A DNA stretch of 64,000 bases from Sphingobacteriales bacterium. GTDB lineage: Bacteria > Bacteroidota > Bacteroidia > Chitinophagales > Chitinophagaceae. The stretch is taken from contig JAHEZE010000004.1 in the NCBI GenBank assembly GCA_023251235.1, positions 654-64,653 of the forward strand, written 5' to 3'. Shown piece after piece: positions 1 through 64,000 of the stretch. Below the pieces are notes generated by a model. The model worked only from the letters and a program-made list of their open reading frames with translations. It had not been told where the DNA came from and did no database searches. Position numbers and translations under genes: made by a program. How positions within the stretch are numbered: the stretch's first letter is position 1; every line of letters begins with the position of its first letter.

Positions 1-122
1 TTATTATACTCACATTTTAATTTGTTGTGTTTCATTTTTCCTATCCCACTTTTTTCTAATTCCCATTAATGAAATTATTTTAAGAGTCTTCTTAGATGCT
101 TTTGAAAACTTAACTTTATTGA

Positions 123-1517
123 ATGAGTAAAGTTAAGACTGCTTTCTTTTGCCAAAATTGTGGTTATGAAAGTATAAAATGGAATGGCCAATGTCCGTCA
201 TGTGGACAATGGAACACTTTTGTTGAAGAATTGATCCGGAAAGAAAGCAAATCCGATGTGAATGGCTGGCAAGATTATAAAGAAGACAGAAAAATTCATA
301 AAACAATTTCATTGAATGAAATTGTTAGTTCCGAAGAAAACAGGATTATTACAGATGACGAAGAATTAAACAGGGTTCTGGGAGGTGGCATCGTACCGGG
401 CAGTATTGTCCTGGTTGCCGGAGAACCCGGAATCGGGAAATCAACTTTATTTCTTCAGGATGGTCTGCAGTTAAAAAAAAATACAATTCTTTACATCAGT
501 GGTGAAGAAAGTGAACAGCAAATAAAAATGCGGGCTGACAGATTGAATATTCAAAATGAAAATTTTTACCTGTTGACCGAAACATCAACTCAAATCATTT
601 TCCAGGAAATAAAAAAACTAAAACCGGACCTTGTAATAGTTGATTCTATCCAGATATTACAATCTCCCTACATTGACTCATCGCCCGGAAGTGTTTCTCA
701 AATCCGGGAATGTGCTGCCGAGTTCCAGCGATTTGCAAAAGAAACCAACACACCTGTTTTTTTAATTGGCCATATTACCAAAGATGGAAGTATTGCCGGC
801 CCGAAAATCCTGGAACATATGGTTGATACTGTGTTGCAATTCGAAGGAGATCGTCATTATGCATACCGGATTTTGAGAACCCTTAAAAATCGATATGGCA
901 GTACATCTGAGCTGGGTATTTATGAAATGACTGACCAGGGCATGAAAGCTGTTACAAATCCCAGTGAGATTTTAATTACCCAAAAAGAAGATCAACTTAG
1001 CGGGATAGCAATAGCAGCAACGATTGAAGGAATACGACCATTATTAATAGAAGTGCAGGCCTTGGTTACACAATCTGTGTATGGTACCCCGCAACGCACT
1101 GTCAGTGGATTTGATTTAAGGCGGTTACAATTACTTCTTGCTGTTCTGGAAAAAAAAGGTGGATTTCATTTTGGGGTGAAAGATGTTTTCATCAACATTG
1201 CCGGAGGTTTAAAAATTGAAGACCCATCCATTGATCTTGCTGTTTTATGTGCTTTGCTATCATCCTTTGATGATGCTCCTATACCCCATCATATTTGTTT
1301 TGCAGGTGAAGTTGGACTTAGCGGAGAAATAAGAGCCGTAAATAAAATTGATCAACGAATTGCAGAAGCCGAAAAATTAGGATTTGAAAAAATCATTGTT
1401 TCAAAGTACAACCAGAAAGGATTAGGTAAACAAAAATTCAACCTGCCTGACCGGCAGGCAGGCATTGAAATTGTAACGATGGGTCAGGTAGAGGAAGTGT
1501 ACAGATATTTGTTTTAA
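123..1517 (+). CDS. radA: DNA repair protein RadA/Sms
   Basis: 464-aa ORF with an N-terminal zinc finger (CQNCGYES..CPSCGQW), Walker A GEPGIGKST, an LKNRYG motif and a C-terminal Lon-like domain. It carries an in-frame GC-rich palindrome near its 3' end. Confidence 0.95.
   Translation: MSKVKTAFFCQNCGYESIKWNGQCPSCGQWNTFVEELIRKESKSDVNGWQDYKEDRKIHKTISLNEIVSSEENRIITDDEELNRVLGGGIVPGSIVLVAGEPGIGKSTLFLQDGLQLKKNTILYISGEESEQQIKMRADRLNIQNENFYLLTETSTQIIFQEIKKLKPDLVIVDSIQILQSPYIDSSPGSVSQIRECAAEFQRFAKETNTPVFLIGHITKDGSIAGPKILEHMVDTVLQFEGDRHYAYRILRTLKNRYGSTSELGIYEMTDQGMKAVTNPSEILITQKEDQLSGIAIAATIEGIRPLLIEVQALVTQSVYGTPQRTVSGFDLRRLQLLLAVLEKKGGFHFGVKDVFINIAGGLKIEDPSIDLAVLCALLSSFDDAPIPHHICFAGEVGLSGEIRAVNKIDQRIAEAEKLGFEKIIVSKYNQKGLGKQKFNLPDRQAGIEIVTMGQVEEVYRYLF
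1442..1464. repeat. GC-rich palindromic element copy 1 (cctgcctgaccggcaggcaggca), in frame inside radA
   Basis: Read directly. The 8-bp arms CCTGCCTG/CAGGCAGG flank a 5-nt loop. It shares CAGGCAGGCA with three other copies and is translated as LPDRQAG. Confidence 0.85.
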
Positions 1518-1577
1518 ATCCTCTATCCCTAAAGCAATTGAAACCCCAATGATAGACATTCGAAAAAGCTGAAATAA

Positions 1578-2279
1578 ATGATTACAATAAAGGAAATAAA
1601 AGATTCATTTCTCCATTTAGTTTTTCCTCATGTATGTGATGGGTGTGGCAGCGATATAATTAATGAAGAAAGCTGTTTATGTTTTCGTTGTCTTGCGGCT
1701 TTACCGGAAACAAATTTTCACCTTCACAGTGGGAATCCGGTTGAAAAAATTTTCTGGGGAAGAATTCCATTGGTTAGTGCTACCGCTCAATATTATTTTA
1801 CAAAAGAATCGCTGATGCAGCATCTCATGCATCTGTTAAAATACAAAGGCAACAAAGAACTTGGATTCCAGCTGGGCCGGTTGATGGGCATTGCTTTAAA
1901 AGAAACTAACCGGTTTAATACGATTGAGGCGTTGATCCCTCTGCCCCTCTTTCCTTCAAAAGAAAAAAAACGTGGGTATAACCAGGCTACTGTTCTCTGT
2001 GAAGGTATTGCTGAAATATTCCCTTTACCTGTGCTGAAAAATGTGGTTACCCGGCCGCAACATACAGAAACCCAAACTAAAAAAGGAAGGATTGATAGAT
2101 GGAAAAATATTGAAGGCAAGTTTGAATTGATGAATCCTGCCCTGATTAAAAATAAACATGTTTTATTGGTAGATGATGTTGTCACTACCGGAGCCACACT
2201 GGAAGCCTGCGGCCAGGAATTGCTTTCATCTGATAACACAAGGTTAAGTATCGCCACACTTTGTATTGCCTCCCGTTAA
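1578..2279 (+). CDS. ComF family protein (phosphoribosyltransferase domain)
   Basis: 233 aa with N-terminal Cys pairs (CDGCG, CFRC) and a C-terminal PRPP-binding loop VLLVDDVVTTGATL. Confidence 0.85.
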   Translation: MITIKEIKDSFLHLVFPHVCDGCGSDIINEESCLCFRCLAALPETNFHLHSGNPVEKIFWGRIPLVSATAQYYFTKESLMQHLMHLLKYKGNKELGFQLGRLMGIALKETNRFNTIEALIPLPLFPSKEKKRGYNQATVLCEGIAEIFPLPVLKNVVTRPQHTETQTKKGRIDRWKNIEGKFELMNPALIKNKHVLLVDDVVTTGATLEACGQELLSSDNTRLSIATLCIASR

Positions 2280-2390
2280 TGGTTAAGAGTATAAAGAAAA
2301 AAAGATTTTATAATATAGTAGAAGGCAAAACCTGAATTTTCGTTTGTTCTCATTTCCTCCTTTGGCCTCTTAGCTTTATTTTTGGTATCA

Positions 2391-3788
2391 ATGAAAACCC
2401 CCGGAATACTTTCAATATCCATTTTTATTCTTTTTTTTTCTTGCAAAAAAGACAGCTTTATTACCAGTTCAGATGCCCGGGTAACCATTTCTGCAGATAC
2501 ATTAAAATATGATACGGTTTTTACTACAACGGGAACTATCACCCAATCTTTTAAAATAATAAATGAAAATGATCAGAAGCTTCGTTTATCATCTGTAAAG
2601 CTGATGGGCGGGAACAGTTCCTCATTTAAAATAAATGTAGACGGTATAGTCGGTCCGCAGGTATCCAATATTGATATAGAAGCAAAAGACAGTGTTTATG
2701 TTTTTGTCTCGGTTAGTATTAATCAGTCTGCAGCCAACCTTCCATTTATAATCAGGGATAGTATCGGGGTTAGTTATAACGGTAAAGACCGGCTGCTGCA
2801 ACTGGAAGCCTGGGGTCAGAATGCTCATTTTTTCCGCAATAAACATATTTCAGCAAACGAAGTTTGGAATAATGACCTGCCCTATGTTATTCTTGGTTCG
2901 CTGATTGTTGATGCAAATAAAACCCTTACCATAAATAAAGGATGCCGGGTCTTTGTTCATGCTGATGCACCGGTAATCGTTGATGGCACATTACTGATAA
3001 ATGGATTGAAAGATACCATTGACCGTGTAAATTTTCGTGGCGACAGATTAGACGATCCCTACAAGGATTTTCCGGCAGGCTGGCCGGGTATTTATTTCAG
3101 TGAAAATAGTAAGGATAATATTTTTAATTATGCAGTAATAAAAAACGCTTATCAGGCCATTGCTCTTCAGGATCCTTCACCGAATGTCAATCCTAAATTA
3201 GTATTGAATGAATGTATTATTGATAATGCTTATGATGCCGGTATTATTACCATTAACAGCAGCATCAGGGCAAGAAATTGCCTGGTGAGTAATTGTGGCA
3301 AAAACCTGGTTCTTGCCAAAGGCGGCGATTATCAATTTACTCATTGCACCGTTGCAAGTATTTCCAATAGTTATATTTTGCATCGCAATCCTGTTTTATT
3401 TGTAAGCAATTATATTCTTGTAAATAATAGCCCAATTACTGCTAACCTCAATGCTGTATTCAGTAATTGTATTTTCTGGGGTGAAAATGGACTCGTAGAT
3501 AATGAAGTAATAATAGCAAAAAGCGGCAGCACTACTTTTAATGTCAACTTCGATTATAACCTATGGAAAGTTCAAACTCCGCCTGCCAATATCATAGCTA
3601 CCCAGGTAATAAATAACATGGCACCTGAATTTGACAGTATCAATATTTCAAAGCATTATTACAATTTCAGGCTTAAAGATACTTCCCCCGCAATCAATAA
3701 AGGTACCAATGCAGGCATAACTATTGATCTTGATGGTTTAGCAAGACCAGTAGGTCTGCCGGATTTGGGATGTTATGAAAAACATTAA
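2391..3788 (+). CDS. Secreted lipoprotein with parallel beta-helix-like repeats, function unknown
   Basis: ATG at 2391 gives MKTPGILSISIFILFFSC, which has a lipobox. The body is Asn/Gly/Ile-rich and periodic, typical of right-handed beta-helix proteins. The ORF track's 2382 start is a TTG. Confidence 0.5.
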   Translation: MKTPGILSISIFILFFSCKKDSFITSSDARVTISADTLKYDTVFTTTGTITQSFKIINENDQKLRLSSVKLMGGNSSSFKINVDGIVGPQVSNIDIEAKDSVYVFVSVSINQSAANLPFIIRDSIGVSYNGKDRLLQLEAWGQNAHFFRNKHISANEVWNNDLPYVILGSLIVDANKTLTINKGCRVFVHADAPVIVDGTLLINGLKDTIDRVNFRGDRLDDPYKDFPAGWPGIYFSENSKDNIFNYAVIKNAYQAIALQDPSPNVNPKLVLNECIIDNAYDAGIITINSSIRARNCLVSNCGKNLVLAKGGDYQFTHCTVASISNSYILHRNPVLFVSNYILVNNSPITANLNAVFSNCIFWGENGLVDNEVIIAKSGSTTFNVNFDYNLWKVQTPPANIIATQVINNMAPEFDSINISKHYYNFRLKDTSPAINKGTNAGITIDLDGLARPVGLPDLGCYEKH

Positions 3789-3864
3789 GACAACCTTGAC
3801 CAAATTATGACCGATTTAGAAATGAGATTATCTTAACTTCGATGTTCTTCTAAAATATTTTTTT

Positions 3865-4380
3865 ATGAAATCACTTTTTATCACCCTAATTCTTTCAGCC
3901 ACACTTACCGGCTCTATTTATGATTTTAAAGTTCCGGGGTTGGATGGAAATCAAATTGATTTTGCCGGCTACAAAGGCAAAAAAATTATGATTGTCAATA
4001 CGGCGTCATTTTGCGGTAATACACCCCAGTATAAAGACCTCGAAGCATTATATGAAAAATATAAAGACAAGCTGGTCATTATCGGTTTTCCCGCTAATAA
4101 TTTTGGCGCACAGGAGCCGGGTACAAATGGTGAGATTAAAGAATTCTGTACAAAAAACTATGGAGTTACTTTCCCGATGGCTGAAAAAATATCAGTATTG
4201 GGAGATGATACTGCCCCTTTATATAAATACCTGAAGGATGAAGCAGCAAAAAAAGGATTGGCTGATCCTGTAAAATGGAATTTTGGAAAGTTTTTACTGG
4301 ATGAACAAGGCAACCTGATTGCCACTTTCACTCCAAAGACCCAACCGATGAGTGAAGAAATTTTAAAATATCTGAATTAA
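3865..4380 (+). CDS. Glutathione peroxidase family protein (Cys type)
   Basis: 171 aa with a signal peptide and the motifs NTASFCGNTPQY and GFPANNFGAQEPG. Confidence 0.9.
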   Translation: MKSLFITLILSATLTGSIYDFKVPGLDGNQIDFAGYKGKKIMIVNTASFCGNTPQYKDLEALYEKYKDKLVIIGFPANNFGAQEPGTNGEIKEFCTKNYGVTFPMAEKISVLGDDTAPLYKYLKDEAAKKGLADPVKWNFGKFLLDEQGNLIATFTPKTQPMSEEILKYLN

Positions 4381-4405
4381 TATTTAAGGAAAATTAAAAA
4401 TATAG

Positions 4406-4433
4406 CGGTAAGAAAATTCTTACCGTTTTTTTT
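4406..4433 (+). terminator. Rho-independent terminator after the glutathione peroxidase gene
   Basis: An 8-bp perfect stem cggtaaga/tcttaccg with loop aaat, followed by a T8 run. Confidence 0.8.
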
Positions 4434-4461
4434 GTGTCAGGAATATTTACTTTCGCCTTCC

Positions 4462-5676
4462 ATGCAGTTTGAAAAAATCATTGGCCAACAGGAAGTAAAA
4501 AAACAATTGGTTGAACTGGTGCAGCACAACCGGCTGAGCCATGCTTTGCTTTTTTTAAGCAAAGAAGGTGGCGGAGCCTTATCACTGGCATTTGCGCTGG
4601 CACAATATATTACCTGTGAAAAGGCAAACCCCAAAAAACAAACAACAAATTCCACTGCCTCACTTTTTGGTGAAGAAAATCCAAGCTCCAACATTCAACA
4701 TTCAACATTTAACAATGACGCCTGTGGTACCTGCCCTTCCTGTACCAAAGCAAACCAACTCATTCATCCCGATATTCATTTCAGTTATCCGGTAGTTACA
4801 AAAAAATCCGGCACGCCCCCATTGAGTACAGATTATATAAGTGAGTGGAGAGAGTTTGTAAAAACATCTCCTTACGCAAATGTTTATGACTGGCTACAGT
4901 TCATCGGTGCGGAAAACAAACAGGGAAATATTACGGCGAATGAATGCAATGACATCATCCACAAACTGAGCCTGAAAAGTTTTGAAAGTGAATACAAGGT
5001 TCTCATCATGTGGATGCCCGAATACCTGGGCAATGAAGGAAATAAATTGCTTAAACTGATTGAAGAGCCACCACCCAATACTTTATTTATATTGGTTGCC
5101 GAAAATGAATCATTGTTGTTGCCCACAATACTCAGCCGCTGTCAATTGATAAAAATTCCTGCCCTTGAAACAGCAGACATTGAAAATGAATTGATAGGAA
5201 AACATAATGCTGCAGCTGCAAAAGCAAGACAAATTGCTGCCACCAGCGAGGGCAATTTCCGCGAAGCATTGCAGCTTTTGGAAAATGCGGAAGAAGATTG
5301 GCAGAGCCTGCTGCGGGAATGGTTGAACTCAATAATTAAAACAGGTCCCATAGCACAAACCAAGTGGGTGGAAGAAACAAGCCGGTTGGGGCGGGAAAAG
5401 CAAAAGCAGTTTCTTCGTTACTTTAATCACTTACTGGAGCAATCAATCCGTTCAAAAATTATGGGCAGTGCCAACCTGCTTCCGGATAATGAAAAAGATT
5501 TTGCAGCCAGGCTGAACAAGCTTGCAGACATTAGTCAGCAGCAGGCAATTATAGAAGAACTGGACAAAGCCACTTATTATATTGAACGCAATGCCAACTC
5601 CAAAATCCTCTTTCATGCCCTTACCATAAAGCTTTATCATATCATTCAGGACAAAATTGTATTTTTGACAACTTGA
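4462..5676 (+). CDS. holB: DNA polymerase III delta-prime subunit
   Basis: ATG at 4462 gives MQFEKIIGQQ. It has an AAA+ clamp-loader fold with a CxxC zinc module (ACGTCPSC), LLKLIEEPP and SRC motifs. A heptamer array lies just upstream of the zinc module. Confidence 0.85.
   Translation: MQFEKIIGQQEVKKQLVELVQHNRLSHALLFLSKEGGGALSLAFALAQYITCEKANPKKQTTNSTASLFGEENPSSNIQHSTFNNDACGTCPSCTKANQLIHPDIHFSYPVVTKKSGTPPLSTDYISEWREFVKTSPYANVYDWLQFIGAENKQGNITANECNDIIHKLSLKSFESEYKVLIMWMPEYLGNEGNKLLKLIEEPPPNTLFILVAENESLLLPTILSRCQLIKIPALETADIENELIGKHNAAAAKARQIAATSEGNFREALQLLENAEEDWQSLLREWLNSIIKTGPIAQTKWVEETSRLGREKQKQFLRYFNHLLEQSIRSKIMGSANLLPDNEKDFAARLNKLADISQQQAIIEELDKATYYIERNANSKILFHALTIKLYHIIQDKIVFLTT
4689..4716 (+). 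repeat. Heptamer tandem array (CAACATT x3 plus TAACAAT) inside holB
   Basis: Read directly: caacatt caacatt caacatt taacaat. It is translated in frame as SNIQHSTFNN. Confidence 0.8.
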
Positions 5677-5688
5677 TAAGTGAGTGGG

Positions 5689-5717
5689 GATTCGTGAATG
5701 GTAAAGTAATGTGAGAG
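5689..5717 (-). repeat. Short degenerate array of the ATTCACS family (reverse orientation) just after the holB stop
   Basis: The sequence gattcgtgaatggtaaagtaatgtgagag has a reverse complement containing ccattcacgaatc, identical to the end of the mutL array at 11419-11435. Confidence 0.5.
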
Positions 5718-5799
5718 ATAATTATTGAGTCATCGTCCGTCTATATATCAAACTTTAGTTGCGTCGCACACTTCGGCACCTGTAATGCTGCTAAGCAAA

Positions 5800-5845
5800 A
5801 TGCTGAATAGCGAAAAAAACGTACAAGGGTGTGACACAACAGAAG
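5800..5845 (+). repeat. 48-nt conserved element, copy C
   Basis: atgctgaatagcgaaaaaaacgtacaagggtgtgacacaacagaag aligns along its length with copies at 40282-40328 and 52236-52283. Confidence 0.8.
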
Positions 5846-5887
5846 CAAAATAGAATTATTACTGCCGGCTTCATAATTATCCCTCCT

Positions 5888-5922
5888 CAATTATTAATTC
5901 TTAATTACTAATTTTTAATTAT
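5888..5922 (+). repeat. Heptamer tandem array (TAATTNN x5) abutting the PSP1 gene start codon
   Basis: caattat taattct taattac taatttt taattat, then ctc ATG at 5926. Confidence 0.8.
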
Positions 5923-5925
5923 CTC

Positions 5926-7170
5926 ATGGGTTGCGGCAATTGCGGTACGGATAAACCAAACGGATGTAAAAGCAACGGCGGGTGCAGCACCGGCGGATGC
6001 AACCGTATGAATGCCCATGACTGGCTGGTCAATCTTCCCGTAGCTTTTGCGGCGGATGAATGTAAAGTGATTGAAGTTAGTTTTAATCATGGCAGCCGTA
6101 AAGATTATTTCCGTAATACTACTTTGCAGCATTTAGAAAAGGGTGATCTGATTTGCCTGGAAGGAGTAAGTGGTTTTGATTTGGGTGAAGTTTCACTTAC
6201 TGGTGAAATTGTTCGCATGCAAATGAAAAAAAAGAGCATTAAAGAAGATAATGCGGAAATGAAAAAAGTGTTGCGGCTGGCCAATGATCGTGATATTGAT
6301 ACCTGGCGGCATAGTAAGAGTAGAGAAAAAGATGCGATTATTCGCAGCCGTGCCATTACAAAGCAACTGAAACTGGCGATGAAGATTAGTGAAGTGGAGA
6401 TACAGGCCGATAGCCGGAAGGCAACATTCTTTTATATTGCCGAAGGTCGTGTGGATTTTCGTGAGCTGATAAAAGTATTGGCCGGTGAATTTAAAGTGAA
6501 AGTGGAAATGCGCCAGATCGGCGCCAGGCAAGAGAGTGCAAAAGTGGGTGGTGTTGGCAGTTGCGGCCGCGAATTATGTTGCAGTACATGGCTTACTGAA
6601 TTTAAATCAGTAAATACTGCCGCCGCCCGTTATCAGAATCTTTCTATTAATCAAACAAAACTAAGTGGCCAGTGCGGACGATTGAAATGCTGTTTGAATT
6701 ATGAACTGGATACTTACTTAGATGCATTACAACACTTCCCTGATAATTGCGATACTATCCAGGTGGTAAAAGGAAATGCATACCTGGTTAAAAAAGATAT
6801 TTTCAAAAACCTGATGTGGTACACCCTGCCCGACAGCAATAAGCAATACCCACTGTCTATTGAAAGAGTGAAAAAAATAAAAAGCCTTAATGTACAGGGA
6901 GTAATTCCTGAAGAACTGGAAGCAGTTGATCTTACTACTTCAAAAAACAAGGAAGCGGAAACGGCGTTTGTAGAACTGGTTGGCCAAATAAGCTTAAATA
7001 CGTTAGAAAAGGCAGATAAAAAGAAAAGACAACAGCAACAGCAAAGACAAAGACCTTCACAACAAAAAGGTCAGCAGCAAAATCCCAATCGCCAGCAGGG
7101 CAACCAGCAAAGAGAGCAGAATCCAAGGCGACCTAATCAACAACGACCCAATCAACAAGGGAAGAAATAA
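5926..7170 (+). CDS. PSP1 domain protein (RicT/YaaT-like)
   Basis: 414 aa with a Cys-rich N-terminus (GCGNCGTDKPNGCKSNGGCSTGGC), a PSP1 core (GSCGRELCCSTWL..GQCGRLKCCLNYE) and a Q/N/R/P-rich tail. Its position after holB matches the Bacillus holB-yaaT order. Confidence 0.8.
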   Translation: MGCGNCGTDKPNGCKSNGGCSTGGCNRMNAHDWLVNLPVAFAADECKVIEVSFNHGSRKDYFRNTTLQHLEKGDLICLEGVSGFDLGEVSLTGEIVRMQMKKKSIKEDNAEMKKVLRLANDRDIDTWRHSKSREKDAIIRSRAITKQLKLAMKISEVEIQADSRKATFFYIAEGRVDFRELIKVLAGEFKVKVEMRQIGARQESAKVGGVGSCGRELCCSTWLTEFKSVNTAAARYQNLSINQTKLSGQCGRLKCCLNYELDTYLDALQHFPDNCDTIQVVKGNAYLVKKDIFKNLMWYTLPDSNKQYPLSIERVKKIKSLNVQGVIPEELEAVDLTTSKNKEAETAFVELVGQISLNTLEKADKKKRQQQQQRQRPSQQKGQQQNPNRQQGNQQREQNPRRPNQQRPNQQGKK

Positions 7171-7187
7171 AGAATTAGAAATTTGTT

Positions 7188-10076
7188 TCATTTTATCGCT
7201 TCAATAATCGCATCCTGAATCTTCCCTCTTACTTTCAGGTCGGAGAGCAAACCATTATTTCTTGTCGGATTCACTCTGTTAGAAAGAAAGATATAAACGA
7301 GATTATATTTCGGATCAACCCAAACACAGGTACCGGTATAGCCGGTATGGCCATAAGTTTGAGATGACACTAATTCAGATGGATAGGGATCTTTTCTTGT
7401 GGCATTATCTTTTTCGGGTTTATCAAAACCAAAACCGCGGCGGCTGTCTTTACTATGATAAGCTGAAAAATAGTTTATAGTTTTTTCATGTAGAAACCGT
7501 TCGCCATTCATTTCGCCGCCATTCAACAGCATTTGATACAACATAGCAAGATCATAAGCGTTGGAAAATAATCCTGCATGACCGGCTACGCCACCGAACA
7601 TACTGGCGCCTTCATCATGCACATCGCCCAGTATGGTTTGTCTGCGGAAATATTTATCTTCTTCCGTAGGAACAATGCGGTTTACAGCAAAACTGTTTCG
7701 CGGTTTAAAGCCGGTGGTTTCTAATCCCATCCTACTATAAAAAGTTTTCTGTACATATTCGTCCAGCGTCATGCCGGTTATAGCTTCTACAACTTTTCCA
7801 AGAAAAATAAAATCATTATCACTGTAAACATATTTTCCTTTTGGCCCTAGTGGACTTTGAAGTATCCGCTTAATGATTGTATCCTGCCAGTTGTTTCGCA
7901 TATACACTTTTTCAGCCACCCTGATAGTATAACCCGGTTTTTCTGTTTCGGAATAAAATCCCGGAAACTGAATTCCGGTAATGGTATCAATCGTCTCTTT
8001 ATAAAAAGGAATAAAGGGGACCAGCCCGGCCTGGTGAAGCAAAATGTCTTCAATTTTCAAGTGAGCCTTATCTGACCCCTTTGTCCATGATAAGTAATCA
8101 CCCAGAGTTTTATTCAAACTAAGCTTCCCCTGTTCATATAACTTCATTACTGAGATAGTAGTAGCAGAAATTTTGGTAACAGAAGCGAGGTCAAAAATAT
8201 TTTCAATGGATTCCGGTTTTTGTTTATCAAACGTGGTGCTGCCAAATGCTTTGTGATAAATTATTTCTCCATCTTTCGCCGCCAGCACCACGCAACCCGG
8301 AAACGCCTTTTTAGCTATGGCATCTTCAACGATTGAATCAATAGCCTGTAATTTATATTTTGACCGGGGGTGAAATGAAGTTGGAAACCTTGTGTTCATA
8401 TTGATTCCATATCCCTGCGGAAAATTGCAAACTCTGATTGGAAGCTTTCCGGATGCCCCTGTTTTTCCTTCCAGCAGGTCTGCTGCTATTTGCTGCGAAA
8501 TATTATCGTCCTGGTAACAGGCAACAAGTGCATTAGCATTACAAAAATTTGTACTTGCCAACACATTCCCAAAAATAAAAGTGATGCTGTTTGGGGTATT
8601 TAGTTTTTCCCATAATGCTATTGAAGCGTTACTGATTCCATAATTATTTGCGGGCCGGTTACTGAAATTATGAATGCCTATCACTACTGCATCATATTTA
8701 CCGGAATTGATAATTTGATAAATAGAATCTGATTTGCCGGTACTGTCTTTCCAGGAAAAAAGTAAAGTATCGGCTTTGTAATTTTCGCAGAGCCTTTTAC
8801 CAAAGTCATTTAAAGTTGTGCTGCCAATTCCAACATAAGCTATTTTCTTGCCTTCTTTCAAGGGAAGTTCAGCTTTCTCTACCGCGTTAATCAAAACTGT
8901 TATTGTTTCTTTTGCCACTTTATTTCTGATGACATCCGTTTTTGCATTAAGGTCATTGATCAGGTTAGTCGTATCAATTGGGTTCCCCTGATTTAATCCT
9001 AATTGATATTTTGCCCTCAACACTTTTTTTACTTTGGTATCAATGTCATTCCAGCTAAGCCTGTTTTCATCAATTGCTTTTTTTACCTCTTCAATTGCCC
9101 CGGGAACACTGGCGGGTAAACACAACATATCATTACCGGCAATTAATGCCTCCACCGAAATAACGCCTCCCGGAAAATATTTAGCCACTCCTTTCATCTC
9201 CAGCGCATCGGTAAAAGTGAGTCCGTTAAACCCAATATCATTTCTTAAAACTCCCGTGATGGTATTTTTTGAAATTGAAGTCGCACGATTTATGCCGGTA
9301 TCAATAGCCGGTACTGAAAGATGAGCGACCATTACACTCCCGATTCCTGCTTTTATCAATTCTCTGAAAGGCATTAATTCATTTGAATCAAGTTGAGCCC
9401 TTGTTTTACTGATCACAGGCAGATCAAGATGTGAATCCACATCCACATCACCATGACCTGGAAAATGTTTGGCGCTTGCCATGATGCCGGCATCCTGCAT
9501 ACCTTTCATGTAAGCAATTCCAAAACGAGCTACTTTGTATTTATTTTCTCCAAATGAACGAAACCCGATAACAGGATTATTTGGATTGTTGTTGATGTCC
9601 ACTACCGGAGCATAATTTACATGAATGCCCATTCTGCGGCATTGTTCGCCAACTGCAATTCCCATTTGATATACTAATTGTTCATCACTCATGGCGCCCA
9701 ATGTTAGCTGATATGGAAATTTTGCAACACTATCTAATCTCATTCCCAATCCCCATTCTCCATCGATGGTAATCATTAATGGAGTTTTGGAAATGCTTTG
9801 ATAAAAATTTGTAAGAACCGCCTGCCTGATGGGTCCGCCCTGGAAAAAACATAAAGCGCCGATATTATATTGTTGAATAAGATCGGTAACCTGTTGTACA
9901 TGGTCAGGGCCGAGATTAGAATGAGCACGGATCACCATTAACTGGGCAATTCTTTCTTCTTTGGTTAATGAGTTAAAAACACTATCTACCCATTGTTCGG
10001 CAGAAAGTTTGCTATTGTATTGTGAAAAAGAAATTGTTGAAATAAAAAATGAAGTAATTAAGAATATTTTTCCCAT
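7188..10076 (-). CDS. Fusion protein: GH3 beta-N-acetylhexosaminidase (NagZ-like) N-terminal domain plus serine beta-lactamase/PBP-like C-terminal domain
   Basis: 962 aa with a signal peptide. The GH3 motifs are KHFPGHGDVDVDSH and ITIDGEWG. The C-terminal part has LASVTK (SxxK) and a YSD (YxN-like) motif. Confidence 0.85.
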   Translation of the reverse strand: MGKIFLITSFFISTISFSQYNSKLSAEQWVDSVFNSLTKEERIAQLMVIRAHSNLGPDHVQQVTDLIQQYNIGALCFFQGGPIRQAVLTNFYQSISKTPLMITIDGEWGLGMRLDSVAKFPYQLTLGAMSDEQLVYQMGIAVGEQCRRMGIHVNYAPVVDINNNPNNPVIGFRSFGENKYKVARFGIAYMKGMQDAGIMASAKHFPGHGDVDVDSHLDLPVISKTRAQLDSNELMPFRELIKAGIGSVMVAHLSVPAIDTGINRATSISKNTITGVLRNDIGFNGLTFTDALEMKGVAKYFPGGVISVEALIAGNDMLCLPASVPGAIEEVKKAIDENRLSWNDIDTKVKKVLRAKYQLGLNQGNPIDTTNLINDLNAKTDVIRNKVAKETITVLINAVEKAELPLKEGKKIAYVGIGSTTLNDFGKRLCENYKADTLLFSWKDSTGKSDSIYQIINSGKYDAVVIGIHNFSNRPANNYGISNASIALWEKLNTPNSITFIFGNVLASTNFCNANALVACYQDDNISQQIAADLLEGKTGASGKLPIRVCNFPQGYGINMNTRFPTSFHPRSKYKLQAIDSIVEDAIAKKAFPGCVVLAAKDGEIIYHKAFGSTTFDKQKPESIENIFDLASVTKISATTISVMKLYEQGKLSLNKTLGDYLSWTKGSDKAHLKIEDILLHQAGLVPFIPFYKETIDTITGIQFPGFYSETEKPGYTIRVAEKVYMRNNWQDTIIKRILQSPLGPKGKYVYSDNDFIFLGKVVEAITGMTLDEYVQKTFYSRMGLETTGFKPRNSFAVNRIVPTEEDKYFRRQTILGDVHDEGASMFGGVAGHAGLFSNAYDLAMLYQMLLNGGEMNGERFLHEKTINYFSAYHSKDSRRGFGFDKPEKDNATRKDPYPSELVSSQTYGHTGYTGTCVWVDPKYNLVYIFLSNRVNPTRNNGLLSDLKVRGKIQDAIIEAIK

Positions 10077-10129
10077 TCAAAAAGTCTTAAGAATAATCAA
10101 CGTATTTTAGCTGCCCAAATTACGAAGAA

Positions 10130-11989
10130 TTGCCAGACAAGATTTTATTATTGCCCGATAACATTGCCAACCAGATAGCGGCCGGTGAAGTAATTCAACG
10201 GCCCGCCAGTGCGGTAAAAGAACTTTTGGAAAATGCAGTAGATGCCGGAGCTAAAGAAATCAAACTTATCATTAATGATGCAGGAAAATCTTTAGTACAG
10301 GTAATAGACAATGGCGGCGGCATGAGTGAAACAGATGCACGAATGAGTTTTGAACGTCATGCTACATCCAAGATTACTACTATTGAAGATTTATTTCATA
10401 TAAAAACAATGGGCTTCCGGGGCGAAGCGCTGGCTTCTATTGCTGCCGTGGCGCAAGTAGAATTAAAAACCAAAAGACTTGAAGACGAAACGGCGACTTA
10501 TATTGAAGTAGAAAATAGTGTTGTAAAAAAACAAGAAGTCATTGCGGCGCCAATCGGAACCAGCATTGCCATGAAGAATTTATTCTTCAATGTGCCGGCA
10601 CGAAGAAATTTTCTGAAAAGTAATAATGCAGAGATGCGTCATATCGTCGATGAATTTACAAGAGTGGCGCTGGCTTTCCCCCATATCTTTTTTTCTTTTA
10701 CAGCAAACAATCAGCAAATCTTTCACCTGGAAGCAGGAAGTATGAAACAGCGGATTCTTCAGTTGCTGGGCAATAACTATAATACAAAACTTGTTGCTGT
10801 AAAAGAAGAAACCGATTACATGAATATTTATGGTTTTGTTGGCAAACCCGAAACTGCTAAAAAGACAAGAGGTGATCAGTATTTTTTTGTCAACAACCGC
10901 TTTATTAAAAGTGCCTACCTGAATCATGCGGTAATGAATGCTTACCAGGAAATGATTACCAAAGACAGTTTCCCGACCTATGTACTTTTTATTGATCTTG
11001 ACCCACAACAGGTGGATGTAAATGTGCACCCGACCAAACAGGAAATAAAATTTGAAGATGAAAAAATTATTTATGCATTTGTACAGGCAGCGGTAAAACA
11101 TTCCCTGGCACAATTCAGCGTTACTCCTACTTTGGATTTTGAATTGGATGCTACCATTCAGCAACTGCCCTCCATTCAGCAACCATTTACTGAAGAAAAA
11201 AAATCGGCTGCTTCTTCATCTTCAATTTTCAAAGGATTTACTGAAAAACATCAGGCACATTTTATTGAGCCAACAAAGAAGAGTGAGCTGAAACACTGGA
11301 GGGAATTCTATGAGGGAGACAAGGAACAAAAAGAAAATATTCAACAATCAACAATCAATGCTCAATTTTCTAGTGAGCTTCCGGACTCTATTCACCATTC
11401 ACCATTCACCATTCACGATTTACGATTCACGAATCTTCTTCAATTACACAACCAATACATTCTTGCGCAAACAGACAATGGATTTATTCTTATCAACCAA
11501 CAACCGGCACATGAAAGAATTATCTATGAACGATTGCAGGAAGCTACTAAAGGAAAGCCCGTTGCAACACAACGAAACATGTTCCCGGTAACTTTTGAAT
11601 TGCCGCCCTCCGATGCAATTATACTGGTAGAATTAATGAATGATCTGCAGCAACTCGGCTATCTGATTGAACCCTTTGGTAAAAATACATTTGTAATACA
11701 AGGCACACCGGCTGATATGGCCCAGGGAAATGAAAAACAGGTGGTCGATTCTTTGCTGGAACAATACAAACATTTCAGTTCGGATTTGAAATTTTCCAAA
11801 AGAGAAAAATTGATCCGTTCGCTGGCATTACAGCAATCTATCAAAGCCGGAAGACAACTTGAAGAAAAAGAAATGCAGTTGTTGGTTGAAGAGTTACTTA
11901 AATGCAAACAACCTAATTCGTCACCAGATGGTAAGCCAACTTACTTAGAATTTAGGAATGAGCAATTGAGCAGGATGTTCGAAGATTGA
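10130..11989 (+). CDS. mutL: DNA mismatch repair protein MutL
   Basis: 619 aa with a GHKL ATPase N-domain (NQIAAGEVIQRPASAVKELLENAVDAG, DNGGGM) and a C-terminal dimerisation domain (QQPAHERIIYE). A TTG start at 10130 is needed to include the conserved N-terminus. The linker contains two heptamer arrays. Confidence 0.95.
   Translation: MPDKILLLPDNIANQIAAGEVIQRPASAVKELLENAVDAGAKEIKLIINDAGKSLVQVIDNGGGMSETDARMSFERHATSKITTIEDLFHIKTMGFRGEALASIAAVAQVELKTKRLEDETATYIEVENSVVKKQEVIAAPIGTSIAMKNLFFNVPARRNFLKSNNAEMRHIVDEFTRVALAFPHIFFSFTANNQQIFHLEAGSMKQRILQLLGNNYNTKLVAVKEETDYMNIYGFVGKPETAKKTRGDQYFFVNNRFIKSAYLNHAVMNAYQEMITKDSFPTYVLFIDLDPQQVDVNVHPTKQEIKFEDEKIIYAFVQAAVKHSLAQFSVTPTLDFELDATIQQLPSIQQPFTEEKKSAASSSSIFKGFTEKHQAHFIEPTKKSELKHWREFYEGDKEQKENIQQSTINAQFSSELPDSIHHSPFTIHDLRFTNLLQLHNQYILAQTDNGFILINQQPAHERIIYERLQEATKGKPVATQRNMFPVTFELPPSDAIILVELMNDLQQLGYLIEPFGKNTFVIQGTPADMAQGNEKQVVDSLLEQYKHFSSDLKFSKREKLIRSLALQQSIKAGRQLEEKEMQLLVEELLKCKQPNSSPDGKPTYLEFRNEQLSRMFED
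11338..11365 (+). repeat. Heptamer array (NNNTCAA x4) in the mutL linker
   Basis: tattcaa caatcaa caatcaa tgctcaa, translated as NIQQSTINAQ. It shares the exact 14-mer aatcaatgctcaat with the array at 31739-31752. Confidence 0.75.
11390..11438 (+). repeat. Heptamer array (ATTCACC x3, ATTCACG, ATTTACG, ATTCACG, AATCTTC) in the mutL linker
   Basis: Read directly. The six clean units total 42 nt (14 codons) and are translated as IHHSPFTIHDLRFT, immediately before the C-terminal domain. Confidence 0.9.
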
Positions 11990-12066
11990 ATTAATAATGA
12001 ATAATTAAAAATTAAGAATTGCTTCGCTGACTGAAATTGTTAATTATTAATTTTTAATTCTTAATT
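11988..12066. repeat. Inverted pair of heptamer arrays, (NAATTAA)x5 - 14-nt loop - (NTTAATT)x4, between convergent mutL and dacB
   Basis: The left arm is 11988-12022 and overlaps the mutL stop. The right arm is 12037-12066 and encodes the last residues and stop of dacB (QLRIKN*). The arms are mutually complementary, so this could be a bidirectional AT-rich terminator hairpin. Confidence 0.8.
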
Positions 12067-13381
12067 GATGTATGAATTTCTCCACCGCCCTTCTTACTGC
12101 TGTTGCAGATGCCTGATGATTATTAACTAAAGTCGAAAAAATAAGTAGCTTTCCTTTTTTAGTGTACATATATCCACTGAGAGCCACTACACCACCCAGC
12201 GTTCCGGTTTTAGCATAAATAAAACTACTATCAGATTTGTAGTAGTTGCTGATAGTTCCTTCGCCCCCGGTTGGTAAAACGACTTTGATTCTATCCATTC
12301 CAAATTCATTTTTCATTTTATCAAGGATAGAAACAAAATCCTGTGGAGTAAAAAGATTGTAACGGCTAAGTCCTGATCCATCCACCCATCTTGGTTTTTG
12401 CGGCAGATCTTTAAAATCTGTTTTAAGTAATGTATCTATAATTTTTTCATCGTTCATTACACCCAGCTTTTCATTACTCACCATCAGCAAACTTTGTTCA
12501 GCAAAAAAATTATCACTATTATGCATCATAGGTTTTAAGAGGGAGTCCGTAGATTGTGTTTTGATATAGCGGGCCGACAAATCATTTTTTTTAAATTGTT
12601 TGAAGAACAATTCATCATTCATTAACGATATAGATTTCCCAATTGTATCTGGCAACAATTCCAAAGCTGCCTTTATTCCATCGGTAACAAAAGGAACATA
12701 AAGCTCTTTATATTTTTCCTTGCTCTGAAGCAGTTCAAATACATTTTCACCAATTTTTCTTTTTACATCAAATTTTTTTGTCTCTTCAACACTTCTGAAA
12801 TTTACTTCCCAATTAATTTCAGGAACTGAATATATCGTTGTCGGTTCCTTTCCGTTTTCGCCCTCCTGCACCCATTTCAGAACATTCCCATATACTGGCA
12901 TAGGGCTTCTTTCCGCCATATAACTTTCATTGTAATCATTCCAAGACCAACCAGATCCAAGTGCTTCTGATTTCCACATGACCTCATTGATGTATATCTT
13001 CTTTTTTGACTGTTTTAAAAAATCAAATGCCGGTTGATGTTTAAAATCCGGGTGAAGAAGTGTAGGATCGCCTTCAGGTAAAATAAATAAAGCTGTATCA
13101 TTTTCTATTGTCACAAAACACTTCAAACTATCTCCCAAATATTTCATCGCAGCATAACAGGTAGGAATTTTTGTATTACTGGCAGGCACAAAATATTTAT
13201 CGCCCTGGTAATTGTACCAATATTTTCCGGTTGCCGGTTCATAAATGCTGATGCCAACATGAGCAGTGAGGAGTGAGCTGTCTTTTAATACAAGTTGTTT
13301 GGCCGACTTAGAAATTTTCTGTTGTACTGAACAGGATGTAAGAATTAATAATGAATAATTAATAATTAATAATTTTTTCAT
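12047..13381 (-). CDS. dacB: D-alanyl-D-alanine carboxypeptidase/endopeptidase (PBP4, peptidase S13)
   Basis: It has an SNTK active-site motif and KTGTL near the C-terminus. The start is probably the ATG at 13381, giving MKKLLIINYSLLILTSC with a lipobox. The ORF track's 13390 start is also an ATG. Confidence 0.8.
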   Translation of the reverse strand: MKKLLIINYSLLILTSCSVQQKISKSAKQLVLKDSSLLTAHVGISIYEPATGKYWYNYQGDKYFVPASNTKIPTCYAAMKYLGDSLKCFVTIENDTALFILPEGDPTLLHPDFKHQPAFDFLKQSKKKIYINEVMWKSEALGSGWSWNDYNESYMAERSPMPVYGNVLKWVQEGENGKEPTTIYSVPEINWEVNFRSVEETKKFDVKRKIGENVFELLQSKEKYKELYVPFVTDGIKAALELLPDTIGKSISLMNDELFFKQFKKNDLSARYIKTQSTDSLLKPMMHNSDNFFAEQSLLMVSNEKLGVMNDEKIIDTLLKTDFKDLPQKPRWVDGSGLSRYNLFTPQDFVSILDKMKNEFGMDRIKVVLPTGGEGTISNYYKSDSSFIYAKTGTLGGVVALSGYMYTKKGKLLIFSTLVNNHQASATAVRRAVEKFIHQLRIKN

Positions 13382-13413
13382 TTCCAGCATTCTTAATTTT
13401 CAATTCTTAATTA
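13343..13413. repeat. Inverted pair of heptamer arrays bracketing the dacB start codon
   Basis: (AATTAAT-like)x5 at 13343-13377 encodes the signal-peptide core. (CTTAATT/TTCAATT)x3 lies at 13392-13413. The loop at 13378-13391 holds both candidate ATGs. 13343-13374 matches 11989-12020 at 30 of 32 positions. Confidence 0.8.
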
Positions 13414-14550
13414 ACTTCTTTCCTGTGCCCGCAACCAGCGTTCAGGAATTTCATTACTGCTGGCAAGTAAATAATCTTTATAGCTGCATGCGATAAAACG
13501 TTTATCAGGAAGCTGCATCCACCAGCGGCCGGTTTTTTTGCTTTGCAGAAAAGTAGTGTCCACCTCAGCAAAAGCCATGTGGTATTCAGAAAAAGAATCT
13601 CTTTCATCCAGCTTGGCTTCTTTTCTTCCACGACTTCTGCCATCTAATAAATACCAAAGCATCTGGCTTATTTGTTTAGCAGTAAGATCATGCAGGTCAT
13701 TATCCGGGTCATAACCATAAATACCGATTGTATTTACATTCGGGCTCATACCGGCATAGCGCATCAATACACAACTTTCTTCGCCGTTAAAACCGTTTGG
13801 TGAATTTAAATTAGCCGGTGCATATGCATGTGCAAGAGCAGAAATATCAAAACTGAAAAGTTGTGAATTGCGAATCACCGGTTCCATTTCATCAATACTC
13901 TCTTTTACATGCCCCACACGAAAACAGTCGAAGCGCAGCTTATCCAATGTTTCCAGCATCCGCGGATGCACATAATAACTCTGGAAACCTATATGATTGT
14001 AATGCCTCACATAGTTTGGTTCACCTGTAAGCATTTCCATTAAAAAATTATCGCAGCGGAAATCAGAATCAAGATTCAGATCAATCAAAGCATCTACATT
14101 GGTTACTTCAACGATGGATTTGTTTGCTTCATACGCATAATACTGAGCCAGCGTAAGATCATGTGAGCCCCCAAGAAGGATTACTGTTTTTCTTTCATTG
14201 ATCAGTTCATTGATAACCGTTCTTAATGCGGCATAGGTATCAGCAAGATCAGCTCCTTTACGAAGATTGCCCAAATCTGCTATGTGAAGATCCTGGTGCC
14301 AGAAATATAACTGGTAAAACTGGCGGCGGATAGCATCCGGAGCAGCACTATATGCAAGATGATGACCATTGCCTCTTTGTTCACCACAACCGATAAAGAC
14401 GAGATCAGCCTCATCTATGTCTGGAAAGCTTTCTTCATCATGAACTTTTATATTGGAACCTATTGTACCTTCTTTAAAATCCTGGTCAAATGAAAGTTCA
14501 CCCTTATTGATGGGCGAAAGGAAGTCGGCGATGTTAAGAAAGTCGGACAT
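13411..14550 (-). CDS. Arginase/formimidoylglutamase family protein
   Basis: 379 aa. It shows a ureohydrolase-fold signature (LLGGSHDLT, and DAL.D acidic clusters). Confidence 0.65.
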   Translation of the reverse strand: MSDFLNIADFLSPINKGELSFDQDFKEGTIGSNIKVHDEESFPDIDEADLVFIGCGEQRGNGHHLAYSAAPDAIRRQFYQLYFWHQDLHIADLGNLRKGADLADTYAALRTVINELINERKTVILLGGSHDLTLAQYYAYEANKSIVEVTNVDALIDLNLDSDFRCDNFLMEMLTGEPNYVRHYNHIGFQSYYVHPRMLETLDKLRFDCFRVGHVKESIDEMEPVIRNSQLFSFDISALAHAYAPANLNSPNGFNGEESCVLMRYAGMSPNVNTIGIYGYDPDNDLHDLTAKQISQMLWYLLDGRSRGRKEAKLDERDSFSEYHMAFAEVDTTFLQSKKTGRWWMQLPDKRFIACSYKDYLLASSNEIPERWLRAQERS

Positions 14551-14632
14551 TGGTACTATTTGACAACAAACTTACAAGAAAACAGGCAGTATTTGCTTGC
14601 TTCAATTCTCATATTATGCTTATCTTGGGGTA

Positions 14633-15040
14633 TTGAAAAAAACTTTAGCATCCATATTAACAATATCATTTTTCGTAAGTACCATCATTATGCCTTACAG
14701 CAATTTTGATGACACCCGACTACTTTCTTCACTATATCGTGAAAGTCAGCAGGAAGATACTGACATGAATATTGGCGAGTTTATTTTTGAGAAACTGCTT
14801 ACCATCGGTAAACTTTTCGAGGGAAAAGAAGAAGATGCTCCAATAATTCCTTTTCATAATCAGCATACTCCTCCACAGGTGCAGATGCTTCAATCGGGAT
14901 CCTTATACTGTTTGAAAATAAATACTCCGGAGAAAGATAAAGAGCAAGTAGCTGATAAACCCACCTGCTCTTTTAGAGAAAATAAATTCTCTTTTGATTA
15001 TCATGCTATAGTTTTTCACCCGCCGGCATTAATAGCCTGA
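14633..15040 (+). CDS. Hypothetical membrane-anchored or secreted protein
   Basis: An in-frame TTG at 14633 gives (M)KKTLASILTISFFVSTIIM, which looks like a signal or anchor. I recognise no family. It lies upstream of the OM receptor/efflux cluster. The start is uncertain; the ORF track uses a TTG at 14597. Confidence 0.35.
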   Translation: MKKTLASILTISFFVSTIIMPYSNFDDTRLLSSLYRESQQEDTDMNIGEFIFEKLLTIGKLFEGKEEDAPIIPFHNQHTPPQVQMLQSGSLYCLKINTPEKDKEQVADKPTCSFRENKFSFDYHAIVFHPPALIA

Positions 15041-15104
15041 CTTTTTTAAAAAGTCCGCATGGATTAAGAAATATCAACGTCTAACTTAAATAAAAACAGA
15101 AACA

Positions 15105-15530
15105 ATGAATAAAAATATCATTGTGCTGACGCTTGCTTTTATTGTGAGCCTGTCAGTCAATTCACAATCATTAATAATTCCGGATGCAGTTACTGCCGCT
15201 TTTAAAAGCAAATTTCCAACTGCTACCAACATAAAATGGGGAAAGGAAAATGCCACCGAGTATGAAGCTGAATTTAAATTGAACAATTCAGCTGTATCGG
15301 CCAATTTCAAAACAGATGGCAGATGGGTGGAAACTGAAACTACTATTCCTGTTACTGATCTGCCAGCAGCAGTAAGTATAGCCATTAATACAAAATATCC
15401 CGGTGCAGTTATTAATAAAACTGAAAAAACAGAAATGCCCGGTAATAAAATAATTTATGAGGCAGCTATTACAATAAACGGCAAGAAAAAGGGAGTAGAG
15501 CTAAAACCTGACGGCAGTTTTATAAAATAG
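15105..15530 (+). CDS. PepSY-like (DUF2874-type) periplasmic protein
   Basis: 141 aa with a signal peptide and a repeated module (P.AV..AF..KFP.A..IKW..E...YE). Confidence 0.6.
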   Translation: MNKNIIVLTLAFIVSLSVNSQSLIIPDAVTAAFKSKFPTATNIKWGKENATEYEAEFKLNNSAVSANFKTDGRWVETETTIPVTDLPAAVSIAINTKYPGAVINKTEKTEMPGNKIIYEAAITINGKKKGVELKPDGSFIK

Positions 15531-15539
15531 CATATGAAA

Positions 15540-15576
15540 AATTGCAGGTATTCATCAACTACGGGTATCTGCAATT
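15540..15576. promoter_or_regulatory. 11-bp-arm inverted repeat (AATTGCAGGTA - N15 - TATCTGCAATT) upstream of the OM receptor gene
   Basis: Read directly. It has one G-U position and sits 14 nt before the ATG at 15590 and 10 nt after the PepSY stop. It could be an operator or a weak terminator. Confidence 0.35.
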
Positions 15577-15589
15577 AAATTTTATTATA

Positions 15590-18013
15590 ATGCAAAAAAA
15601 GTTTTTTTTCATTGCAGGTGCTTTATTCTTTTCAATGCTTGTTTTGAGCAGGGTCAGGGGTCTTGCTCAGGAAAGCGGATCTTTAGTTACAGGAATAGTA
15701 ATTGAAAAATTATCCAAACAACCGATAGAATTTGCCACCATACAATTATTGCACCCGAAGGACAGTACAATAATTAAAACATCAGTTACTGACCGTAAAG
15801 GAAAATTTTTATTGGACAAAATTTCTAAAGGCAATTTTATCCTTGTCTGTAGTTTTATTGGTTATGAAAAAATAATAATGCCGGTCACTGTGAACCAGTT
15901 GAGAGAAAATGTAGGAAGTATTGAAATTTCAATTCTGTCAAAAAACATGAATGAGGTTGTTGTAATCTCCCGTAAGTCTTTATTGAACACTTCTATTGAC
16001 AGAAAAGTTTATAATGTAACACAGGATATTATGGCCCAAAGCGGTTCGGCCAGTGATGTATTAAAAAATATTCCTTCCGTTGAAGTGGACATTGATGGAT
16101 TGGTTACTCTCAGGGGATCATCAGATGTAATGATTCTCATTAACGGACGGCCTTCGCCACTGATGGGAAAAACAAGAGCAGAAGTATTACAGCAATTACC
16201 GGCTAATTCAATTGAACGCATTGAAGTTATCACCAATCCATCCGCACGGTATAAGCCCGATGGAACTTCCGGTATAATAAATATTGTGATGAAAAAAAGT
16301 TTAAAAGGCGGGTTAAATGGATCTGCCATTGCCAATGCCGGCAACAAGGATCGGTACAATGGAAGCATGAGTTTTAACTACAAGCCGGGCAAGCTGAATC
16401 TATTCACTAATTACAGTATCCGTCAGGACAGGCGTATCAGACTAAATAATGTCAACCGGGAATACCTTGATGCCAGTGGCAATACACAAAGTTTTTACCA
16501 TGAAAGCAGTCAGTCGCCAGCAAGGCCCGTATCCAACCTGGTTACTTTGGGAGCTGATTATAACCTGAATGAACATAACAGTGTTGGTATTTCAGGAAAT
16601 TATCATGACAGAGACCAGGTAAAACATGATGTAGCAGAAAAGTTTTTTTATGATAAAAATCATCTGCTTACCATCAATTACAATCGCCTTCGTTATGATC
16701 CGGAATTTGAAAAAGAAAAAGATGCTAAACTTTACTGGCAGCATAATTTTCCAAAAGAAGATCATGAGTTGCGGATTGAATTTAATACATCTGGCTCACA
16801 TGAAGTAGAGGATAATCATTATACAAATGTTTATCGCTTTCCATTAATGCCTTCTGTATTTGACAATACATTGATAAAACAGGATAATAAACAGCAAGAA
16901 ATTACAGCTGATTATACAAACCCATTATCAGAAGATTCAAAACTGGAAGCTGGTTATAATGGTTCTTTTAACCATACCGACATGAATTTTTTTGGGGAAT
17001 ATTTTGATACAATTCAGCGTAAGTTTATGAAGGATATCATCAAGTCAAACAGGTTTAAATACAACGAATCGATACAGGCAGTGTATGCAACTTACCAGCA
17101 CAGCTCTGGCGTATTTGGTTATGAAACAGGTTTGAGATTTGAACAGGCTTTAATAAACAGTCACCTTGTAACAAAAGATTCATCAATAAAAAATCAGTAC
17201 TTCAAAGTATATCCCACTCTTCATTTTTCTTATAAATTAAAAAATGGCGAGCTGCAATTGAATTACAGTAAAAGAGTACACAGGGCAGAAGGAGATGATT
17301 TAAATCCATTTCCTGAATACCAGGATCCCAGAAATTTGCGGGCAGGAAATCCAAAATTACTTCCTGAAATAATTCATTCCATTGAGTTTGGATATAAATT
17401 GCAAAACAATCATTTTACTTTTGTGCCCGGCCTTTATTATCGTTACAAATTAAACGGATTTACTACAGTAACCTTACCTGTTAATGATACAGTATTGCTT
17501 ACAACACAACAGAACCTTTCCAATGATAAATCAACAGGACTTGAGTTTATTCTTTCTGTAAAAGCCGGTAAATTTTTAACAGCCAACCTAAGCTCCAACC
17601 TTTTTTTTAATCAGATAGATGCATCAGATTTAGGATATAGCAATAAGAAATCAATTGTTTCCATGAGTAACAATTTTAATGTAACTGCAACAATTACAAA
17701 AACCACCATGTGGCAGATAAGCAGTAACTACCGATCGGCAAGATTAACTCCGCAGGGAAAAGTATTTGGTAGTTTTGTTTTTAATACTGGTTTGAGACAG
17801 GATCTCTTTAAAAAGAAATTATCTGTAACCCTTGCCGCTTCTGATCTTTTTAATAGTTTGAAACAAAAATCAGAATTAAATACCGTGTATTTAAAACAGA
17901 TAGTCATTGGCAGAAGGGATGCAAGGATAATTTATTTAGGAATCAGCTATAGATTTGGCAAGATGGTAAAAAAACAAAGTGAAGAAAAATTCCAATTTGA
18001 TAACAATCTTTAA
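15590..18013 (+). CDS. Outer-membrane beta-barrel receptor (TonB-dependent-receptor-like, carboxypeptidase-regulatory-like N-domain)
   Basis: ATG at 15590 gives MQKKFFFIAGALFF. It has a CarboxypepD_reg-like N-domain (GIVIEKLSKQPIEFATIQL), a plug-like segment (IERIEVITNPSARY) and a long beta-barrel. Confidence 0.75.
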   Translation: MQKKFFFIAGALFFSMLVLSRVRGLAQESGSLVTGIVIEKLSKQPIEFATIQLLHPKDSTIIKTSVTDRKGKFLLDKISKGNFILVCSFIGYEKIIMPVTVNQLRENVGSIEISILSKNMNEVVVISRKSLLNTSIDRKVYNVTQDIMAQSGSASDVLKNIPSVEVDIDGLVTLRGSSDVMILINGRPSPLMGKTRAEVLQQLPANSIERIEVITNPSARYKPDGTSGIINIVMKKSLKGGLNGSAIANAGNKDRYNGSMSFNYKPGKLNLFTNYSIRQDRRIRLNNVNREYLDASGNTQSFYHESSQSPARPVSNLVTLGADYNLNEHNSVGISGNYHDRDQVKHDVAEKFFYDKNHLLTINYNRLRYDPEFEKEKDAKLYWQHNFPKEDHELRIEFNTSGSHEVEDNHYTNVYRFPLMPSVFDNTLIKQDNKQQEITADYTNPLSEDSKLEAGYNGSFNHTDMNFFGEYFDTIQRKFMKDIIKSNRFKYNESIQAVYATYQHSSGVFGYETGLRFEQALINSHLVTKDSSIKNQYFKVYPTLHFSYKLKNGELQLNYSKRVHRAEGDDLNPFPEYQDPRNLRAGNPKLLPEIIHSIEFGYKLQNNHFTFVPGLYYRYKLNGFTTVTLPVNDTVLLTTQQNLSNDKSTGLEFILSVKAGKFLTANLSSNLFFNQIDASDLGYSNKKSIVSMSNNFNVTATITKTTMWQISSNYRSARLTPQGKVFGSFVFNTGLRQDLFKKKLSVTLAASDLFNSLKQKSELNTVYLKQIVIGRRDARIIYLGISYRFGKMVKKQSEEKFQFDNNL

Positions 18014-18058
18014 TAAACATGACGAAAAACTATCTTTAATCTTTTAAAAAAAATTATT

Positions 18059-19072
18059 ATGAAAAAATCAATTATTTTATCGGTTATAATTTTCTTTGCC
18101 TCATCATCTGCATTATTATTTTCGCAAAAGGATTTTAAAATCCTCAAAACTTTTCATATACAAAGCGCAGGTGGCTGGGATTATATTGCTGTTGGCCCGG
18201 GCAATAATCGTTTATATGTTTCTCATGGCACGCAGGTAAATATTTTAGACCAAACAACCGGTGATTCAATTGGTGTTATTGAAAACACTACCGGGGTGCA
18301 TGGGATCGCATTTGATAAATCACAGAACAAAGGTTTCACCAGTAACGGACGCATTAACAATGTCACTGTTTTTAATTTAACAACCAATGCAGTGATCACT
18401 CAAATTGCTACCGGCCTGAATCCTGATGCCATTATGTATGAACCTTATACTAAAAAAATTATAACCTGTAATGGCCGCGGCAAAAATCTCAGTATAATTG
18501 ATCCGATTGAGAATAAATTGATTGATAGTGTTGATGTAGGTGGCAAGCCTGAGACTGCTGTCTCAAATGGTGCAGGCAAAGTATATGTGAACATTGAAGA
18601 TAAAAATGAAATAGTGGTGGTGGACTTAAAATCATTAAAGGTAGAAGCTCATTGGCCTCTTGCACCTGCTGAAGAACCAACCGGTCTTGCTTTTGATAAA
18701 ACAACTAACCGGCTGTTTGCAGGATGCGGAAATAAATTCCTGGCTATCGTAGATGCGGCTACTGGCAAAGTAATTCAGACACTTGCTATCGGTGATGGTT
18801 GTGACGGCGCAGGTTTCGATGCTTCTACCAAAAATATTTTTACATCAAATGGTGAAGGAACAATGTCTGTATACCATGAGAAGTCAGCAAACGAGTTTGA
18901 AAAAGTTGCCACCGTTACTACAAAAAGAGGAGCCAGAACTATTGCTGTAGATGAACAAACACATTTAATTTATCTTCCAACGGCTGATTTTGAAAAACCT
19001 GATCCTGCTGCACCAAATGCAAGACCAAAAATGATTCCGGGTACTTTCCAGGTTTTGGTAATCGGTCAGTAA
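18059..19072 (+). CDS. YncE/YVTN-like beta-propeller protein
   Basis: 337 aa with a signal peptide and repeated blade-like segments (G..P.GIAFD, GG.PE). Confidence 0.6.
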   Translation: MKKSIILSVIIFFASSSALLFSQKDFKILKTFHIQSAGGWDYIAVGPGNNRLYVSHGTQVNILDQTTGDSIGVIENTTGVHGIAFDKSQNKGFTSNGRINNVTVFNLTTNAVITQIATGLNPDAIMYEPYTKKIITCNGRGKNLSIIDPIENKLIDSVDVGGKPETAVSNGAGKVYVNIEDKNEIVVVDLKSLKVEAHWPLAPAEEPTGLAFDKTTNRLFAGCGNKFLAIVDAATGKVIQTLAIGDGCDGAGFDASTKNIFTSNGEGTMSVYHEKSANEFEKVATVTTKRGARTIAVDEQTHLIYLPTADFEKPDPAAPNARPKMIPGTFQVLVIGQ

Positions 19073-19085
19073 ATATTTTTTTCCG

Positions 19086-20336
19086 ATGTTAAACAAACCA
19101 ATGAAACTGATATTTAGTATACTATTTTTCTTTTTAATAACCACTGTTGCTTTATCACAAACAAATAAACTGGATTATTATCTTGACCAGGCTATGCAAA
19201 ACAGCCCCTTGCTGAAAGATTACCAGAATCAACAGGATTTAAACCGGCTGGACAGTTTGCGGATACTGGCTACTTATAAACCGCAGGTAACAGGCAACAG
19301 CTTCAACTTCTATGCGCCGGTTGCAAAAGGAATAGGATATGATCAGATCATCACTAACGGAGGAAATTTTTCTGCCCTGGTTGGAGTAAACAAAACAATT
19401 GTAAATAAAAAAAACATCGGAGCCCAGTTTGAAAATCTTCATTTGCAAAACCAATCAGTTGCCAACACGGCAAAAATTTCGGAGCAGGATCTAAAAAAAG
19501 CTATCACTGCACAATACATAACCACCTATGGCGATATACAGCAGTTGAATTTTAACAAAGAAGTGCAGACACTTCTTGCAAAAGAAGAGACCATCCTGAA
19601 AAAGCTGACAGAAAAAAACGTGTATAAACAGGTCGATTATCTCAGCTTCCTGGTCACACAGCAGCAACAGGAGCTGTTGATAAAACAATTGGCAATACAA
19701 TTTCAGAATGATTATGCCATGTTGAATTATTTATGCGGAATCATAGATACTACAACCGTTACACTGGAGCCTCCGGAAATAAGACTTTATCAGCAACCCG
19801 GCATCACCAATTCTGTTTTCTTTAAACAATTTGAAATTGACAGCCTGAAACTCAGCAACAGCAGAACCCTTATTGATGTTAGCTATAAACCAAAGTTCAA
19901 TTTATTTGCCGATGCTGGTTATCTTTCATCACTTGCATTAAATCCTTACAAAAATTTCGGAACCAGTTTCGGCATCAGCGCCCAGGTGCCTATTTATGAC
20001 GGCAAACAGAAGAAATTACAGTATAGCAAAATTGCTATCGCTGAAAAGAACCGATTAAATTATAAATCTTTTTTTGGCAGCCAGTATAATCAGCAGATAT
20101 CACAGCTTACTCAACAGCTCAACTCTACAGATGAGTTGATCAGGGATATTAACAACCAGTTGAAGTATTCGCAAAGCCTGATTGAGGTAAATGAAAAACT
20201 ACTGGAAGCTGGCGAAGTAAAAATTGCTGATTATATCCTTGCTCTTGGCAACTACCTGAATGCAAAGAACCTGATTACACAAAACATGGTAAACCGCTTG
20301 CAGATTATTAACCAGATCAATTACTGGAACAGATAA
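19086..20336 (+). CDS. TolC family outer-membrane efflux protein
   Basis: 416 aa with a signal peptide and coiled-coil/barrel repeat composition. It sits immediately upstream of the MFP and RND genes. Confidence 0.75.
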   Translation: MLNKPMKLIFSILFFFLITTVALSQTNKLDYYLDQAMQNSPLLKDYQNQQDLNRLDSLRILATYKPQVTGNSFNFYAPVAKGIGYDQIITNGGNFSALVGVNKTIVNKKNIGAQFENLHLQNQSVANTAKISEQDLKKAITAQYITTYGDIQQLNFNKEVQTLLAKEETILKKLTEKNVYKQVDYLSFLVTQQQQELLIKQLAIQFQNDYAMLNYLCGIIDTTTVTLEPPEIRLYQQPGITNSVFFKQFEIDSLKLSNSRTLIDVSYKPKFNLFADAGYLSSLALNPYKNFGTSFGISAQVPIYDGKQKKLQYSKIAIAEKNRLNYKSFFGSQYNQQISQLTQQLNSTDELIRDINNQLKYSQSLIEVNEKLLEAGEVKIADYILALGNYLNAKNLITQNMVNRLQIINQINYWNR

Positions 20337-20346
20337 AATTTTATGT

Positions 20347-21276
20347 ATGCAAAAGATCAGTAATCATTTATTATTTTTTTCCTTGCTGGCTTTGCTATTT
20401 ACCTCCTGCAAAAGCAAAGAAACTGAACAGGAGGAAAAAGATCCTGAAGCAAGAACACCTGTTACCGTTACTACCATCAGTAATGAACCTATGGTGGAGT
20501 ATATTGAGCTGAATGCCACTTCGGCCTTTTTGCAAAAATGGCCGGTGAGAGCAAATGCCACCGGCTATTTACAAACCGCCAATGTACAATTGAATAAATA
20601 TGTAAGCAGCGGGCAGGCATTATACTCCGTCAAAACTAAAGAAGCGGAAAGTATAGGAAACACGATTACTATTTTAGATTCGACCATTAAGTTTTCCGGT
20701 ATCAATAGTATTCATGCTGCCACCAGTGGTTTTATTTCGCAGATTGATCATCAGCCCGGTGACTATGTAATGGACGGTGAGCAATTGGCTGTTATTACTG
20801 ATACAAAAAGTTTTGTATTCCTGTTACAATTGCCTTATGAGTTAAGACCCTATATTATCAATAAAAAATCACTGGAGATGATTTTGCCTGATGGTGAAAA
20901 ATTAAATGGCATCATCAGTGGGAATATGCCGGTAATGGATGCCGGATCGCAAACTCAGAGTATTATACTTAGAGTAAATCCAACTCACCCCATCCCCGAA
21001 AACCTGATTGCTAAAGTTAGGGTGATCAAATCTTCAAAAAGTAAGGCAATCTCATTGCCGAAAACCTGTTTATTAACCGACGAAACTCAAAGCATTTTTT
21101 GGGTAATGAAAATGACAGACAGCAGTACAGCGGTTAAAGTAGTGATAAAGAAAGGTATTGAAACAAATGATAAAGTAGAGATACTTTTCCCCTTATTTAC
21201 AATAAATGATAGAATAGTATTGACCGGCAATTACGGTTTAGCGGATACCGCAAGGGTTCAAATCATTCAACAGTAG
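20347..21276 (+). CDS. Efflux RND periplasmic adaptor (membrane fusion protein), lipoprotein
   Basis: 309 aa with lipobox LFTSC. It lies between the TolC-like and RND genes, with 3-nt spacing to the RND gene. Confidence 0.7.
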   Translation: MQKISNHLLFFSLLALLFTSCKSKETEQEEKDPEARTPVTVTTISNEPMVEYIELNATSAFLQKWPVRANATGYLQTANVQLNKYVSSGQALYSVKTKEAESIGNTITILDSTIKFSGINSIHAATSGFISQIDHQPGDYVMDGEQLAVITDTKSFVFLLQLPYELRPYIINKKSLEMILPDGEKLNGIISGNMPVMDAGSQTQSIILRVNPTHPIPENLIAKVRVIKSSKSKAISLPKTCLLTDETQSIFWVMKMTDSSTAVKVVIKKGIETNDKVEILFPLFTINDRIVLTGNYGLADTARVQIIQQ

Positions 21277-21279
21277 TTC

Positions 21280-24200
21280 ATGAAACACTTTTTTCATTCG
21301 CATAAAAACCCGCTTTCAGTTGCCCTGGTACTTATTATTGCCGGCGGGTTATTTGCTTACAGTAAAATGCAGTCATCGCTTTTTCCGGAGATTACATTTC
21401 CAAAAATTAAAATTATTGCAGAGGGTGGTTTGCAACCAGTAAATAAAATGATGGTGTATGTAACCAAACCATTGGAAAATGCCATCAAGCAGATACCTGA
21501 CTTAAAAACTATCCGCAGTATTACGAGCCGTGGCAGTTGTGAAATTTCTGCTTTTATAGACTGGAAAGCCAATGTGGATTTAAGCCAGCAAAGAATTGAA
21601 GAAAAAATTGCAGAAATAAGAAATGTATTGCCAGCCGATCTTCAGATAACAGTGGAGAAGATGAATCCATCTATTCTTCCGGTAATGGGCTATACATTGG
21701 AGAGCCACGATAAATCTCCTATTGAATTAAAACAGTTGGCCCTCTATACAATAAAACCTTTTTTATCACAGGTAGATGGAGTGTCAGAGGTCCGAATTAT
21801 TGGTGGCAAACAAAAAGAATACTGGCTGCAACTGAATCTGCAAAAGATGAGTTCTCTTTCCATAACACCTGATGTTATCACGAATGCCCTCAGCCAGACT
21901 AATTTTATTAAATCCAATGGCTATTTATCTGATTACCGTTTTTTATATCTCACCGTTACTGATGCCACCGTTCATACAAAGGATGATTTGCAGAGTATTG
22001 TTGTCAGCAATAATGGGAAAAGGATTATACAATTAAAAGATATTGCAAATGTTGAAATCAAAGAAGGGATAGAGTTTATTAAGATCAATGCCAACGGGAA
22101 AGATGGTCTGCTGGTGGCAATTATTAAACAGCCCAATGCAAACCTGATAACACTGGCAAACAGTATGCAGGAAAAAATAAAAGAATTAAAATCTATTCTT
22201 CCCAAAGGAGTAACCATTCAGCCTTATTACAACCAGGCTGATTTTGTAAATGACTCCATCAAAAGCGTAAGCGACAGTTTGTGGATTGGCCTGGTATTAG
22301 CCATTATAGTAGCTATTCTTTTTCTGCGTTCATTAAAAGCCAGCACTACCATATTAATTACTATCCCCGTTATATTAGGCTTAACGTTAATGGTATTGTA
22401 TGCGATCGGGTATACATTTAATATCATGACGCTGGGTGCCATTGCCGCCTCTATCGGGTTAATTATTGATGATGCCATAGTAGTGGTAGAACAGATTCAC
22501 CGCACCCATGAAGAAAATCCGGAAGAACCGACCAAATCTTTAGTGCACAAGGCTATTCATTACCTGCTGCCTGCAATGATTGGATCTTCTTTAAGCACTA
22601 TTGTAATATTCTTCCCTTTTATTTTAATGAGTGGTGTTGCCGGTGCTTATTTTAAAGTAATGACCGATACCATGATCATTATTCTTGTTTGTTCTTTTTT
22701 TATAACATGGATTTGCTTACCTGTTATCTACCTGCTTCTTACAAAAAAGCAAAACAATGAGGTATCAAAGAAAAAAATAATAAAAGCTCATGCTGTAAAA
22801 CACCAAACCTGGGTATCTTTTTTTATAAAAAAGCCTTACCTGAGTTTTATTATTGTTACACTGTTGGCCTGGTTGATTTATTTTATAGTGCCGCAGTTAG
22901 AAACAGGTTTTTTACCGGAAATGGACGAAGGAAGCATTGTTCTGGATTATGCATCCCCTCCCGGCACTTCCTTAGAAGAAACCGACCGGATGCTGCGGGA
23001 AGCAGAAAAGATCATTACAAAAATTCCGGAGGTAGAAACCTATTCAAGAAGAACCGGTACACAGATGGGGTTTTTTATTACTGAACCCAACACCGGAGAT
23101 TACCTGATACAATTAAAAAAGAAAAGAAGCAAAACAACAGAAGAAGTAATAAATGATATACGGCAACAAATAGAAACGACACAACCTGCACTTCGTATAG
23201 ATTTTGGGCAAGTAATTGGTGATATGCTTGGCGACCTGATGAGCTCAGTGCAACCTGTTGAAGTAAAAATATTCGGAGATGATGCAAAAAAATTACAGGA
23301 ATTGGCTAAACAAGCTTCCAAAGTTGTTTCTAATGTTCAGGGAACAGCTGATGTATTTGATGGAATAGTTATTGCCGGTCCATCCGTTAGTATAGAACCC
23401 AATTTCAGCAAGCTGGCACAATTTGGTATTACACCAGCCAATCTTCAATACCAGTTGCAAACTTCCCTGGAAGGAAATGTTGTTGGCAACCTTTTAGAAA
23501 AAGAACAATTATCCAATATCCGGATCGTTTATCCCGGCAGCAGAAAATTAAGTGTGGCTGATATAAACAAACTTCAAATATTTTTACCCAATGGAAAATT
23601 GAAACCTATTACTGAATTAGCGGCTGTAACTGTTCAGTCAGGTAATGCTGAAATAGTAAGAGAAAATCTGCAAGCCATGGGAGTCATAACAGCAAGGCTG
23701 GATAATCGTGATCTTGGTAGTGTGATTAAAGACATTCAAAAAAATATACAGTCTCAAATTACATTACCGCAAGGTTACCATATTGAGTATGGCGGCGCTT
23801 ATAAAGAACAGCAGCAATCCTTCAAAGAGTTACTGATGATCCTGATTACAGCAAGCCTGCTTGTGTTTGGAGTAATTCTTTTTTTGTTTAAAGAAATTAA
23901 AGTGGCGCTTACTATACTATTCATTGCTGTATTGGGAATTTCCGGAAGCTACCTTGCCTTATACCTTACTGGCACACCACTGAATGTAGGCAGCTACACG
24001 GGTCTTATTATGATTGTGGGTATCATTGGAGAGAATGCAATATTCACTTTCTTACAATTCAGAGAATCGCTTCATGAAAAAAGCGTGGATGATTCCATTA
24101 TCTATGCTATCTCTACAAGACTACGGCCAAAATTAATGACAGCCTTGGGAGCAATTATTGCGTTGATGCCTTTAGCATTGGGTATTGGTACAGGGGCGCA

Positions 24201-24324
24201 GCTTCACCAACCCCTTGCAATTGCTGTAATTGGTGGTTTTATTATTGCGATGCCGTTGCTGCTGATTGTATTGCCAAGTATGTTGAGACTGCTTTTTAAA
24301 AACAAGCCGCTTTTACATACCTGA
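21280..24324 (+). CDS. Efflux RND transporter permease, AcrB/HAE1-like
   Basis: 1014 aa with 12-TM architecture. The TM4 motif GLIIDDAIVVVEQ is the AcrB-type DD motif rather than the CzcA D..D..E motif. Confidence 0.9.
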   Translation: MKHFFHSHKNPLSVALVLIIAGGLFAYSKMQSSLFPEITFPKIKIIAEGGLQPVNKMMVYVTKPLENAIKQIPDLKTIRSITSRGSCEISAFIDWKANVDLSQQRIEEKIAEIRNVLPADLQITVEKMNPSILPVMGYTLESHDKSPIELKQLALYTIKPFLSQVDGVSEVRIIGGKQKEYWLQLNLQKMSSLSITPDVITNALSQTNFIKSNGYLSDYRFLYLTVTDATVHTKDDLQSIVVSNNGKRIIQLKDIANVEIKEGIEFIKINANGKDGLLVAIIKQPNANLITLANSMQEKIKELKSILPKGVTIQPYYNQADFVNDSIKSVSDSLWIGLVLAIIVAILFLRSLKASTTILITIPVILGLTLMVLYAIGYTFNIMTLGAIAASIGLIIDDAIVVVEQIHRTHEENPEEPTKSLVHKAIHYLLPAMIGSSLSTIVIFFPFILMSGVAGAYFKVMTDTMIIILVCSFFITWICLPVIYLLLTKKQNNEVSKKKIIKAHAVKHQTWVSFFIKKPYLSFIIVTLLAWLIYFIVPQLETGFLPEMDEGSIVLDYASPPGTSLEETDRMLREAEKIITKIPEVETYSRRTGTQMGFFITEPNTGDYLIQLKKKRSKTTEEVINDIRQQIETTQPALRIDFGQVIGDMLGDLMSSVQPVEVKIFGDDAKKLQELAKQASKVVSNVQGTADVFDGIVIAGPSVSIEPNFSKLAQFGITPANLQYQLQTSLEGNVVGNLLEKEQLSNIRIVYPGSRKLSVADINKLQIFLPNGKLKPITELAAVTVQSGNAEIVRENLQAMGVITARLDNRDLGSVIKDIQKNIQSQITLPQGYHIEYGGAYKEQQQSFKELLMILITASLLVFGVILFLFKEIKVALTILFIAVLGISGSYLALYLTGTPLNVGSYTGLIMIVGIIGENAIFTFLQFRESLHEKSVDDSIIYAISTRLRPKLMTALGAIIALMPLALGIGTGAQLHQPLAIAVIGGFIIAMPLLLIVLPSMLRLLFKNKPLLHT

Positions 24325-24364
24325 TTCGTTTAAAGGGCTGGGTGGTCTTGCTTATCTTTGCCGC

Positions 24365-25396
24365 ATGGAGCATCTATTACAACAGATTGAAGAATACAAA
24401 AAAGAAATTGCCGCTTTTTCAGGAGCAGATGAAAAAACTATTGAAGAATTCCGCATCAAATGGCTTGGCACAAAAGGTTTGGTGAAAACCATCATGGGTG
24501 AAATGAAAAATGTGCCCAATGAAAAGAAAAAAGAGTTTGGACAGATACTAAATGAATTCAAACAATTCACCGAAGCAAAGTATGAGGAACTAAAAGCATC
24601 CCTGAACTCTGAACTCAGAACTAAGAACTCAGAACTTGATTTATCTCTTCCCGGCGATCCAATGCCGCTGGGTAGTCGTCATCCCATCAGCCTTATGACG
24701 AATAGGATTATCTCCATCTTTCAGCGATTGGGATTTGCGGTAGCCGAAGGGCCTGAGATTGAAGATGACTGGCACAATTTCACGGCGTTGAATTTACCCG
24801 AGCATCATCCTGCACGGGATATGCAGGATACATTTTATGTACAGCAAAATCCCGATTGGCTATTACGTACACATACCAGCAACATACAGATAAGGGAAAT
24901 GAAGAAAGGCAAATTGCCCATTCGTATTATTTGTCCGGGCCGTGTGTACCGCAATGAAACAGTAAGTGCAAGAAGTCATTGCTTCTTTCACCAGGTGGAA
25001 GGCTTATATATTGATGAAAATGTTTCATTCGCCGATCTGAAACAGACACTTTACTTTTTTGCCAAAGAAATGTATGGCCACGATGTAAAGATTCGTTTCC
25101 GTCCATCATATTTTCCTTTCACAGAACCCAGCGCTGAGATGGACATCAGTTGCATGCTTTGCAAAGGCGAAGGCTGTAATGTTTGCAAAAAAACCGGCTG
25201 GCTCGAAATTCTTGGCAGCGGCATGGTGCACCCGAATGTTTTATCCAACTGCGGCATTGACTCCAACAAATACACAGGTTTTGCATTTGGTATGGGTATT
25301 GAAAGACCTGCGTTATTAAAATATGGTATTAACGATATCCGATTGTTCAGTGAAAATGATATACGGTTTTTAAAACAGTTTACGAGTGCCGTTTAA
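24365..25396 (+). CDS. pheS: Phenylalanine--tRNA ligase alpha subunit
   Basis: 343 aa with class II motifs (HPARDMQDTFY, FRPSYFPFTEPSAE, GFAFGMGIER). There is a heptamer array in the N-terminal linker. Confidence 0.95.
   Translation: MEHLLQQIEEYKKEIAAFSGADEKTIEEFRIKWLGTKGLVKTIMGEMKNVPNEKKKEFGQILNEFKQFTEAKYEELKASLNSELRTKNSELDLSLPGDPMPLGSRHPISLMTNRIISIFQRLGFAVAEGPEIEDDWHNFTALNLPEHHPARDMQDTFYVQQNPDWLLRTHTSNIQIREMKKGKLPIRIICPGRVYRNETVSARSHCFFHQVEGLYIDENVSFADLKQTLYFFAKEMYGHDVKIRFRPSYFPFTEPSAEMDISCMLCKGEGCNVCKKTGWLEILGSGMVHPNVLSNCGIDSNKYTGFAFGMGIERPALLKYGINDIRLFSENDIRFLKQFTSAV
24602..24636 (+). repeat. Heptamer array (CTGAACT x2, CAGAACT, AAGAACT, CAGAACT) inside pheS
   Basis: Read directly. It is translated as LNSELRTKNSEL, between the N-terminal coiled coil and the catalytic core. 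Confidence 0.85.
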
Positions 25397-25434
25397 AATT
25401 TACTGATTAATCTCAAAACAAATTCTTATTTATT

Positions 25435-26112
25435 TCAACCTGCAGGTTTTTGTTCAATAGAGGCAACATTTGTTGTTGATTCGACGGATTTCTTTTTTTT
25501 CTGCCAACTAAAATAAGCAGCAAGCAGAAATACTATAATTGTAAGATAAATCCATGGAGTAAATTCAGCTCTTATAATATCATTGCCAAAATTCGAATTT
25601 AGTCCATCTAAATTGTTATTGCCATTGGGGGCTGTGTTAAGTTTTGAATCACTTTTGATATCTATCATTAATGCTATTAACGCAACAGATGCTAATACAC
25701 CGAACAATGATGCAATTACTGATCTGCCCTTGGTTAAAAGGGTTACAATAAATCCAAGTATCCCTAACCCAAGAGCTGCAAGGGCAAATATATTTGGCTC
25801 TCTTTTTTCCGACTTAGAATTACTAATTGTTTGATCCACTCCCATATTTCCAAAAAGAGATTGTTTTGAGTTTTTATCTTCAATTGTAAATCCTGTCGCC
25901 AATTCAAATCCTTTTACTTCCTTTATTGTCGTGCCTCCGCATTTAATATCAACAAAGGGTAATAAGAATAAAAGTACCCCGACAAGAAATGATATTGAAC
26001 CTGGCCCGAAGGAAGATCGTTTAACAGATGAAGAAACTGCAGTTACTTGTGTTTGTTGATTGGTTTCCATTTTAAAAATTTTCATTAAAGTAACTAATTC
26101 TGGTGATTTCAA
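25435..26112 (-). CDS. Hypothetical 4-TM membrane protein
   Basis: 225 aa with four hydrophobic segments and a Lys-rich C-terminal tail. I recognise no family. The start is uncertain, with alternative ATGs at 26085 and 26070. Confidence 0.4.
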   Translation of the reverse strand: MKSPELVTLMKIFKMETNQQTQVTAVSSSVKRSSFGPGSISFLVGVLLFLLPFVDIKCGGTTIKEVKGFELATGFTIEDKNSKQSLFGNMGVDQTISNSKSEKREPNIFALAALGLGILGFIVTLLTKGRSVIASLFGVLASVALIALMIDIKSDSKLNTAPNGNNNLDGLNSNFGNDIIRAEFTPWIYLTIIVFLLAAYFSWQKKKKSVESTTNVASIEQKPAG

Positions 26113-26151
26113 ACCATAACTTTATCCTTTTATATAAATGATGGGGGAAAA

Positions 26152-27000
26152 ATGATCAACAGCATCTGTGTTTGCGGGGCCGGTACTATGGGAAGGGGTA
26201 TTGCACAAGCGGCTGCAATGGCTGGTTTTTATACAACCCTGTATGAACTCAATGAAAGTGTTTTGGAAAAAGCAAAAGATTCAATTGAAAAAAGTCTACA
26301 GGCCCTTGTTGTAAAAAATAAAATACGCCTAACAGCAAAAGAAGATACACTTAATCACCTTCATTTTACCAATAAGCTTTCTGATTGTATTGCTGATGTT
26401 GTTATTGAAGCCATCTTTGAAAAACCGGAAGCAAAGATTGCACTGTTCAACCAATTGGTAGAGATCAATCACAGTGAAACCATATTTGCCAGCAATACAT
26501 CTTCATTATCCGTAACAGAAATTGCAAAAGGAGTTAAGAACCCGGAAAGAGTGATAGGGATGCATTTCTTTAATCCTGCCCCGGTGATGAAACTAGTAGA
26601 AGTAGTAAATACAGAATTTACCAATAAACAAACCACAGCAATCATATTAGAACTGGCAAAACAAATGGGCAAAACTTCAGTACACTGTAAAGACTCTCCC
26701 GGTTTTATTGTGAACCGTGTAGCAAGACCATTTTATATTGAATCCTTGCGGTTGGCAGAAGAAAAAATTGCTGATTTCTCAACCATTGATTCACTGATGG
26801 AATCAACTGGTTTTAAAATGGGTCCTTTTAAACTGATGGACCTTATTGGCAATGATGTTAACTATGCTGTAAGTTGTTCGGTGTATGACCAGCTTGGCCA
26901 GCCCGAAAGATTAAAACCATCTTCTATTCAAAAAGAAAATGTAGAAACCGGTAAACTAGGAAAAAAATCAGGCAAAGGTTATTACGATTACAACTCCTGA
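26152..27000 (+). CDS. 3-hydroxyacyl-CoA / 3-hydroxybutyryl-CoA dehydrogenase
   Basis: 282 aa with a Rossmann GAGTMGRGIA, plus NTSSLS, MHFFNPAP and SPGFIVNR motifs. Confidence 0.9.
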   Translation: MINSICVCGAGTMGRGIAQAAAMAGFYTTLYELNESVLEKAKDSIEKSLQALVVKNKIRLTAKEDTLNHLHFTNKLSDCIADVVIEAIFEKPEAKIALFNQLVEINHSETIFASNTSSLSVTEIAKGVKNPERVIGMHFFNPAPVMKLVEVVNTEFTNKQTTAIILELAKQMGKTSVHCKDSPGFIVNRVARPFYIESLRLAEEKIADFSTIDSLMESTGFKMGPFKLMDLIGNDVNYAVSCSVYDQLGQPERLKPSSIQKENVETGKLGKKSGKGYYDYNS

Positions 27001-27046
27001 TACAATTAATTCACTTCCCATAAGTTTGCAGTTAATAACTAATAAA

Positions 27047-28099
27047 ATGAATCTTCAAAACACCTTTGTAAGGGATAGGGGTCAGGTACTGGTAACAGGT
27101 GGAACCGGATTCATCGGAGCTTATATAATAAAAGAGTTAATTGAAAAAGGCTATACTGTCCGTGCAATCCGGCGCAGTAAAAAACCCGATGGCTATCGGG
27201 TTCCTTTTTTTATTGCTCCTGAAATTTTAAATAAAGTGGAATGGGTGGATGGTGATGTACTCGATGTTGTCTCCCTGGATGAGGCGATGAAAGATGTAGA
27301 TACAGTTATTCATTGTGCTGCGGTCATTTCTTTCTTTAAAAATGAAAGAAAAAATATGTACAGTGTGAATGTAGATGGAACTGCTAATATTGTAAATCTG
27401 GCGCTGGAAAATAATATAAAAAAACTAATACATATCAGTTCTATTTCAGCCCTGGGCAGAACAAAAAATGGAGATCATGTAAATGAAGAAAAGAAATGGA
27501 CGCAAAGCAAGCTTAATACCCACTATGGAATCAGCAAGTATAAAGCAGAAATGGAAGTGTGGCGGGCCATGGGTGAAGGATTAGATGCTGTCATAATAAA
27601 TCCAAGCACCGTATTAGGTTTTGGAGACTGGGACAATGGAAGTTCCGCAATATTTAAAAATATTTATACCGAATTCCCCTGGTACACTACCGGTATTAAT
27701 GGATTTGTTGATGTAGAGGATGTGGCGAAAGCAACGGTACTTTTATTGGAAAGTAAAATAACAGAAGAACGGTATATTATCAATAGTGAAAACTTAGTTT
27801 TCAAAAACTTGTTTGATATCATTGCCGGCAACTTTGGTAAAAAGTGTCCTTCCAGAGAAGCAACTCCCTTTTTAAGTGCAATTGCCTGGCGATTGGAGAA
27901 AATAAAATCTTTTTTTCTGAGAAGCAGGCCTTTGCTTACAAAAGAAACCGTAAGGATTGCTATGAGTAAAACTTTCTGGCAAAATGACAAATTACTTAAA
28001 GCTTTACCGGGTTTTACCTTTACTCCTTTGGAAAAATCCATTCAGCATATTTGCAAAAAATACGAAGAAGCCATAAAGAATATGCAACTAAATCTATAG
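27047..28099 (+). CDS. NAD-dependent epimerase/dehydratase family (extended SDR)
   Basis: ATG at 27047. It has VTGGTGFIGAYI and the catalytic YGISK (YxxxK). Confidence 0.8.
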   Translation: MNLQNTFVRDRGQVLVTGGTGFIGAYIIKELIEKGYTVRAIRRSKKPDGYRVPFFIAPEILNKVEWVDGDVLDVVSLDEAMKDVDTVIHCAAVISFFKNERKNMYSVNVDGTANIVNLALENNIKKLIHISSISALGRTKNGDHVNEEKKWTQSKLNTHYGISKYKAEMEVWRAMGEGLDAVIINPSTVLGFGDWDNGSSAIFKNIYTEFPWYTTGINGFVDVEDVAKATVLLLESKITEERYIINSENLVFKNLFDIIAGNFGKKCPSREATPFLSAIAWRLEKIKSFFLRSRPLLTKETVRIAMSKTFWQNDKLLKALPGFTFTPLEKSIQHICKKYEEAIKNMQLNL

Positions 28100-28114
28100 G
28101 AACAGTATCTTTAA

Positions 28115-29212
28115 GTGACAATACTTTATTCTGTGAAGCATCTACTTTTTTTATTTCTTTTATTATTATCCTCCTGCCTTATTTATAGTCAGTCAATTTT
28201 TACGGTAACCGGTAAAATTGTTGATTCCACCACTGGAGAAGCTCTTGCATCCGCTTCGGTATTTTGTCAGAATACTACCCAGGGTACTGCTTCTAACAAA
28301 GAAGGATCCTTTAACCTGAGCCTGAAAGAAGGTGGATATGATCTTATCATTACTTATACCGGATACAAATCACAACTGTTCCGTATTAGCCCTGAATTAA
28401 AAACACATGACCTCCTGATTTTAATGACGAAAGAAGAAAAAAGTATTGAAGAAGTAGTGATACGAAGCAGCAACGAAGTAAAAGATGGCTGGGAAAAATA
28501 TGGTCAGTTCTTTTTAGAAAATTTTATCGGCTCTACTCCTTTTGCCTCACAATGCATTTTGCAAAATCCTGAAGTTGTAAAGTTTTATTATTTCCGAAAA
28601 TCAGATAAACTGAAAGTGCTGGCGGAAGAACCCCTGATCATCTTTAATTATGCTCTCGGTTATAACCTTCGCTATAACCTGGATTCATTTCTTTTCAGGT
28701 ACAAAACAGAAATATGCAGCTATTCAGGCTTTTGTTTTTATGAAGAAATGACCGGCAGCGAAGACAGTGCAGGAACATGGAAAAATAACCGTGAAAAAGC
28801 ATACCGGGGTAGCCGTTTGCAGTTTATACATAGTTACTTTGATAGTACCCTTATTGAAAATGGATTTGTTCTGGCCGAATTAAATGAAACGGATGACACT
28901 AAGTTTAATACGATTACCGATCCTTATGATACCACTTATTATAACTCAATTGACAGCGTAGACGAAAAAGAAATTTATTTCCCAAGAAGAATCAGCATTA
29001 CCTATACAAAAAGAAATCCGGAAAATGAATACCTGAAAAAATATAAGCTGCCATTAAATATAGGCGTGCAAATATCGTATGTTGATATGCAGGATATAAT
29101 TAACATAAAACAAAATGGTTACTATTACAACCAGAAAGACTGGATCAACTATGGATACTGGAGCTGGAAAAATATAGCTGACCAGGTGCCGAATGATTAT
29201 ATGCCGGAGTAA
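28115..29212 (+). CDS. Carboxypeptidase-regulatory-like domain protein, C-terminal domain unknown
   Basis: GTG start, with an alternative GTG at 28133. It has a signal peptide and a CarboxypepD_reg-like N-domain (VTGKIVDSTTGEALASASVF). Confidence 0.55.
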   Translation: MTILYSVKHLLFLFLLLLSSCLIYSQSIFTVTGKIVDSTTGEALASASVFCQNTTQGTASNKEGSFNLSLKEGGYDLIITYTGYKSQLFRISPELKTHDLLILMTKEEKSIEEVVIRSSNEVKDGWEKYGQFFLENFIGSTPFASQCILQNPEVVKFYYFRKSDKLKVLAEEPLIIFNYALGYNLRYNLDSFLFRYKTEICSYSGFCFYEEMTGSEDSAGTWKNNREKAYRGSRLQFIHSYFDSTLIENGFVLAELNETDDTKFNTITDPYDTTYYNSIDSVDEKEIYFPRRISITYTKRNPENEYLKKYKLPLNIGVQISYVDMQDIINIKQNGYYYNQKDWINYGYWSWKNIADQVPNDYMPE

Positions 29213-29217
29213 TACAC

Positions 29218-29345
29218 GTTGAAAGGTTAAATGTCGTTTAAGAGTTTAAAGTTTTTCAAAACTGAAATTTCCTGACGGTTATATGGAATATAAAAATATA
29301 AAAACTCAACTTTAAACCTTTAAACTATTCAACCCTTAAACCTTC
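29218..29345. repeat. Inverted pair of ~8-nt-period arrays (GTTnAAAG-type, spacer, CTTTAAAC-type) between convergent genes
   Basis: The left array at 29218-29251 reads gttgaaag gttaaatgtc gtttaaga gtttaaag. The right array at 29303-29345 reads aactcaac tttaaac ctttaaac tattcaac ccttaaac cttc. The right end overlaps the lpxD stop and last codons. Confidence 0.7.
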
Positions 29346-30286
29346 TTCCCCATCACTTTATTCCACAGATCAGGAATGCGTTTTATCCAAATGAATTCTT
29401 TCATTTTTTCCCGGGCTTCCTCTACCGGTGATCCAAAATAAACTTTACCACCTTCAATTGAATCTTTCACTCCACTCTGAGCGTATACTATTGCACCTTT
29501 CCCAATCGTAAGTGTTTTACTTATCCCCACCTGCCCCCATAATATCACTTCATCTTCAATTTTTGTAGCTCCCGCAATTCCGACCTGGCCTGCAAAAAGA
29601 CAGTTTTTTCCTATTTCAGTATCATGACCAATTTGTACAAGATTGTCAATCTTGGTTCCAGCTCCGATAATTGTGTCGCCACTCACACCCCTGTCTATTG
29701 TACATCCTGCTCCAATCTCAACATAATCTTCAATAACCACTCTGCCGCAACTTTTCATTTTTTTATAATGAACATCCCGGTTGGTTTTTTTATTATAATA
29801 AAAAGCATCGCTTCCGATTACCGTCCCAGCCTGGATGATTACATTGTTCCCAAGAATACAGTGATCGAGTATAGTTACATTCGGATAGATGATACAATCT
29901 TTGCCGATAACTACATTATTTCCGATATATATATTTGGCATGATGGTGGTTCCCTCCCCTATTACGGCCGTTTCACTTATTGCTGTTAAAGATGGAGTAA
30001 ACGGACGGAAGTGATTGACCAGTTTTAAATAAGCTTCAAAAGGATCGTTCACTATCAATAAAGTTTTCCCATCCGGACACTCCGCTTTTTTATTAATAAG
30101 GATTACTGTGGCAGCAGAATGAATACATTTATCATAATACTTTGGATGATCAACAAAAACTATATCGCCCGGTTCTACCTGATGTATCTCATTAATACCG
30201 GTAGCAATTCCGGAAGTATTTCCTATGATCGTAGCTTCTGAAAATTCAGCTATCCATTTTACCGAAACCGGGTTTTTAAATTTCAT
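29336..30286 (-). CDS. lpxD: UDP-3-O-acylglucosamine N-acyltransferase
   Basis: Left-handed beta-helix hexapeptide repeats. The start is most likely the ATG at 30286 (MKFKNPVSVKWIAEF). Confidence 0.9.
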   Translation of the reverse strand: MKFKNPVSVKWIAEFSEATIIGNTSGIATGINEIHQVEPGDIVFVDHPKYYDKCIHSAATVILINKKAECPDGKTLLIVNDPFEAYLKLVNHFRPFTPSLTAISETAVIGEGTTIMPNIYIGNNVVIGKDCIIYPNVTILDHCILGNNVIIQAGTVIGSDAFYYNKKTNRDVHYKKMKSCGRVVIEDYVEIGAGCTIDRGVSGDTIIGAGTKIDNLVQIGHDTEIGKNCLFAGQVGIAGATKIEDEVILWGQVGISKTLTIGKGAIVYAQSGVKDSIEGGKVYFGSPVEEAREKMKEFIWIKRIPDLWNKVMGKKV

Positions 30287-30647
30287 AAAAATAAATTTGA
30301 CCAAAGGTAACCACCTTTGCAGAGCTATTACTTACAAATAACTGATGTGGTGACGAGTTATAATTTAATGCTTTCAATTTATTTATATTTCTTTATTCTT
30401 ATATAAACCTTGCAGAGCAACATTCTTCATTGAAGTAAGGTTTTATATTGAACGCTTTTAAAATCATGATTTAAAAAAAGTTTAATGATTGCACATTCAA
30501 TAGTTATAAAAATTATAATCCCTTATCCACAACAACAGTCAGAATGTTAATAAAAAAAATCAAAAAAATTTTTTACTTAGCAAAAATTGTTATTAATATT
30601 GTGTAGGGAAATTTATTTCCCGGTACTTACTAACCCATCCACATATT

Positions 30648-30679
30648 TCTCTCCTGGTTTTCCGGGGGAGATTTTTTTT
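30648..30679 (+). terminator. Orphan rho-independent terminator with no upstream plus-strand CDS of 60 aa or more
   Basis: A 10-bp stem (tctctcctgg / ccgggggaga, two G-U pairs) with loop tttt, followed by T8. It is preceded by the 6-bp hairpin gggaaatttatttccc at 30606-30621. Confidence 0.6.
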
Positions 30680-30810
30680 ATACCCCATCCTTTAAAGGGA
30701 TTAAAATAAACTCCCTTTCACTTTTCATTTTCAATTATTCAATGCGGCCTGTACATTCATACTATTCATTAATTTTTTACAATACCTTTACTCACCTCAA
30801 AATAAAATAC

Positions 30811-31686
30811 ATGTTGAAATCAATGACCGGATTTGGAAGAGTGGAAAAATCAGTGGGAGATAAAACCTTCCAGGTTGATATAAAATCACTGAATGGAAAA
30901 CAATTTGAACTGCAATTGAAGCTTCCGGCTTTTTTAAAACCTTTTGAATTTGAAATCCGGCGTATTCTTTCTGCAAAATTGGGTCGTGGTAATGTGGATT
31001 GTACCATCAGTCTTAAGGAAACCGGCAATGCAAAACCGGTTTCTATAAATAAGGAACTGGCAAAAGCTTATTACAAACCCCTGGCGGAATTATCGAAAGA
31101 ACTGAATCTCGATCCTTCTCATATTTTAAGTACGCTGGTTAAATTGCCAGAGGTAATTACTCCAACGGGAGAAACTCTCACCGATGAAGAATGGGATGAG
31201 TTTCAAAAAATTATCTATGCAGCTATTGAAGACTTGAATATTCATCGCCTTGACGAGGGAAAATCGTTAGAAAAAGACCTTATTTATCGTATTAGCAATA
31301 TCCGGAAACAAGAGGAAGAAATCCTGAAACTTGAACCCCTGCGCAAGCAAGCCATACGGGAAGGAATAACCAAACTTCTGGAAGAAAATGTGGGGAAAGA
31401 AAACTTTGATAAAAACCGGCTTGAACAAGAGCTAATCTATTACATAGAAAAAATTGATATCAGCGAAGAGCAGGTAAGATTAAAAAATCATTGTGATTAT
31501 TTTATTTCTGTAATGGCAGAAGCAGAAGAATCAAAAGGCAAAAAACTATCTTTTATTTTACAGGAAATTGGCCGGGAAATAAATACTACCGGTTCCAAAG
31601 CATATGATTCAACTATCCAGAAATGTGTTGTGTTAATGAAAGATGAACTGGAAAAAGCAAAGGAACAGGTGCTGAATGTGCTATAG
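30811..31686 (+). CDS. yicC: YicC/YloC family stress-induced endoribonuclease-like protein
   Basis: ATG at 30811 gives MLKSMTGFGR. The C-terminal motif is EIGREINTTGSK. Confidence 0.85.
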   Translation: MLKSMTGFGRVEKSVGDKTFQVDIKSLNGKQFELQLKLPAFLKPFEFEIRRILSAKLGRGNVDCTISLKETGNAKPVSINKELAKAYYKPLAELSKELNLDPSHILSTLVKLPEVITPTGETLTDEEWDEFQKIIYAAIEDLNIHRLDEGKSLEKDLIYRISNIRKQEEEILKLEPLRKQAIREGITKLLEENVGKENFDKNRLEQELIYYIEKIDISEEQVRLKNHCDYFISVMAEAEESKGKKLSFILQEIGREINTTGSKAYDSTIQKCVVLMKDELEKAKEQVLNVL

Positions 31687-31731
31687 ATATTCTGAGCCCT
31701 GATTAATTTTAAATAATTTAGAACAACAAAT

Positions 31732-31766
31732 TTTCAATAATCAATGCTCAATACTCAAGATTCAAT
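31732..31766 (+). repeat. Heptamer array (NNTCAAT x5) overlapping the gldH start region
   Basis: tttcaat aatcaat gctcaat actcaag attcaat. Both candidate ATGs (31744 and 31765) lie inside it. Confidence 0.8.
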
Positions 31767-32268
31767 GCTTGCCCCCCTTAAAAAGGGCGGAGGCTGGTTC
31801 ACTCTTCCAATTAAACTTCTGTGCTTTTTATTACTTATAACATACATCATTTCTTCCTGTACTACTATTGAGCTTTATGAGAAAACGATTGTCATTCCCA
31901 AAAATAAATGGAGCAGTAGTTTTAAACCTGAATTTAATTTCACCATAAAAGATACATCCACATTATACCAGGTATTTTTTGTCATCCGCCATAATGAAAA
32001 ATACAATTACAATAATATCTGGGTCAAACTGTATTCACAACCACCGGGCGATACTCTTCATAATGCAACATATGAGTTATTGCTGGCTACGAATGAAAAA
32101 GGCTGGCTGACTTCGGGAATGGATGATATATATGAGCACAGGATAAAATTGACTGATGAAATCAGGTTAAAGTCCGGAAATTATAAATTCATTATTGAAA
32201 ACATTATGAGAGAAGACCCGCTGTTGAATGTAATGAATGTGGGTTTGCGGGTAGAGAAAAAGAAATAA
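31744..32268 (+). CDS. gldH: Gliding motility lipoprotein GldH
   Basis: It has lipobox IISSC and a GldH-like core (IPKNKW..F.F.I.DT...Y.....RH...Y.Y.N.W). The start is 31744 or 31765. Confidence 0.7.
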   Translation: MLNTQDSMLAPLKKGGGWFTLPIKLLCFLLLITYIISSCTTIELYEKTIVIPKNKWSSSFKPEFNFTIKDTSTLYQVFFVIRHNEKYNYNNIWVKLYSQPPGDTLHNATYELLLATNEKGWLTSGMDDIYEHRIKLTDEIRLKSGNYKFIIENIMREDPLLNVMNVGLRVEKKK

Positions 32269-32285
32269 TCAGCTGGTAATTTATT

Positions 32286-33278
32286 ATGGCACAGATTTCA
32301 GAAAAAAAACTCCGGCTTGCCACTTATACATATTGGTTGCTGCTTTCATATATTGTTGCTGCTCTGGTCTGGTGGTTTATTTCACTTGAAGCACAGAACA
32401 TCCAGATGGCCGATTTGAAAAAAAAACAACTTTTGCTGACAATTAAAAAAGACTCTGACTCTACTCTTTATTATAAAAGGCTGGATGAAATACAAAAGGA
32501 AGCAAAGAGAAATTTCACAAAGTATATCGGTGAAGGATCTACTTTTCTTGCATTAAGCATCCTCGGCGCCCTATTCGTTTATAGATCCATAAGAAGACAA
32601 TTTCTCGTACAGCAGCAACAACAGAATTTTATGATGGCAGTAACTCATGAATTGAAAACTCCGATTGCTGTTGCTAAATTAAACCTGGAGACTCTGCTGA
32701 AACATCAACTTGATGCTGATAAACAAAAAAAAATCATCCAGATGACGCTCCAGGAAACAACAAGGCTTAACGGACTCACCAATAACATTCTTGTTTCTTC
32801 TCAACTCGAAGGGGGTGGCTATAGTTTTTCAAAAGAAGATCTTAATTTTTCCGACTTGTTTAAGGATTGTATTCTTGATTTCAAAAGCAGGTTCCCCGAA
32901 AGAATTTTTACTGAACAGTTGGAGCCGGAAATTGAAGTGCGGGGTGATGCACTCCTGCTGCAAATGATGATAAATAACCTGCTGGAAAATGCAGTTAAAT
33001 ATTCTCCAAAGGAAAAGAACATTATTTGTAAATTAAAAAGGAAAGGCCCTGACGTAATCCTGAATATTATTGATGAAGGTGACGGGATTCCGGATAAGGA
33101 AAAAGAAAAGATTTTTGAAAAATTTTACCGGATAGGTAATGAAGCAACACGAAAAGCCCATGGTACCGGCCTTGGCCTTTATCTCTGCCGGAAGATTGCC
33201 GCTGATCATAATGCCGACATTTCCGTGACAAACAATATACATTCGGGCAGTAATTTTGCCATCATTTTTCATTTATAA
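32286..33278 (+). CDS. Sensor histidine kinase
   Basis: 330 aa with two TM segments, an H-box MMAVTHELKTP, an N-box LLENAVKYSP and a G-box GTGLGLYL. Confidence 0.9.
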   Translation: MAQISEKKLRLATYTYWLLLSYIVAALVWWFISLEAQNIQMADLKKKQLLLTIKKDSDSTLYYKRLDEIQKEAKRNFTKYIGEGSTFLALSILGALFVYRSIRRQFLVQQQQQNFMMAVTHELKTPIAVAKLNLETLLKHQLDADKQKKIIQMTLQETTRLNGLTNNILVSSQLEGGGYSFSKEDLNFSDLFKDCILDFKSRFPERIFTEQLEPEIEVRGDALLLQMMINNLLENAVKYSPKEKNIICKLKRKGPDVILNIIDEGDGIPDKEKEKIFEKFYRIGNEATRKAHGTGLGLYLCRKIAADHNADISVTNNIHSGSNFAIIFHL

Positions 33279-33281
33279 TTC

Positions 33282-33992
33282 ATGAGTAAGGCAAATGCGA
33301 AAGCCTCCATATTACTGGTAGAGGATGAAGAAAATCTTCATGAAGCACTTAAATTAAACCTTGAACTGGAAGGGTATGAAGTTTCCTCAGCTTATGACGG
33401 AGCTTCCGCATTAAAAGCATTCCAGGGGGAATATTTTGATCTTATCATCCTTGATGTAATGCTTCCGGAAATGGACGGTATTAATGTTACTGAAGCTATA
33501 AGGTTATCCAATTCTGAAGTGCCCATTCTTATTCTCAGCGCAAAAAATACAAGTGCTGACAGGGTATTGGGTCTAAAAAAGGGGGCCGATGACTACCTCA
33601 CCAAGCCTTTTAATCTTGAAGAGCTTTTACTTCGTGTTCAAAAATTAATTGAAAAGAATAAAAAACTTCTGGATAAAGAAACAATTGGAAATAGCTATTC
33701 ATTCGGAAACAATACTATTGACTTCAAGGCACAGGAAGCTATAACCTGTAAAGGTGAAAAGATACAACTCAGCAAGAAAGAGGGAATGCTGCTCAAACTA
33801 CTTATTGAAAATAAAAATGAAGTAGTACCCCGGGAAAAAATATTACAGGCAGTTTGGGGATATAATGTTTATCCTACAACGAGAACCATTGACAATTTTA
33901 TACTCAACTTCCGAAAGTATTTTGAGGAAGATAGCCGCAATCCTAAATTCTTTCATTCTGTAAGAGGTGTTGGATATAAGTATACAGAATAG
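33282..33992 (+). CDS. OmpR-family response regulator
   Basis: Receiver domain (LLVEDEE, ILDVMLPEMDG, KP) plus a winged-helix C-terminal domain (VRGVGYKY). Confidence 0.9.
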   Translation: MSKANAKASILLVEDEENLHEALKLNLELEGYEVSSAYDGASALKAFQGEYFDLIILDVMLPEMDGINVTEAIRLSNSEVPILILSAKNTSADRVLGLKKGADDYLTKPFNLEELLLRVQKLIEKNKKLLDKETIGNSYSFGNNTIDFKAQEAITCKGEKIQLSKKEGMLLKLLIENKNEVVPREKILQAVWGYNVYPTTRTIDNFILNFRKYFEEDSRNPKFFHSVRGVGYKYTE

Positions 33993-33995
33993 TAC

Positions 33996-34694
33996 TTACA
34001 AATCACCCAACTGAGGCCTCATGATAATTTCTTCCACACAGGCGCCGGGTGAAAGCTGGCTGGCCGTATAAATCATTTTAGCTACATCCTCCGGTTCCAT
34101 AATCCGGTGAGCAGTGTTGTCAAAGTTGCCCCATGAATCGGTAAGCACGGCCCCGGGGGAAACTGATGTTACTTTAATATTAAAACTTTTCATTTCTTCC
34201 CGCAAATTTTTACTAAATCCCAAAACTGCGTGTTTGCTGATACTGTAAGCGCCGCCATCCTTATAAGCATGATGGGAGGCAATGGAACAAATATTGAAAA
34301 TATGCCCCGTCCTCCTTTCCATCATTTTAGGTAAAAGAATTCTTGTAAGATGATAAGCGCTGTAAAGATTTACCGCCATCTGGCTTTCCAGTAATCCTTC
34401 GGCTTCATTATAAACACTGCCGGGCTTAAAAAGACCAGCATTGTTTACTAATATATCCGGTACACATTGCCCCAGACACCATTCACCAAATTTATGGGAT
34501 TGAATTTTATCACTGAGGTCAGCTGGTCTTGCTTTTATGATTACGGAAGAATATTTCGTAGCCAACTCATCCATCGTTTTGTACAATTTCACTTCATTGC
34601 GGCTGCATAAGTAAAGATGATGACCATTGACAGCAAAAATTTCAGCAATTGCTTTTCCAATTCCTTGTGATGCTCCGGTTATAACGATATTCAT
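33996..34694 (-). CDS. Short-chain dehydrogenase/reductase
   Basis: 232 aa with TGASQGIG, NNAG and YSISK motifs. Confidence 0.85.
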   Translation of the reverse strand: MNIVITGASQGIGKAIAEIFAVNGHHLYLCSRNEVKLYKTMDELATKYSSVIIKARPADLSDKIQSHKFGEWCLGQCVPDILVNNAGLFKPGSVYNEAEGLLESQMAVNLYSAYHLTRILLPKMMERRTGHIFNICSIASHHAYKDGGAYSISKHAVLGFSKNLREEMKSFNIKVTSVSPGAVLTDSWGNFDNTAHRIMEPEDVAKMIYTASQLSPGACVEEIIMRPQLGDL

Positions 34695-34696
34695 AC

Positions 34697-34770
34697 CTAC
34701 GAATTTAGAACTACGAAGTACGAACTTTTTTCACTTCTATCCTTACTTCTTACTTCGTACTTCGTATTTT
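34697..34770. repeat. Inverted pair of heptamer arrays (NTACGAA x4 / NTACTTC-GTACTTC x4) filling a divergent intergenic region
   Basis: ctacgaa tttagaa ctacgaa gtacgaa, spacer, ttacttc ttacttc gtacttc gtatttt. tacgaagtacgaa is the exact reverse complement of ttcgtacttcgta. Confidence 0.85.
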
Positions 34771-34776
34771 GCATTT

Positions 34777-35472
34777 ATGTCTTATCGTCATCTCTTCTTC
34801 GACCTCGATCATACCCTCTGGGATTTTGAAGCTAATGCAAGGGTTACTATGCTGGAATTGTTTGACTCCCTGCAATTAAAAGATAAGGGGGTTTATGATT
34901 TTGAAAAATTTTACAGAATATATCTTGTTAACAATGAAAAACTATGGGAACATTACCGGAATGGCTTAATTAAACAGGATGAGCTTCGAATTAAACGCAT
35001 GCGTCTTTCCCTGCTCGAATTTAAAATAGCCGATGAAATGCTGGCTAATGAAATGAATGTCCGTTTTCTTGATCTGTTACCAACACGAACTATCCTCTTT
35101 CCTTATACAATTGAAATTCTTACTTATCTGTCGGATAAAAAATATGAACTGCATCTCATCACTAATGGTTTTGAAAAAACTCAAAACAGCAAGCTGAAAC
35201 ATTCGGGGTTAGGAAAATTTTTTAAGGAAGTGATCACATCAGAAGCGAGTAATAGTTTAAAGCCCAATAAAGAGATATTCGACTTTGCATTCCGGAAAAC
35301 AGGGGCTTCTAAAAAAGAAAGTATCATGCTTGGTGATAGTATTGACGTAGATATTATTGGCGCTATCAATGCCGGGATTGACCAGGTTTTTATCAATCAC
35401 CATGGCGTTGCTACTGATATAAAACCTACTTATACTGTGAATTCATTAAAAGAATTGGAAGATATTTTTTAA
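34777..35472 (+). CDS. HAD family hydrolase (YjjG-like nucleotidase type)
   Basis: ATG at 34777 gives MSYRHLFFDLDHTLWDF (DxDxT motif). The C-terminal motif is GDSIDVDIIGA. The ORF track's upstream extension to 34627 overlaps the SDR gene and the repeat. Confidence 0.85.
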   Translation: MSYRHLFFDLDHTLWDFEANARVTMLELFDSLQLKDKGVYDFEKFYRIYLVNNEKLWEHYRNGLIKQDELRIKRMRLSLLEFKIADEMLANEMNVRFLDLLPTRTILFPYTIEILTYLSDKKYELHLITNGFEKTQNSKLKHSGLGKFFKEVITSEASNSLKPNKEIFDFAFRKTGASKKESIMLGDSIDVDIIGAINAGIDQVFINHHGVATDIKPTYTVNSLKELEDIF

Positions 35473-35480
35473 TATACTAT

Positions 35481-36137
35481 TTACCACAAAGCAACCACTG
35501 TGATCCCGCCCTGGGTTTTCTCGCCAATCTTCACCTGCACTTTTGCATTTAATGGCATTAACAAATCAACCCGTGAACCGAATTTAATAAACCCCATTTC
35601 TTCTGATTGTTTTACCTGTTGCCCGGGATGAAGATAATTGACAATTCTTTTTGCCAATGCCCCGGCAATTTGTTTTACAAGAAGCTCTTTCCCGTTTTTT
35701 TTATATACAACAGTATGCCTTTCATTTTCAACAGAAGATTTCGGGTGCCAGGCCACTAAGTATTTTCCTTTATGGTATTGGCTGTAAACTATTTCACCTT
35801 TTACGGGATTCCGGTTTACATGTACATTCAATGGACTCATAAAAATTGAAACCTGGATTCTTTTGTCGGTAAAATACTCATCTGACTGTACTTCTTCAAT
35901 AGCCACCACCTTACCATCGGCAGGGGCTACAATGGCCTCCTCCTTATTTGTCAATACCCTGGCGGGTATGCGGAAAAAAGAGAAAATGAAAACCAGCAGG
36001 GAAAGTGTTAAAATAAAAATTATCCAGCTAACATCCGGAAAAGAAAAACTGATAAAGTAAAAGGAAAAGATATTGAGAACGCCAAATAGTATAGTACTCA
36101 ATGCTATGATTTTATATCCCTCCTTATGAATGGTCAT
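35481..36137 (-). CDS. psd: Phosphatidylserine decarboxylase
   Basis: ATG at 36137 gives MTIHKEGYK. It has an FGSRV processing-site-like motif and two N-terminal TM segments. Confidence 0.85.
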   Translation of the reverse strand: MTIHKEGYKIIALSTILFGVLNIFSFYFISFSFPDVSWIIFILTLSLLVFIFSFFRIPARVLTNKEEAIVAPADGKVVAIEEVQSDEYFTDKRIQVSIFMSPLNVHVNRNPVKGEIVYSQYHKGKYLVAWHPKSSVENERHTVVYKKNGKELLVKQIAGALAKRIVNYLHPGQQVKQSEEMGFIKFGSRVDLLMPLNAKVQVKIGEKTQGGITVVALW

Positions 36138-36159
36138 TGACAAATAGTTGGAGAGCAAA

Positions 36160-36188
36160 TATAAGAAAAATGGCAGGTGGCCTTGCCC
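36160..36188 (-). terminator. Possible terminator after cdsA (GGCAAGG/CCTGCC hairpin plus T-run on the minus strand)
   Basis: The minus strand reads gggcaaggccacctgcc followed by atttttctt. The stem has one bulge and resembles a degenerate copy of the CCTGCC/GGCAGG palindrome family. Confidence 0.4.
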
Positions 36189-36237
36189 AATAAAGCTTCA
36201 GTCAAGATAGCTAAGTATTGAATAAATTTATGTGTTG

Positions 36238-37125
36238 TTATTTTATAAAAAGTAATACATAGAACCAAACTGCAGGTATCGCTAAGAGCATAGAATCAAA
36301 GCGATCAAGAAAACCCCCGTGCCCCGGCATAAGGTCGCCGCTGTCTTTTACACCCGCCATTCGCTTTAGTTTGGATTCAAGCAAATCGCCAAAGGTGCCA
36401 ATAATTGAAGCAATTGCTGCTATTGTAGCCAGAAAGTAGTTAATATAATTTTCGTTTAAAGAATAAAATGTTTTCATAAATAAAAAACCAACTACAACTA
36501 TACAAAGAATTATACCCCCAATTGTTCCCTCCCATGTTTTTTTAGGTGAAATTCCCGAAAGATGTGTTTTCCCGATTAACGAGCCAACTACATAAGCCAG
36601 CGTATCATTGATCCAGATACTTGCTACTATTACAACAGGAATAAAATTACCTGCAGTAATAAATCCTGTGTCATTAATATGTACATCTATTTCCTGGTAT
36701 AAATTCATCATCAACCCCCAACTCAAAGAAATATAAAACAATCCCAAAGCAGCTGCGCCAAATTTTTTCCAATTAATTTTTTTGCCTTGGAAGATCCCCA
36801 ATACAAGGAAAACAAACCCAGCCACAGAAACCGGAAAGGAAAAATTTTCTTTAAGGCTAAAATTATTTATTTTAAATACCGGCCCGCAAAACCAGAGTAT
36901 AACAGCATAGCCCAACAGCATAAATGCAAGGCGGGTATAACGATGATAAATCGTATTATTAATTTTTTCCTGCAGGTTGAAATACTCCCACCAGCAACCA
37001 AAATGAATGATGGAAAACAAAATCAAAAAACTCCACTGATTCCACAGTAAGCCAGTCAACATTACCGCTGCAAATACGATTGCCGTCAGTGTTCTTGTTT
37101 GAAATGTTTTCCAGTTAAAGGCCAT
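36238..37125 (-). CDS. cdsA: Phosphatidate cytidylyltransferase
   Basis: 295 aa, polytopic, with SPKKTWEG and GHGGFLDRFDS motifs. Confidence 0.9.
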   Translation of the reverse strand: MAFNWKTFQTRTLTAIVFAAVMLTGLLWNQWSFLILFSIIHFGCWWEYFNLQEKINNTIYHRYTRLAFMLLGYAVILWFCGPVFKINNFSLKENFSFPVSVAGFVFLVLGIFQGKKINWKKFGAAALGLFYISLSWGLMMNLYQEIDVHINDTGFITAGNFIPVVIVASIWINDTLAYVVGSLIGKTHLSGISPKKTWEGTIGGIILCIVVVGFLFMKTFYSLNENYINYFLATIAAIASIIGTFGDLLESKLKRMAGVKDSGDLMPGHGGFLDRFDSMLLAIPAVWFYVLLFIK

Positions 37126-37166
37126 GAGAGCAGATGATAATTTATTAGTGGACAGATAATAGTTCT

Positions 37167-38120
37167 TTAAACGGAAAATGGATTATCGTTTTCAATTTTA
37201 TCTCCGGCATAAATAGTTTCATAACTGGCAGTTGATCTTTTTTTCATATTGTAAATAACAGCAGCAACCAACATGGCACTTACTAATGCCGCAATAACCT
37301 GATTGCCGGCATTGAATACAGGGGTTTCCTGGTCCGCATAAGAAGGATTGAAATAAACCATCACCACTGCAAAGCCATCATATACAAAATGCGCAAGTAT
37401 AGCGGGCCACAAACTGCCGCTGTACCAATAAATCATCCCCAACAGTATGCCAAGAATAAATCTTGGAATAAACCCATAAAATTGGAAATGAATTGCTGAA
37501 AAAAGAAATCCTGTTATTATTATTCCTATCCATACACTTTTAAACCATTTAATAAAAATCCTTTGCAATACTCCCCTGAAAAAAAGCTCTTCACCAATGC
37601 CTGCAAAACCTGCGATGAAAAGAAGATTCATCAGCAGATCTTTTACTGTATTTTTCTTTAATAAAAAAGCGACTTGTTTCGCGGCAGACTCTTCACTTTC
37701 TTTCATCCATTTACCAAGGGCAGTAGATTCAGGGATAAGCCGGTGATTAATAATTCCGGTCCATTCCACAAATGGAATTGCCACAATTAATACTGCTGCA
37801 CCTAATAAAAAATAAAGCGGAATAGATGATTTTAAACCTAAATATCTTAATGGATTTGCATCAGAGAAATAAGCAAAAAGAAAACAGGGAATAACAAATA
37901 AGCTCAGAAACTGGATCAACAGTAAACCTCTGACTATTGTGAGTGTAACAGGGCTTTCATAATCCCATTTTTCAGTATCCGCCATAGCCAGCATACTTAA
38001 GCCGGTTACTTTGGAAAGAATAAGCATGCCGACCATACTGAGTATGATAAAAGAGCCAAAAGCCAGTCCTATAAACATTAAGAATTGCGCCCATGCCGGT
38101 CTTGTTTTTAAATACATCAT
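37167..38120 (-). CDS. CPBP family intramembrane glutamic endopeptidase (CAAX protease type)
   Basis: It has EELFFRG and FSAIHF/HFVYD motifs. The likely start is the ATG at 38120. The ORF-track extension to 38183 is a TTG reading through the palindromic element. Confidence 0.8.
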   Translation of the reverse strand: MMYLKTRPAWAQFLMFIGLAFGSFIILSMVGMLILSKVTGLSMLAMADTEKWDYESPVTLTIVRGLLLIQFLSLFVIPCFLFAYFSDANPLRYLGLKSSIPLYFLLGAAVLIVAIPFVEWTGIINHRLIPESTALGKWMKESEESAAKQVAFLLKKNTVKDLLMNLLFIAGFAGIGEELFFRGVLQRIFIKWFKSVWIGIIITGFLFSAIHFQFYGFIPRFILGILLGMIYWYSGSLWPAILAHFVYDGFAVVMVYFNPSYADQETPVFNAGNQVIAALVSAMLVAAVIYNMKKRSTASYETIYAGDKIENDNPFSV

Positions 38121-38160
38121 AGTTAGTAACTCCCGTTTTTGATTTGTAAATTTGCAGGTT

Positions 38161-38182
38161 CCTGCCGAATGGCAGGCAGGCA
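38161..38182. repeat. GC-rich palindromic element copy 2 (cctgccgaatggcaggcaggca), intergenic
   Basis: Read directly, between the CPBP protease gene and dusB. Confidence 0.85.
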
Positions 38183-38190
38183 AAAGTAAT

Positions 38191-38232
38191 CATTGAAAAT
38201 TGAACATTGATAATTGTGTATTGAACATTTAA
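38191..38232 (+). repeat. Heptamer array (NATTGAA x6) abutting the dusB start codon
   Basis: cattgaa aattgaa cattgat aattgtg tattgaa catttaa, then a ATG at 38234. It is the reverse-complement family of the TCAAT arrays. Confidence 0.8.
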
Positions 38233-38233
38233 A

Positions 38234-39274
38234 ATGATAAAAATCGGTAACATATCACTTCCTGATTTCCCTTTACTCCTTGCACCTATGGAAGATGTAA
38301 GTGATCCTCCCTTCCGTTCAGTATGTAAGGATAATGGCGCCGATCTGATGTTCACAGAGTTTATCTCCAGCGAAGGGTTAATTCGTGACGCAATTAAAAG
38401 CCGAAAAAAATTGGACATATTTGAATATGAACGCCCGGTTGGCATACAAATTTTTGGCGGTGATGAAGAAAGCCTGTCGCTGGCTGCCAAAATTGTTGAT
38501 GTAACTCAACCTGATTTACTCGATATTAATTTTGGTTGCCCGGTAAAAAAAGTGGCGTTACGTGGCGCCGGTGCCGGTGTACTGAAAGATATTGACCTGA
38601 TGGTTCGTTTAACTTCGGCTGTTGTACAATCAACTTCACTGCCTGTAACTGTAAAAACAAGATTGGGCTGGGATGATAATAATAAAAACATTGAAGAGGT
38701 GGCAGAACGGCTGCAGGATGTTGGGATAAAAGCGTTGGCTATTCACGGACGTACAAGAACACAGATGTATAAAGGCGACGCCAACTGGACATTAATTGGC
38801 AAAGTAAAAAATAATCCCCGCATCACTATACCGATTTTTGGCAATGGCGATATTGATTCTCCTGAAAAAGCTTTGGAATATAAAAACCGTTATGGTGTGG
38901 ATGGTATTATGATTGGCCGTGCAGCCATTGGCTATCCATGGATATTTAATGAGATAAAACATTTTATTAAATCAGGTGAGCATTTGCCTTCACCCACTAT
39001 TGATGACCGTGTTGCTGTTTGCCGTAAACATTTATATAAAAGTGTAGAATGGAAAAACTCTGTGGTAGGCATCAACGAAATGCGAAGGCATTATGCTAAT
39101 TATTTAAAAGGATTACCCAATATAAAAGAATATAGAAACAAATTAGTTACACTAAAAACCGTTGAAGAGATTGATGAGGTGCTGAATGATATTCTGAAAA
39201 ATTACGAGGGGTTTGAATTTGAAAAAATGGCAATTGAGTTAATTAACTATCACGAAAAATGCCCGGTGGAGTAA
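38234..39274 (+). CDS. dusB: tRNA-dihydrouridine synthase
   Basis: 346 aa with LAPMEDVSD, NFGCP and TVKTRLGW motifs. Confidence 0.9.
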   Translation: MIKIGNISLPDFPLLLAPMEDVSDPPFRSVCKDNGADLMFTEFISSEGLIRDAIKSRKKLDIFEYERPVGIQIFGGDEESLSLAAKIVDVTQPDLLDINFGCPVKKVALRGAGAGVLKDIDLMVRLTSAVVQSTSLPVTVKTRLGWDDNNKNIEEVAERLQDVGIKALAIHGRTRTQMYKGDANWTLIGKVKNNPRITIPIFGNGDIDSPEKALEYKNRYGVDGIMIGRAAIGYPWIFNEIKHFIKSGEHLPSPTIDDRVAVCRKHLYKSVEWKNSVVGINEMRRHYANYLKGLPNIKEYRNKLVTLKTVEEIDEVLNDILKNYEGFEFEKMAIELINYHEKCPVE

Positions 39275-39279
39275 TTCTG

Positions 39280-39525
39280 TCAGGCATTTCCGGTTTTCAA
39301 ATTTTTTAGTAACCCATAAACAGATATAACTGTCCAGATAGCTTCCAGTATTACAAAGGGCCAGAAAATAATAAGCACAGCGGCGTAGCAACTTAAACCG
39401 CCGCCTATGAAATTCAGAAGATAAAATAGCTTCCCGTTTTCAGGAATCATTTTCATAGTATTAAAAAAATAGGCAAGCAGTACAAGACCAACGCCAATGG
39501 TGCCCATCCAGTCATTATACGTCAT
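39280..39525 (-). CDS. Small 3-TM membrane protein, unknown function
   Basis: 81 aa with three hydrophobic helices. It has a clean ATG and tight spacing to its neighbours. Confidence 0.45.
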   Translation of the reverse strand: MTYNDWMGTIGVGLVLLAYFFNTMKMIPENGKLFYLLNFIGGGLSCYAAVLIIFWPFVILEAIWTVISVYGLLKNLKTGNA

Positions 39526-39567
39526 AATTAGAAATTGATTTGAAGATATTTACAGATGAAGAAGGTT

Positions 39568-40281
39568 TTATTGTACTGTCCTCTTTACAGCATTCAATAC
39601 TTGTTTACTCAATGGAGAAACAGATGGATCAAAATAATTGATAAGTATTCCGTTTTCATTTACCAGGTACTTTGAAAAATTCCAGCTTGGTTTTTTATTG
39701 GTCCAGCCGTTTTTGGTTTTGTCTGTGAGCCACTGAAAGACCGGGTTCTGTTCCGAGCCGGGCTTTACACTGCTTTTTTTTGCAAGAGGAAAACTAACAC
39801 CATAATTTAATTTACAGAATTGTGCTATTTCTTCATCCGTCTTTTTTTCCTGTTGTTTAAAGTCATTGGCAGGAAAACCAATTACCTCCAGCCTGTCTTT
39901 ATTTTCAGAATACAATTTTTGTAATTCATCATACTGGTTGGTGAATCCACAGTCGGATGCGGTGTTTGCCAGCAATAATTTTTTCCCTTTATATTTTGAT
40001 AAGTTAACTATGCTTCCGTTATTCAATGTTATTGAGAGATCATAAATGGATTGTGGCGGTAATGCAAGAGAATCGTTTGTCAAAATTTTACTGTTCCTGC
40101 CGGTTAACCTGTTTATCCAGGTAAATGCAGGGTAAATTGTTTTTAAAACTTTTTGTCGTGTGGTCATGGTTGTATTATTACGGGTGACAACGGCTACATA
40201 ACCGCTAAAGGTGATGATTAACATGAACAAAACTATGCAGAGATTTTTAAGCAATCGGGCTAATTTACTTTTTGTCTTCAT
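39568..40281 (-). CDS. Membrane-anchored glutathione peroxidase family protein
   Basis: ATG at 40281 gives MKTKSKLARLLKNLCIVLFMLII, which looks like an anchor. The Gpx motifs are NTASDCGFTNQY and GFPANDFKQQE. Confidence 0.85.
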   Translation of the reverse strand: MKTKSKLARLLKNLCIVLFMLIITFSGYVAVVTRNNTTMTTRQKVLKTIYPAFTWINRLTGRNSKILTNDSLALPPQSIYDLSITLNNGSIVNLSKYKGKKLLLANTASDCGFTNQYDELQKLYSENKDRLEVIGFPANDFKQQEKKTDEEIAQFCKLNYGVSFPLAKKSSVKPGSEQNPVFQWLTDKTKNGWTNKKPSWNFSKYLVNENGILINYFDPSVSPLSKQVLNAVKRTVQ

Positions 40282-40328
40282 ATGTTGAATAGTATTACCG
40301 AACGTAAAAGTGAGTGACACAACAAAAG
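40282..40328 (+). repeat. 48-nt conserved element, copy A
   Basis: atgttgaatagtattaccgaacgtaaaagtgagtgacacaacaaaag. It directly abuts the gpx-like start codon (CAT|ATG). Confidence 0.8.
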
Positions 40329-40365
40329 TTGAAAAATGCGTTACAACTGATTTCAAAAAATATTT

Positions 40366-41769
40366 TTATCGTATTACCATCTTAAACAATTTCAGTTTTC
40401 CTTTGAATGGCGGGTATTTGATATCCGGATCAAACCAGGTGGGAGTTTTCATAATGGATTTTTTATGGCTGAATGTTTCGAAAGACTGCCTGCCATGATA
40501 ACTGCCTGTACCGCTGAATCCTCTGCCACCAAAAGGAAGATGATCGTTGGTGAGATGCCAGCTGCAATTATTGATACAACCGCCGCCTGCAGGAATGGCT
40601 GCCGACCATTGCTTTGCTTTTTTATCGCTACCCGTAAAAACATAAAAGGATAGAGGATTAGGATTGTTCGCAATTATTTTTAATACTTCTTCTTTTGTAG
40701 TGAAGGAAAGTATAGGTAACACCGGGCCAAATATTTCGTCTTTCATTATTGGTGAATCAGTGGAAACATTATCCAGCAATGTGGGTTCAATATAAAGTTG
40801 CTTGCTGTCATGCTTGCCACCATACACCACATTGCCGTTTGAAAGATAACTGATCACCCGGTTGAATTGTTTTTCATTGATCATACGGCCATAGTTATAG
40901 CTTGATGAAGGATCTTCTGAAAAAAATTTTGGAATGGTTTGTTTCAATTCCTGAATGAAAGCATCTTTTACTGAGTGATGAACGATCACATGATCCGGCG
41001 CTACACACATTTGTCCGCAATTGGAAAATTTTGCCAGGGCAATTCTTCTTGCTGCCACTTTAATATTGGCATCGCTTTCTACAATGCAGGGGCTCTTGCC
41101 TCCCAGTTCCAATGTCACGGGTATTAAATTCTCTGCTGCCATTTTGTAAATTATTTTTCCCACTACCGTACTGCCGGTATAAAAAATATGATCGAATACA
41201 AAGTTGTTCATCAACTGCGGGATGACAGTAACACCATCTCCTTCCATATATAAAATATAATCGGGTGAAAAATTTTCTTCAATAATTTTTTTCATGACAG
41301 CAGAAGTGGCCGGGGCAAACTCACTTGGTTTCAGTACGGCACAATTGCCGGCAGCTATTGCTCCCAACAAAGGATTCATGAGTAATTGAAATGGATAATT
41401 CCATGGACCAATAATAAGCACAACACCCATTGGCTCTTTAGTGATAAAACTCGATGAAGGCAAATTGAGTAAGTTGGTTGCTACTCTTTCGGGTTGCATC
41501 CATTCTTTCAATCCACTCATGATTGTTCTTATCTCACTAAGCACAATTCCAATTTCTGTTACCCAGGTTTCTTCCCTGCTTTTATTAAGATCTTTTTGCA
41601 GTGCATTGTAAATATCTTCTTCGTGTGCAAGTATTGCCGACTTTAGTTTTTTCAATTGCTCTTTTCTGAAAGCATAGGTTCTTGTTTCGCCGGAGTTGAA
41701 TTCTTTTCTTAACGCATCGAGGGAAGGCAAACTCATTTTATAATTTTTAGAGCCGTAATTTACAATCAT
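40366..41769 (-). CDS. Aldehyde dehydrogenase (class 3-like)
   Basis: 467 aa with ELGGKSP and the catalytic Cys context NCGQMCVAPD. The alternative ATG at 41736 (MSLPSLDALRKEF) is a more typical N-terminus. Confidence 0.9.
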   Translation of the reverse strand: MIVNYGSKNYKMSLPSLDALRKEFNSGETRTYAFRKEQLKKLKSAILAHEEDIYNALQKDLNKSREETWVTEIGIVLSEIRTIMSGLKEWMQPERVATNLLNLPSSSFITKEPMGVVLIIGPWNYPFQLLMNPLLGAIAAGNCAVLKPSEFAPATSAVMKKIIEENFSPDYILYMEGDGVTVIPQLMNNFVFDHIFYTGSTVVGKIIYKMAAENLIPVTLELGGKSPCIVESDANIKVAARRIALAKFSNCGQMCVAPDHVIVHHSVKDAFIQELKQTIPKFFSEDPSSSYNYGRMINEKQFNRVISYLSNGNVVYGGKHDSKQLYIEPTLLDNVSTDSPIMKDEIFGPVLPILSFTTKEEVLKIIANNPNPLSFYVFTGSDKKAKQWSAAIPAGGGCINNCSWHLTNDHLPFGGRGFSGTGSYHGRQSFETFSHKKSIMKTPTWFDPDIKYPPFKGKLKLFKMVIR

Positions 41770-41785
41770 TCCCTAACTTAATGCC

Positions 41786-42793
41786 ATGAACGAAACTAAA
41801 ATACGATGGGGCATTCTTGGATGCGGACGTATTGCCAAAAAATTTGCGGCTGATCTGCGATTGGTGGAAGATGCGGAACTGACTGCTGTAGCAAGTCGTA
41901 ATAAAGAAACAGCAGAGCTTTTTGCAAAAAATTTCCCCTGTAAACATGTACATGATAATTATGAATTACTGGCTGCAAATAAAGATGTAGATGTAATTTA
42001 TGTTGCCACTCCACATTCACATCATCATGAGCATGGCTTGCTTTGTTTAAAAAATAATAAAGCTGTACTCTGTGAAAAAGCATTTGCCATCAACCGCAGG
42101 CAAGCAAAAGAAATGATAGCCATTGCCCGGGAGAAAAAGGTTTTTTTAATGGAAGCTCTCTGGACTAAATTTTTGCCTCATTATAAAAAGCTACAGGAGA
42201 TCCTTGAACAAAAAACATTGGGTGATATTAAAAGTGTATTGGTAAATTTTGGATTCAAAGTTTTGCCCAACGCTCCACAAAGATTGTTTGATCCGGCCTT
42301 AGGCGGTGGTACACTTTTAGATATCGGTATTTACAATGTATTTATGGCCATGTCGGTTTTAGGAAAGCCGGATAGCATTGAAGCAACAATGGTGCCTGCT
42401 GTAACAGGTATTGATGAACAGCTTTCGGTTTTATTCAAGTATAACAATGGAGCAATGGCACAGCTCTTCTCATCATTTACAACAAATCTTCCAACACAGG
42501 CGGAAATAAATGGAACCGAAGGATGTATTACACTCACTACAAGATTCTATGAACCTTCTGCAACCATTCAGTTTTACAAACAAGTTTCGGGTGAAAGACA
42601 AACTATTCCTGTAGAAAAAGAAGGCGGCTTTGGTTACCAATATGAAGCAAGACATGTAAATGAATGCCTGAAAAAAGGATTAACTGAAAGCCCTGTGATG
42701 ACTCATGCTGATACTTTATTGTTAATAGAAACAATGGATGAGATAAGAAGGATTGCAGGAATCAGTTATCCTGCCGATAAAAAAGAGATGTGA
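41786..42793 (+). CDS. Gfo/Idh/MocA family oxidoreductase
   Basis: 335 aa with an N-terminal Rossmann WGILGCGRIA and the EKAF motif. Confidence 0.85.
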   Translation: MNETKIRWGILGCGRIAKKFAADLRLVEDAELTAVASRNKETAELFAKNFPCKHVHDNYELLAANKDVDVIYVATPHSHHHEHGLLCLKNNKAVLCEKAFAINRRQAKEMIAIAREKKVFLMEALWTKFLPHYKKLQEILEQKTLGDIKSVLVNFGFKVLPNAPQRLFDPALGGGTLLDIGIYNVFMAMSVLGKPDSIEATMVPAVTGIDEQLSVLFKYNNGAMAQLFSSFTTNLPTQAEINGTEGCITLTTRFYEPSATIQFYKQVSGERQTIPVEKEGGFGYQYEARHVNECLKKGLTESPVMTHADTLLLIETMDEIRRIAGISYPADKKEM

Positions 42794-42854
42794 TTTTAAT
42801 TTAGAAACTTACTATCATCCGTTATAAAATGACTAAAGAATATTTTAAAAAAAG

Positions 42855-44195
42855 TTAGTCTATTATTCTTTTTGATTTCAATAACGGGTTTCTCCATACA
42901 ATGATCCGCCAGATTACCTCTGCAGACAATAATGCACTCAAGGCAAACAATGCCGGGGCAAACATTTTACCGGTGGATAAAAATGCGCTGGAAAGAGCAA
43001 TACAGTATACAGAAACGGGCAATAAAATTAAAAGGCATAATCCCGCTACATTAAGTGGAATTTTATAAGGACGGTGTTCATCTGGAAGACGTATGCGAAA
43101 AACAATCAGGCTGATGAATTCTAAAAACAATGCAGCGCCATAAAGTGTAACATCAATGATGATTAAATCCCCAAAGGTCCAGAAGATCATTCCACTTACA
43201 ACCAATGAGCAAACAATAATTGACAAATAAGGAGTTTTATATTTCGGATGTAGTTCCTGAAGTTTATCCGGGAGCAAATGATCATCGGCCATTGCTTTAG
43301 GAATTCTTGATACAGATAGTAAAACTGCTGAAAATAGGCCGAAAGCACTTGCCATACCCCCGGCGGCAATAAATATTGCCAGCCATTGGCCACCCACAAT
43401 TTTTCCCAATGAAGGGAAGCCTTTTTCATTTAATTCATTAAAATCAATTCCGGAATTTTGTACTGAGATAAGAACAATAAAATAAACAACAAGCACCATA
43501 AGAAATACAATTGCTGTTGAAATAAGATAGGTTCTTACCGGCTTATTTACTTCTTCTGAATAAGTAGTAGTATTATCCCATCCCATAAAATTCCACATCA
43601 GGGTATATATACCCATTCCCAGGGAAGAATAACTAAGGTTTTTTAATGATAAAGAAGGAATGGAAATATTCCCACCATGTTGTGAAATAACCATTCCGAA
43701 AAGAAGAATAAAAGGAATTAGAATAGCAATACTCAACAATACAGATGTTCTTCCTACCTGCACAATGCCAAGAATATTAAGACCTGCTCCCAGCCAGATA
43801 AGAAACAAACAAATCGGAATTTTATATTGAGCAATTTCAGGGAAAAAGAAAGATGCATATTCTACAAATAATACCGGGTAAATAGCAAGATCAACGAAAA
43901 TAGAAAACCAGGTCCACCAGCCTTCATAAAAAGCCCAGCGGATTCCAAGGGCTCTTTTTACCCATTGATAGTAGCCGCCTGTAATCGGCATCATGCAGTT
44001 TAATTCCATCACAATAAAAATGGTGGGTAAATCCCATAAGAGAGGAGTAAGCAGTAATAAGAGAAAAGCTGCATGCTGACCGGCATAAATCATCAACGGC
44101 TCTAATCCATAAGGGCCGCCGGAAACAGTACAGAATATTACTGCTGCCAGTGTGATAATTCGCAGGCCTTTGACTGATGTAGTAGTCTTAAGCAT
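42855..44195 (-). CDS. APC superfamily amino acid permease
   Basis: 446 aa with about 12 TM segments and the N-terminal SGGPYGLE motif. Confidence 0.8.
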   Translation of the reverse strand: MLKTTTSVKGLRIITLAAVIFCTVSGGPYGLEPLMIYAGQHAAFLLLLLTPLLWDLPTIFIVMELNCMMPITGGYYQWVKRALGIRWAFYEGWWTWFSIFVDLAIYPVLFVEYASFFFPEIAQYKIPICLFLIWLGAGLNILGIVQVGRTSVLLSIAILIPFILLFGMVISQHGGNISIPSLSLKNLSYSSLGMGIYTLMWNFMGWDNTTTYSEEVNKPVRTYLISTAIVFLMVLVVYFIVLISVQNSGIDFNELNEKGFPSLGKIVGGQWLAIFIAAGGMASAFGLFSAVLLSVSRIPKAMADDHLLPDKLQELHPKYKTPYLSIIVCSLVVSGMIFWTFGDLIIIDVTLYGAALFLEFISLIVFRIRLPDEHRPYKIPLNVAGLCLLILLPVSVYCIALSSAFLSTGKMFAPALFALSALLSAEVIWRIIVWRNPLLKSKRIID

Positions 44196-44313
44196 AAAAC
44201 GGTAAAACTATTGGAATGAAATTAAAAAAAACAAAAAAATTACTTTCATCAGTAGTGTGAAGACATGGAAGGCTTAGTTGCATAAAAAAGAAATTAGGTA
44301 ATTTCGATATGCT

Positions 44314-44751
44314 ATGACGGACGAATACTTTATGATGCAGGCGCTGAAAGAAGCAAGAAAAGCTTTTGATGAAGATGAAGTGCCGGTAGGAACAGTTGTT
44401 GTGGTAAATGAAAAAATAATTGCCCGGGGTCATAACATGGTGGAACGGTTGAATGATCCAACTGCACATGCTGAAATGATTGCACTTACTTCTGCATTTA
44501 ATTTACTGGGAAGTAAATATTTACCGGAGGCTGCTTTGTATGTTACGGTAGAGCCTTGTTTTATGTGTGCCGGAGCCATGTATTGGAGTAAAATCGGGAA
44601 AGTTGTGTATGGAGCCGAAGATGAAAAAAACGGGTATAAGAAAACAGCAGGAAGCAACTGGCCATTTCATCCTAAAACAGAATTAATAAGAGGGGTGATG
44701 AAAGAAGAATGCAGCAAGCTAATGAAAGATTTTTTTAAAAATAAAAGATAG
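44314..44751 (+). CDS. tadA: tRNA adenosine(34) deaminase
   Basis: 145 aa with the zinc motifs HAEMIA and PCFMCAGA. Confidence 0.9.
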   Translation: MTDEYFMMQALKEARKAFDEDEVPVGTVVVVNEKIIARGHNMVERLNDPTAHAEMIALTSAFNLLGSKYLPEAALYVTVEPCFMCAGAMYWSKIGKVVYGAEDEKNGYKKTAGSNWPFHPKTELIRGVMKEECSKLMKDFFKNKR

Positions 44752-44754
44752 TTT

Positions 44755-45078
44755 ATGGCAAAAAGTATTTCTAAAAAAATCATTGCCACTCATCCCCAAT
44801 CAAAAAGGGAAATGAAAATTGATGCTGCAATTTATAAACCTTTTGAAGCGGCCATCATTCAAAGCTTAAAAGGAAGTAAGGCCCGCCTGCCGGACAGGCA
44901 GGCAAAAACTTTTACAGAGTTGACAGATGCTGTAGCAAAAATTATTAAAAAGAAAATACCTGATTTTAAAAAATCAATTCCCTGGTACACCATCTCTATA
45001 CTTCGTGATTTGGAATCAAGAGGTGTTGCAGAAACTTTCTTTGAAAAAGGAATAAAACTGAACCGACTGAAAAAATAA
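44755..45078 (+). CDS. Hypothetical small protein carrying an in-frame palindromic element
   Basis: 107 aa and Lys-rich. I recognise no family. It is tightly packed, 3 nt after tadA. Confidence 0.45.
   Translation: MAKSISKKIIATHPQSKREMKIDAAIYKPFEAAIIQSLKGSKARLPDRQAKTFTELTDAVAKIIKKKIPDFKKSIPWYTISILRDLESRGVAETFFEKGIKLNRLKK
44886..44904. repeat. GC-rich palindromic element copy 3 (cctgccggacaggcaggca), in frame in the hypothetical CDS
   Basis: Read directly. It is translated as LPDRQA, in the same frame relative to the element as in radA. Confidence 0.85.
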
Positions 45079-45795
45079 TTACAGAGTTTTTATTTTAATA
45101 TTCTTAAAATAAACTCCTGTATTGGCAAATCCACTGTGTGTGGCTTGTAAAGCAATATAACCTGATTTAGCTGCGCCATAAGTTTTTACATCTTTCCATT
45201 TACCCGCTGCTTTTTGTGCTTTCCATTTGTCAGATCCTAATTCATACTCCACCACTTTCTTTCCATTCAGCCAATGTTCAACATGTCCTTTGTTCACAAT
45301 TATCCTGGTCTGGTTCCATTCACCGGGATTTCTGGTAGCATCAACAGAAGCTGGTTGCATTGCATAATTAGCAGCAGTCTTTTGCCAGTCTTCAATTTTA
45401 TCAGGATATCCTTTATCATCAATCAACTGGTATTCGGGACCACTTTCATAAGTAGCTTCATTATCTTCTGTTACACGAAAGAGGATACCACTATTGGACT
45501 TCGGTGAAATTTTCCAATCAATAGCAAGCTCAAAATTTTCGTACTTGTCATTTGTGATGATATCGGGATTTTTATTTCCGGCAGGTTTCTCGCTGCATAA
45601 TGTGCCATTTTTAACTTCCCATGATGAGCCGGGAATGTTTTTATATGCTCTCCATCCCTTCGTATCTTTTCCATCAAACAATAATTTCCAGCCGTCTTTC
45701 TTTTCAGCTTTAGTAAGTTTATTGTCTTTATTATCCTGGAAAGAGTAAACCAAAACTGATGCAGCCATAAGAATAATAACAGAAAGTGTTTTCAT
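45079..45795 (-). CDS. DUF1080 (3-keto-disaccharide hydrolase-like) domain protein
   Basis: 238 aa with a signal peptide and the signatures GWKLLFDGKDTKGWR, NSGILFR, EYQLIDD and HWLNG. Confidence 0.8.
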   Translation of the reverse strand: MKTLSVIILMAASVLVYSFQDNKDNKLTKAEKKDGWKLLFDGKDTKGWRAYKNIPGSSWEVKNGTLCSEKPAGNKNPDIITNDKYENFELAIDWKISPKSNSGILFRVTEDNEATYESGPEYQLIDDKGYPDKIEDWQKTAANYAMQPASVDATRNPGEWNQTRIIVNKGHVEHWLNGKKVVEYELGSDKWKAQKAAGKWKDVKTYGAAKSGYIALQATHSGFANTGVYFKNIKIKTL

Positions 45796-45807
45796 GTAAA
45801 TGTTTTT

Positions 45808-47175
45808 TTAGTTAACAAGTTTTAAGTTGATAGGATCCCATTTCACAGCTTTGTCAGTAAAGTAACTGTCATTACATAATAATGCAGGCGCAGCGGCACG
45901 GTAACCGAACAAGGCATCTTCTGAAGAAACTTTTTTATTGCGGATACAATTGAAGAAATTATAGAAATGGTCGTAATGTGCTCCTTTGTATCCTTCTTCA
46001 GCTTTGTAAATAGTTGAACTTGGCGGAACCATTTTTTTTCTGTCGTAGACAGTTTCTATTTCTTTATTCATTTTTGTTTTTAATAAAGGATCATCTACAG
46101 CTGCATAGGATTGATTTTTTGTAAGCGTTACTTTATCCCATTCTACATTCATACTTCCTTCATTGCCTACTAAACGCAGGTATGTACTGTCTGCTGTGCC
46201 ATCTACAAAATTTACCCGGAGTGATAAATTAAATGCAGGGTGTTGTTCTGTTTCGGCATAATCAAACATACCCATTAGAATGTCCGGCACTTCACGTCCA
46301 TCTTTCCAGTATCTTAAGCCACCCATGGCCATAATTTTTTGAGGACCCTTCGAATTAGTAATAAAATGAAGACTTGAAAACAAATGCACAAACAAATCAC
46401 CTGATACACCGGTACCGTAATCCCTGTAACAACGCCAGCGGAAAAAACGTTTGGCATCGAATGGTCGGTCAGGAAATTTATTCAAAAACATTTTCCAGTC
46501 AACTGTTTTATCAGATGCATCAGCAGGAATATCATATTGCCAGGCGCCAAAGGGTGAATTACGGGCCCAGAATCCTTCTGCATAATTTAGTTTTCCAATG
46601 GCACCGGCAGCTAATAATTCTTTTGCCTTTTCATTTCCCAACGAACTCATGCCCTGGCTGCCTACCTGCATTACAACTTTATTCCGGTTTTGCGCTTCCA
46701 CCACAGCATTGCCTTCCGATACTTCATGAACCATTGGCTTTTCACAATACACTGCTTTACCACTATTCATGGCTGCCACGGAAATATCTTTATGCCAATG
46801 ATCCGGTGTGGCTACAATTACTGCATCAATATCTTTTCGCTGTAGTATTTCACGATAATCTTTGGTGGTAAAAATATCTTTCCCATAATTCTTTTTTGCC
46901 GCTTCCAGCCTTCCGTCATAAAGATCACAGGCAGCAATGATTTTTGCACCAGGAACCGACATGGCAGTATTCCCATCAGCTGTTCCCATACCCCCAGCGC
47001 CAATCACAGCTATCTGTATGTTATCATTCGGGTTATAATAATTGCGAAGTAGTCCCTCAAAATTGTCCGGCTTTCCGGTAGCCTTAATAATACCCGGAAT
47101 AGAAGAAGCTAATACGCTGCCTGCTACTTTCTGGATAAATTTCCGCCGGGAGTTACTTGTTGATTCATTGCTCAT
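45808..47175 (-). CDS. Tat-exported Gfo/Idh/MocA family oxidoreductase
   Basis: 455 aa with a twin-arginine-like N-terminus (SRRKFIQKVAGS), a Rossmann VIGAGGMG and the EKP motif. Pairing with DUF1080 is common in Bacteroidota. Confidence 0.8.
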   Translation of the reverse strand: MSNESTSNSRRKFIQKVAGSVLASSIPGIIKATGKPDNFEGLLRNYYNPNDNIQIAVIGAGGMGTADGNTAMSVPGAKIIAACDLYDGRLEAAKKNYGKDIFTTKDYREILQRKDIDAVIVATPDHWHKDISVAAMNSGKAVYCEKPMVHEVSEGNAVVEAQNRNKVVMQVGSQGMSSLGNEKAKELLAAGAIGKLNYAEGFWARNSPFGAWQYDIPADASDKTVDWKMFLNKFPDRPFDAKRFFRWRCYRDYGTGVSGDLFVHLFSSLHFITNSKGPQKIMAMGGLRYWKDGREVPDILMGMFDYAETEQHPAFNLSLRVNFVDGTADSTYLRLVGNEGSMNVEWDKVTLTKNQSYAAVDDPLLKTKMNKEIETVYDRKKMVPPSSTIYKAEEGYKGAHYDHFYNFFNCIRNKKVSSEDALFGYRAAAPALLCNDSYFTDKAVKWDPINLKLVN

Positions 47176-47335
47176 ATTTTCTGTTTTGATAAATGAGGAA
47201 GGAAGTTACAGGAAAAAATCAAAAGCCAAGAAAACAAGTCTGTAGAAAATATTATTCCATTTCTCGAAAGACTTTTGCATGGCACATCAGTTATTCAAAC
47301 GTAAATTTGTTTTCCTGATAATATAACTTCCTTAT

Positions 47336-47369
47336 CCCCTTTTCCCAAAGGGATGCCTTTGGCAAGGGG
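47336..47369 (+). promoter_or_regulatory. Stable nested hairpin 21 nt upstream of the SOD start codon
   Basis: The outer stem is cccctt/aagggg (6 bp) and the inner stem is ccaaagg/cctttgg (7 bp) with loop gatg. No T-run follows on either strand. Confidence 0.4.
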
Positions 47370-47390
47370 TTAGGGACAAAAAATTAAACT

Positions 47391-48002
47391 ATGTCTTTTA
47401 CATTATTACCCCTTCCATATGCACACGATGCACTGGAACCGCACATTGACACCACAACAATGCAAATACACCACGGCAAGCACCATCAGGCTTATGTTGA
47501 CAATCTGAATAAGGCTATTGCCGGAACTGAACATGAGAATAAAAGCCTTGAAGACCTGGTGGCACATGCTGGAAAAATTTCTGCTGCTGTCCGTAATAAC
47601 GGTGGTGGTCACTGGAACCATACATTTTTCTGGGAAAGTATGGATGAAAATGCTGGCGGCATGCCTTCTGGTAATTTGGCCAAAGCTATTCATGATGCTT
47701 TTGGTTCATTTGAATCATTCAAAGAAAAGTTTGCCAATGCCGGAATGACAAGGTTTGGTAGTGGTTGGGCATGGCTGGGTGTGGATGCCAATAAAAAACT
47801 TTGTATTTGCAGTACGCCTAACCAGGATAATCCACTCATGGATGTGGCAGAAATAAAATGTACTCCTATTCTTGGAGTGGATGTATGGGAACATGCATAC
47901 TATTTAAAATATCAAAATCGCCGGGCAGAATATTTAGGAGCTTTCTGGAATGTGGTAGATTGGAAAAAAGTGGCGGAAAGATTTGAAGCCGCTACGAAAT
48001 AA
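47391..48002 (+). CDS. Fe/Mn superoxide dismutase
   Basis: 203 aa with HHGKHH, the metal ligands DVWEHAYY and GWAWL. Confidence 0.95.
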
Positions 48003-48021
48003 ATTTTTAATTAATGATTTG

Positions 48022-48051
48022 AAACTGCCCTGGAAACGGTGCAGTTTTTTT
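48022..48051 (+). terminator. Rho-independent terminator after the SOD gene
   Basis: The stem is aaactgc..gcagttt, followed by a T7 run. Confidence 0.7.
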
Positions 48052-48118
48052 ATTTCATAATGAGAATAAGGTGCAGCAAATAAAAAACTAACTTAGGTGT
48101 CCATTTAAAATCATTTGT

Positions 48119-49045
48119 ATGATCTGGAATGTAACCGGCGGTATTGGAAATACACCACTAATAAAGCTTCAGAAAATTGTTCCTGAAAATTCAGCCGGTG
48201 TTTTTGCAAAACTGGAATGGGCCAACCCGACAGGCAGTATGAAAGATCGTATGGCCAAAGCAGTTATTGAGTCCGCTGCTGCTAAAGGAAAAATAAATCC
48301 CGGGGATACGGTAGTGGAATATACTGCCGGCACTACGGGGGTTTCGCTTGCTTTTGTTTGTGCCGCTATGGGGTATAAATTTCATGCTGTGTTTTCAGAT
48401 GCTTTCAGCGATGAAAAAAGAAGAACTATGCAGGCTTTTGGTGCACAGATTACGGATGTGAAGAGTGATAATAAAAAAATTACTGAAGCCCTGATCAAAG
48501 AAATGATTGCTACTTCAAAAAAATTAAGTGAACAATCCGGACATTGGTGGTGTGACCAATTGAACAATCATGATGCGTCGAAGGGTTATCATGCTTTGGG
48601 AGAAGAAATATGGCAGCAGATGAATGGCAAAGTGGATGCATTTGTCCATTGCGTAAGCACCGTACATTCAATTCATGGAACAACTGAAATTTTATGGCAG
48701 CATGATAAAAATATTCATATCGTGGCAGTTGAACCGGATGAATCAGCTGTATTATCAGGCAGAGCCACCGGCTCTCATAAAATTGAAGGAATTGGCATTG
48801 GTTTTATCCCACCTCTTTGGCAACCCGAAATGGTGAATGAAATAGCCACTGTAACCACCGAAGAAGCCAAAAGCATGGCAAGGAGACTGGCAAAAGAAGA
48901 AGGCATATTTGCAGGTACATCTACCGGAGCCAATGTTGTAGCGGCCTTACGAATTGCAGAAAGATTAGGTAAGGGGAAAAATGTTGTTACCATTATAGTT
49001 GACTCAGGCTTGCGTTATCTGAGTACAGATGTTTACAGGTATTAA
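48119..49045 (+). CDS. Cysteine synthase family PLP-dependent enzyme
   Basis: 308 aa with the PLP-lysine motif NPTGSMKDR and the GTSTGAN loop. Confidence 0.85.
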
Positions 49046-49272
49046 GGCACAGGATCATAGCCGCTACCACCCCAGGGATGACAACTGGAAATTCTTTTGA
49101 TCGCAAGCCACATTCCTTTCACAAGCCCATGTTTCTTTAATGCTTCTGCTGCGTAATGTGAACAGGTAGGAGTATAGCGGCACTTAGGTCCGAGTATGGG
49201 AGAAATAACCCACTGATAAATTTTTATCAATGCAATAAATGGAAGGCTAAGAATTCGTAGAAATGTTTTCAT
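49042..49272 (-). CDS. yidD: Membrane protein insertion efficiency factor YidD
   Basis: Motifs [18 protein letters not shown] and [11 protein letters not shown]. The ATG is at 49272; the ORF track's 49275 start is a TTG. Confidence 0.9.
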
Positions 49273-49669
49273 CAATCATCTTTGATAGCTTTTGTAAAGT
49301 TACCGCTACTTTATCTTTTATGAGTAGGTATGCAGGAAGCTCCTTGCCTGTATAAATAATGAAAACATTCAGTTGTTTATTTCCCGCTTTCAGTTCTTCT
49401 TTTAGTTCATTTTTTTGCAGCCGCCAGGCTTCTTTAATTAATCTTTTAATCCGGTTCCTGTCAACAGCCTTATTAAAATTCTTATTGGAAACTCCCACTC
49501 CAAATTGCAAAATGTTTTGTCTATTGTCCACTGATCTTTGACTATCGATGAGATAGAAAATTCTAAATGGCCCAACGACAAACTTCTTCCCTGCACTGAA
49601 CAATAGTTCAATTTGTTTCCGGCTCTTCAGTCTTTCATTTTTCCCAAGAGTAAATTGCCTCTTCATCAT
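49247..49669 (-). CDS. rnpA: Ribonuclease P protein component
   Basis: 140 aa and basic, with the RNR motif ([13 protein letters not shown]). It lies downstream of rpmH and overlaps yidD. Confidence 0.85.
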
Positions 49670-49670
49670 T

Positions 49671-49708
49671 TTACAAAAATAAAATAGTCCCGCTTTAACG
49701 AGACTATT
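49671..49708 (-). terminator. Hairpin plus T-rich tract between rpmH and rnpA
   Basis: The stem is aaatagtc/gactattt (8 bp) plus 2 inner bp. On the minus strand it is followed by ttatttttg. It could be an attenuator or terminator. Confidence 0.5.
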
Positions 49709-49753
49709 TACAAATATTAAAACTTCCTAAGCCCCCTTTAGGGGTTGGGGTTT

Positions 49754-49918
49754 CTATTTCGCTTTTCTTTCGTCAGAAACGGTCAATTTCGTACGGCCTT
49801 TTTTACGACGACTGGCTAGCACCTTACGGCCATTAGCAGTTTGCATACGCTTACGAAAACCATGCACTGATTTACGGCGACGCTTATGGGGCTGATAGGT
49901 TCTTTTTTTTCCTGGCAT
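49754..49918 (-). CDS. rpmH: 50S ribosomal protein L34
   Basis: It is not in the ORF track because it is under 60 aa. Manual translation gives [54 protein letters not shown], and the order is the canonical rpmH-rnpA-yidD. Confidence 0.9.
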
Positions 49919-50101
49919 AAAAATTATTTTTTCCTTTTACAAAATCCCCGTTATGAAACGGGCTTAACAAATCTTCTCAATGGGAACACCACTTCCCACT
50001 GATTGTGAAAGGACGGCAAAGGTAGGGGAACAGGCTCAGAAGTGCTAAGCAGAAATAAGAATTTTATTAATCCAACTTTTGTAATACTTCTCATTGTTCC
50101 T

Positions 50102-50123
50102 TGCCTGCCTGCCGGTAGGCAGG
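50102..50123. repeat. GC-rich palindromic element copy 4 (reverse orientation), intergenic
   Basis: The plus strand reads tgcctgcctgccggtaggcagg. The reverse complement reads cctgcctaccggcaggcaggca. Confidence 0.85.
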
Positions 50124-50166
50124 TGTCACACTCCTGTACTTCCAGAACCCTGAGCATCACTGCTTT

Positions 50167-50997
50167 TTACTTGTCCAGATCAATATGTAATGATCTTATT
50201 CCGGCACCATAAAAATCAGCAGCATGCCTGTCAAAATCTTCTGTTGAGTCGGTTGTATAAAACTCTCTGTCGCTATTCTGACTGAGGATACTTTCTATTT
50301 CAGGGTGACGATACAGGTAATTAGCAAGGCTTTTAGCCACAATCTCTCCCTGGTTTAATATTTTTATATCAGCAGGAGTATATTCTCTTATTTTATCATG
50401 CAGCAAAGGATAATGCGTACAGGCAAGCAGAATAGTATCAATAGAGGATGATTGATCAATTAACTCATTGATATATTTTTTTACAAAAAAATCTGCTCCA
50501 TGGCCTGTATACTCATCATTTTCCACCAGTGACACCCACATGGGGCAGGCTTGCTGAAAAACTTTTACTTCAGGAAAAAATTTTTCAATCTCAATCTTAT
50601 AAGAATTGGAAATAACCGTACCAGTCGTAGCTAAAATGCCTACATGTTTTGAATCAGAATAGTTGCCAATCACTTCAGTAGTGGGCCTTATTACTCCCAG
50701 TACTCTTTTTGAGGAATCTATTTTTGCAAGATCGTTTTGCTGAATGGTTCTTAGTGCCTTTGCTGATGCAGTATTACAAGCTAACACTACCAAAGGACAT
50801 CCTTTCTGAAAGAACCATTTCACACATTGCAACGTATATCGATACACTGTATCAAAAGAACGGGGACCATAAGGAGCCCGGGCATTATCACCCAGATAAA
50901 TATAATCGTACTGAGGCAGCCGGCTGACCATCTCCCGCAGAATGGTTAAGCCGCCATACCCTGAGTCGAAAATACCAATAGGAGACGTTGAAGGCAT
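50167..50997 (-). CDS. murI: Glutamate racemase
   Basis: ATG at 50997 gives MPSTSPIGIFDSGYGGL. The catalytic Cys motifs are ACNTAS and LACTHYP. Confidence 0.9.
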   Translation of the reverse strand: MPSTSPIGIFDSGYGGLTILREMVSRLPQYDYIYLGDNARAPYGPRSFDTVYRYTLQCVKWFFQKGCPLVVLACNTASAKALRTIQQNDLAKIDSSKRVLGVIRPTTEVIGNYSDSKHVGILATTGTVISNSYKIEIEKFFPEVKVFQQACPMWVSLVENDEYTGHGADFFVKKYINELIDQSSSIDTILLACTHYPLLHDKIREYTPADIKILNQGEIVAKSLANYLYRHPEIESILSQNSDREFYTTDSTEDFDRHAADFYGAGIRSLHIDLDK

Positions 50998-51066
50998 ATA
51001 CAAAAGTAAATGAGGCTGCGGCAACAAAATGCGACAGCCTCAGACAAATATTACCTTTAATAAATA

Positions 51067-51630
51067 TTATTGGTTAGTTTTTCCTGGTGTTACGGGTTTA
51101 TTGATAGTGGCAGCCGTGGGAAGTTTGACCTTAAGCTTTTCTGCTACCAATGGTAATAAATTATCAGCAGGAGGCGCTACCAACAATGCTTCCTGTGAAT
51201 AAACATATGCATACCCTTTTTCTTTAGCTACCGCACTGATTGCATCATATATTTTTTTGTAAATAGGTTCTAAAAGAGCATTTTGTTTAGCCTGTACAGC
51301 TTGCTGAGAAATTGACTGCCAGTTATTGATCTGGTAAGCATAATTAGCCAGGTCTTTTTTCAATTCATTTTTATATGATAAAGGCATTTTTGTAGTGTCA
51401 GTCTTATTCAATAAACTATCTTTAAAAGTATACATCTGGAATACACTTGCAAATTCAGTATTAATAGAATCTTGCTGATACTTTTCCAATAGCGAATCAA
51501 TTTTGCCCGTTTCCGGCATTAGTGATAACATATTATCTACGCTGATGTAGCCCATTTTGTTTTGTGCCTGAGTAGTATTACTGACTAACAGGCCTGTAGC
51601 CAACACAATAATAGCAGTGATCTTTTTCAT
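51067..51630 (-). CDS. OmpH/Skp family periplasmic chaperone
   Basis: 187 aa with a signal peptide and coiled-coil composition. It is in the bamA-skp-skp arrangement. Confidence 0.8.
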   Translation of the reverse strand: MKKITAIIVLATGLLVSNTTQAQNKMGYISVDNMLSLMPETGKIDSLLEKYQQDSINTEFASVFQMYTFKDSLLNKTDTTKMPLSYKNELKKDLANYAYQINNWQSISQQAVQAKQNALLEPIYKKIYDAISAVAKEKGYAYVYSQEALLVAPPADNLLPLVAEKLKVKLPTAATINKPVTPGKTNQ

Positions 51631-51706
51631 TTTGTTTTTTAAATTGATGTTTATTTATGAGTCTTTTTTGAAGCGCATCGTTGCCAGTTCAAAAATTTTT
51701 AACAAA

Positions 51707-52222
51707 CTAATTTTTAACCCCCAAATCTCTCAATACATCTTCGCTTTTATCCAGTTTTGGGTCGGCAAAGATAACGGTAATTCCTTCACTTTTATCTAAA
51801 ATAAAGTCATAGCTTCTTTGCACAGCCATCTTCTGTACAGCATTGTATACTTTGTCCTGAATTGGCTTTACCAGTTCCTGTCTTTTTTTAAACAGATCGC
51901 CTTCAAAACCAAAGTGTTTACGTTGTTGGTCACGCAGCTCTTTTTCTTTTACAAACAATTGAGCTTCTCTTTTCTTTTTCAGATCATCGCTCAGCATTAC
52001 CTGTTCAGCATCATAATCACGGTACATTTTATCCAGTTCGGTTTGTTGAACATCTATTTCTTTCTGCCACTGGGCAGCAATATCATCCAGTTTTTTTTGT
52101 GCCTCTTTATAATCAGGCATTTTATCCAGGATGTATTTGGTATCAATAATGGCGTACTTCTGCGCACTAACTGCAAAAGCTGAAAGCCATATGCTACAAG
52201 CTATAAGCAATACTTTTTTCAT
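51707..52222 (-). CDS. OmpH/Skp family periplasmic chaperone
   Basis: ATG at 52222 gives MKKVLLIACSIWLSAFAVSAQ. It is rich in Lys/Glu/Gln heptads. Confidence 0.8.
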   Translation of the reverse strand: MKKVLLIACSIWLSAFAVSAQKYAIIDTKYILDKMPDYKEAQKKLDDIAAQWQKEIDVQQTELDKMYRDYDAEQVMLSDDLKKKREAQLFVKEKELRDQQRKHFGFEGDLFKKRQELVKPIQDKVYNAVQKMAVQRSYDFILDKSEGITVIFADPKLDKSEDVLRDLGVKN

Positions 52223-52235
52223 ATTGAAGTGTTTT

Positions 52236-52283
52236 ATGGTGAATAGAATTACTGAACGTACAAGTGAGTGACACAACAGAAGC
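52236..52283 (+). repeat. 48-nt conserved element, copy B
   Basis: atggtgaatagaattactgaacgtacaagtgagtgacacaacagaagc, located between the bamA stop and the skp start. Confidence 0.8.
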
Positions 52284-52316
52284 TGAATTGTAACACTCAT
52301 GTTTGGTTAAAAAAAA

Positions 52317-55055
52317 TTATTCGGGTTCATAGCCTAACATAAAAGTGAATTTAGATGCAGCTTTTAATCCGCCGCCAGGTTTAAGACGATCAAATCCTAC
52401 ACCATAATCAAATCCCAATAATCCAAACATGGGAAGGAAGAAACGCATACCGATACCGGCGCTGCGACGCAGGCTGAATGGGTTATAGTCTTTGAAATTG
52501 TACCATCCATTTGCCGCTTCAAAAAATGTAAGGCCGTAAATAGTACTGCTTGGGCTGGTGGCAAATGGATACCTGAGCTCTAGCTGGTATTTATTAAATA
52601 TGGTGAAAAAATTTCTTGCCTGTGATGGATCATCTGTTGGATTTACACCCGGGTTTGAATTTTCATAAATGGGATAACCCCGATGTGCAACAATATCATA
52701 CCCTAATAATCCAAAATTGTTTGTCATACCCGCATCTCCCAATTGAAATCTTTCAAAGGGTGAAAAATCAAGTTTGCGGTTGTACCTGCCCATAAAACCA
52801 TATTTGGCAGCAAGTTTAACGATAAACTGCCTGTTTTTTTCAGCGCCGGTGGGATGACCCAAAGGAATAAACCATTCAGCATTAAATCTCCATTTGTGGT
52901 ATTCAGGATGTTTATATTTGTTATCATTGGATAAGCCAGCGTTTAATAAAGAATAAGGAGGAGTAGCCTGAACGCTTAAAAGAAAATTGGAACCACTAGT
53001 CGGGAACATTGGATTTGGGCCAGCCGAATTTCTGTTCAGTGCCATTTTAAAGCTGAAGTTGGTAGAGTTTCCGCTATCAAGACCTGCAAAAATCGGATAA
53101 TTCTGAAGTTTGTATTGGGTAAAATTGAGAGAATAAACAAGACTAAAATAGTCATCTGGCCATTTTAATTGTTTCCCTAATGAAACACCTGCACCCAGCG
53201 TTTTTAAGAAACTGGAATCGGCTCTTTGCTTGTTGAATCTTTGTGTAAAATAATCATACCCATTGGTGAATTTGCTGCTATAAAGGCTATAGGTTAATGA
53301 GTTTCTTTTCTTACCACCCAGCCATGGTTCAGTAAAAGAAGCATTATAAGAACTGTAAATTTTTCCATTGGACTGTACCCTTAAACTTAATTTTTGACCA
53401 TCTCCTGTTGGAAGAGGATCCCATGATTTTTTATTAAAAATATTTTTGATGGAGAAGTTGTTGAAGGTAACACCAAGAGTTCCTGTCAATCCAATGCCAC
53501 CACCCCAGCCGGCTGAAAGTTCTAACTGATCAGATGATTTTTCTTCTAATTTATAATTGATATCCACTGTTCCGTCTTCCGTATTGGGTACCGGGTTGAT
53601 TCCGATTGTTTCGGGATTAAAGAAATTAAGCTGTCCCAATTCACGTTGTGAACGAATAATATTGGCTCGACTGAAAAGTTCACCCGGAATAGTTCTTAAT
53701 TCGCGGCGGATAACATGTTCTTTGGTTCTTTCGTTGCCGGAAATATTCACATCTTTAATTCTTGCCTGTGGACCTTCCGCCATTCTTATTTCATGATCTA
53801 TAGTGTCGTTATACACAGCAGTTTCTATTGCATCGGCACGGAAGAAAAGATATCCATCATCCATATAAAGGCCACTGATATCACCCCCCTCTGGTGTAAG
53901 TTGTTTACCAAGTCGCTGATTCAATGTTTCAATATTATAAACATCTCCCTTCCTGATGCCCAATATGGAATTCAGAATTGAATCGGAATATTTTGTATTT
54001 CCTTTCCAGACAATATTCCCGAAATAATATTTGTGCCCTTCATTTATTTTAAAATCAATATTTACATTACCATTATAGATTGTGTATGGCCTTGCTTCTT
54101 CAATAACGGCATCACGATAACCAATAGAATTGTAATAATTCAATATTTTTTCTTTGTCTTCTTCAAATTTTTTTTCATCAAATTTTGCAGAAGATAAAAG
54201 TTTGAAACGGAACCAGGGATCCAGAAAATTTTTTGTTTTACTTAAAGACAGATACCCTTTGTCTTTCAGGTATTCTTTAAAAGTGATTCTGGGATTCGTG
54301 CCAAAAATTGTCGTGTCTTTCTTTGGATATAATGTGAACCGGCTTACTTCTTTGGTTCCTTTCAATTTCTTTTTCAGCTTCAGGTCACTAACCGATTCAT
54401 TGCCAAAAAAATTAATGTTATTTACTTTAACCTTTTGTCCTTTGTCAACTATAAATGTGAGTGAAATAGAATTGATATAGGAAGTATCTGATTTCTCTGT
54501 TATCTGAAGTTTAATATTGCGGAAGCCTTTGTCCGCATAATATTTTCTTATTACTTCATCAGCATTACGACGGGTGTTTTCTGTAACAATAGTTTGTTTG
54601 GCTAATCCGATTTTTCCCTGCAATTCTTCTTGTTCAGATTTATTTATGCCTTTAAAAAAGAAGTTTCCAAGCCGGGGTCTTTCTGTTACGTTGATTTCGA
54701 TTTCAATTTCATCTTCTAAAATCTTTATTACAAAGATCTGCACGTTAGAAAAAAGTTTTTGCCTCCATAAGTTTTGTATTGCTTTAGAAAACTCATCTCC
54801 GCCAGGATGCTGAATTTTGCTACCCACCTGTAAACCTGAAATTGAAATTACTATGGAGGAATCAAGAAAATAAATTCCTGTAGTTTTTATAGAGCTGATT
54901 GTATATTCTTTTGGCCGGGTAGCATTTTGCCAGGCTAGCAGGTTAGGGTCTAATGAAGTGGGCTTTGTGGTGTCGGATTCCTGGGCATTAACAGAAAGTA
55001 AGAAGGTAAAACCCACTATTAGCATTAAACAAAACCGGGATAAAATTCTTTGCAT
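52317..55055 (-). CDS. bamA: Outer membrane protein assembly factor BamA
   Basis: 912 aa with a signal peptide, multiple POTRA repeats and a C-terminal Omp85 barrel. Confidence 0.9.
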   Translation of the reverse strand: MQRILSRFCLMLIVGFTFLLSVNAQESDTTKPTSLDPNLLAWQNATRPKEYTISSIKTTGIYFLDSSIVISISGLQVGSKIQHPGGDEFSKAIQNLWRQKLFSNVQIFVIKILEDEIEIEINVTERPRLGNFFFKGINKSEQEELQGKIGLAKQTIVTENTRRNADEVIRKYYADKGFRNIKLQITEKSDTSYINSISLTFIVDKGQKVKVNNINFFGNESVSDLKLKKKLKGTKEVSRFTLYPKKDTTIFGTNPRITFKEYLKDKGYLSLSKTKNFLDPWFRFKLLSSAKFDEKKFEEDKEKILNYYNSIGYRDAVIEEARPYTIYNGNVNIDFKINEGHKYYFGNIVWKGNTKYSDSILNSILGIRKGDVYNIETLNQRLGKQLTPEGGDISGLYMDDGYLFFRADAIETAVYNDTIDHEIRMAEGPQARIKDVNISGNERTKEHVIRRELRTIPGELFSRANIIRSQRELGQLNFFNPETIGINPVPNTEDGTVDINYKLEEKSSDQLELSAGWGGGIGLTGTLGVTFNNFSIKNIFNKKSWDPLPTGDGQKLSLRVQSNGKIYSSYNASFTEPWLGGKKRNSLTYSLYSSKFTNGYDYFTQRFNKQRADSSFLKTLGAGVSLGKQLKWPDDYFSLVYSLNFTQYKLQNYPIFAGLDSGNSTNFSFKMALNRNSAGPNPMFPTSGSNFLLSVQATPPYSLLNAGLSNDNKYKHPEYHKWRFNAEWFIPLGHPTGAEKNRQFIVKLAAKYGFMGRYNRKLDFSPFERFQLGDAGMTNNFGLLGYDIVAHRGYPIYENSNPGVNPTDDPSQARNFFTIFNKYQLELRYPFATSPSSTIYGLTFFEAANGWYNFKDYNPFSLRRSAGIGMRFFLPMFGLLGFDYGVGFDRLKPGGGLKAASKFTFMLGYEPE

Positions 55056-55251
55056 GTTTGGTTATTCAGATCAATCAGTTATTGCCAGAAATCCAATAGG
55101 GATTACCTTTAACGGCGGCAAAATAACGGTAAATTTTTGAAGTGTTTGTTAAATAAGTTGGTTACTGTGGTTATATGGGTTAAATAAGTAACACACATTT
55201 TTTATAAACCCAGGTTGTACTCTGATAATTATAATATCATGACTCATTTAG

Positions 55252-56013
55252 CTAATGTTTTATAGGCTCTTTTTCTACCTGCTCACCGGTTTTTCCAAAC
55301 CGGCGTTCCCGTCTCTGATAATCAATAATCGCCTCATAAAGATTTTCTTTTCTGAAATCCGGCCAGCGAACATCTGTAAAATATAATTCTGCATAAGCAA
55401 GCTGGTAAAGCAGGAAATTACTGATCCGGAATTCCCCACTTGTTCTGATCATTAGTTCGGGATCCGGAAACTCGCTGGTAACAAGATGTTGCTGCAAAAT
55501 ATCCTGGTTGATTTCTTCAACCTTCAACCCTCCTCTTTTTACTTCAAACGCTATATTTTTTACAGCATTCAGCAATTCCCACCTGCCACTGTAACTCAGC
55601 GCCATAATCAGATTGAGACCTGTATTATCTTTAGTAAATTCCAGTGCTTCATTTAATTCTTTACGTGCATAATCAGGAAGCATGTTCTTATCTCCAATCA
55701 TATGTAATTTGATATTATTTTTATGCAGGCTTTCTACTTCATTTCTGATTGTGGTTACTAATAATTCCATTAGTCCCACCACTTCATATTGCGGCCTGTC
55801 CCAGTTTTCTGTAGAAAACGCATAAAGTGTAAGATATTCCACTCCCAGTTCAGCACATCCTTCTACAATATTGCGAACACTTTCTACCCCATGGAAATGA
55901 CCGAATAATCTATCCTGCCCCTGCTCCTTTGCCCAACGGCCATTTCCATCCATGATAATGGCAATATGACGTGGCAAATGACTTTTGTCTATTTGTTCTA
56001 ATAATTTCGACAT
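55252..56013 (-). CDS. uppS: Isoprenyl transferase (undecaprenyl diphosphate synthase)
   Basis: ATG at 56013 gives MSKLLEQIDKSHLPRHIAIIMDGNGRWA. It also has the motifs RTSGEFRISNFLLYQ and RRFG. Confidence 0.9.
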   Translation of the reverse strand: MSKLLEQIDKSHLPRHIAIIMDGNGRWAKEQGQDRLFGHFHGVESVRNIVEGCAELGVEYLTLYAFSTENWDRPQYEVVGLMELLVTTIRNEVESLHKNNIKLHMIGDKNMLPDYARKELNEALEFTKDNTGLNLIMALSYSGRWELLNAVKNIAFEVKRGGLKVEEINQDILQQHLVTSEFPDPELMIRTSGEFRISNFLLYQLAYAELYFTDVRWPDFRKENLYEAIIDYQRRERRFGKTGEQVEKEPIKH

Positions 56014-56261
56014 ATGATTCGGAAAAAATGAGGTATTCAAAGGTAAGAAAAACAAAGCCCCCGGCAATTTTGCTGCGGGCATCATAATATTATAACAATC
56101 CTTTACCGGCAATGAATCTGCACCGATGATATATGGTATCGGAAACAGTGGTAGTTTAAAAGAAAGAATAGCTGCCGAAAAAAATGAAAATCTAAAGCTT
56201 AAGAAGATAATTCAAACAACCTATTGATTTTTGTTAGCTTAAGTTATCAAAAATTAAATTT

Positions 56262-56291
56262 TTGAAAAATAAAATACCACCCGAAGGTGGT
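56262..56291 (-). terminator. Rho-independent terminator after the beta-barrel gene
   Basis: The minus strand reads accaccttcgggtggt (6-bp stem, tetraloop), followed by attttattttt. Confidence 0.75.
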
Positions 56292-56314
56292 TGAATAAAA
56301 AATTTATTCAATAT

Positions 56315-57166
56315 TTAATTGGCTGAAGGACATTTATAGCTCTGTAAATTAAACGATATGTAGAAAATAGCTGTAACAAACTGGTCTTTTTGTTTACTAT
56401 TACCACGCTGGCGTCCATCTGTACCAATTGGTTCACCAAACTCGTAAGATCTGTCGTGGAGTAAGAAAGCCGGTGAGGGGCTTCCATCAGGTAATGGCGG
56501 AAAAACTATAGGATTAACATAAGTTTTGCTTACATCATCAAGATAATCTGTGCCTGTTACCCTGTGAACAATTTCAAACCCTATATTTATTCTTTCATTA
56601 AAAGAATATTTAACACCTGCGCCAAAAGGAATACTATAGGACATCGACTTATAAGGTTTTCTGTCCGGATATAAAGCATTCCCTTGTCCTTCTGTATTTA
56701 ATGGACGTAAAAAATATTTTTTCCCTGTCAGTAATGCATATGGATCATAATTAAAAACGCCGACACCAAATGTTATATAAGGCGTGAAATTATACCCTGG
56801 TTCTCCTGGCATAAAACGAAAGAAATTAAAATCTCCTTGCACAGCTAATTCCAATAAATTAGAATTAAAACTCAGATTACGTTGTTGCATAAAAGTATTC
56901 TGCTTATTATAGATATCCGAGTAGCCTAACTGTGCAAAGCTGGCCTGAACTCTTACAGCAATATAATTTGCAAAATTTTTACGAAAGAAAGCGGTAGCTG
57001 CGAATTTCGGCCGATTCAAACGGGCTCGTGTATTAAGGTCGCCAAAATAATGGGCAGAACCTAAACCAACTCCAAACTCTCCTTCTTGTATAATCGACTG
57101 GGATTGACCCAAAAAAGTGGCTGGGGCAATAGCAACAGTTATTATTAAAAAAACGGTTCGAAACAT
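56315..57166 (-). CDS. Outer-membrane beta-barrel protein (DUF6089-like)
   Basis: 283 aa with a signal peptide and alternating beta-strand pattern. Its position upstream of uppS-bamA is conserved in Bacteroidota, as I recall. Confidence 0.5.
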   Translation of the reverse strand: MFRTVFLIITVAIAPATFLGQSQSIIQEGEFGVGLGSAHYFGDLNTRARLNRPKFAATAFFRKNFANYIAVRVQASFAQLGYSDIYNKQNTFMQQRNLSFNSNLLELAVQGDFNFFRFMPGEPGYNFTPYITFGVGVFNYDPYALLTGKKYFLRPLNTEGQGNALYPDRKPYKSMSYSIPFGAGVKYSFNERINIGFEIVHRVTGTDYLDDVSKTYVNPIVFPPLPDGSPSPAFLLHDRSYEFGEPIGTDGRQRGNSKQKDQFVTAIFYISFNLQSYKCPSAN

Positions 57167-57230
57167 GATTGCAAAATAAGACTTAGGACTGTTAAAACGA
57201 AAAAATGGACTTTTTCTTTTGCCGTAGCTG

Positions 57231-58109
57231 TTAATTTCTCTTGTCCAATCCCCATGTGAGTTTATTATGTAAGGTCTGGAGGAAATTATTTTCCGTGAGC
57301 CTCACGAGGTTAAGTAAAAAACTTTCTTTTTTTACTGCCAGTTGCACATTTTTGCTCACTATTTCCCTTCGGCTGTCAAGTGCACAAATGATTTGTTCCG
57401 ATCGGCTCTCTACCTCAAAAGAGATAATATTATTATCAGGTACCAATATAGGACGAACATTCAGATTATGCGGAGCAACGGCGGTAATAAGAAAACTACC
57501 TGATTCAGGAAAAACAATCGGTCCGTTACAGCTTAAAGAATATCCAGTTGATCCTGTTGGAGTGGCTACAATTAAACCATCAGCCCAATAAGTATTTAAA
57601 AATTCTCCGTTCAGATAGGTATGTATTTTTATCATAGGGGCAGTATCTCTTTTGTGAATCGAAAATTCGTTTAATGCAAAAGGAACATGACCAAACATGG
57701 AGATACTGGCGTCAAGATGTATCAGTGTCCTTTTATCAACAACAAAAGTTTGGTTTGTTAATGCTTTCACAGCATCGGCCAGCTGTTCACGTCCGATGCC
57801 GGCCAGGAACCCTAATCTTCCGAAATTGATCCCCACAATGGGAATTCCTTTATCTCTTACCAGTGTTACGGTATCCAGTAATGTTCCATCACCACCAAGA
57901 CTGATAACAAAATCGATTTCTTCAGTAAGATCCTCTGACAAGAAAAAAGTAGAAGTACCGGAAGGAAGATGAATACGGTCTTTAATCTCTTCCAAAAAAG
58001 GAAGGAAAACTATAGCGCTGATTTTTTGTTTTGCCAGTTCATCAAAAAAAAACTGAACATCACTTCGTTTATCTTCTTCTAATATCCTGCTGTAAATAGC
58101 AATCTTCAT
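57231..58109 (-). CDS. nadK: NAD kinase
   Basis: 292 aa with GGDGT, NFGRLGFL and PTGSTGYSLS motifs. Confidence 0.9.
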   Translation of the reverse strand: MKIAIYSRILEEDKRSDVQFFFDELAKQKISAIVFLPFLEEIKDRIHLPSGTSTFFLSEDLTEEIDFVISLGGDGTLLDTVTLVRDKGIPIVGINFGRLGFLAGIGREQLADAVKALTNQTFVVDKRTLIHLDASISMFGHVPFALNEFSIHKRDTAPMIKIHTYLNGEFLNTYWADGLIVATPTGSTGYSLSCNGPIVFPESGSFLITAVAPHNLNVRPILVPDNNIISFEVESRSEQIICALDSRREIVSKNVQLAVKKESFLLNLVRLTENNFLQTLHNKLTWGLDKRN

Positions 58110-58122
58110 AATTTATGCCAGG

Positions 58123-59580
58123 TCAATAGTTGGACTTTTTGTGTAAAAATAACCCGTTTTGCCCTAACTGATTAAAGCTCCATTCCAATCTCAAGGTGAA
58201 ATCATAATGAGTTAAAATATCGATGCCAACCCCCCCTGAATAGAGCATCTTATTATTGAGGCCACTAGAACCCGGTTCGGGACTGTGAAAATAGCCGGCA
58301 TTAGCAAAGGCTCTCGCATAAATATGGAATGGAATCCGGTAAGGAATTTCATCATTTTTTCTTTTTTTATGAACATAAAAACTTGCCAACTCACGGGTTA
58401 CCGTTGTTTTCAAATAACCCCCTGCCACCCCATCCACTACATAATATTCATACCCTTGCATGAAGAAATCATTATACCCCAGCAGCCGCAGATTAAAATA
58501 AGGTTGGTGAAAAGGAAGTTTTATGGTTCCTGATAATCTGGTTCCCAGGTATGTTTTGTCTGCTAACTTCCAGTTGGCTCCGCCTTTTACTGAAAGTTGC
58601 CAAAGGTTAATGATATTATTTACTCCCTTTTTGATAAAAGATACTTCAGCCAGGTAACCAGTCAAAGGGTAAGGAATATAATCCACATCAAAATAGCTCA
58701 TGTTGTAATAAAATTCAGGGTACGATATTTTATTTCTGCCATTCTTAAAATAAGAAGAATTTAATGCGACAATTGTATCATTAACTCTTTCTACAGTATA
58801 TCCGATACCAAACCGGTGCCGGGTTTTTATAGCCCTTCGGTATGTAAGCTCTGCATAAGATTTAAAAAAAGAACGTACATATTTATTAGTATCCTTAAAA
58901 AAAAGCTGCTTATTGTTCAAAGTATTGTAATTCACTTCACGGTTTTTACCCATCCCCAAACCAACATTTAACCCCCATTTCATTTTTTTATCAAAATACA
59001 ACCTGTCATAACTGGCAGATAGTTGCTTTGTGTACCCGTTTATTAACCAGATATTCAATTTGTCATTGTTGCCGGTTGCATTATTATATAATAACTTAAT
59101 TCCGTAGTTGACCCGGTTTAGTTTCGCATTATTTTCAATGAGCCATTGATTTAAATTTCTGTCAACATTTTTAAGAATCGGAACAGGGAACAGATACCAT
59201 CTTTCTTTTACTTCTACTAAAATATCTACATCATACCCTTCAATACTTTTCAGAGCAACTATTACTTCATTAAAAAGAACTGTATTCATTAACTGGCGTC
59301 TTGCATCTTCAAATCTTTTTACCAATTCAGAAAGCAGATATTGATCTCCTGTTTTAAAAGGCAGCTCACGAAGTATTAGCTTTTCTTTCGTTTTCTGATT
59401 GCCTTTGATATATATTTTTCTTATCTGGAATGGAGTGATGTCAGGATTCGTTTCGTATTTAATTCTTTGCTGTAATGTCACCGTCGCTGAATTATCAGGT
59501 TGGCCCGGTTGTGAGTACAGACTTACAGAGGTTGACAATACCAGGAGTAATAAAATATATAATTTTTTTATCCGGGGCAT
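58123..59580 (-). CDS. Omp85/BamA-TamA family outer membrane protein with a single POTRA domain
   Basis: 485 aa with a signal peptide, a POTRA segment (IRKIYIKGNQKTKEKLILRELPFKTGD) and a C-terminal barrel. Confidence 0.7.
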   Translation of the reverse strand: MPRIKKLYILLLLVLSTSVSLYSQPGQPDNSATVTLQQRIKYETNPDITPFQIRKIYIKGNQKTKEKLILRELPFKTGDQYLLSELVKRFEDARRQLMNTVLFNEVIVALKSIEGYDVDILVEVKERWYLFPVPILKNVDRNLNQWLIENNAKLNRVNYGIKLLYNNATGNNDKLNIWLINGYTKQLSASYDRLYFDKKMKWGLNVGLGMGKNREVNYNTLNNKQLFFKDTNKYVRSFFKSYAELTYRRAIKTRHRFGIGYTVERVNDTIVALNSSYFKNGRNKISYPEFYYNMSYFDVDYIPYPLTGYLAEVSFIKKGVNNIINLWQLSVKGGANWKLADKTYLGTRLSGTIKLPFHQPYFNLRLLGYNDFFMQGYEYYVVDGVAGGYLKTTVTRELASFYVHKKRKNDEIPYRIPFHIYARAFANAGYFHSPEPGSSGLNNKMLYSGGVGIDILTHYDFTLRLEWSFNQLGQNGLFLHKKSNY

Positions 59581-59655
59581 AGAATACCGCTTTTCTTAAT
59601 TGTTGTCTTTTAAAGATATGTTTTTTACAGCTTTAAATGCCGGAGAATTCAACAA

Positions 59656-60318
59656 TCAGAGCTTGAGATAATTCATCAGGTTATCGTAATTGCTGCGAAG
59701 TTCATTCTCGTAAAGCTCTTCCCCGAAATAACTTTTCACATTATACTCATACCGTTGAAAAGTAGCTACTATATCTGATAATTCAGTTTTATTCAGTTTA
59801 ATTGTCACCTGCATCATTCCGGTTTGCGGATCAGTATAAGTATTCAATTGGGTGATCCGGGCATCATTGGTTTCCACTAACCTGCTTATTTCGCCAAAGG
59901 AATAGTTTGTACTTTCCATTTCTAACACAATAAGACCCCCGGGCTCTTTTACATTCATGAAATCAGAAGCATGCTTTAATAGTTCACGGTAACTTACCAT
60001 GCCAGTCAACTCATTATTCTCACTAATTACAGGAACTATGCTCAATCTGTTTTCAACAGCTACCTGCAGGGCTTTTAAAAAATGATCATTCTCCCGAACA
60101 CAAATCATTGGAAAGCTTTCTTTCAGATCCCGGATTTCAATTGTTTCATCCGGCGCCTGCATCAGATTTTCTTCACTTACCATGCCCATAAATTTTCCAT
60201 CTTCTTCAATTGCCAGTTGTGAAACATGGCTGTCATTCATCATTTGCAGGGCATTGAAAACTTTATCTTGCAAGTGAAGTATAGGTAATGAGTGAGATAT
60301 CAGTTCCCTTGTCAGCAT
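59656..60318 (-). CDS. CBS domain pair protein
   Basis: 220 aa with two CBS-like repeats and a C-terminal small domain. Confidence 0.7.
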   Translation of the reverse strand: MLTRELISHSLPILHLQDKVFNALQMMNDSHVSQLAIEEDGKFMGMVSEENLMQAPDETIEIRDLKESFPMICVRENDHFLKALQVAVENRLSIVPVISENNELTGMVSYRELLKHASDFMNVKEPGGLIVLEMESTNYSFGEISRLVETNDARITQLNTYTDPQTGMMQVTIKLNKTELSDIVATFQRYEYNVKSYFGEELYENELRSNYDNLMNYLKL

Positions 60319-60352
60319 GGATAACGGCTTTGTTTTTTTCAGACTGCAATAC

Positions 60353-61144
60353 TTATACTACTGTTGCAGGCTCGTTTAGTTTTTTCAAAAATTTATGCAA
60401 TATGATATTGAATTCATCAGGCACCTCCATCATAGGAGCATGCCCGCATTTATCTATAAAATATAATTCACTATTAGGTATCAGTTTATTAAACTCTCTT
60501 GCCACAAAAGGTGGGGTAATGCTATCATTATTTCCCCATACTAATAACGTAGGTTGTTTTATTTGATTGAGTTCTTCACCAAGATTATTTCTGATAGCGC
60601 TTTTTGCCAATGATATTATCTTGATGGCCTTCAACCTGTTATTCACAATCCCGTATACTTCATCCACCAGGTCTTTGGTAGATGTTTTAGGATCGTAAAA
60701 AGTGAGTTCTGTTTTTCTTTTGATATATTCATAATCGCCCCGTTTGGGGTAACTATCCCCCATTCCATTCTCAAATAAACCAGAGCTGCCGGTAAGAATA
60801 AGTGATTTTATTCTTTCAGGCTGTTTTAATACATGAATTAAAGCAACATGACCCCCAAGTGAATTACCAAGCAGGTGAACATTTTTATAATCCCTGGCTT
60901 CTAAAAATTTATGAACAAACTTTGCTAAACCGCCAACCGTAGAGTGAAGTATATCCAATTCAAATAACGGCAGTATGGGCACTACTACTTTATAATGAAC
61001 CCGGAAATACTCTATTAAACCCTGAAAATTGCTAAGGGCTCCAAAAAGTCCATGTAAAAGCACCAACGTTTCTCCCTGGCCTTCTTCAATAAACCTGAAT
61101 TTATCCTGATGCCTTACCTCGTATTGCATAACTTCTTTCTGCAA
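60353..61144 (-). CDS. Alpha/beta hydrolase
   Basis: 263 aa with an HGLFG oxyanion region, the nucleophile elbow GNSLGG and a C-terminal CGHAP. Confidence 0.8.
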   Translation of the reverse strand: MQKEVMQYEVRHQDKFRFIEEGQGETLVLLHGLFGALSNFQGLIEYFRVHYKVVVPILPLFELDILHSTVGGLAKFVHKFLEARDYKNVHLLGNSLGGHVALIHVLKQPERIKSLILTGSSGLFENGMGDSYPKRGDYEYIKRKTELTFYDPKTSTKDLVDEVYGIVNNRLKAIKIISLAKSAIRNNLGEELNQIKQPTLLVWGNNDSITPPFVAREFNKLIPNSELYFIDKCGHAPMMEVPDEFNIILHKFLKKLNEPATVV

Positions 61145-61212
61145 TTAATTTTTGCTAAAATAGTTGATTTACTGCAAACTTAAAGGCTATTTGATCCTGA
61201 GTAACCCAAAAA

Positions 61213-61758
61213 TTAATTTGCCGGAGGGATCTGTTGGGAAACATTACCGAAAAAATCTTTCAGATCGTTAAACATTCCTTTAAAAAGAGGAATGATTTTA
61301 CCTACCCAGTCAATCACTTTTGGCCCAAACGGCTCAATATATTGGTAGAAGACTGACGTATTTTTCGTTTCGGGCTTTATCAGATCTATCTGATCGGCAT
61401 AAAAAAGAATAACACTGAGTATCACAATGTACAAAGCAACAAATAGTAAAATCCCGGCTAACCTGTTAATCCATCCAAGCATGGCCAACTCCACACTTTT
61501 CTGAATCAGTTTTGCTCCCAATCTTACCAATAAGACAACTACCAGGAAAATCACTGCAAAAGAAATAATAGGTAACCATTGATCAGAAATCCTAACGGCC
61601 TTACCAATATATCCTGCCACCACAGTGGACAGTTTGATGGCCGCTGCAAGACCTGCAATAAAAGCAATAACTGAAAAAACGCCAATAATCAATCCTTTCT
61701 TAAAGCCGTTAATAATTGCCCATATCACCACTACGATAAATATAATATCAATAATCAT
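61213..61758 (-). CDS. CvpA family membrane protein
   Basis: 181 aa with 4 TM segments and an N-terminus IIDIIFIVVVIWAIINGFKKGL typical of CvpA. Confidence 0.7.
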   Translation of the reverse strand: MIIDIIFIVVVIWAIINGFKKGLIIGVFSVIAFIAGLAAAIKLSTVVAGYIGKAVRISDQWLPIISFAVIFLVVVLLVRLGAKLIQKSVELAMLGWINRLAGILLFVALYIVILSVILFYADQIDLIKPETKNTSVFYQYIEPFGPKVIDWVGKIIPLFKGMFNDLKDFFGNVSQQIPPAN

Positions 61759-61824
61759 ATTGTCTCTTTACGAAGTTTAACGATGAATGTCTTTGTTTTG
61801 AGATATTTAATAATAAATATTTCG

Positions 61825-62280
61825 TTAAGCCTGTGATAATAATTCTTTAACCATCATGGATATTGTTTTACCGTCAGCTTTACCGGCAAGTCTTTTTGTG
61901 GCAGCTCCCATTACTTTACCCATGTCTGCCGGTGAAACTGCACCCAATTCTGCAATTATGGTCGACAATAACTTCTTTAACTCATCAACCGAAAGTTGCT
62001 GAGGCAGGAATTTTTCAATTATTTCAATTTCTTCCTGCTCTTTTTGAGCAAGATCTGTACGATTTTGTTTCTGATAAATTTCAAGTGAATCTTTTCGTTG
62101 TTTTACCAGCTTTTGCAAAAGTTTTATTTCATCCTCTTCTTTCAATTCTCCTCCGGCACCTTCGGATGTCTTTGCCAACAGGATGGCTGCTTTAATAGCA
62201 CGAATACTACGCAAACCTTTTTCATCTTTCGCCAGCATGGCTGTTTTCAAATCAGCCATTATTTTTTGTTCAAGGCTCAT
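61825..62280 (-). CDS. GatB/YqeY domain protein
   Basis: 151 aa with DLKTAMLAKD, a YqeY-like helical repeat and a GKADGK tail. Confidence 0.8.
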   Translation of the reverse strand: MSLEQKIMADLKTAMLAKDEKGLRSIRAIKAAILLAKTSEGAGGELKEEDEIKLLQKLVKQRKDSLEIYQKQNRTDLAQKEQEEIEIIEKFLPQQLSVDELKKLLSTIIAELGAVSPADMGKVMGAATKRLAGKADGKTISMMVKELLSQA

Positions 62281-62356
62281 AAATCGTTTTTAGTTTAAAA
62301 TTTATAATTAAATTTTCACCGATAATCCCTATTCTTTTCTTTCAGGTCATACCTGT

Positions 62357-62704
62357 TCATGCCTTACTCTCTTTCAACTGCTTTTCCCTGAATTTATGGT
62401 ATAAGTCATGGGCAAATTTTTTCATATCATCTACCACTTCTTTATGCTGGGTAGCCCGGTCATATGTATCTGCCATGGTCATCAGGGTCTGGTAAAAAAA
62501 ATCTGCCATTTCATCTACCATCATTTCCTTTGTCCACAGATCAATGCGGAGTGCTGTTTTTTCAGCTCCATCCCAAAAAGCCAGCATCATTGCTTTTGCT
62601 TTTTGGGCTTGTTTTATAGTAGAATCTGATGCGTTCCAGTAAATATTTTCCGGCACACGGTTCTCATTAAGATCCACATCAATGGTAATGGTTGATTTAT
62701 TCAT
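62357..62704 (-). CDS. gldC: Gliding motility protein GldC
   Basis: ATG at 62704 gives MNKSTITIDVDLNENRVPENIYWNASD, which is GldC-like. The ORF track's start at 62731 is a TTG. Confidence 0.7.
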   Translation of the reverse strand: MNKSTITIDVDLNENRVPENIYWNASDSTIKQAQKAKAMMLAFWDGAEKTALRIDLWTKEMMVDEMADFFYQTLMTMADTYDRATQHKEVVDDMKKFAHDLYHKFREKQLKESKA

Positions 62705-62743
62705 ATCCTCTTTTCTTAAAGTGAGGGGCAAAAGTAATTCAAA

Positions 62744-63808
62744 TCATTTTAGTGCCTTATTTATACTTTCCCATAAAAGATCAGCAGTTCGCTGAGTGGT
62801 AAAATTGCCGGCGATTGCTTTCCCCTTTTCAGATAATTGTGAATGCAGGTTTTCATCGGTATAGATACGCATCATTTTTTCACTTAACTCTTTAAAATTT
62901 CCGGAACCGGCATACAAAGCACATTCATCAGCCACTTCTTTAATAACAGAATCCTCAAAAACAATTAACGGCACTCCGCATTGCATGGCCTGTAACCCCT
63001 TAATCATGGAATCTTCATTAGTATATGGATGAATAACGGCATATGCTGAGGCTGTTATTTTTTCCATATCAGTCTGTCTATCTAAAATTTTTACATCATG
63101 CCGGTATTTATACATTTCAAAATCTTTTTTATATAATCCTGGCGGGGTTGAATAAATTAATAATTGCATATTACTTTGTTGTCTTTTTTTAAACCAGGAA
63201 AAAGCTTTCAAAATATTTATAAAGTTTTCCCTATTCTTCATCACACCCGTAAACAAAAAGAATTCTTTACTATCGCAAACTGTTTTTTTAATTTTTTCTT
63301 TCTCTCCCGTGCTTAGCGGTTCATAATTTTTCCCTGCAAATGCATAACAAACATCAACTTTCTTATCCGGCAATTGAAACTGACAGGTTATGCTGATTTT
63401 TACTTTTTCAGATAGTACAGCAATTGATTTTGCTTTTCTTAAATAGTTTGAATTCAGTTTTTCATCCTTCAATATTATCAAACAATGAGGTGTCGCAGCT
63501 GACACAGAACAATTATCATCAAATGAAACCACCACATCGGCCTTCGTCTTCTTAAGTATCAATGGAATTTTCCATTGTTTCCAGTAATTTTTCAGCCTGT
63601 TATCAGATGCCTTATTAATAATAATCCAATCAATATTTGAAGAAGAAATAAATCCGGTATCTGGCGAATTATCGGAAAGAAATAAAAATTGATTATCCGG
63701 GTGTTGCTTCGTAATCTCCTGCAACGTTTGAAAAATAAATTCCTTGCTGCTGTGGGTTAATTTTTCCGGCAGTTTTTGTAAACAAACAGCAATAATCATA
63801 ATGCGCAA
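62744..63808 (-). CDS. Glycosyltransferase (GT4/GT1-like)
   Basis: 354 aa with a C-terminal GT-B region (E.....GLQAMQCGVPLI). Confidence 0.65.
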   Translation of the reverse strand: MRIMIIAVCLQKLPEKLTHSSKEFIFQTLQEITKQHPDNQFLFLSDNSPDTGFISSSNIDWIIINKASDNRLKNYWKQWKIPLILKKTKADVVVSFDDNCSVSAATPHCLIILKDEKLNSNYLRKAKSIAVLSEKVKISITCQFQLPDKKVDVCYAFAGKNYEPLSTGEKEKIKKTVCDSKEFFLFTGVMKNRENFINILKAFSWFKKRQQSNMQLLIYSTPPGLYKKDFEMYKYRHDVKILDRQTDMEKITASAYAVIHPYTNEDSMIKGLQAMQCGVPLIVFEDSVIKEVADECALYAGSGNFKELSEKMMRIYTDENLHSQLSEKGKAIAGNFTTQRTADLLWESINKALK

Positions 63809-64000
63809 AGATAAACGCTGTGGCTTTGGTCAGGGAAAATTCAATTTCTTCACTGAATAAACGGGCAAGAACCGTTCGTAAAAAAGAAAAAATCCTCAGG
63901 CATTTTTACTTATTGATTTTTCTTATCTTATTCAGATTCTTTTCCAATTTACCCCTGCTGTTATTACAGTAAGAATTGCTTTTTATTTTCATGAATTATC

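Follow-up and report, generated by a model that had tools for sequence, protein, structure and literature searches.

Rickettsia palindromic elements (RPE) are roughly 100-150 bp long and are confined to Rickettsia. Hairpin elements derived from IS200/IS605 (PATEs) are more than 100 bp long, their left end differs from their right end, and their insertion sites lie 3′ of a fixed tetra- or pentanucleotide. Shorter hairpins are reportedly found in filamentous cyanobacteria: the small dispersed repeats SDR4-6, which Elhai and colleagues are said to have described in 2008, reportedly span 21-27 nt, form hairpins, are present or absent at orthologous sites and have no identified transposase. The genomes that carry them are said to hold tandem arrays of heptanucleotides as well, and HIP1 sites or such arrays reportedly serve as their targets. 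Ultra-short invasive elements were reportedly also found by Koll and colleagues in 1996 in the mitochondria of fungi. Such fungal elements, together with mitochondrial GC clusters, offer a further comparison (Wu & Hao 2015, PMC4478555). REP and REPIN sequences, which are associated with RAYT (Y1 HUH) transposases, include intragenic copies (Di Nocera et al. 2013, PMC3733652; Bertels & Rainey 2011, PMC3116915), and REPs carry a conserved GTAG or CGTC tetranucleotide at one end (PMC3733652).

The repeat described here lies in a window of 64,000 nt (the whole stretch of DNA analysed), positions 654-64,653 of the forward strand of JAHEZE010000004.1 in the Sphingobacteriales bacterium assembly GCA_023251235.1. 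The host is an uncultured Chitinophagaceae genome of 3.2 Mb and 37.5% GC. Four palindromes in the window are, with a probability of about 0.8, copies of a non-autonomous ultra-short mobile DNA element with the core CCTGCCTGCC/GGCAGGCAGG. Our reading is of a REP/SDR-like ultra-short mobile element, and relatives of such a repeat are already known. This 20/21-base hairpin has been inserted repeatedly, both in spacers and, keeping the reading frame, within intact genes, radA among them.

Four palindromes in the window

An earlier note on this DNA had reported four copies of a GC-rich palindrome, each able to form a 6-8 bp GC hairpin, with two of them read in one frame inside coding sequences as LPDRQA(G/K). 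All four are present (Table 1), where chance would give about 0.1 or fewer: the 10-mer CAGGCAGGCA occurs four times against 0.09 expected from dinucleotide shuffles, and CCTGCC-N2-6-GGCAGG four times against 0.00. A scan of the window that allowed one mismatch returned only the same four loci (shuffled mean 0.2). The hairpins, with predicted energies of -11 to -14 kcal/mol in all four copies, and the common frame of copies 1 and 3 were borne out as well. No known RNA family in Rfam matched the window at gathering thresholds. The length first given, about 20 nt, becomes 20 or 21 nt when copy boundaries are set from empty sites, and the trailing 3′ 'CA' of the 10-mer belongs to the flank, outside the element.

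Table 1. Element copies in the window and the genes that hold two of them
Feature	Position	Strand	Description
Copy 1	1442..1462	.	21 nt, CCTGCCTGACCGGCAGGCAGG, within radA, predicted reading (N)LPDRQAG
Copy 2	38161..38180	.	20 nt, CCTGCCGAATGGCAGGCAGG, divergent spacer upstream of ORF 38234-39274
Copy 3	44882..44902	.	21 nt, CCCGCCTGCCGGACAGGCAGG, within 107-aa ORF 44755-45078, predicted reading ARLPDRQA
Copy 4	50104..50123	.	20 nt, CCTGCCTGCCGGTAGGCAGG, spacer upstream of minus-strand ORF ending at 50167
radA	123..1517	+	intact host gene of copy 1, 464-aa open frame
107-aa ORF, function unknown	44755..45078	+	host of copy 3; frame open

Copy 1 is an exact 21-nt insertion with TTCAA and TATTGAA on either side. 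It is absent from 13 of 15 same-genus radA genes, from radA of other-family genomes and from S. pneumoniae RadA. The product of its host gene matches this last protein (5lkm) at E 2e-142, and the insert falls in the C-terminal Lon-like domain, just past the last aligned residue, 435. Copy 3 is a net 21-nt insertion relative to six congeners, turning KGSK-G-KTF into KGSK-ARLPDRQA-KTF, and its ORF is conserved in congeners without the insert. Copy 2 is a 20-nt indel relative to genome G013; the same spot holds different hairpins in G003 and G002, and a degenerate ATTGAA(C) heptamer array adjoins it. At copy 4, no such hairpin was found in the corresponding spacer of five congeners, a spacer too diverged to yield an exact empty site. 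A within-genome BLAST for a longer conserved element around this copy returned the core only, with a loosely kept GTACAAGAGTG(C/T)GAC context at a handful of loci. Alignment of orthologues, proposed in the earlier note as a check, thus found the motif absent from most relatives, and it is therefore an insertion rather than conserved host sequence.

The stem at 36172-36187, once suggested as a degenerate relative serving as the cdsA terminator, is not a family member. It reads GGCAGG..CCTTGCC, with the G-rich arm first, the reverse of the family polarity; its fold is weak (-5 to -7 kcal/mol) and a terminator scan made no call there.

Length sorting and insertion sites across the host genome

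Genome-wide, CCTGCC-N0-12-GGCAGG occurs at 61 loci against about 2 expected, far above composition-corrected expectation, the outcome on which the earlier note had staked its claim. At one of them, C48:1871, the match is native coding sequence (HPALRAG) rather than an insert. The core is a perfect 20-nt palindrome with about 60 copies in this genome, lengthened by a single loop base in the 21-nt variants. Its two ends have the consensus CCTG and CAGG; GTAG is found only in the CCGGTAGG variant, within the part of the stem nearest the loop. Many loci have sub-variants in common, CCTGCCTACCGGACAGGCAGG and CCCGCCTGCCGGACGGGCAGG among them. The copies are singletons rather than doublets, hold no consistent position relative to gene ends, and are followed by T-runs in only a minority of cases, with no regular T-tail and many copies inside ORFs.

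Called ORFs contain 32 of the 61 copies, 24 of them in ORF interiors, and the non-coding 10% of the genome contains 28 (p 1e-12). Among 15 ORF-located copies that were compared with congener orthologues, 13 are clean 21-nt indels, including those in radA and the 107-aa ORF; none of the 13 clean empty/filled pairs shows a target-site duplication. Selection sorts the copies by length, leaving those of 20 nt only outside ORFs or at their ends and those of 21 nt inside: ORF interiors hold 0 of 17 of the 20-nt forms and 11 of 16 of the 21-nt forms (Fisher 2e-5), and a gene in G009 is frameshifted by a 20-nt copy. In predicted translation, the 21-nt forms in ORFs mostly read LP.G.QAG. They would add seven residues, mostly LP-x-G-x-Q-A/G, probably in tolerant loops.

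The unit is inserted whole, with exact ends, in either orientation and mostly beside A-rich or T-rich sequence. No fixed target motif emerged from pooled or oriented flanks, the sole signal being at position -1 (A 49%, T 4%). This weak bias sits oddly with the exact hot spots in radA. Among 80 Chitinophagaceae genomes, 9 have an insert at site A of this gene and 4 at site B; parsimony gives seven changes for site A and four for site B, or at least three and at least two, respectively, on well-supported branches alone. The two hot spots have AAAT(A/T)CAA^ in common, two genomes (L130 and L144) have a single 21-mer inserted at an identical nucleotide of radA but as reverse complements of each other, and some lineages in the radA comparison hold decayed copies. 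Insertion at the tip of pre-existing AT-rich palindromes, an idea prompted by TTCAAT/ATTGAA in radA and by C79:4140, was rejected as a general rule, flank complementarity being no higher than at random sites. An obligatory association with heptamer arrays was likewise rejected: only 2-3 of 61 copies are adjacent to one, against about 1% in the control.

Turnover, range and competing explanations

Among 18 congeners, copy number ranges from 1 to 80 matches per strand. Over five sites common to the host genome and G013, 2 of 105 element positions differ, against 18.6% of flank positions (P 1e-7). Such conservation is not predicted for simple neutral selfish DNA and needs re-insertion, homogenisation or selection on the hairpin. 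Of 151 family genomes, 35 have the 21-mer form (34 of the 150 genera sampled), and the exact 20-mer is found in 20 of 201 Bacteroidota genomes, several other families included, with a control count of 0 in both surveys. In IMG/VR, the 20-mer occurs in 35 viral stretches (38-68% GC) and the 21-mer in 10, with 0 for three matched controls. A two-copy stretch searched by BLAST against PLSDB plasmids and INPHARED phages gave chance-level imperfect matches, uninformative for cultured phages and plasmids. One genome (G061) has 14 copies within 40 kb, in spacers between housekeeping genes; a prophage or island behind this cluster was rejected, the genes there being ordinary housekeeping ones.

A mover of such an element would act in trans, as a sequence- or structure-specific enzyme working on the hairpin form of single-stranded DNA. 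An HUH/Y1 (RAYT-like) transposase is tentatively the leading candidate, because precise ends, the lack of duplication and a hairpin substrate fit, although no cognate gene has been identified. It is possible, if doubtful, that the palindromes are an ordinary REP family moved by one of the genome's own RAYT/Y1 transposases, with the cognate gene not adjacent or not assembled. The host genome has four Y1_Tnp-type genes, and abundant hairpin families share one arm polarity with RAYT-flanking hairpins (pyrimidine-rich 5′ arm, purine-rich 3′ arm). Y1_Tnp genes also show a mild association with the element: 28 of the 35 genomes that have the element carry them, as do 67 of the 116 that lack it (OR 2.9, p 0.018, kinship ignored). 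Two paralogous RAYTs of G085 have the element in their 3′ flank, and intragenic REPs, often in repair genes, are already published (PMC3733652). However, the host's RAYTs have their own local hairpins of only 2-9 copies each, and none of about 55 Y1_Tnp loci inspected in 13 genomes is flanked on both sides by the element. Where hairpins are visible at such loci, each gene has its own, different ones, and in the four cases of an element near a Y1_Tnp gene (L040, L188, L192, L254) it is an insert or lies on one side only. G170, 96% complete with six copies, gave no Y1_Tnp match even at E 0.01. In G061, a complete genome with 12 or more perfect copies, the Y1-like ORFs are all weak and the palindromes beside them are unrelated to the element. 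The element also ends in neither GTAG nor CGTC, forms no REPIN doublets and has about half of its copies within ORFs.

Selection might instead maintain the hairpin as a functional signal (a terminator, an mRNA-stabilising hairpin or a protein-binding site), with the ORF copies as by-products. The enrichment in non-coding DNA, the conservation at shared sites, the spacer cluster in G061 and the T-runs after some copies would all suit a signal. Copies in ORF interiors, both orientations at one site, 80-fold copy-number variation among congeners, decayed copies, and the irregular positions and T-tails make it improbable; moreover, identical sequence at unrelated loci needs a copying process, which functional selection does not explain. 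Exact unit ends, no target duplication, both orientations, a weak target consensus and the failure to tie any transposase to the element would suit an abundant, defined 20/21-nt oligonucleotide, in hairpin or self-annealed duplex form, that end joining captures at DNA breaks without transposition. Yet the radA hot spots are exact, sub-variants recur as if copies were themselves copied, and no oligonucleotide source was found; we regard capture as very improbable. Chance, base composition, a conserved peptide motif or an assembly artefact would fit the native locus C48:1871. This explanation, whose probability is negligible, is already refuted by the counts (about 0-2 expected, 61 observed) and by the empty sites in relatives. 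In addition, no reversed or polarity-swapped control sequence had a match in IMG/VR or in any of more than 350 genomes, and both complete genomes and the assemblies of many unrelated studies contain the element.

The preferred reading, a mobile ultra-short element, also has a bolder form, which we consider unlikely. The 20/21-nt palindrome would then be among the smallest mobile DNAs, kept letter for letter across Bacteroidota classes and high-GC phage contigs. A dedicated, so far unrecognised non-RAYT enzyme system would both move it and keep it uniform, hitting the same sites again in either orientation, with phages as its carriers between hosts. If mobility is correct, seven-codon hairpin units repeatedly add small insertions to essential bacterial proteins (RadA, helicases, biosynthetic enzymes), which matters for predicting genes and comparing proteins in a large bacterial family of soil and water. 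The purging of 20-nt forms from ORFs and the retention of 21-nt forms make a clean natural experiment. A new mobilising activity is suggested by the exact hot spots, the two orientations, the lack of target duplication and of a cognate transposase, and a sequence kept to the letter across distant hosts and phages. Discovery of the mover would clarify how REP-like and SDR-like micro-repeats spread, a question unresolved even for classical REPs.

Comparison with known systems

Intrinsic terminators differ from the element, which mostly has no T-run and has many copies inside ORFs. REPs and REPINs, like the element, are GC-rich palindromes of 20-40 nt that occur many times over and vary from one related genome to another, with some copies in frame in ORFs, notably of replication and repair genes. 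Neither they nor the element code for protein, and movement in trans is therefore presumed. However, REPs are mostly extragenic and often form inverted doublets, whereas the mobile unit here is a single 20/21-nt palindrome, found as singletons, about half of them in ORFs. It has no GTAG/CGTC end tag and flanks none of the inspected RAYTs on both sides, and the RAYTs present have other, low-copy hairpins.

PATEs resemble the element in precise ends, the lack of target duplication and a hairpin substrate, presumed in its case, but the element is only 20/21 nt and, shared sequence at the two radA hot spots apart, no fixed target was found for it. The mitochondrial GC clusters are likewise short palindromes rich in GC, invaders of an AT-rich genome with fast turnover and no known enzyme. 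They differ in being organellar and mostly 30-45 nt long, with reported target-site duplications, whereas none is seen for the element. Like the cyanobacterial SDRs, it is a hairpin-forming dispersed repeat that is present or absent at orthologous sites, without an identified transposase, in a genome that also carries heptanucleotide tandem arrays, although adjacency to these is weak (2-3/61). Phylum and, apparently, sequence set the two apart, as do its frequent presence in housekeeping ORFs, with predicted translation, and its strict sorting by 20 versus 21 nt. Finally, the likeness to RPE drawn in the earlier note holds as behaviour, in that both are palindromes lying in frame within intact genes and translated, in the element's case by prediction. 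Unlike RPE, the element is 20/21 nt long and is spread across Bacteroidota and into phage contigs.

Copies, empty sites and reading frame

The earlier note had described four window copies of a palindrome sharing a 10-mer, and both counts hold: CAGGCAGGCA occurs four times (0.09 expected), as does the hairpin pattern CCTGCC-N2-6-GGCAGG (0.00 expected). A scan allowing one mismatch gave no additional window copies. The window corresponds to C109:654-64653 of genome G000. The genome-wide search that it proposed, run as CCTGCC-N0-12-GGCAGG on the whole assembly (G000; 3.23 Mb, 181 contigs, 37.5% GC, with a radA that groups with uncultured Chitinophagaceae MAGs), recovered 61 distinct loci against ~2 expected from 6-mer frequencies. 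Their consensus, CCTGCCTGCCGGCAGGCAGG, is palindromic without mismatch over 20 nt. Variants of 21 nt recur, either with an additional base next to the central CCGG or as CCCGCCTGCCGGACGGGCAGG. Folding energies of the hairpins range from -11 to -14 kcal/mol.

Alignment of orthologues identified the radA copy as an exact 21-nt block, with TTCAA to its left and TATTGAA to its right. Thirteen of 15 same-genus radA genes lack the insert, none was found in other families of the same order, and alignment to Streptococcus pneumoniae RadA stops at residue 435, directly ahead of it. For the other ORF copies, a concatenated query of 17 was compared with five congeners, and the orthologous stretches were then fetched and aligned. 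Clean 21-nt indels were seen at 11 of 13 recovered loci; one locus, on contig C159, shows a complex indel with a second hairpin family adjoining, and another (C48:1871) is native coding sequence with no insertion. Within the window, comparison with six congeners shows copy 3 as a net insertion of 21 nt, another genome, G013, differs by a 20-nt indel at copy 2, and the spacer that holds copy 4 is diverged and has no copy in five congeners. No target-site duplication was found in any empty/filled pair compared.

By our own heuristic gene calls (2781 ORFs that take up 90% of G000), ORFs contain 32 copies and intergenic DNA 28, with one copy spanning an ORF edge. Non-coding DNA thus holds a 4.6-fold excess (p 1e-12), yet half of the copies are still in ORFs. 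The shared reading frame noticed in two window copies extends to the genome, as LP-x-G-x-Q-(A/G) is encoded by 22 of the 32 ORF copies (p 5e-5). Length is sorted as well: none of 17 20-nt copies is in an ORF interior, versus 11 of 16 21-nt copies (Fisher 2e-5). Where a 20-nt copy does fall inside a called ORF, it is either at most ~80 nt from the longest-ORF start or within a few codons of the stop. In genome G009, a 20-nt copy frameshifts a gene resembling Y1 transposases (the HUH class that includes RAYTs); another insert in this gene, the 18-nt TCCCGATGGCTATCGGGA (VPMAIG), is in frame and belongs to a second palindrome family. Intact frames suggest that the seven-residue inserts are translated, in RadA as FN-LPDRQAG-IE.

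Recurrence, conservation and distribution

Two radA positions were compared across 80 Chitinophagaceae genes. A 21-nt palindrome occupies site A (after VSKYN) in nine genomes and site B (after KQK(F/Y)N) in four. Parsimony requires seven and four changes, respectively, on a radA tree built from this one gene with insert columns left out and with many weak nodes; well-supported branches alone force at least three and at least two. Presence differs between near-identical genomes (L144 versus L092 and L100; L085 versus L089 and L098). The copies AA-CCTGCCTGCCGGCAGGCAAGG-T in L130 and AA-CCTTGCCTGCCGGCAGGCAGG-C in L144 are exact reverse complements at an identical nucleotide position, and therefore independent events. 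Decayed older copies also occur in radA (e.g. L082, L136), and the radA of L104 has a copy related to the second palindrome family. The flanks show a bias at position -1, where 49% have A and 4% have T; the flanks of oriented 21-mers gave no fixed target motif.

These data fit a hairpin-forming micro-element that would be mobilised in trans, its copies being filtered by reading-frame selection. Five sites are filled in both G000 and G013; there, 2 of 105 element positions differ, versus 18.6% of flanking coding DNA (P 1e-7). This contrast may reflect separate re-insertion events at hot spots, homogenisation, or selection on the hairpin.

The element is spread widely. Genomes of the genus have between 1 and 80 hits per strand. 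The 21-mer form (≤1 mismatch) is found in 35 of 151 family genomes, in 34 of 150 genera, and the exact 20-mer in 20 of 201 Bacteroidota genomes, the carriers spanning several families and including other classes (controls 0). In IMG/VR, 35 stretches contain the exact 20-mer and 10 the 21-mer; the contigs have 38-68% GC, and several hold 4-7 copies each; three composition-matched controls (reversed 21-mer, reversed 20-mer and polarity-swapped palindrome) were all 0 there. The element is therefore not restricted to this genus, and it is present on phage-like DNA of putatively very different hosts. The complete genome G061 has a local hot region of 14 copies within 40 kb (loci L251 and L252), mostly in spacers among ordinary housekeeping genes (ispG, metH, recR, a ClC channel and others).

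Coordinates of the element and associated features
Feature	Genome	Position	Strand	Remark
Element copy 1	G000	window 1442-1462		radA
Element copy 2	G000	window 38161-38180		spacer
Element copy 3	G000	window 44882-44902		107-aa ORF
Element copy 4	G000	window 50104-50123		spacer
Sites shared with G013	G000	C14:36937, C53:16523, C77:27771, C95:940, radA
14-copy region	G061	C2:1196000-1235999
Y1/RAYT-type gene	G000	C140:133-594		own low-copy flanking hairpins
Y1/RAYT-type gene	G000	C166:641-1075		own low-copy flanking hairpins
Y1/RAYT-type gene	G000	C6:13589-14047		own low-copy flanking hairpins
Y1/RAYT-type gene	G000	C24:27800-28423 (~200-aa class)		own low-copy flanking hairpins
Second palindrome family	G000	window 27185-27200 (C109:27838)
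Heptanucleotide array	G000	window 38191-38232
Heptanucleotide array	G000	C6:16382-16420
Helicase-like ORF	G000	C6:14428-16824
Loose GTACAAGAGTG(C/T)GAC motif	G000	window 50124-50150	minus
Loose GTACAAGAGTG(C/T)GAC motif	G000	C75:15010-15027, C164:11132-11149, C154:466-491, C166:1306-1321

Neighbouring repeats

The second ultra-short family, (T)CCCGATAGCTATCGGG(A), has ~70 copies, 21 in ORF interiors. More hairpins are enriched in G000: CCCCT-NN-AGGGG (~97 copies), CTCCCC..GGGGAG, CCTCTC..GAGAGG and TCCCGC..GCGGGA. In all of the enriched stems the 5' arm is rich in pyrimidines and the 3' arm in purines; stems of reverse polarity showed no enrichment in G000.

Heptanucleotide tandem arrays abut or enclose some copies in G000 (ATTGAA(C) units in the window) and in viral loci L216, L239 and L245 (GGTGAGA/GGTGAAA in high-GC viral contigs), recalling cyanobacterial heptamer arrays; in G000 the association is weak (2-3 of 61 copies). 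Repeats of at least three kinds are inserted in one helicase-like ORF: the CCTGCC family (two members), a heptamer array and a CCCCTCTCC..GGAGAGGGG hairpin. In several spacers, the loose motif GTACAAGAGTG(C/T)GAC, with GC(A/G)CAA after it, lies ahead of a CTGCC..GGCAG hairpin; a LepA-like ORF is downstream of the C166 copy. The motif may represent a distinct element or an RNA; Rfam gave no family in the window.

Candidate movers and known systems

An HUH/Y1 enzyme is the leading but unsupported candidate for the mover. The four Y1 genes of G000 and their bracketing hairpins (GCGTTCC..GGAACGC, AGCCCAYGG.., GCTCC..GGAGC and ACTTTGCCAAAGT, only 2-9 occurrences each) are REPtron-like units. In genome G162 (L177), one Y1-type gene adjoins an array of 15 GCGTTCC..GGAACGC hairpins. 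The element was near a Y1 gene in four cases among ~55 Y1 loci surveyed in 13 genomes: as an insert disrupting the gene in L040, inside the 3' flanking hairpin of two paralogous genes in G085, and ~100 nt downstream of one gene in G204. Y1 genes occur in 28 of 35 element-positive versus 67 of 116 element-negative genomes (p 0.018, kinship ignored). The copy-carrying genome G170 gave no Y1 match at E 0.01, and in G061, with at least 12 perfect copies, the Y1-like ORFs are only weak and their palindromes are unrelated to the element.

The cyanobacterial SDRs of Elhai (2008) reportedly behave in a manner akin to this element. Intragenic REPs (PMC3733652) and mitochondrial GC clusters (PMC4478555) are alike in behaviour. 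In contrast to REP/RAYT systems, the element has no terminal tag, no cognate RAYT was found for it among the Y1 loci inspected, and it is neither predominantly extragenic nor arranged in doublets. It therefore belongs to a kind already known, in a form that is new.

Follow-up and report, generated by a model that had tools for sequence, protein, structure and literature searches.

Intergenic DNA of Xanthomonas and Nostoc contains an excess of heptameric simple sequence repeats, which retain their gene neighbours across related species, are variable in length and sequence, and in some cases form inverted pairs (PMC4692102). Long simple sequence repeats (LSSRs) with 5–11-nt units, among which heptanucleotides predominate, were reported by Mrazek et al. 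in 2007, as cited in PMC4679880 and PMC4692102, and polymerase-footprint slippage has been proposed as the origin of heptamer repeats (PMC4692102, citing Mrazek 2007). The STRR (short tandemly repeated repetitive) sequences of the cyanobacteria Calothrix and Nostoc, as referred to in PMC4692102 (its ref. 39), are dispersed, mainly non-coding tandem arrays of 7-nt units with several families per genome. The one earlier report that includes Bacteroidetes concerns the TAACTGA repeats of Beggiatoaceae, some Cyanobacteria and five Bacteroidetes, heptamer direct repeats that often end a few nucleotides upstream of start codons (PMC4679880).

The DNA analyzed here, referred to as the window, is a 64,000-nt stretch from a Terrimonas-like soil Bacteroidota of the family Chitinophagaceae. 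A preliminary description proposed that it carries many short degenerate 7-nt arrays without a described equivalent in Bacteroidota. That statement stands for the Chitinophagaceae, for which we found no description of heptamer arrays in the literature, but not for the phylum, given the TAACTGA heptamers of five Bacteroidetes (PMC4679880).

The arrays share with STRR, as outlined in PMC4692102, the tandem 7-nt units, the several families and the dispersed occurrence, but they belong to another phylum, are short (3–6 units) and degenerate, and in many cases lie in linkers of conserved proteins. In 2.25 Mb of relatives, the STRR unit CAACAGT has a single tandem copy, and neither CCCCAGT nor TTGGTCA is present in tandem; ACAGTCA, a rotation of CAACAGT, is the unit of five arrays in relatives. 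The LSSRs, to the extent that the citing papers describe them, are alike in their 7-nt-specific statistical excess, patchy phylogeny and proposed polymerase-footprint slippage origin; unlike them, the arrays here are imperfect and occupy hot spots across ~160 related loci, where the units turn over and the length stays constant. The 2007 survey is older than the genomes of this family. Xanthomonas GGGAATC and Nostoc GGGGA(C/T)T repeats also vary in length and sequence, include some inverted pairs and have no link to gene function, but each is one dominant, G-rich, G-quadruplex-capable unit (PMC4692102), whereas the arrays here comprise many AT-rich or mixed families with no G4 potential and extend into coding loops. 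TAACTGA is a single specific unit thought to have spread horizontally (PMC4679880), and no tandem TAACTGA was found in the window or in the 2.25 Mb of relatives. Finally, REP/REPIN and MITE-like elements likewise place hairpin-forming inverted repeats between convergent genes, but the array pairs described below have no shared loop or ends, are not near-identical, and have arms that are 7-nt periodic.

Period-7 excess in the window and at related loci

TRF returned 16 period-7 rows in the window, compared with 2.04 ± 1.53 (maximum 6) in 100 dinucleotide shuffles, and five period-14 rows compared with 0.5. In a TRF-free lag test, in which a locus was counted if its self-identity reached at least 85% at lag d across 3d nt, the window contained seven loci at lag 7 and no locus at lag 6 or at lags 8–12, and the 100 shuffles contained none. 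Strong enrichment is confined to period 7 and its multiple 14. Units are imperfect, with match levels of 65–94% within most window arrays (TRF).

The comparison set comprised about 2.2 Mb from 160 related loci and included the isolate genomes of Terrimonas sp. R1, T. pollutisoli and T. ferruginea. Arrays of at least three copies numbered 235 in 1.35 Mb from 80 species (2–6 in shuffles) and 96 in 0.84 Mb of metagenome relatives (1–4 in shuffles), and there were 87 period-14 TRF rows (2–7 in shuffles). The period-7 signal exceeds dinucleotide-shuffled controls both in the window and at related loci, and the heptamer arrays of the preliminary description are a real observation. One of its arrays was not confirmed: the GTGAATG-like stretch at 5689..5730 (plus strand) is absent from TRF at score ≥30, and its lag-7 identity is just 0.40, compared with ~0.3 at other lags.

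Placement is strongly non-random, as had been proposed. Among 167 arrays outside MutL, 80 are intergenic (12.7 expected, an approximately 6-fold excess over random placement), 67 lie near starts (10.9 expected) and 62 near stop codons (10.7 expected), although the bias towards gene ends arises in large part because arrays occupy short spacers. The coding segments that host arrays are tolerant ones, namely the MutL linker, the HolB loop, the PheS linker and the DacB signal peptide; Pfam confirmed the MutL and PheS linkers and the stop-to-stop, start-to-start and stop-to-start spacers as array contexts. The same positions bear arrays in many relatives, with units that usually change and a length that changes little. 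Presence is variable: at non-MutL positions, the share of syntenic relatives with an array is 7–47%, the units mostly being different, and at most sites the majority have none.

Arrays within conserved proteins

The first array (4689..4714, plus strand; CAACATT ×3.7; TRF, Pfam and translation) does not mark a start codon, as initially thought, but lies within a holB-like ORF (DNA polymerase III delta'; 4432–5676), where it encodes SNIQHSTFNN in a variable loop immediately before the CGxCxxC zinc module. In an ortholog alignment, the loop is built from other units in relatives (CTCACGT in L003, CAACTCA/CGACTCA in L022) at about equal length, and a period-7 array is present there in 15 of 40 syntenic relatives.

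Two arrays on the plus strand fall between MutL domains, as judged from Pfam domain limits and translation. One (11338..11372; TRF 11341–11358) has TCAACAA/TCAATNN units and a lag-7 identity of 0.71 and covers approximately residues 403–414; the other (11390..11430; ATTCACC ×5.9; TRF score 61) encodes residues 420–433, IHHSPFTIHDLRFT. Period-7 arrays with drifting related units (ACTCACC, CTCACGA, CCACTCA) are found in this linker in 54 of 79 relatives, and the linker grows by merely 0.28 nt per nt of array. In pheS, GAACTCA ×4.7 (24604..24636, plus strand; TRF, Pfam) encodes LNSELRTKNSEL, the 12-aa linker from the N-terminal arm to the catalytic core. Relatives ~90% identical retain the 12 residues with the heptamer families GTCAACG, CATCCAG, CAACATC and TCTCACG, and by sequence count the arrays of the window and L083 resemble each other more than their flanks do.

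Arrays in spacers and inverted pairs

Three spacer arrays are single. An AATTATT-type array (5889..5922, plus strand; ×4.9, also period 14; TRF) ends 3 nt 5' of the ATG (5926) of a PSP1-domain gene; a period-7 array precedes this gene in 12 of 47 relatives. TCAATNN ×4.7 (31734..31766, plus strand; TRF) spans the spacer from the stop of a yicC-like gene to the start of gldH. In many relatives, CAAGGNA/TCAATNN arrays begin at the yicC stop codon, and TRF detects an array at this junction in 13 of 73. ATTGAAA ×6.3 (38192..38235; TRF), the reverse complement of the TCAAT family, reaches the Dus ATG (38234), with a divergent CAAX-protease-like gene on its other side; relatives have AATTAAT-family arrays at this junction. 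The arrays at 31734 and 38192 showed no fold (z +1.15 for the latter). The TCAAY family occurs in the window in the holB loop, the MutL linker, and the yicC/gldH and CAAX/Dus spacers, i.e., in both coding and non-coding DNA.

Where two arrays are adjacent, they form 20 inverted pairs compared with three direct ones. The window contains four adjacent inverted pairs (11988/12035, 13339/13389, 29236/29314 and 34692/34747), not the five hairpin-forming pairs counted initially, and three of the four form more stable folds than shuffles on one strand or both, the exception being the pair at 13339. An intrinsic-terminator scan did not list the array hairpins, the stems of which are AT-rich. Loops and flanks are mutually unrelated among the pairs, and neither target-site duplications nor element ends were seen.

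The convergent mutL and dacB genes meet at a stop-to-stop palindrome (11988..12067; TRF) composed of AATTAAT ×4.6 (11989–12020) and AATTATT ×4.6 (12035–12067) around a 14-nt loop, the second arm forming the final dacB codons (QLRIKN*). The arms are 88% complementary (inverted repeats I2/I3), with predicted RNA folds of -12.1 kcal/mol (z -1.9) for the plus and -11.6 kcal/mol (z -4.6) for the minus strand. Relatives have different array pairs or palindromes at this junction, or lack a spacer; depending on the species, the palindromes are heptamer pairs, TAAGAG...CTCTTAGC purine/pyrimidine palindromes or GC-rich REP-like palindromes. The element is dispensable, since in 27 of 72 relatives the spacer is shorter than 35 nt, i.e., almost absent.

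At the other end of dacB, a pair on the minus strand (13339..13412; TRF, inverted repeat I11, translation) consists of an arm encoding the hydrophobic core of the DacB lipoprotein signal peptide (13339–13374) and an arm between the stop of an arginase-family gene and the dacB start (13389–13412), with the start codon in the loop. This genome gives a weak fold (z -1.2/-0.4, and -1.15 in a second computation), and L033, L036 and L037 give strong ones (z -5 to -6). Across eight species, pairing in the stem is 90.1% compared with 84.4% in shuffles, with 12 double-change cells compared with 6.0; sliding the partner reduces pairing to 38–56%, and ATT is kept every 7 nt across the signal-peptide codons. 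This covariation suggests that at least this pair is under constraint. The 20-mer AATTAATAATGAATAATTAA (at most two mismatches) is found at either end of dacB in the window, recurs in L004 and L005, and is also present in L141 and L113 at a junction that is not orthologous; the dacB-proximal copy is conserved because the signal peptide is encoded there.

Between the convergent genes for a CarboxypepD_reg-domain protein and lpxD lies an inverted pair of GTTTAAAG/CTTTAAAC-type units (29218..29344; I10/I15) that folds at -20.4/-27.7 kcal/mol (z -2.0/-2.9). The period of 8 nt first assigned to it is returned by TRF for 29310–29344, but both arms are mixed 7/8-nt, and 29218–29255 was detected solely as the inverted partner of that array. 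Similar GTTTAAAG pairs occur at L109, L119, L127 and L135. A start-to-start palindrome (34692..34779) joins an SDR gene (start CAT 34692–34694) and a divergent HAD hydrolase gene (ATG ~34777); it combines a CTACGAA-type array (34697–34726) with TACTTCG ×3.3 (34744–34766), is the longest inverted repeat of the window (I1) and folds at -18.1/-20.2 kcal/mol (z -5.1/-4.4). Its TACGAAG pair recurs in L105, L133 and L144, and relatives with a short spacer retain just one TTCGTA(N)TTTGC motif.

Unit structure and stability

A close strain, 99.75% identical across 16.4 kb, differs by 23 SNPs, none of them inside the seven arrays covered, and by no change in unit number in these arrays. A single indel separates the two strains, and it is an in-frame insertion of 18 nt beside an array, not a 7-nt unit change. 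The arrays are stable at the strain scale and not hypermutable.

Identity is higher at lag 14 than at lag 7 in 117 arrays and lower in 79 (p=0.02), which, together with the many period-14 TRF rows, points to a history of block duplication. Adjacent units are no more alike (identity 0.794) than units two apart (0.804), which disfavours simple recent slippage by one unit. The two most variable unit positions hold 78% of mismatches, compared with 67% under uniform decay. Unit pairs from different loci match at six or more of seven positions in 6.6% of cases, compared with 2.6% for composition-matched random heptamers; the proportion within loci is 9.0%, compared with 6.7±1.1 on permutation, indicating a weakly genome-specific vocabulary.

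Origin of the arrays

The best explanation, which we judge about equally likely to be right or wrong, is that these are heptanucleotide arrays of the STRR/LSSR type, which misalignment in a 7-nt register would create and re-homogenize where DNA is under weak constraint, some of the pairs persisting as hairpins. In E. coli, loops of 7 nt or a multiple thereof evade MutS/MutL mismatch repair. The nascent strand would misalign by 7 nt or multiples in the course of replication or repair synthesis; some misalignments would gain or lose whole units or two-unit blocks, and others would realign, merely overwriting one unit with its neighbour's copy. Weakly constrained sequence would thus be rewritten repeatedly into a degenerate 7-nt run, mostly without net length change, and selection would decide where arrays survive: in intergenic spacers, in disordered linkers and loops of conserved proteins, and in a signal peptide. 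Where an array forms one hairpin arm, stem selection or template switching between the arms may keep the partner complementary, yielding stop-to-stop, start-to-start and stop-to-start palindromes. Overwriting, as opposed to insertion, is favoured by the constant 12 residues in PheS, the preserved holB loop length and the slow growth of the MutL linker, and the occurrence of the same unit families in coding and non-coding DNA fits a process independent of local function. Since a single 7-nt step is a frameshift, arrays in essential genes would need multi-step or realigning events. No misalignment-type mutation was observed between the two strains compared above, and this reading does not account for the choice of period 7.

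Mismatch concentration and the restricted unit vocabulary count against misalignment, the vocabulary also fitting core-motif selection or inter-locus copying, and the arginase-family/dacB covariation counts against a purely unconstrained version. These observations lend some weight to an unlikely rival, in which the arrays are functional cis-elements, either binding platforms for a protein with a ~7-nt footprint (a cold-shock or S1-like OB-fold protein or a nucleoid protein) or 5' UTR and 3'-end stems acting on translation initiation, termination or mRNA stability. A conserved unit core with variable positions beyond uniform decay, proximity to start and stop codons, the predominance of inverted pairs, the regular ATT in the dacB stem, and the similarity of the window and L083 PheS arrays would all fit such a role, and binding of one CspB protein per heptamer has been discussed for TAACTGA repeats (PMC4679880). 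However, a common regulatory role is hard to picture for unit families that also occupy MutL, HolB and PheS coding loops; close relatives differ in units at the same site, most syntenic relatives lack arrays at most sites and 27 of 72 have almost no mutL/dacB spacer, the AT-rich stems escape the terminator scan, the single arrays at 31734 and 38192 do not fold, and duplication of two-unit blocks can also yield a core-plus-variable pattern.

We consider it improbable that the arrays, inverted pairs especially, are relics or copies of REPIN/MITE-like palindromic elements, spread by a transposase or ectopic gene conversion, with the 7-nt period as a property of the element. The species-dependent palindromes at mutL/dacB are typical of insertion hot spots, and both AATTAATAATGAATAATTAA and whole unit families recur at non-orthologous sites of different genomes, but the pairs have unrelated loops and flanks, copies that are not near-identical and no recognizable ends, constant-length single arrays in coding loops are hard to obtain by insertion, signal-peptide coding explains the conserved dacB-proximal copy, and a Pfam scan of 20 window proteins detected no transposase. 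Contingency loci, in which hypermutable repeats toggle expression by gaining or losing units, would account for tandem repeats beside start codons and within ORFs, yet they are very improbable here given imperfect units that suppress slippage, strain-scale stability, frameshifting 7-nt steps, and hosts that are housekeeping or essential genes (mutL, holB, pheS) as opposed to surface or restriction genes. Chance low complexity of AT-rich spacers, or an assembly artefact, might be suggested by the G+C content of the window (36–40%) and the strong AT-richness of several arrays. We give it a negligible probability and consider it refuted (for chance low complexity, in agreement with the preliminary description), because dinucleotide-preserving shuffles of the window and of relatives never reach the observed counts and only periods 7 and 14 are strongly enriched; moreover, GC-containing units such as GGAGTCA and ACTCACC are common, and the arrays come from independent isolate genomes, MAGs and metagenome assemblies.

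Of the generating mechanism or function initially suggested, a function in termination is not supported by the terminator scan, and the mutL/dacB element is dispensable. The period-7 excess is a trait of this Chitinophagaceae lineage, and because the same excess is present at 160 related loci and the same positions carry different units, a generating process acting at the level of the lineage is its simplest reading.

Heptamer arrays in the window

The heptamer arrays reported in the preliminary description are real: both TRF and a TRF-free lag test exceeded dinucleotide shuffles. TRF returned 16 period-7 rows (output entries) in the window, compared with 2.04 ± 1.53 (maximum 6) in 100 dinucleotide-preserving shuffles, and 5 period-14 rows compared with 0.5 in the shuffles; periods 8 to 13 showed no excess, and periods 6 and 15 were slightly elevated. 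The TRF-independent test counts loci with at least 85% self-identity at lag d across 3d nt. At lag 7 it found 7 loci in the window and 0 in 100 shuffles, and at lags 6 and 8–12 it found 0 in both. TRF matches between copies range from 65 to 100% and mostly fall at 70–94% in arrays of at least 3 copies.

TRF places period-7 arrays at 4689, 5889, 11341, 11390, 11989, 12035, 13339, 13389, 24604, 31734, 34697, 34744 and 38192, and a period-8 array at 29310. The 29218/29310 pair, previously read as octamers, shows mixed 7/8-nt periodicity. An array proposed at 5689 was rejected, its lag-7 identity being 0.40 with no TRF row, and the five inverted pairs originally counted came down to four adjacent ones. 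All window arrays fall within 4.7–38.2 kb; the last 26 kb (38300–64000) contains no period-7 array of at least 3 copies, despite many spacers of 60–500 nt there.

Gene contexts were assigned by Pfam. The array at 4689 lies within a holB-like ORF, in a variable loop ahead of a CxxC zinc module; the two arrays at 11338–11430 are both in the inter-domain linker of MutL, and the array at 24604 codes for a 12-aa linker of PheS. The array at 5889 stops 3 nt short of a PSP1-domain gene, the one at 31734 occupies the yicC-like/gldH spacer, and the one at 38192 occupies a spacer as far as the Dus ATG. Arrays at 11988–12067 span the stop-to-stop gap of the convergent mutL and dacB genes, those at 13339–13412 take in an arginase-family stop codon, the start codon of dacB and the signal-peptide codons of the DacB lipoprotein, and those at 29218–29344 lie between a CarboxypepD_reg-domain gene and the convergent lpxD. 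The arrays at 34692–34779 form a palindrome between two divergent genes, with the CAT of the SDR gene at one end and the ATG of the HAD gene at the other. At 5889–5922, 31734–31766, 34744–34766 and 38192–38235, the array ends 0–10 nt from a start codon. Rfam and tRNA scans returned no match in the whole window, including the holB/PSP1 spacer, and thus no known RNA accounts for any array.

Distribution and placement among relatives

The closest matches to the window MutL, at no more than 83% identity, come from Chitinophagaceae MAGs and Terrimonas isolates. In 80 species-level mutL loci (1.35 Mb), TRF found 310 period-7 rows compared with 24–31 after shuffling, and 235 arrays of at least 3 copies compared with 2–6. 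In 80 metagenome yicC loci (0.84 Mb), the corresponding counts were 121 compared with 15–25, and 96 compared with 1–4. Periods 6, 8 and 9 were enriched only 1.8- to 5-fold in the relatives' loci. Since the period-7 excess is present in both sets, it is a trait of the lineage and not of the window.

Individual loci contain anywhere from 0 to 12 arrays per 10 kb; outside MutL, this density was not significantly correlated with how similar the locus MutL is to that of the window (rho 0.17, p 0.15). A clear clade limit applies to the MutL-linker arrays alone, which are present in 42 of 49 relatives at or above 74% MutL identity and in 4 of 24 below; as a marker of array-rich genomes they were not significant (p 0.14).

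For placement counts, the MutL interior, which all loci of the first set include, was left out, giving 167 arrays. Eighty of these are mostly intergenic (12.7 ± 3.5 expected); a stop codon is no more than 30 nt away in 62 (10.7 expected), and a longest-ORF start in 67 (10.9 expected). These counts uphold the earlier view that placement is non-random. The proximity to gene ends arises largely because the arrays occupy spacers, and spacers here are short. Coding arrays occupy change-tolerant segments.

Turnover at fixed positions

The same sites bear arrays again and again across relatives, built of other units. Of 79 relatives, 54 have period-7 arrays in the MutL linker. Two unit families recur there, a GAGTCGG-like one near aa 395 and one of ATTCACC/ACTCACC/CTCACGA type near aa 425; in both, whole arrays drift together, which is concerted evolution. 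The HolB loop keeps its length with CAACATT units in the window, CTCACGT in related locus L003 and CAACTCA in L022. The PheS linker is a constant 12 aa encoded by GAACTCA units in the window and L083, by other units in relatives of about 90% identity (GTCAACG in L094, CATCCAG in L109 and TCTCACG in L141) and by CAACATC units in L119 (80% identity); in more distant relatives it is ordinary sequence. MutL linker length increases by only 0.28 nt per nt of array. At the other window positions, 7–47% of syntenic relatives have an array at the same place, usually of a different unit, compared with an estimated background chance of 2–3% for a segment of that size, based on overall density. Arrays thus mostly overwrite sequence with little lengthening, and their renewal outpaces neutral sequence decay.

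Over a shorter timescale the arrays are stable. L081, a contig obtained from a different sample, matches window positions 8158–24550 (16.4 kb) at 99.75% identity, with 23 SNPs and one 18-nt in-frame insertion. All 7 arrays that it covers are unchanged in sequence and unit number, and the arrays were rejected as phase-variable contingency SSRs on this count. The insertion (FFTLKK, at 13370), the sole indel in the 16.4 kb, is in the DacB signal peptide, immediately beside an array.

The mutL/dacB junction has a spacer of less than 35 nt in 27 of 72 relatives, with overlapping stop codons in some, and therefore the junction element is not required. The remaining relatives have heptamer pairs, TAAGAG ... 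CTCTTAGC palindromes or GC-rich REP-like palindromes. A conserved terminator at this junction was rejected given these near-absent spacers and a median fold z (RNA fold energy relative to shuffles) of only −1.8.

Inverted pairs

Array pairs are the longest inverted repeats of the window. A count of adjacent arrays gave 20 inverted pairs and 3 direct ones. Fold z values were −5.1/−4.4 for 34690–34781, −1.9/−4.6 for 11985–12072 and −2.0/−2.9 for 29213–29340; the fold of 13335–13415 was not significant in the window genome.

At the arginase-family/dacB junction, one hairpin is common to eight species. In its outer stem, the 3′-terminal codons of the upstream gene (CAGGA) pair with the dacB lipobox codons (TCCTG); its inner stems are the arrays, with species-dependent units. 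In the stem, 90.1% of cells are paired compared with 84.4 ± 1.2% after shuffling and 38–56% with the partner slid, and there are 12 double-change cells compared with 6.0, the structure having been derived from the same small, related species set as was scored. The strongest evidence that complementarity is maintained in some array pairs comes from this stem. Selection for the stem could have this effect, and so could template switching from one arm to the other.

An intrinsic terminator is a short G+C-rich stem with a T run after it at a gene 3′ end, and the array pairs do not qualify as such: a terminator scan of the window did not list array stems among terminator-like sites. Canonical GC-stem and T-run terminators are found at some gene ends, at 4404–4427 and 30648–30671; the organism therefore uses ordinary intrinsic terminators besides the AT-rich array hairpins. 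Sigma-70 promoter sites were no more frequent than in shuffles, under a model that does not cover Bacteroidota promoters. At the SDR/HAD junction, the divergent spacer is only 18–43 nt in L104, L107, L114, L117, L130, L136, L137 and L142, which retain a single conserved motif, AATTCGTA(N)TTTGC, beside the HAD start. This motif is similar to the Bacteroidota TAnnTTTG −7 box. The TACTTCG array of the window (34744–34779 region) looks like tandem copies of part of it.

Unit structure and other spacer repeats

Neighboring units are no closer to each other than units two apart (likeness 0.794 and 0.804). A 21-nt superperiod (0.851 for units three apart compared with 0.794 for adjacent ones) was rejected as a TRF edge artefact because it is equal in intergenic arrays and gone in coding arrays of at least 5 units. 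Self-identity is higher at lag 14 than at lag 7 in 117 arrays, with the reverse in 79, and period-14 TRF rows are strongly enriched in the relatives' loci, which points to duplication of two-unit blocks. Mismatches in two unit positions make up 78%, compared with 67% expected. Unit pairs match at 6 or more of 7 positions in 6.6% of cases between loci (2.6% for random heptamers) and in 9.0% within one locus (6.7 ± 1.1% on permutation). In the window, a TCAAY family is found at four loci (4689, 11338, 31734 and, as the complement, 38192) and an AATT family at five. Block duplication plus orthology is consistent with these internal features, which also leave room for core-motif constraint or copying between loci.

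Spacers contain other repeats as well. The 249-nt holB/PSP1 spacer has, at 5740–5860, a long-range inverted repeat, GTTGCGTCGCACAC ... GTGTGACACAAC, without an Rfam match and with a fold z of only −1.0, which may be an unannotated small RNA or repeat element; the motif TTCGTTGCGTCGCA is also found in other spacers of relatives (L003, L070 near 2282, L077 near 849, and L079). A GC-rich palindrome, CCTGCC(N)GGCAGGCAGG, has four copies in the window (1442–1462, 38161–38180, 44886–44902 and 50104–50123), and one CCTAAGCCCCCTTTAGGGGTTGGGG element lies at 49726–49750. These two REP-like families are also present at the mutL/dacB junction of L014, L016, L023, L028, L034, L035, L048 and L051. The purine-rich/pyrimidine-rich palindrome TAAGAG ... 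CTCTTAGC, with shared ends and irregular 7–10-nt periodicity, is at 2280–2381 in the window and at the mutL stop in L003, L027, L038, L045, L057 and L078; that its junctions differ from genome to genome suggests a dispersed element family.

Relation to known repeats and possible origin

Knowledge of heptanucleotide repeats in cyanobacteria dates from 1990, and a 2007 survey, as cited in PMC4679880 and PMC4692102, reportedly found them over-represented in many bacteria. To our knowledge, nobody has explained the reason for period 7 or the role of these repeats. The arrays described here are of this known kind, together with cyanobacterial STRR, heptanucleotide LSSR, the Xanthomonas/Nostoc arrays and TAACTGA repeats, and use none of the units of the STRR, Xanthomonas/Nostoc and TAACTGA systems. 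Like LSSR in the sense of Mrazek 2007 as described in those two papers (units of 5–11 nt, with 7 dominant), they exceed the expectation from composition, and like STRR they are tandem heptamers at many non-coding loci. The STRR host is a heterocystous cyanobacterium, whereas the nearest genomes here are Chitinophagaceae/Terrimonas and the window encodes the gliding lipoprotein GldH (Pfam). Of the STRR1–3 units, CCCCAGT and TTGGTCA never stand in tandem in 2.25 Mb of loci and CAACAGT does so once; the window has none of the three. ACAGTCA arrays, a rotation of STRR3 CAACAGT, are found at L001 2338, L019 4149, L024 16031, and L032 3065 and 15964; the match could be a coincidence or a preferred heptamer.

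The GGGAATC (Xanthomonas) and GGGGAYT (Nostoc) arrays occupy the same intergenic sites in related species with variable length and sequence, some as inverted pairs (PMC4692102). TAACTGA repeats (MacGregor 2015) end a few nt upstream of start codons, as do four window arrays, but no tandem TAACTGA was found in the window or in the relatives' loci. They are known from five Bacteroidetes (PMC4679880), which qualifies the supposed lack of a Bacteroidota equivalent; for Chitinophagaceae, a search of literature that excluded most subscription journals found no description of heptamer arrays. The present data document three features more fully than was the case for the earlier systems: constant-length arrays in essential-gene loops, positional hot spots with unit turnover over ~160 loci, and codon-to-codon palindromes.

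The most economical account, on which we are evenly divided, combines a lineage-wide mutational bias to misalignment in a 7-nt register, selection that would then restrict surviving arrays to change-tolerant DNA, and maintenance of some inverted pairs as stems. That the arrays are functional binding-site or regulatory elements seems rather doubtful to us. It is improbable that they are dispersed palindromic elements: array arms share unit families, but their loops and flanks are unrelated, and near-identical copies with defined ends and a conserved hairpin, as in REP/REPIN/MITE, were not seen within the 64-kb window. Contingency loci would be expected to vary in unit number between close strains, and the constancy of the arrays shared with L081 makes this very improbable. 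Chance has next to no likelihood, as shuffles fell far below the observed period-7 counts in the window and both relatives' sets.

A further reading, unlikely when taken as a whole, is that an active, lineage-specific process turns weakly constrained DNA 7-nt periodic without altering its length. Such a process would rely on offset-7 templated patching or inter-array copying instead of ordinary expansion and contraction, would act even within the essential genes holB, pheS and mutL, would have a small genome-wide unit vocabulary as its source, and would give rise to the start-to-start and stop-to-stop palindromes as well. In that case, a polymerase or repair activity devoted to this task, or a factor that reads the units in trans, would await identification.

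Because arrays reach into start and stop codons, signal peptides and C-terminal tails, gene-start calls and alignments in these genomes can go astray. The lineage is cultivable, as Terrimonas isolates carry arrays, and the same array positions can be compared over dozens of species. Recurrent sites with different units and near-constant length, those in mutL, holB and pheS included, distinguish a mutational process from local function more clearly than was possible with the earlier systems.

Follow-up and report, generated by a model that had tools for sequence, protein, structure and literature searches.

Heptanucleotide repeats translated in the interdomain linker of MutL in a lineage of Chitinophagaceae

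The locus described here raises the question of how the tether between two folded parts of a mismatch repair protein comes to be encoded by tandem repeats of 7 nt, a unit length that is not a multiple of three. The stretch of DNA analysed (64,000 nt of a Sphingobacteriales bacterium of the Chitinophagaceae, referred to below as the window) carries two such arrays in mutL. They had been pointed out in an earlier note on this DNA, which argued that the sequence had originated as a repeat and had not evolved as a peptide. All positions given are those of the window and all features lie on its forward (+) strand.

Domain layout of MutL and the arrays in its linker

The mutL open reading frame occupies positions 10130-11989 (619 amino acids, stop included, with the TTG start of the ORF list). 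Pfam matches to HATPase_c_3, DNA_mis_repair (aa 210-326) and MutL_C (aa 437-577) (PF13589/PF02518, PF01119 and PF08676) account for the GHKL ATPase N-terminal domain, the transducer and the C-terminal dimerisation domain by which a MutL protein is defined, and 120 homologues were found at 80-88% identity. PDB matches were obtained to the C-terminal domains of B. subtilis and N. gonorrhoeae MutL. The C-terminal dimerisation domain (11435-11986) was delimited by alignment to the solved B. subtilis domain (3gab/3kdg/3kdk), an alignment that begins at L437 (LQLHNQYIL). In the alignment to 3gab the motifs of endonuclease-type MutL proteins, DQHA(X)2E(X)4E, ACR/SCK and C(P/N)HGRP, were absent from MutL of the window, which has INQQPAHERIIYE, LQQ and SPDGKP at these metal-site positions; clade-wide the same positions read I[HN]QQAAHER..YE, [RW]QQ and SP[DN]GNP. 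On the endonuclease motifs of Bacteroidetes MutL nothing was found in the literature searched.

The linker consists of two parts. The proximal part (11108-11314, aa 327-395), which ends in HWREFYE, is strongly conserved (120 homologues; 44 aligned sequences) and has no 7-nt periodicity. The distal part (11315-11434, aa 396-435) is hypervariable, and linker length variation among relatives is confined to it (69-168 nt). Its self-match at a lag of 7 nt is 0.64, versus a maximum of 0.407 in the controls, 4,178 windows taken from mutL genes. In an AlphaFold2 model of MutL, built from an alignment of 44 sequences, the mean pLDDT was 37.7, a value at which disorder of the array region is inseparable from poor modelling.

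The presence of two in-frame heptamer arrays in this linker was confirmed by the sequence, the ORF list and TRF. The second array (11390-11431) is exactly as had been described: six ATTCACS units, 42 nt or 14 codons, encoding IHHSPFTIHDLRFT (aa 421-434). Its units are, in order, ATTCACC three times, ATTCACG, ATTTACG and ATTCACG, the first base coinciding with a codon boundary. TRF reported it at 11390-11430 with period 7, 5.9 copies and 91% match, and the perfect period-7 tract within it measures 27 nt. The array ends 4 nt upstream of the C-terminal domain, and the claim that it adjoins a structured domain is borne out by the start of the B. subtilis alignment at L437. The first array (11336-11370), visible in TRF and in a print of the sequence in 7-nt register, consists of about five imperfect AAYNNTC units (AATATTC, AACAATC, AACAATC, AATGCTC and AATTTTC) with a perfect TRF core at 11341-11358 (TCAACAA, 2.6 copies), and encodes NIQQSTINAQF. 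The peptide NIQQSTINAQ had been read correctly, but it is encoded by 11336-11365, so that the start proposed for the array lay 2 nt off the codon boundary. Both arrays are built of head-to-tail 7-nt units in three or more copies, as heptanucleotide repeats are.

Upstream of the first array, positions 11315-11335 (GDKEQKE, with GACAAGG-like units) are probably the decayed remnant of a further array, array A of the clade. This assignment is based on relatives: in 7-nt register the segment resembles the RACAAGG arrays found at the same position in two of them (L008 and L011), and it also resembles GDK[EA]Q..RNKEQ of two others (P0026 and P0039).

The first array includes a 14-mer, AATCAATGCTCAAT (11353-11366), of which an exact match search found a second copy at 31739-31752, with 0.13 matches expected when one mismatch is allowed. 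The second copy lies in a TCAATRC array (31734-31766, TRF) at the 5' end of gldH, a gene identified by its GldH_lipo Pfam match. The sharing had been reported correctly, but the gldH array is not strictly non-coding as was supposed, since both candidate ATG starts of gldH fall within its TCAATGC units. As evidence of a repeat origin the 14-mer shows only that the unit family TCAATGC recurs; this unit is old in mutL because it is common to the nearest relatives.

Turnover of the arrays among the Chitinophagaceae

For comparison, linker boundaries were set from a protein alignment with the conserved proximal linker ending in HWREFYE as the upstream anchor. This gave 161 linkers, with 160 independent assemblies, among them long-read assemblies and the cultured isolates Terrimonas sp. 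R1 and T. pollutisoli. A lag of 7 was the best period in 126 of the 161 linkers, versus 3.7% of the 4,178 control windows, and 116 linkers exceeded the maximum self-match of the controls at this lag; counts across these alleles carry phylogenetic non-independence. The arrays occupy two fixed positions in the linker, with positional equivalents of the second array in 82 relatives, whereas the unit is lineage-specific (TCACCAT, CACGACT, CACACCT, CCTTCAA). Unit sequence and copy number differ between related genomes, as expected of heptanucleotide repeats.

Within a lineage, identical substitutions were found in all units of one array. Identity between the units of an array was about 0.88 at every level of divergence, whereas the identity of the equivalent array between species fell from 0.82 to 0.66, and in distant pairs the former exceeded the latter in 92%. 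The tethers turn over while the folded domains are still 80-90% identical. At 80-85% domain identity the linker DNA had diverged nearly as much as third codon positions (identity 0.70 versus 0.60, with 0.96 for second positions).

The refuting pattern named in the earlier note was a shared peptide lacking nucleotide periodicity. When the orthologues were aligned this pattern was absent: the nearest ones have similar peptides at the same positions, IHHSPFTIH[DE] for the second array and ENVQRSMLNAQ for the first, and these come with strong nucleotide periodicity. In other lineages concerted unit changes have rewritten the peptide to THDSRLT, HTLHLTP or FNLQPST. Periodicity and concerted unit changes together strongly support the proposed origin of the linker sequence as a DNA repeat. 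Dispersed palindromes, another small genomic repeat, have also been inserted in frame in the MutL linker.

Since 7 is not divisible by 3, successive units of a heptamer array fall into all three frames and the peptide repeats every 7 residues, three ATTCACC units encoding IHHSPFT; the translation of a heptamer into a 7-residue repeat had already been worked out by MacGregor (2015, PMC4679880). It had been argued that such an array preserves the frame only in multiples of three units, as the six units of the second array do. The arithmetic holds, but it does not generalize: the copy numbers of 173 linker arrays are concentrated at 4-5, neither 3 nor 6 standing out as a peak, and length differences between alleles show no enrichment for multiples of 21 nt. 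The frame is preserved through partial units and neighbouring indels, and the six units of the window are a coincidental multiple of three.

Period 7 beyond mutL and the origin of the tether

The earlier note had treated the arrays as a peculiarity of one gene. Instead, they belong to a pattern that is clade- and genome-wide. In the window 16 of 40 TRF rows have period 7, and four long exact period-7 runs were found where shuffles predict 0.07, with none at other periods. In 2.05 Mb of the clade 254 period-7 arrays were counted outside the mutL linkers, versus 30, 57 and 39 for periods 6, 8 and 9. Period 7 is therefore over-represented in the window and in the clade. By heuristic gene calls the arrays have a density of 89 per 100 kb in non-coding DNA versus 5.6 in coding sequence, so the mutL arrays, being coding and in frame, are atypical by location among heptanucleotide repeats. 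The density in the MutL linker is 984 per 100 kb, 11 times that of non-coding DNA. The unit sequences are diverse and follow the local composition, AT-rich in intergenic DNA and made of hydrophilic codons in coding sequence.

Two further housekeeping genes of the window carry in-frame arrays (TRF, Pfam). In a gene for a DNA polymerase III delta'-like subunit (holB-like) the array CAACATT (4689-4714, 3.7 copies, SNIQHSTFN) sits just upstream of a CxxC motif, and in pheS the array GAACTCA (24604-24636, 4.7 copies, LNSELRTKNSEL) is found at the junction of the N-terminal domain with the catalytic core. The orthologous domain junctions are periodic in 26 of 54 pheS and 22 of 42 holB-like genes, and their length is constant (39 and 36 nt, respectively) though they have turned periodic. 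Arrays at these junctions show that the repeat process operates independently of the dispensability of the gene.

The greater part of the flexible MutL tether in this soil bacterium and in related ones is encoded by 7-nt repeats, most likely as a tolerated by-product of a tendency to form such repeats throughout the genome. We put the probability that the distal tether consists of slippage-generated heptanucleotide repeats, tolerated in a disordered and nearly neutral linker and serving as no special device, at roughly 0.72. The distal 40 residues would then be encoded by arrays whose gain and replacement take place in the DNA, most likely through slippage of 7-nt units during replication, a process that would be at work throughout the genomes of this Chitinophagaceae lineage. 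Selection would act as a filter only, removing units with a stop codon in any rotation and out-of-frame alleles, and probably also purging linkers of very high hydrophobicity or very small length; beyond that, the presumably disordered tether would accept whatever the repeat process writes. The arrays would thus be cheap spacer material without a sequence-specific role. The palindromes that landed in frame in the linker argue for such tolerance, and E. coli MutL can lose 40% of its linker without a mutator phenotype (PMC6902014).

The 11-fold density in the linker counts against pure tolerance, because tolerance predicts at most parity with non-coding DNA. Part of this excess is due to the shared ancestry of the 161 alleles and to the choice of loci; in addition, arrays in the MutL linker may be weakly selected for, or the linker may be a hot spot for them. 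Linker periodicity, which a by-product would be expected to show in step with the arrays of the flanks, correlated weakly with flank array density (rho 0.16, p = 0.17), a value that is not significant and neither confirms nor refutes the expectation.

In a different origin, a dedicated, lineage-specific process other than simple slippage would impose the 7-nt periodicity and have the linker among its preferred targets; templated local conversion at a 7-nt offset and an element- or enzyme-driven mechanism are candidates. It could account for the high density in the linker, for the unique favouring of period 7 (4-8 times over periods 6, 8 and 9) and for the pheS and holB-like junctions, which became periodic at constant length, where simple expansion and contraction suffice only under tight length selection. 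In addition, MutL of the clade lacks the canonical endonuclease and zinc motifs, so that mismatch repair may be unusual. However, selection can account for the fixed junction length, no associated gene or element was identified, and diverse units that follow local composition fit a generic process better than a sequence-specific one. Polymerase slippage is, moreover, the explanation of the bacterial 7-nt excess given in the published accounts (as conveyed by PMC4679880 and PMC4692102). A dedicated process thus appears unlikely.

Mutability, function and known repeat systems

Slippage-prone tracts in a repair gene could also act as contingency repeats. A slip of one unit would frameshift mutL before the dimerisation domain and produce a mutator subpopulation, and a second slip would restore the gene. 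If such a switch operated, it would explain why mutL has kept arrays at the same two places, and more densely than intergenic DNA, in a family-level clade whose MutL is without the canonical endonuclease motifs. In simulations a one-unit slip in either array stopped MutL at residues 416-484 of 619, while the loss of three units kept it in frame; on/off switching by copy number, as in a phase-variable locus, was obtained in silico only. A switch would be compatible with the retention of both array positions throughout a clade of family rank, with a density 11 times the intergenic one, and with the share of arrays that are at least 95% pure, which is 14% in the linker, 7% elsewhere in coding sequence and 0% between genes. 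There is also a precedent, in that 6-bp repeats in mutL of Salmonella and E. coli toggle functional and defective alleles (PMC2955026), a slipped-strand mispairing switch demonstrated experimentally by Chen et al. (2010, PMC2955026). The likeness lies in a short tandem repeat in mutL whose copy number could alter function. The Salmonella-type repeat, however, has an in-frame unit of 6 bp in the N-terminal ATPase region and is restricted to close relatives of Salmonella (PMC2955026). Here the repeat is in the linker, a change of one unit would shift the reading frame, and frequent switching is not indicated by the comparative data.

The tracts themselves speak against a switch. They are short, with a median of 15 nt and a maximum of 33 nt for perfect tracts and 27 nt for that of the window, and the median purity of 84% and copy number of 4.3 equal those of other coding and intergenic arrays. 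Tracts longer or purer than background repeats, the signature of selected mutability, were therefore not seen in the linker arrays. Linker length differed in 1 of 12 allele pairs with at least 93% domain identity. Among 160 fetched loci, retrieved in a way that favoured intact genes, no split-frame mutL was found; slipped alleles of low frequency would not show in consensus metagenome assemblies. Rescued frameshifts were likewise absent: the linkers have 471 non-periodic 20-mers in common, and each of these keeps one reading frame wherever it occurs. Neither frequent length polymorphism nor natural out-of-frame alleles, as phase variation would produce them, were thus detected. Equivalent arrays, furthermore, occur in pheS and the holB-like gene, which are essential and where switching off would be lethal. 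We consider contingency repeats of this kind quite improbable, and hold the same of a slow slip-driven mutator switch that is maintained because the repair-deficient state raises the chance of a restoring slip.

It is very unlikely that the peptide xHHSPFTIHx beside the C-terminal domain is a functional short linear motif and its nucleotide periodicity a relic or a coincidence. Many relatives at 75-88% identity do have IHHSPFTIH[DE] or a near variant at this position, and the linker of eukaryotic MLH1 is known to contain functional motifs (PMC9586283, PMC10325900). The shared peptide, however, is carried by clean heptamer-array DNA and not by synonymous variants, other lineages have unrelated peptides at this position through concerted unit changes, T. 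ferruginea and T. ginsenosidimutans have no array there at all, and the near-neutral divergence of the linker speaks against a selected motif. That the arrays are an artefact of sequencing or assembly, or low-complexity sequence arisen by chance, is effectively refuted: although most relatives are metagenome-assembled and short repeats are prone to mis-assembly, the same architecture is present in 160 independent assemblies, including cultured isolates and long-read assemblies, with intact ORFs and a periodicity far above shuffles and control windows.

Tolerated slippage products would fit what has been described elsewhere. In many bacteria no long simple repeat is as common as the heptanucleotide, for which an origin by slippage has been put forward (Mrazek 2007, as related in PMC4679880 and PMC4692102). 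As far as these accounts of the bacterial heptanucleotide LSSRs go, the arrays reported here resemble them in having few copies, in the genome-wide excess of period 7 and in varying in length and sequence between relatives; published LSSRs are mainly intergenic, and intragenic units are expected in multiples of three. Unlike these, arrays here with a unit that is no multiple of three are translated in frame at interdomain junctions of housekeeping proteins and persist clade-wide with concerted evolution. TAACTGA direct repeats, known from Beggiatoaceae, cyanobacteria and a few Bacteroidetes, often stand at start codons (MacGregor 2015, PMC4679880). They too are heptamer direct repeats, and the window has arrays similarly placed near the start codons of gldH, dus and PSP1-family genes, but the TAACTGA family has one unit with stop codons in the forward orientation, whereas many lineage-specific units occur here. 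Tandem TAACTGA was found neither in the window nor in the 160 related loci.

The cyanobacterial STRR units are CCCCAGT, TTGGTCA and CAACAGT. No tandem STRR1-3 units, GGGAATC or GGGGAYT were present in the window, and among the relatives the sole case was one two-copy CAACAGT in a single one. These STRRs and the GGGAATC/GGGGAYT repeats of Xanthomonas and Nostoc share with the present arrays an abundance of tandem heptamers that vary between close relatives, but they have defined units, are mostly intergenic and in some cases can form G-quadruplexes (PMC4692102). In frame heptamer arrays in MutL or in Chitinophagaceae had no prior description in the literature searched. The repeat units of E. 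coli tolA are reportedly multiples of three that keep one peptide frame, unlike the heptamer arrays here, which run through all three frames. In both cases a length-variable spacer within a protein is encoded by a repeat (for tolA, PMC3477136).

The mutL locus is a self-referential case, a repair gene with slippage-prone repeats, although the data presented here speak against a switch. Seemingly conserved linker motifs among close relatives can be relics of repeats, which is a warning for their interpretation, and genes are not closed to repeats whose unit length is no multiple of three. The comparison also gives a handle on what the MutL linker needs, namely length and freedom from stop codons and not sequence. 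With the 7-nt repeat excess in MutL, PheS and a clamp-loader subunit, this lineage offers a natural example of a mutational bias at the DNA level writing protein.

Two heptamer arrays in the MutL linker

The mutL gene of the window (10130-11989, + strand, from the ORF list) encodes a product of 619 aa in which Pfam recognizes a GHKL ATPase domain, a transducer domain (aa 210-326) and MutL_C (aa 437-577). Two in-frame heptamer arrays are present in its interdomain linker, which confirms the observation of the earlier note with a slight correction of coordinates. Array 2 (11390-11431, + strand) consists, as claimed, of six ATTCACS units in 42 nt: three ATTCACC units followed by ATTCACG, ATTTACG and ATTCACG. 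Its first base is the start of a codon, its translation is IHHSPFTIHDLRFT (aa 421-434), and TRF describes it with period 7, 5.9 copies and 91% match. The structures of the B. subtilis MutL C-terminal domain (3gab/3kdg/3kdk) align with the window MutL from L437 on. Array 2 therefore ends 4 nt before the structured domain, which it had correctly been said to adjoin. Array 1 (+ strand) was rightly placed in the linker, but its extent becomes approximately 11336-11370: printed in 7-nt register, it shows about five imperfect AAYNNTC units encoding NIQQSTINAQF, with a perfect TCAACAA core at 11341-11358 (TRF).

Period 7 accounts for 16 of the 40 TRF rows in the window. Long exact period-7 runs were observed four times against 0.07 expected from dinucleotide-preserving shuffles, and the window contained none at the other periods from 4 to 15. 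The distal linker, a hypervariable stretch (11315-11434) in front of the C-terminal domain, has a lag-7 self-match of 0.64. For comparison, 4,178 control windows of 120 nt each, taken from the remainder of mutL in 161 alleles (the window gene and 160 related loci), gave a mean of 0.258 (sd 0.041, maximum 0.407).

An alignment of the C-terminal domain (11435-11986) with B. subtilis MutL (3gab) shows that the window protein lacks the canonical motifs of the endonuclease and zinc sites near 11495-11533 and 11915-11935, where DQHAAQERIKYE is replaced by INQQPAHERIIYE, SCK by LQQ and CPHGRP by SPDGKP. Motif-lacking forms (I[HN]QQAAHER..YE, [RW]QQ and SP[DN]GNP) are common to 161/161 alleles, and the ATPase motifs are intact; the absence of the endonuclease and zinc-site motifs is therefore a trait of the lineage and not decay of the window gene.

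Turnover of the linker among relatives

A protein search yielded 120 homologues of 80-88% identity (609 to 644 aa) from metagenome-assembled genomes (MAGs) of Chitinophagaceae, in which length variation is confined to the stretch between the conserved HWR[DE]FYE and LxQLHNQYIL. DNA was fetched from 80 species-level genomes (Terrimonas, Ferruginibacter and many MAGs) and from 80 metagenome contigs. The best lag among 1-12 was 7 in 126/161 linkers versus 3.7% of control windows, and 116 of the 161 exceeded the control maximum; as the alleles share phylogeny, these counts represent non-independent events. Some lineages, e.g. T. ferruginea and T. ginsenosidimutans, lack 7-nt periodicity in their linkers.

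Printed in 7-nt register, the linker arrays occupy two fixed positions across lineages. Directly after HWRDFYE the units are, depending on the lineage, AGTCGGG / AGTCAGG, GAAGTCN or RACAAGG; directly before the C-terminal domain they are TCACCAT, CTCACCA, CACGACT, CACACCT or CCTTCAA. The substitutions of a lineage are common to every unit of a given array, and therefore the peptide is replaced wholesale (IHHSPFT, THDSRLT, HTLHLTP, FNLQPST). In the 82 alleles with a clear array adjoining the C-terminal domain, the units of one array are about 0.88 identical at all divergence levels, whereas best-register identity between species drops from 0.82 to 0.66; identity within the array is the higher of the two in 92% of distant pairs. 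The pattern is one of concerted evolution or continual regeneration of these arrays. Linker DNA diverges almost as fast as third codon positions: in homologous pairs of equal linker length and 80-85% domain identity, identity was 0.70 in the linker, 0.60 at third positions and 0.96 at second positions. These three observations strongly support an origin as a repeat over an evolved peptide, as had been proposed. The proposal would have been refuted by orthologues with an unchanged peptide, synonymous differences only and no nucleotide period. The relatives do not show this, and therefore the core of that interpretation stands.

It had further been reasoned that 7-nt units keep the frame only in multiples of three. 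This describes array 2 (six units, 14 codons) but is not a general rule. Copy numbers in 173 linker arrays were mostly near 4 (100) or 5 (41), with 19 near 3 and 7 near 6, and multiples of 21 were not enriched among allele length differences relative to the one-in-seven expectation (12/54, 16/91 and 47/562 in three divergence bins). In pairwise alignments 7-nt gaps are compensated by other small gaps, so that the frame is kept across the whole linker and not per array. Array 2 of the window is about two units longer than that of its nearest relatives, with a net linker difference of 9 nt; a single clean 21-nt gap separates relatives L099 and L102.

Small dispersed palindromes also lie in frame in the MutL linkers of relatives, e.g. 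CCGATAGCTATCGG (12 copies/2 Mb, mostly intergenic). For the perfect palindrome (T/A)CCCGATAGCTATCGGGA, 12 copies, mostly intergenic, were counted in 2 Mb versus roughly 0.015 expected. It is found in the mutL linkers of L004 (8466), L088 (2664), L136 (2689) and L003, in frame at three sites, with two reading frames used (PDSYRD, PIAIGS), and between genes in L007, L032, L035, L078, L083, L097 and L116. Further in-frame palindromes are AGACAAGGCATGCCTTGTCT (L099) and CCTGCCTGCCGGCAGGCAAGG (L011, L035). These palindromes look like tiny dispersed hairpin elements.

Heptamer arrays outside mutL

TRF rows over the 2.05 Mb of fetched loci are dominated by periods 7 (567), 14 (149) and 21 (44). Counted non-redundantly at 2.8 copies or more, 427 arrays have period 7, 254 of them outside mutL linkers, and 30, 57 and 39 have periods 6, 8 and 9. 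Array density is 984 per 100 kb in the MutL linker, 89 in non-coding DNA and 5.6 in other coding sequence; the gene calls are heuristic (in the flanks, longest non-overlapping ORFs), and selection of the loci via mutL inflates the apparent uniqueness of this gene. About half of the other coding arrays are no more than 90 nt away from an ORF start, a placement reminiscent of the TAACTGA repeats found near starts in Beggiatoaceae. The remainder fall mostly at a few orthologous domain junctions. In the window, in-frame arrays are located at the junction of the PheS N-terminal domain and catalytic core (24604-24636) and just before the CxxC motif of the DNA polymerase III delta'-like gene (4689-4714). 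These junctions are periodic in 26/54 PheS and 22/42 HolB orthologues and nearly constant in length (39 and 36 nt), though the heptamers differ among relatives; periodicity was therefore gained without length change. Also among these sites is the C-terminal tail, rich in Q, G and K, of a conserved protein (about 450 aa) whose gene lies upstream of mutL in relatives. In L037, L058, L036, L035 and L158, this tolerant low-complexity tail carries AAGGCAC-type arrays (KAQGARHKGQG).

Exact copies of the 14-mer AATCAATGCTCAAT start at 11353 and 31739, as the earlier note had reported. The copy at 31739 belongs to a TCAATRC array (31734-31766) at the gldH 5' end. Both candidate gldH ATG starts fall in TCAATGC units of this array, before the lipoprotein signal peptide, and the label non-coding is therefore not strictly correct; the repeat thus supplies or overlaps the gldH translation start. 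AT-rich arrays at 5889-5922, 13389-13412, 38192-38235 and 13339-13374 lie directly upstream of or across start codons, the genes concerned being a PSP1-family gene, a PBP4-like gene and dus; one of them extends across the part of the PBP4-like ORF predicted to encode a signal peptide. Inverted array pairs are found between the convergent mutL and PBP4-like genes (11989-12020 with 12035-12066; AATTAAT and AATTATT) and upstream of a HAD hydrolase (34697-34726 with 34744-34766; CTACGAA and TACTTCG). Such pairs could form hairpins, e.g. repeat-built terminator-like structures.

The arrays fall within the broad class of heptanucleotide simple repeats of bacteria. Membership in named families was rejected: tandem arrays of TAACTGA, STRR1-3 (CCCCAGT, TTGGTCA, CAACAGT), GGGAATC and GGGGATT were absent from the window and the 160 loci, except for one two-copy CAACAGT in one relative. 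A 2025 tree-of-life survey of short tandem repeats found a high repeat density in Bacteroidota, coding sequence included, and left 7-nt units undiscussed. Neither the systematic occurrence of arrays in frame where domains of housekeeping proteins meet nor concerted evolution of in-frame heptamer arrays over a family-level clade appears to have been described in the searchable literature.

Probable slippage, selection and a tolerant tether

It is very unlikely that the arrays constitute a selected mutator switch, in which a unit slip would toggle MutL. Such a 6-bp repeat switch is documented in enterobacterial mutL (PMC2955026), and slippage by a single unit, in array 1 or array 2, would cut MutL short at residues 416-484. 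Array density in the linker also exceeds that of intergenic DNA, and very pure arrays are slightly commoner there (14%, vs 7% in other coding sequence and 0% in intergenic DNA). However, perfect tracts are short, with a median of 15 nt, a maximum of 33 nt and 27 nt in the window, and the linker arrays match those at other sites in purity and copy number. Linker length differs in just 1/12 allele pairs with at least 93% domain identity. Split-frame mutL was found in 0/160 loci, a count for which retrieval was biased to intact genes and metagenome consensus assemblies are blind to low-frequency slipped alleles, and shared non-periodic 20-mers were in the same reading frame in 471/471 cases. Moreover, the same array type is present in the essential pheS and in the holB-like gene.

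The best-supported account is genome-wide slippage combined with selective purging and a permissive MutL tether. Short arrays would be created, expanded, contracted and homogenised throughout the genome, most likely by replication slippage that favours 7-nt units; for heptanucleotide repeats of bacteria in general, slippage has been proposed as the source, according to summaries in PMC4679880 and PMC4692102. Arrays within genes would mostly be purged by selection. The distal linker segment is probably disordered. Removing 40% of the linker from E. coli MutL does not produce a mutator, although roadblock bypass is lost (PMC6902014); the non-mutator result agrees with tolerance of the linker. 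Among several tolerant sites the MutL linker is the most permissive, and its distal part would require no more than an open reading frame and a net length divisible by three, as well as, probably, hydrophilicity and a minimum length.
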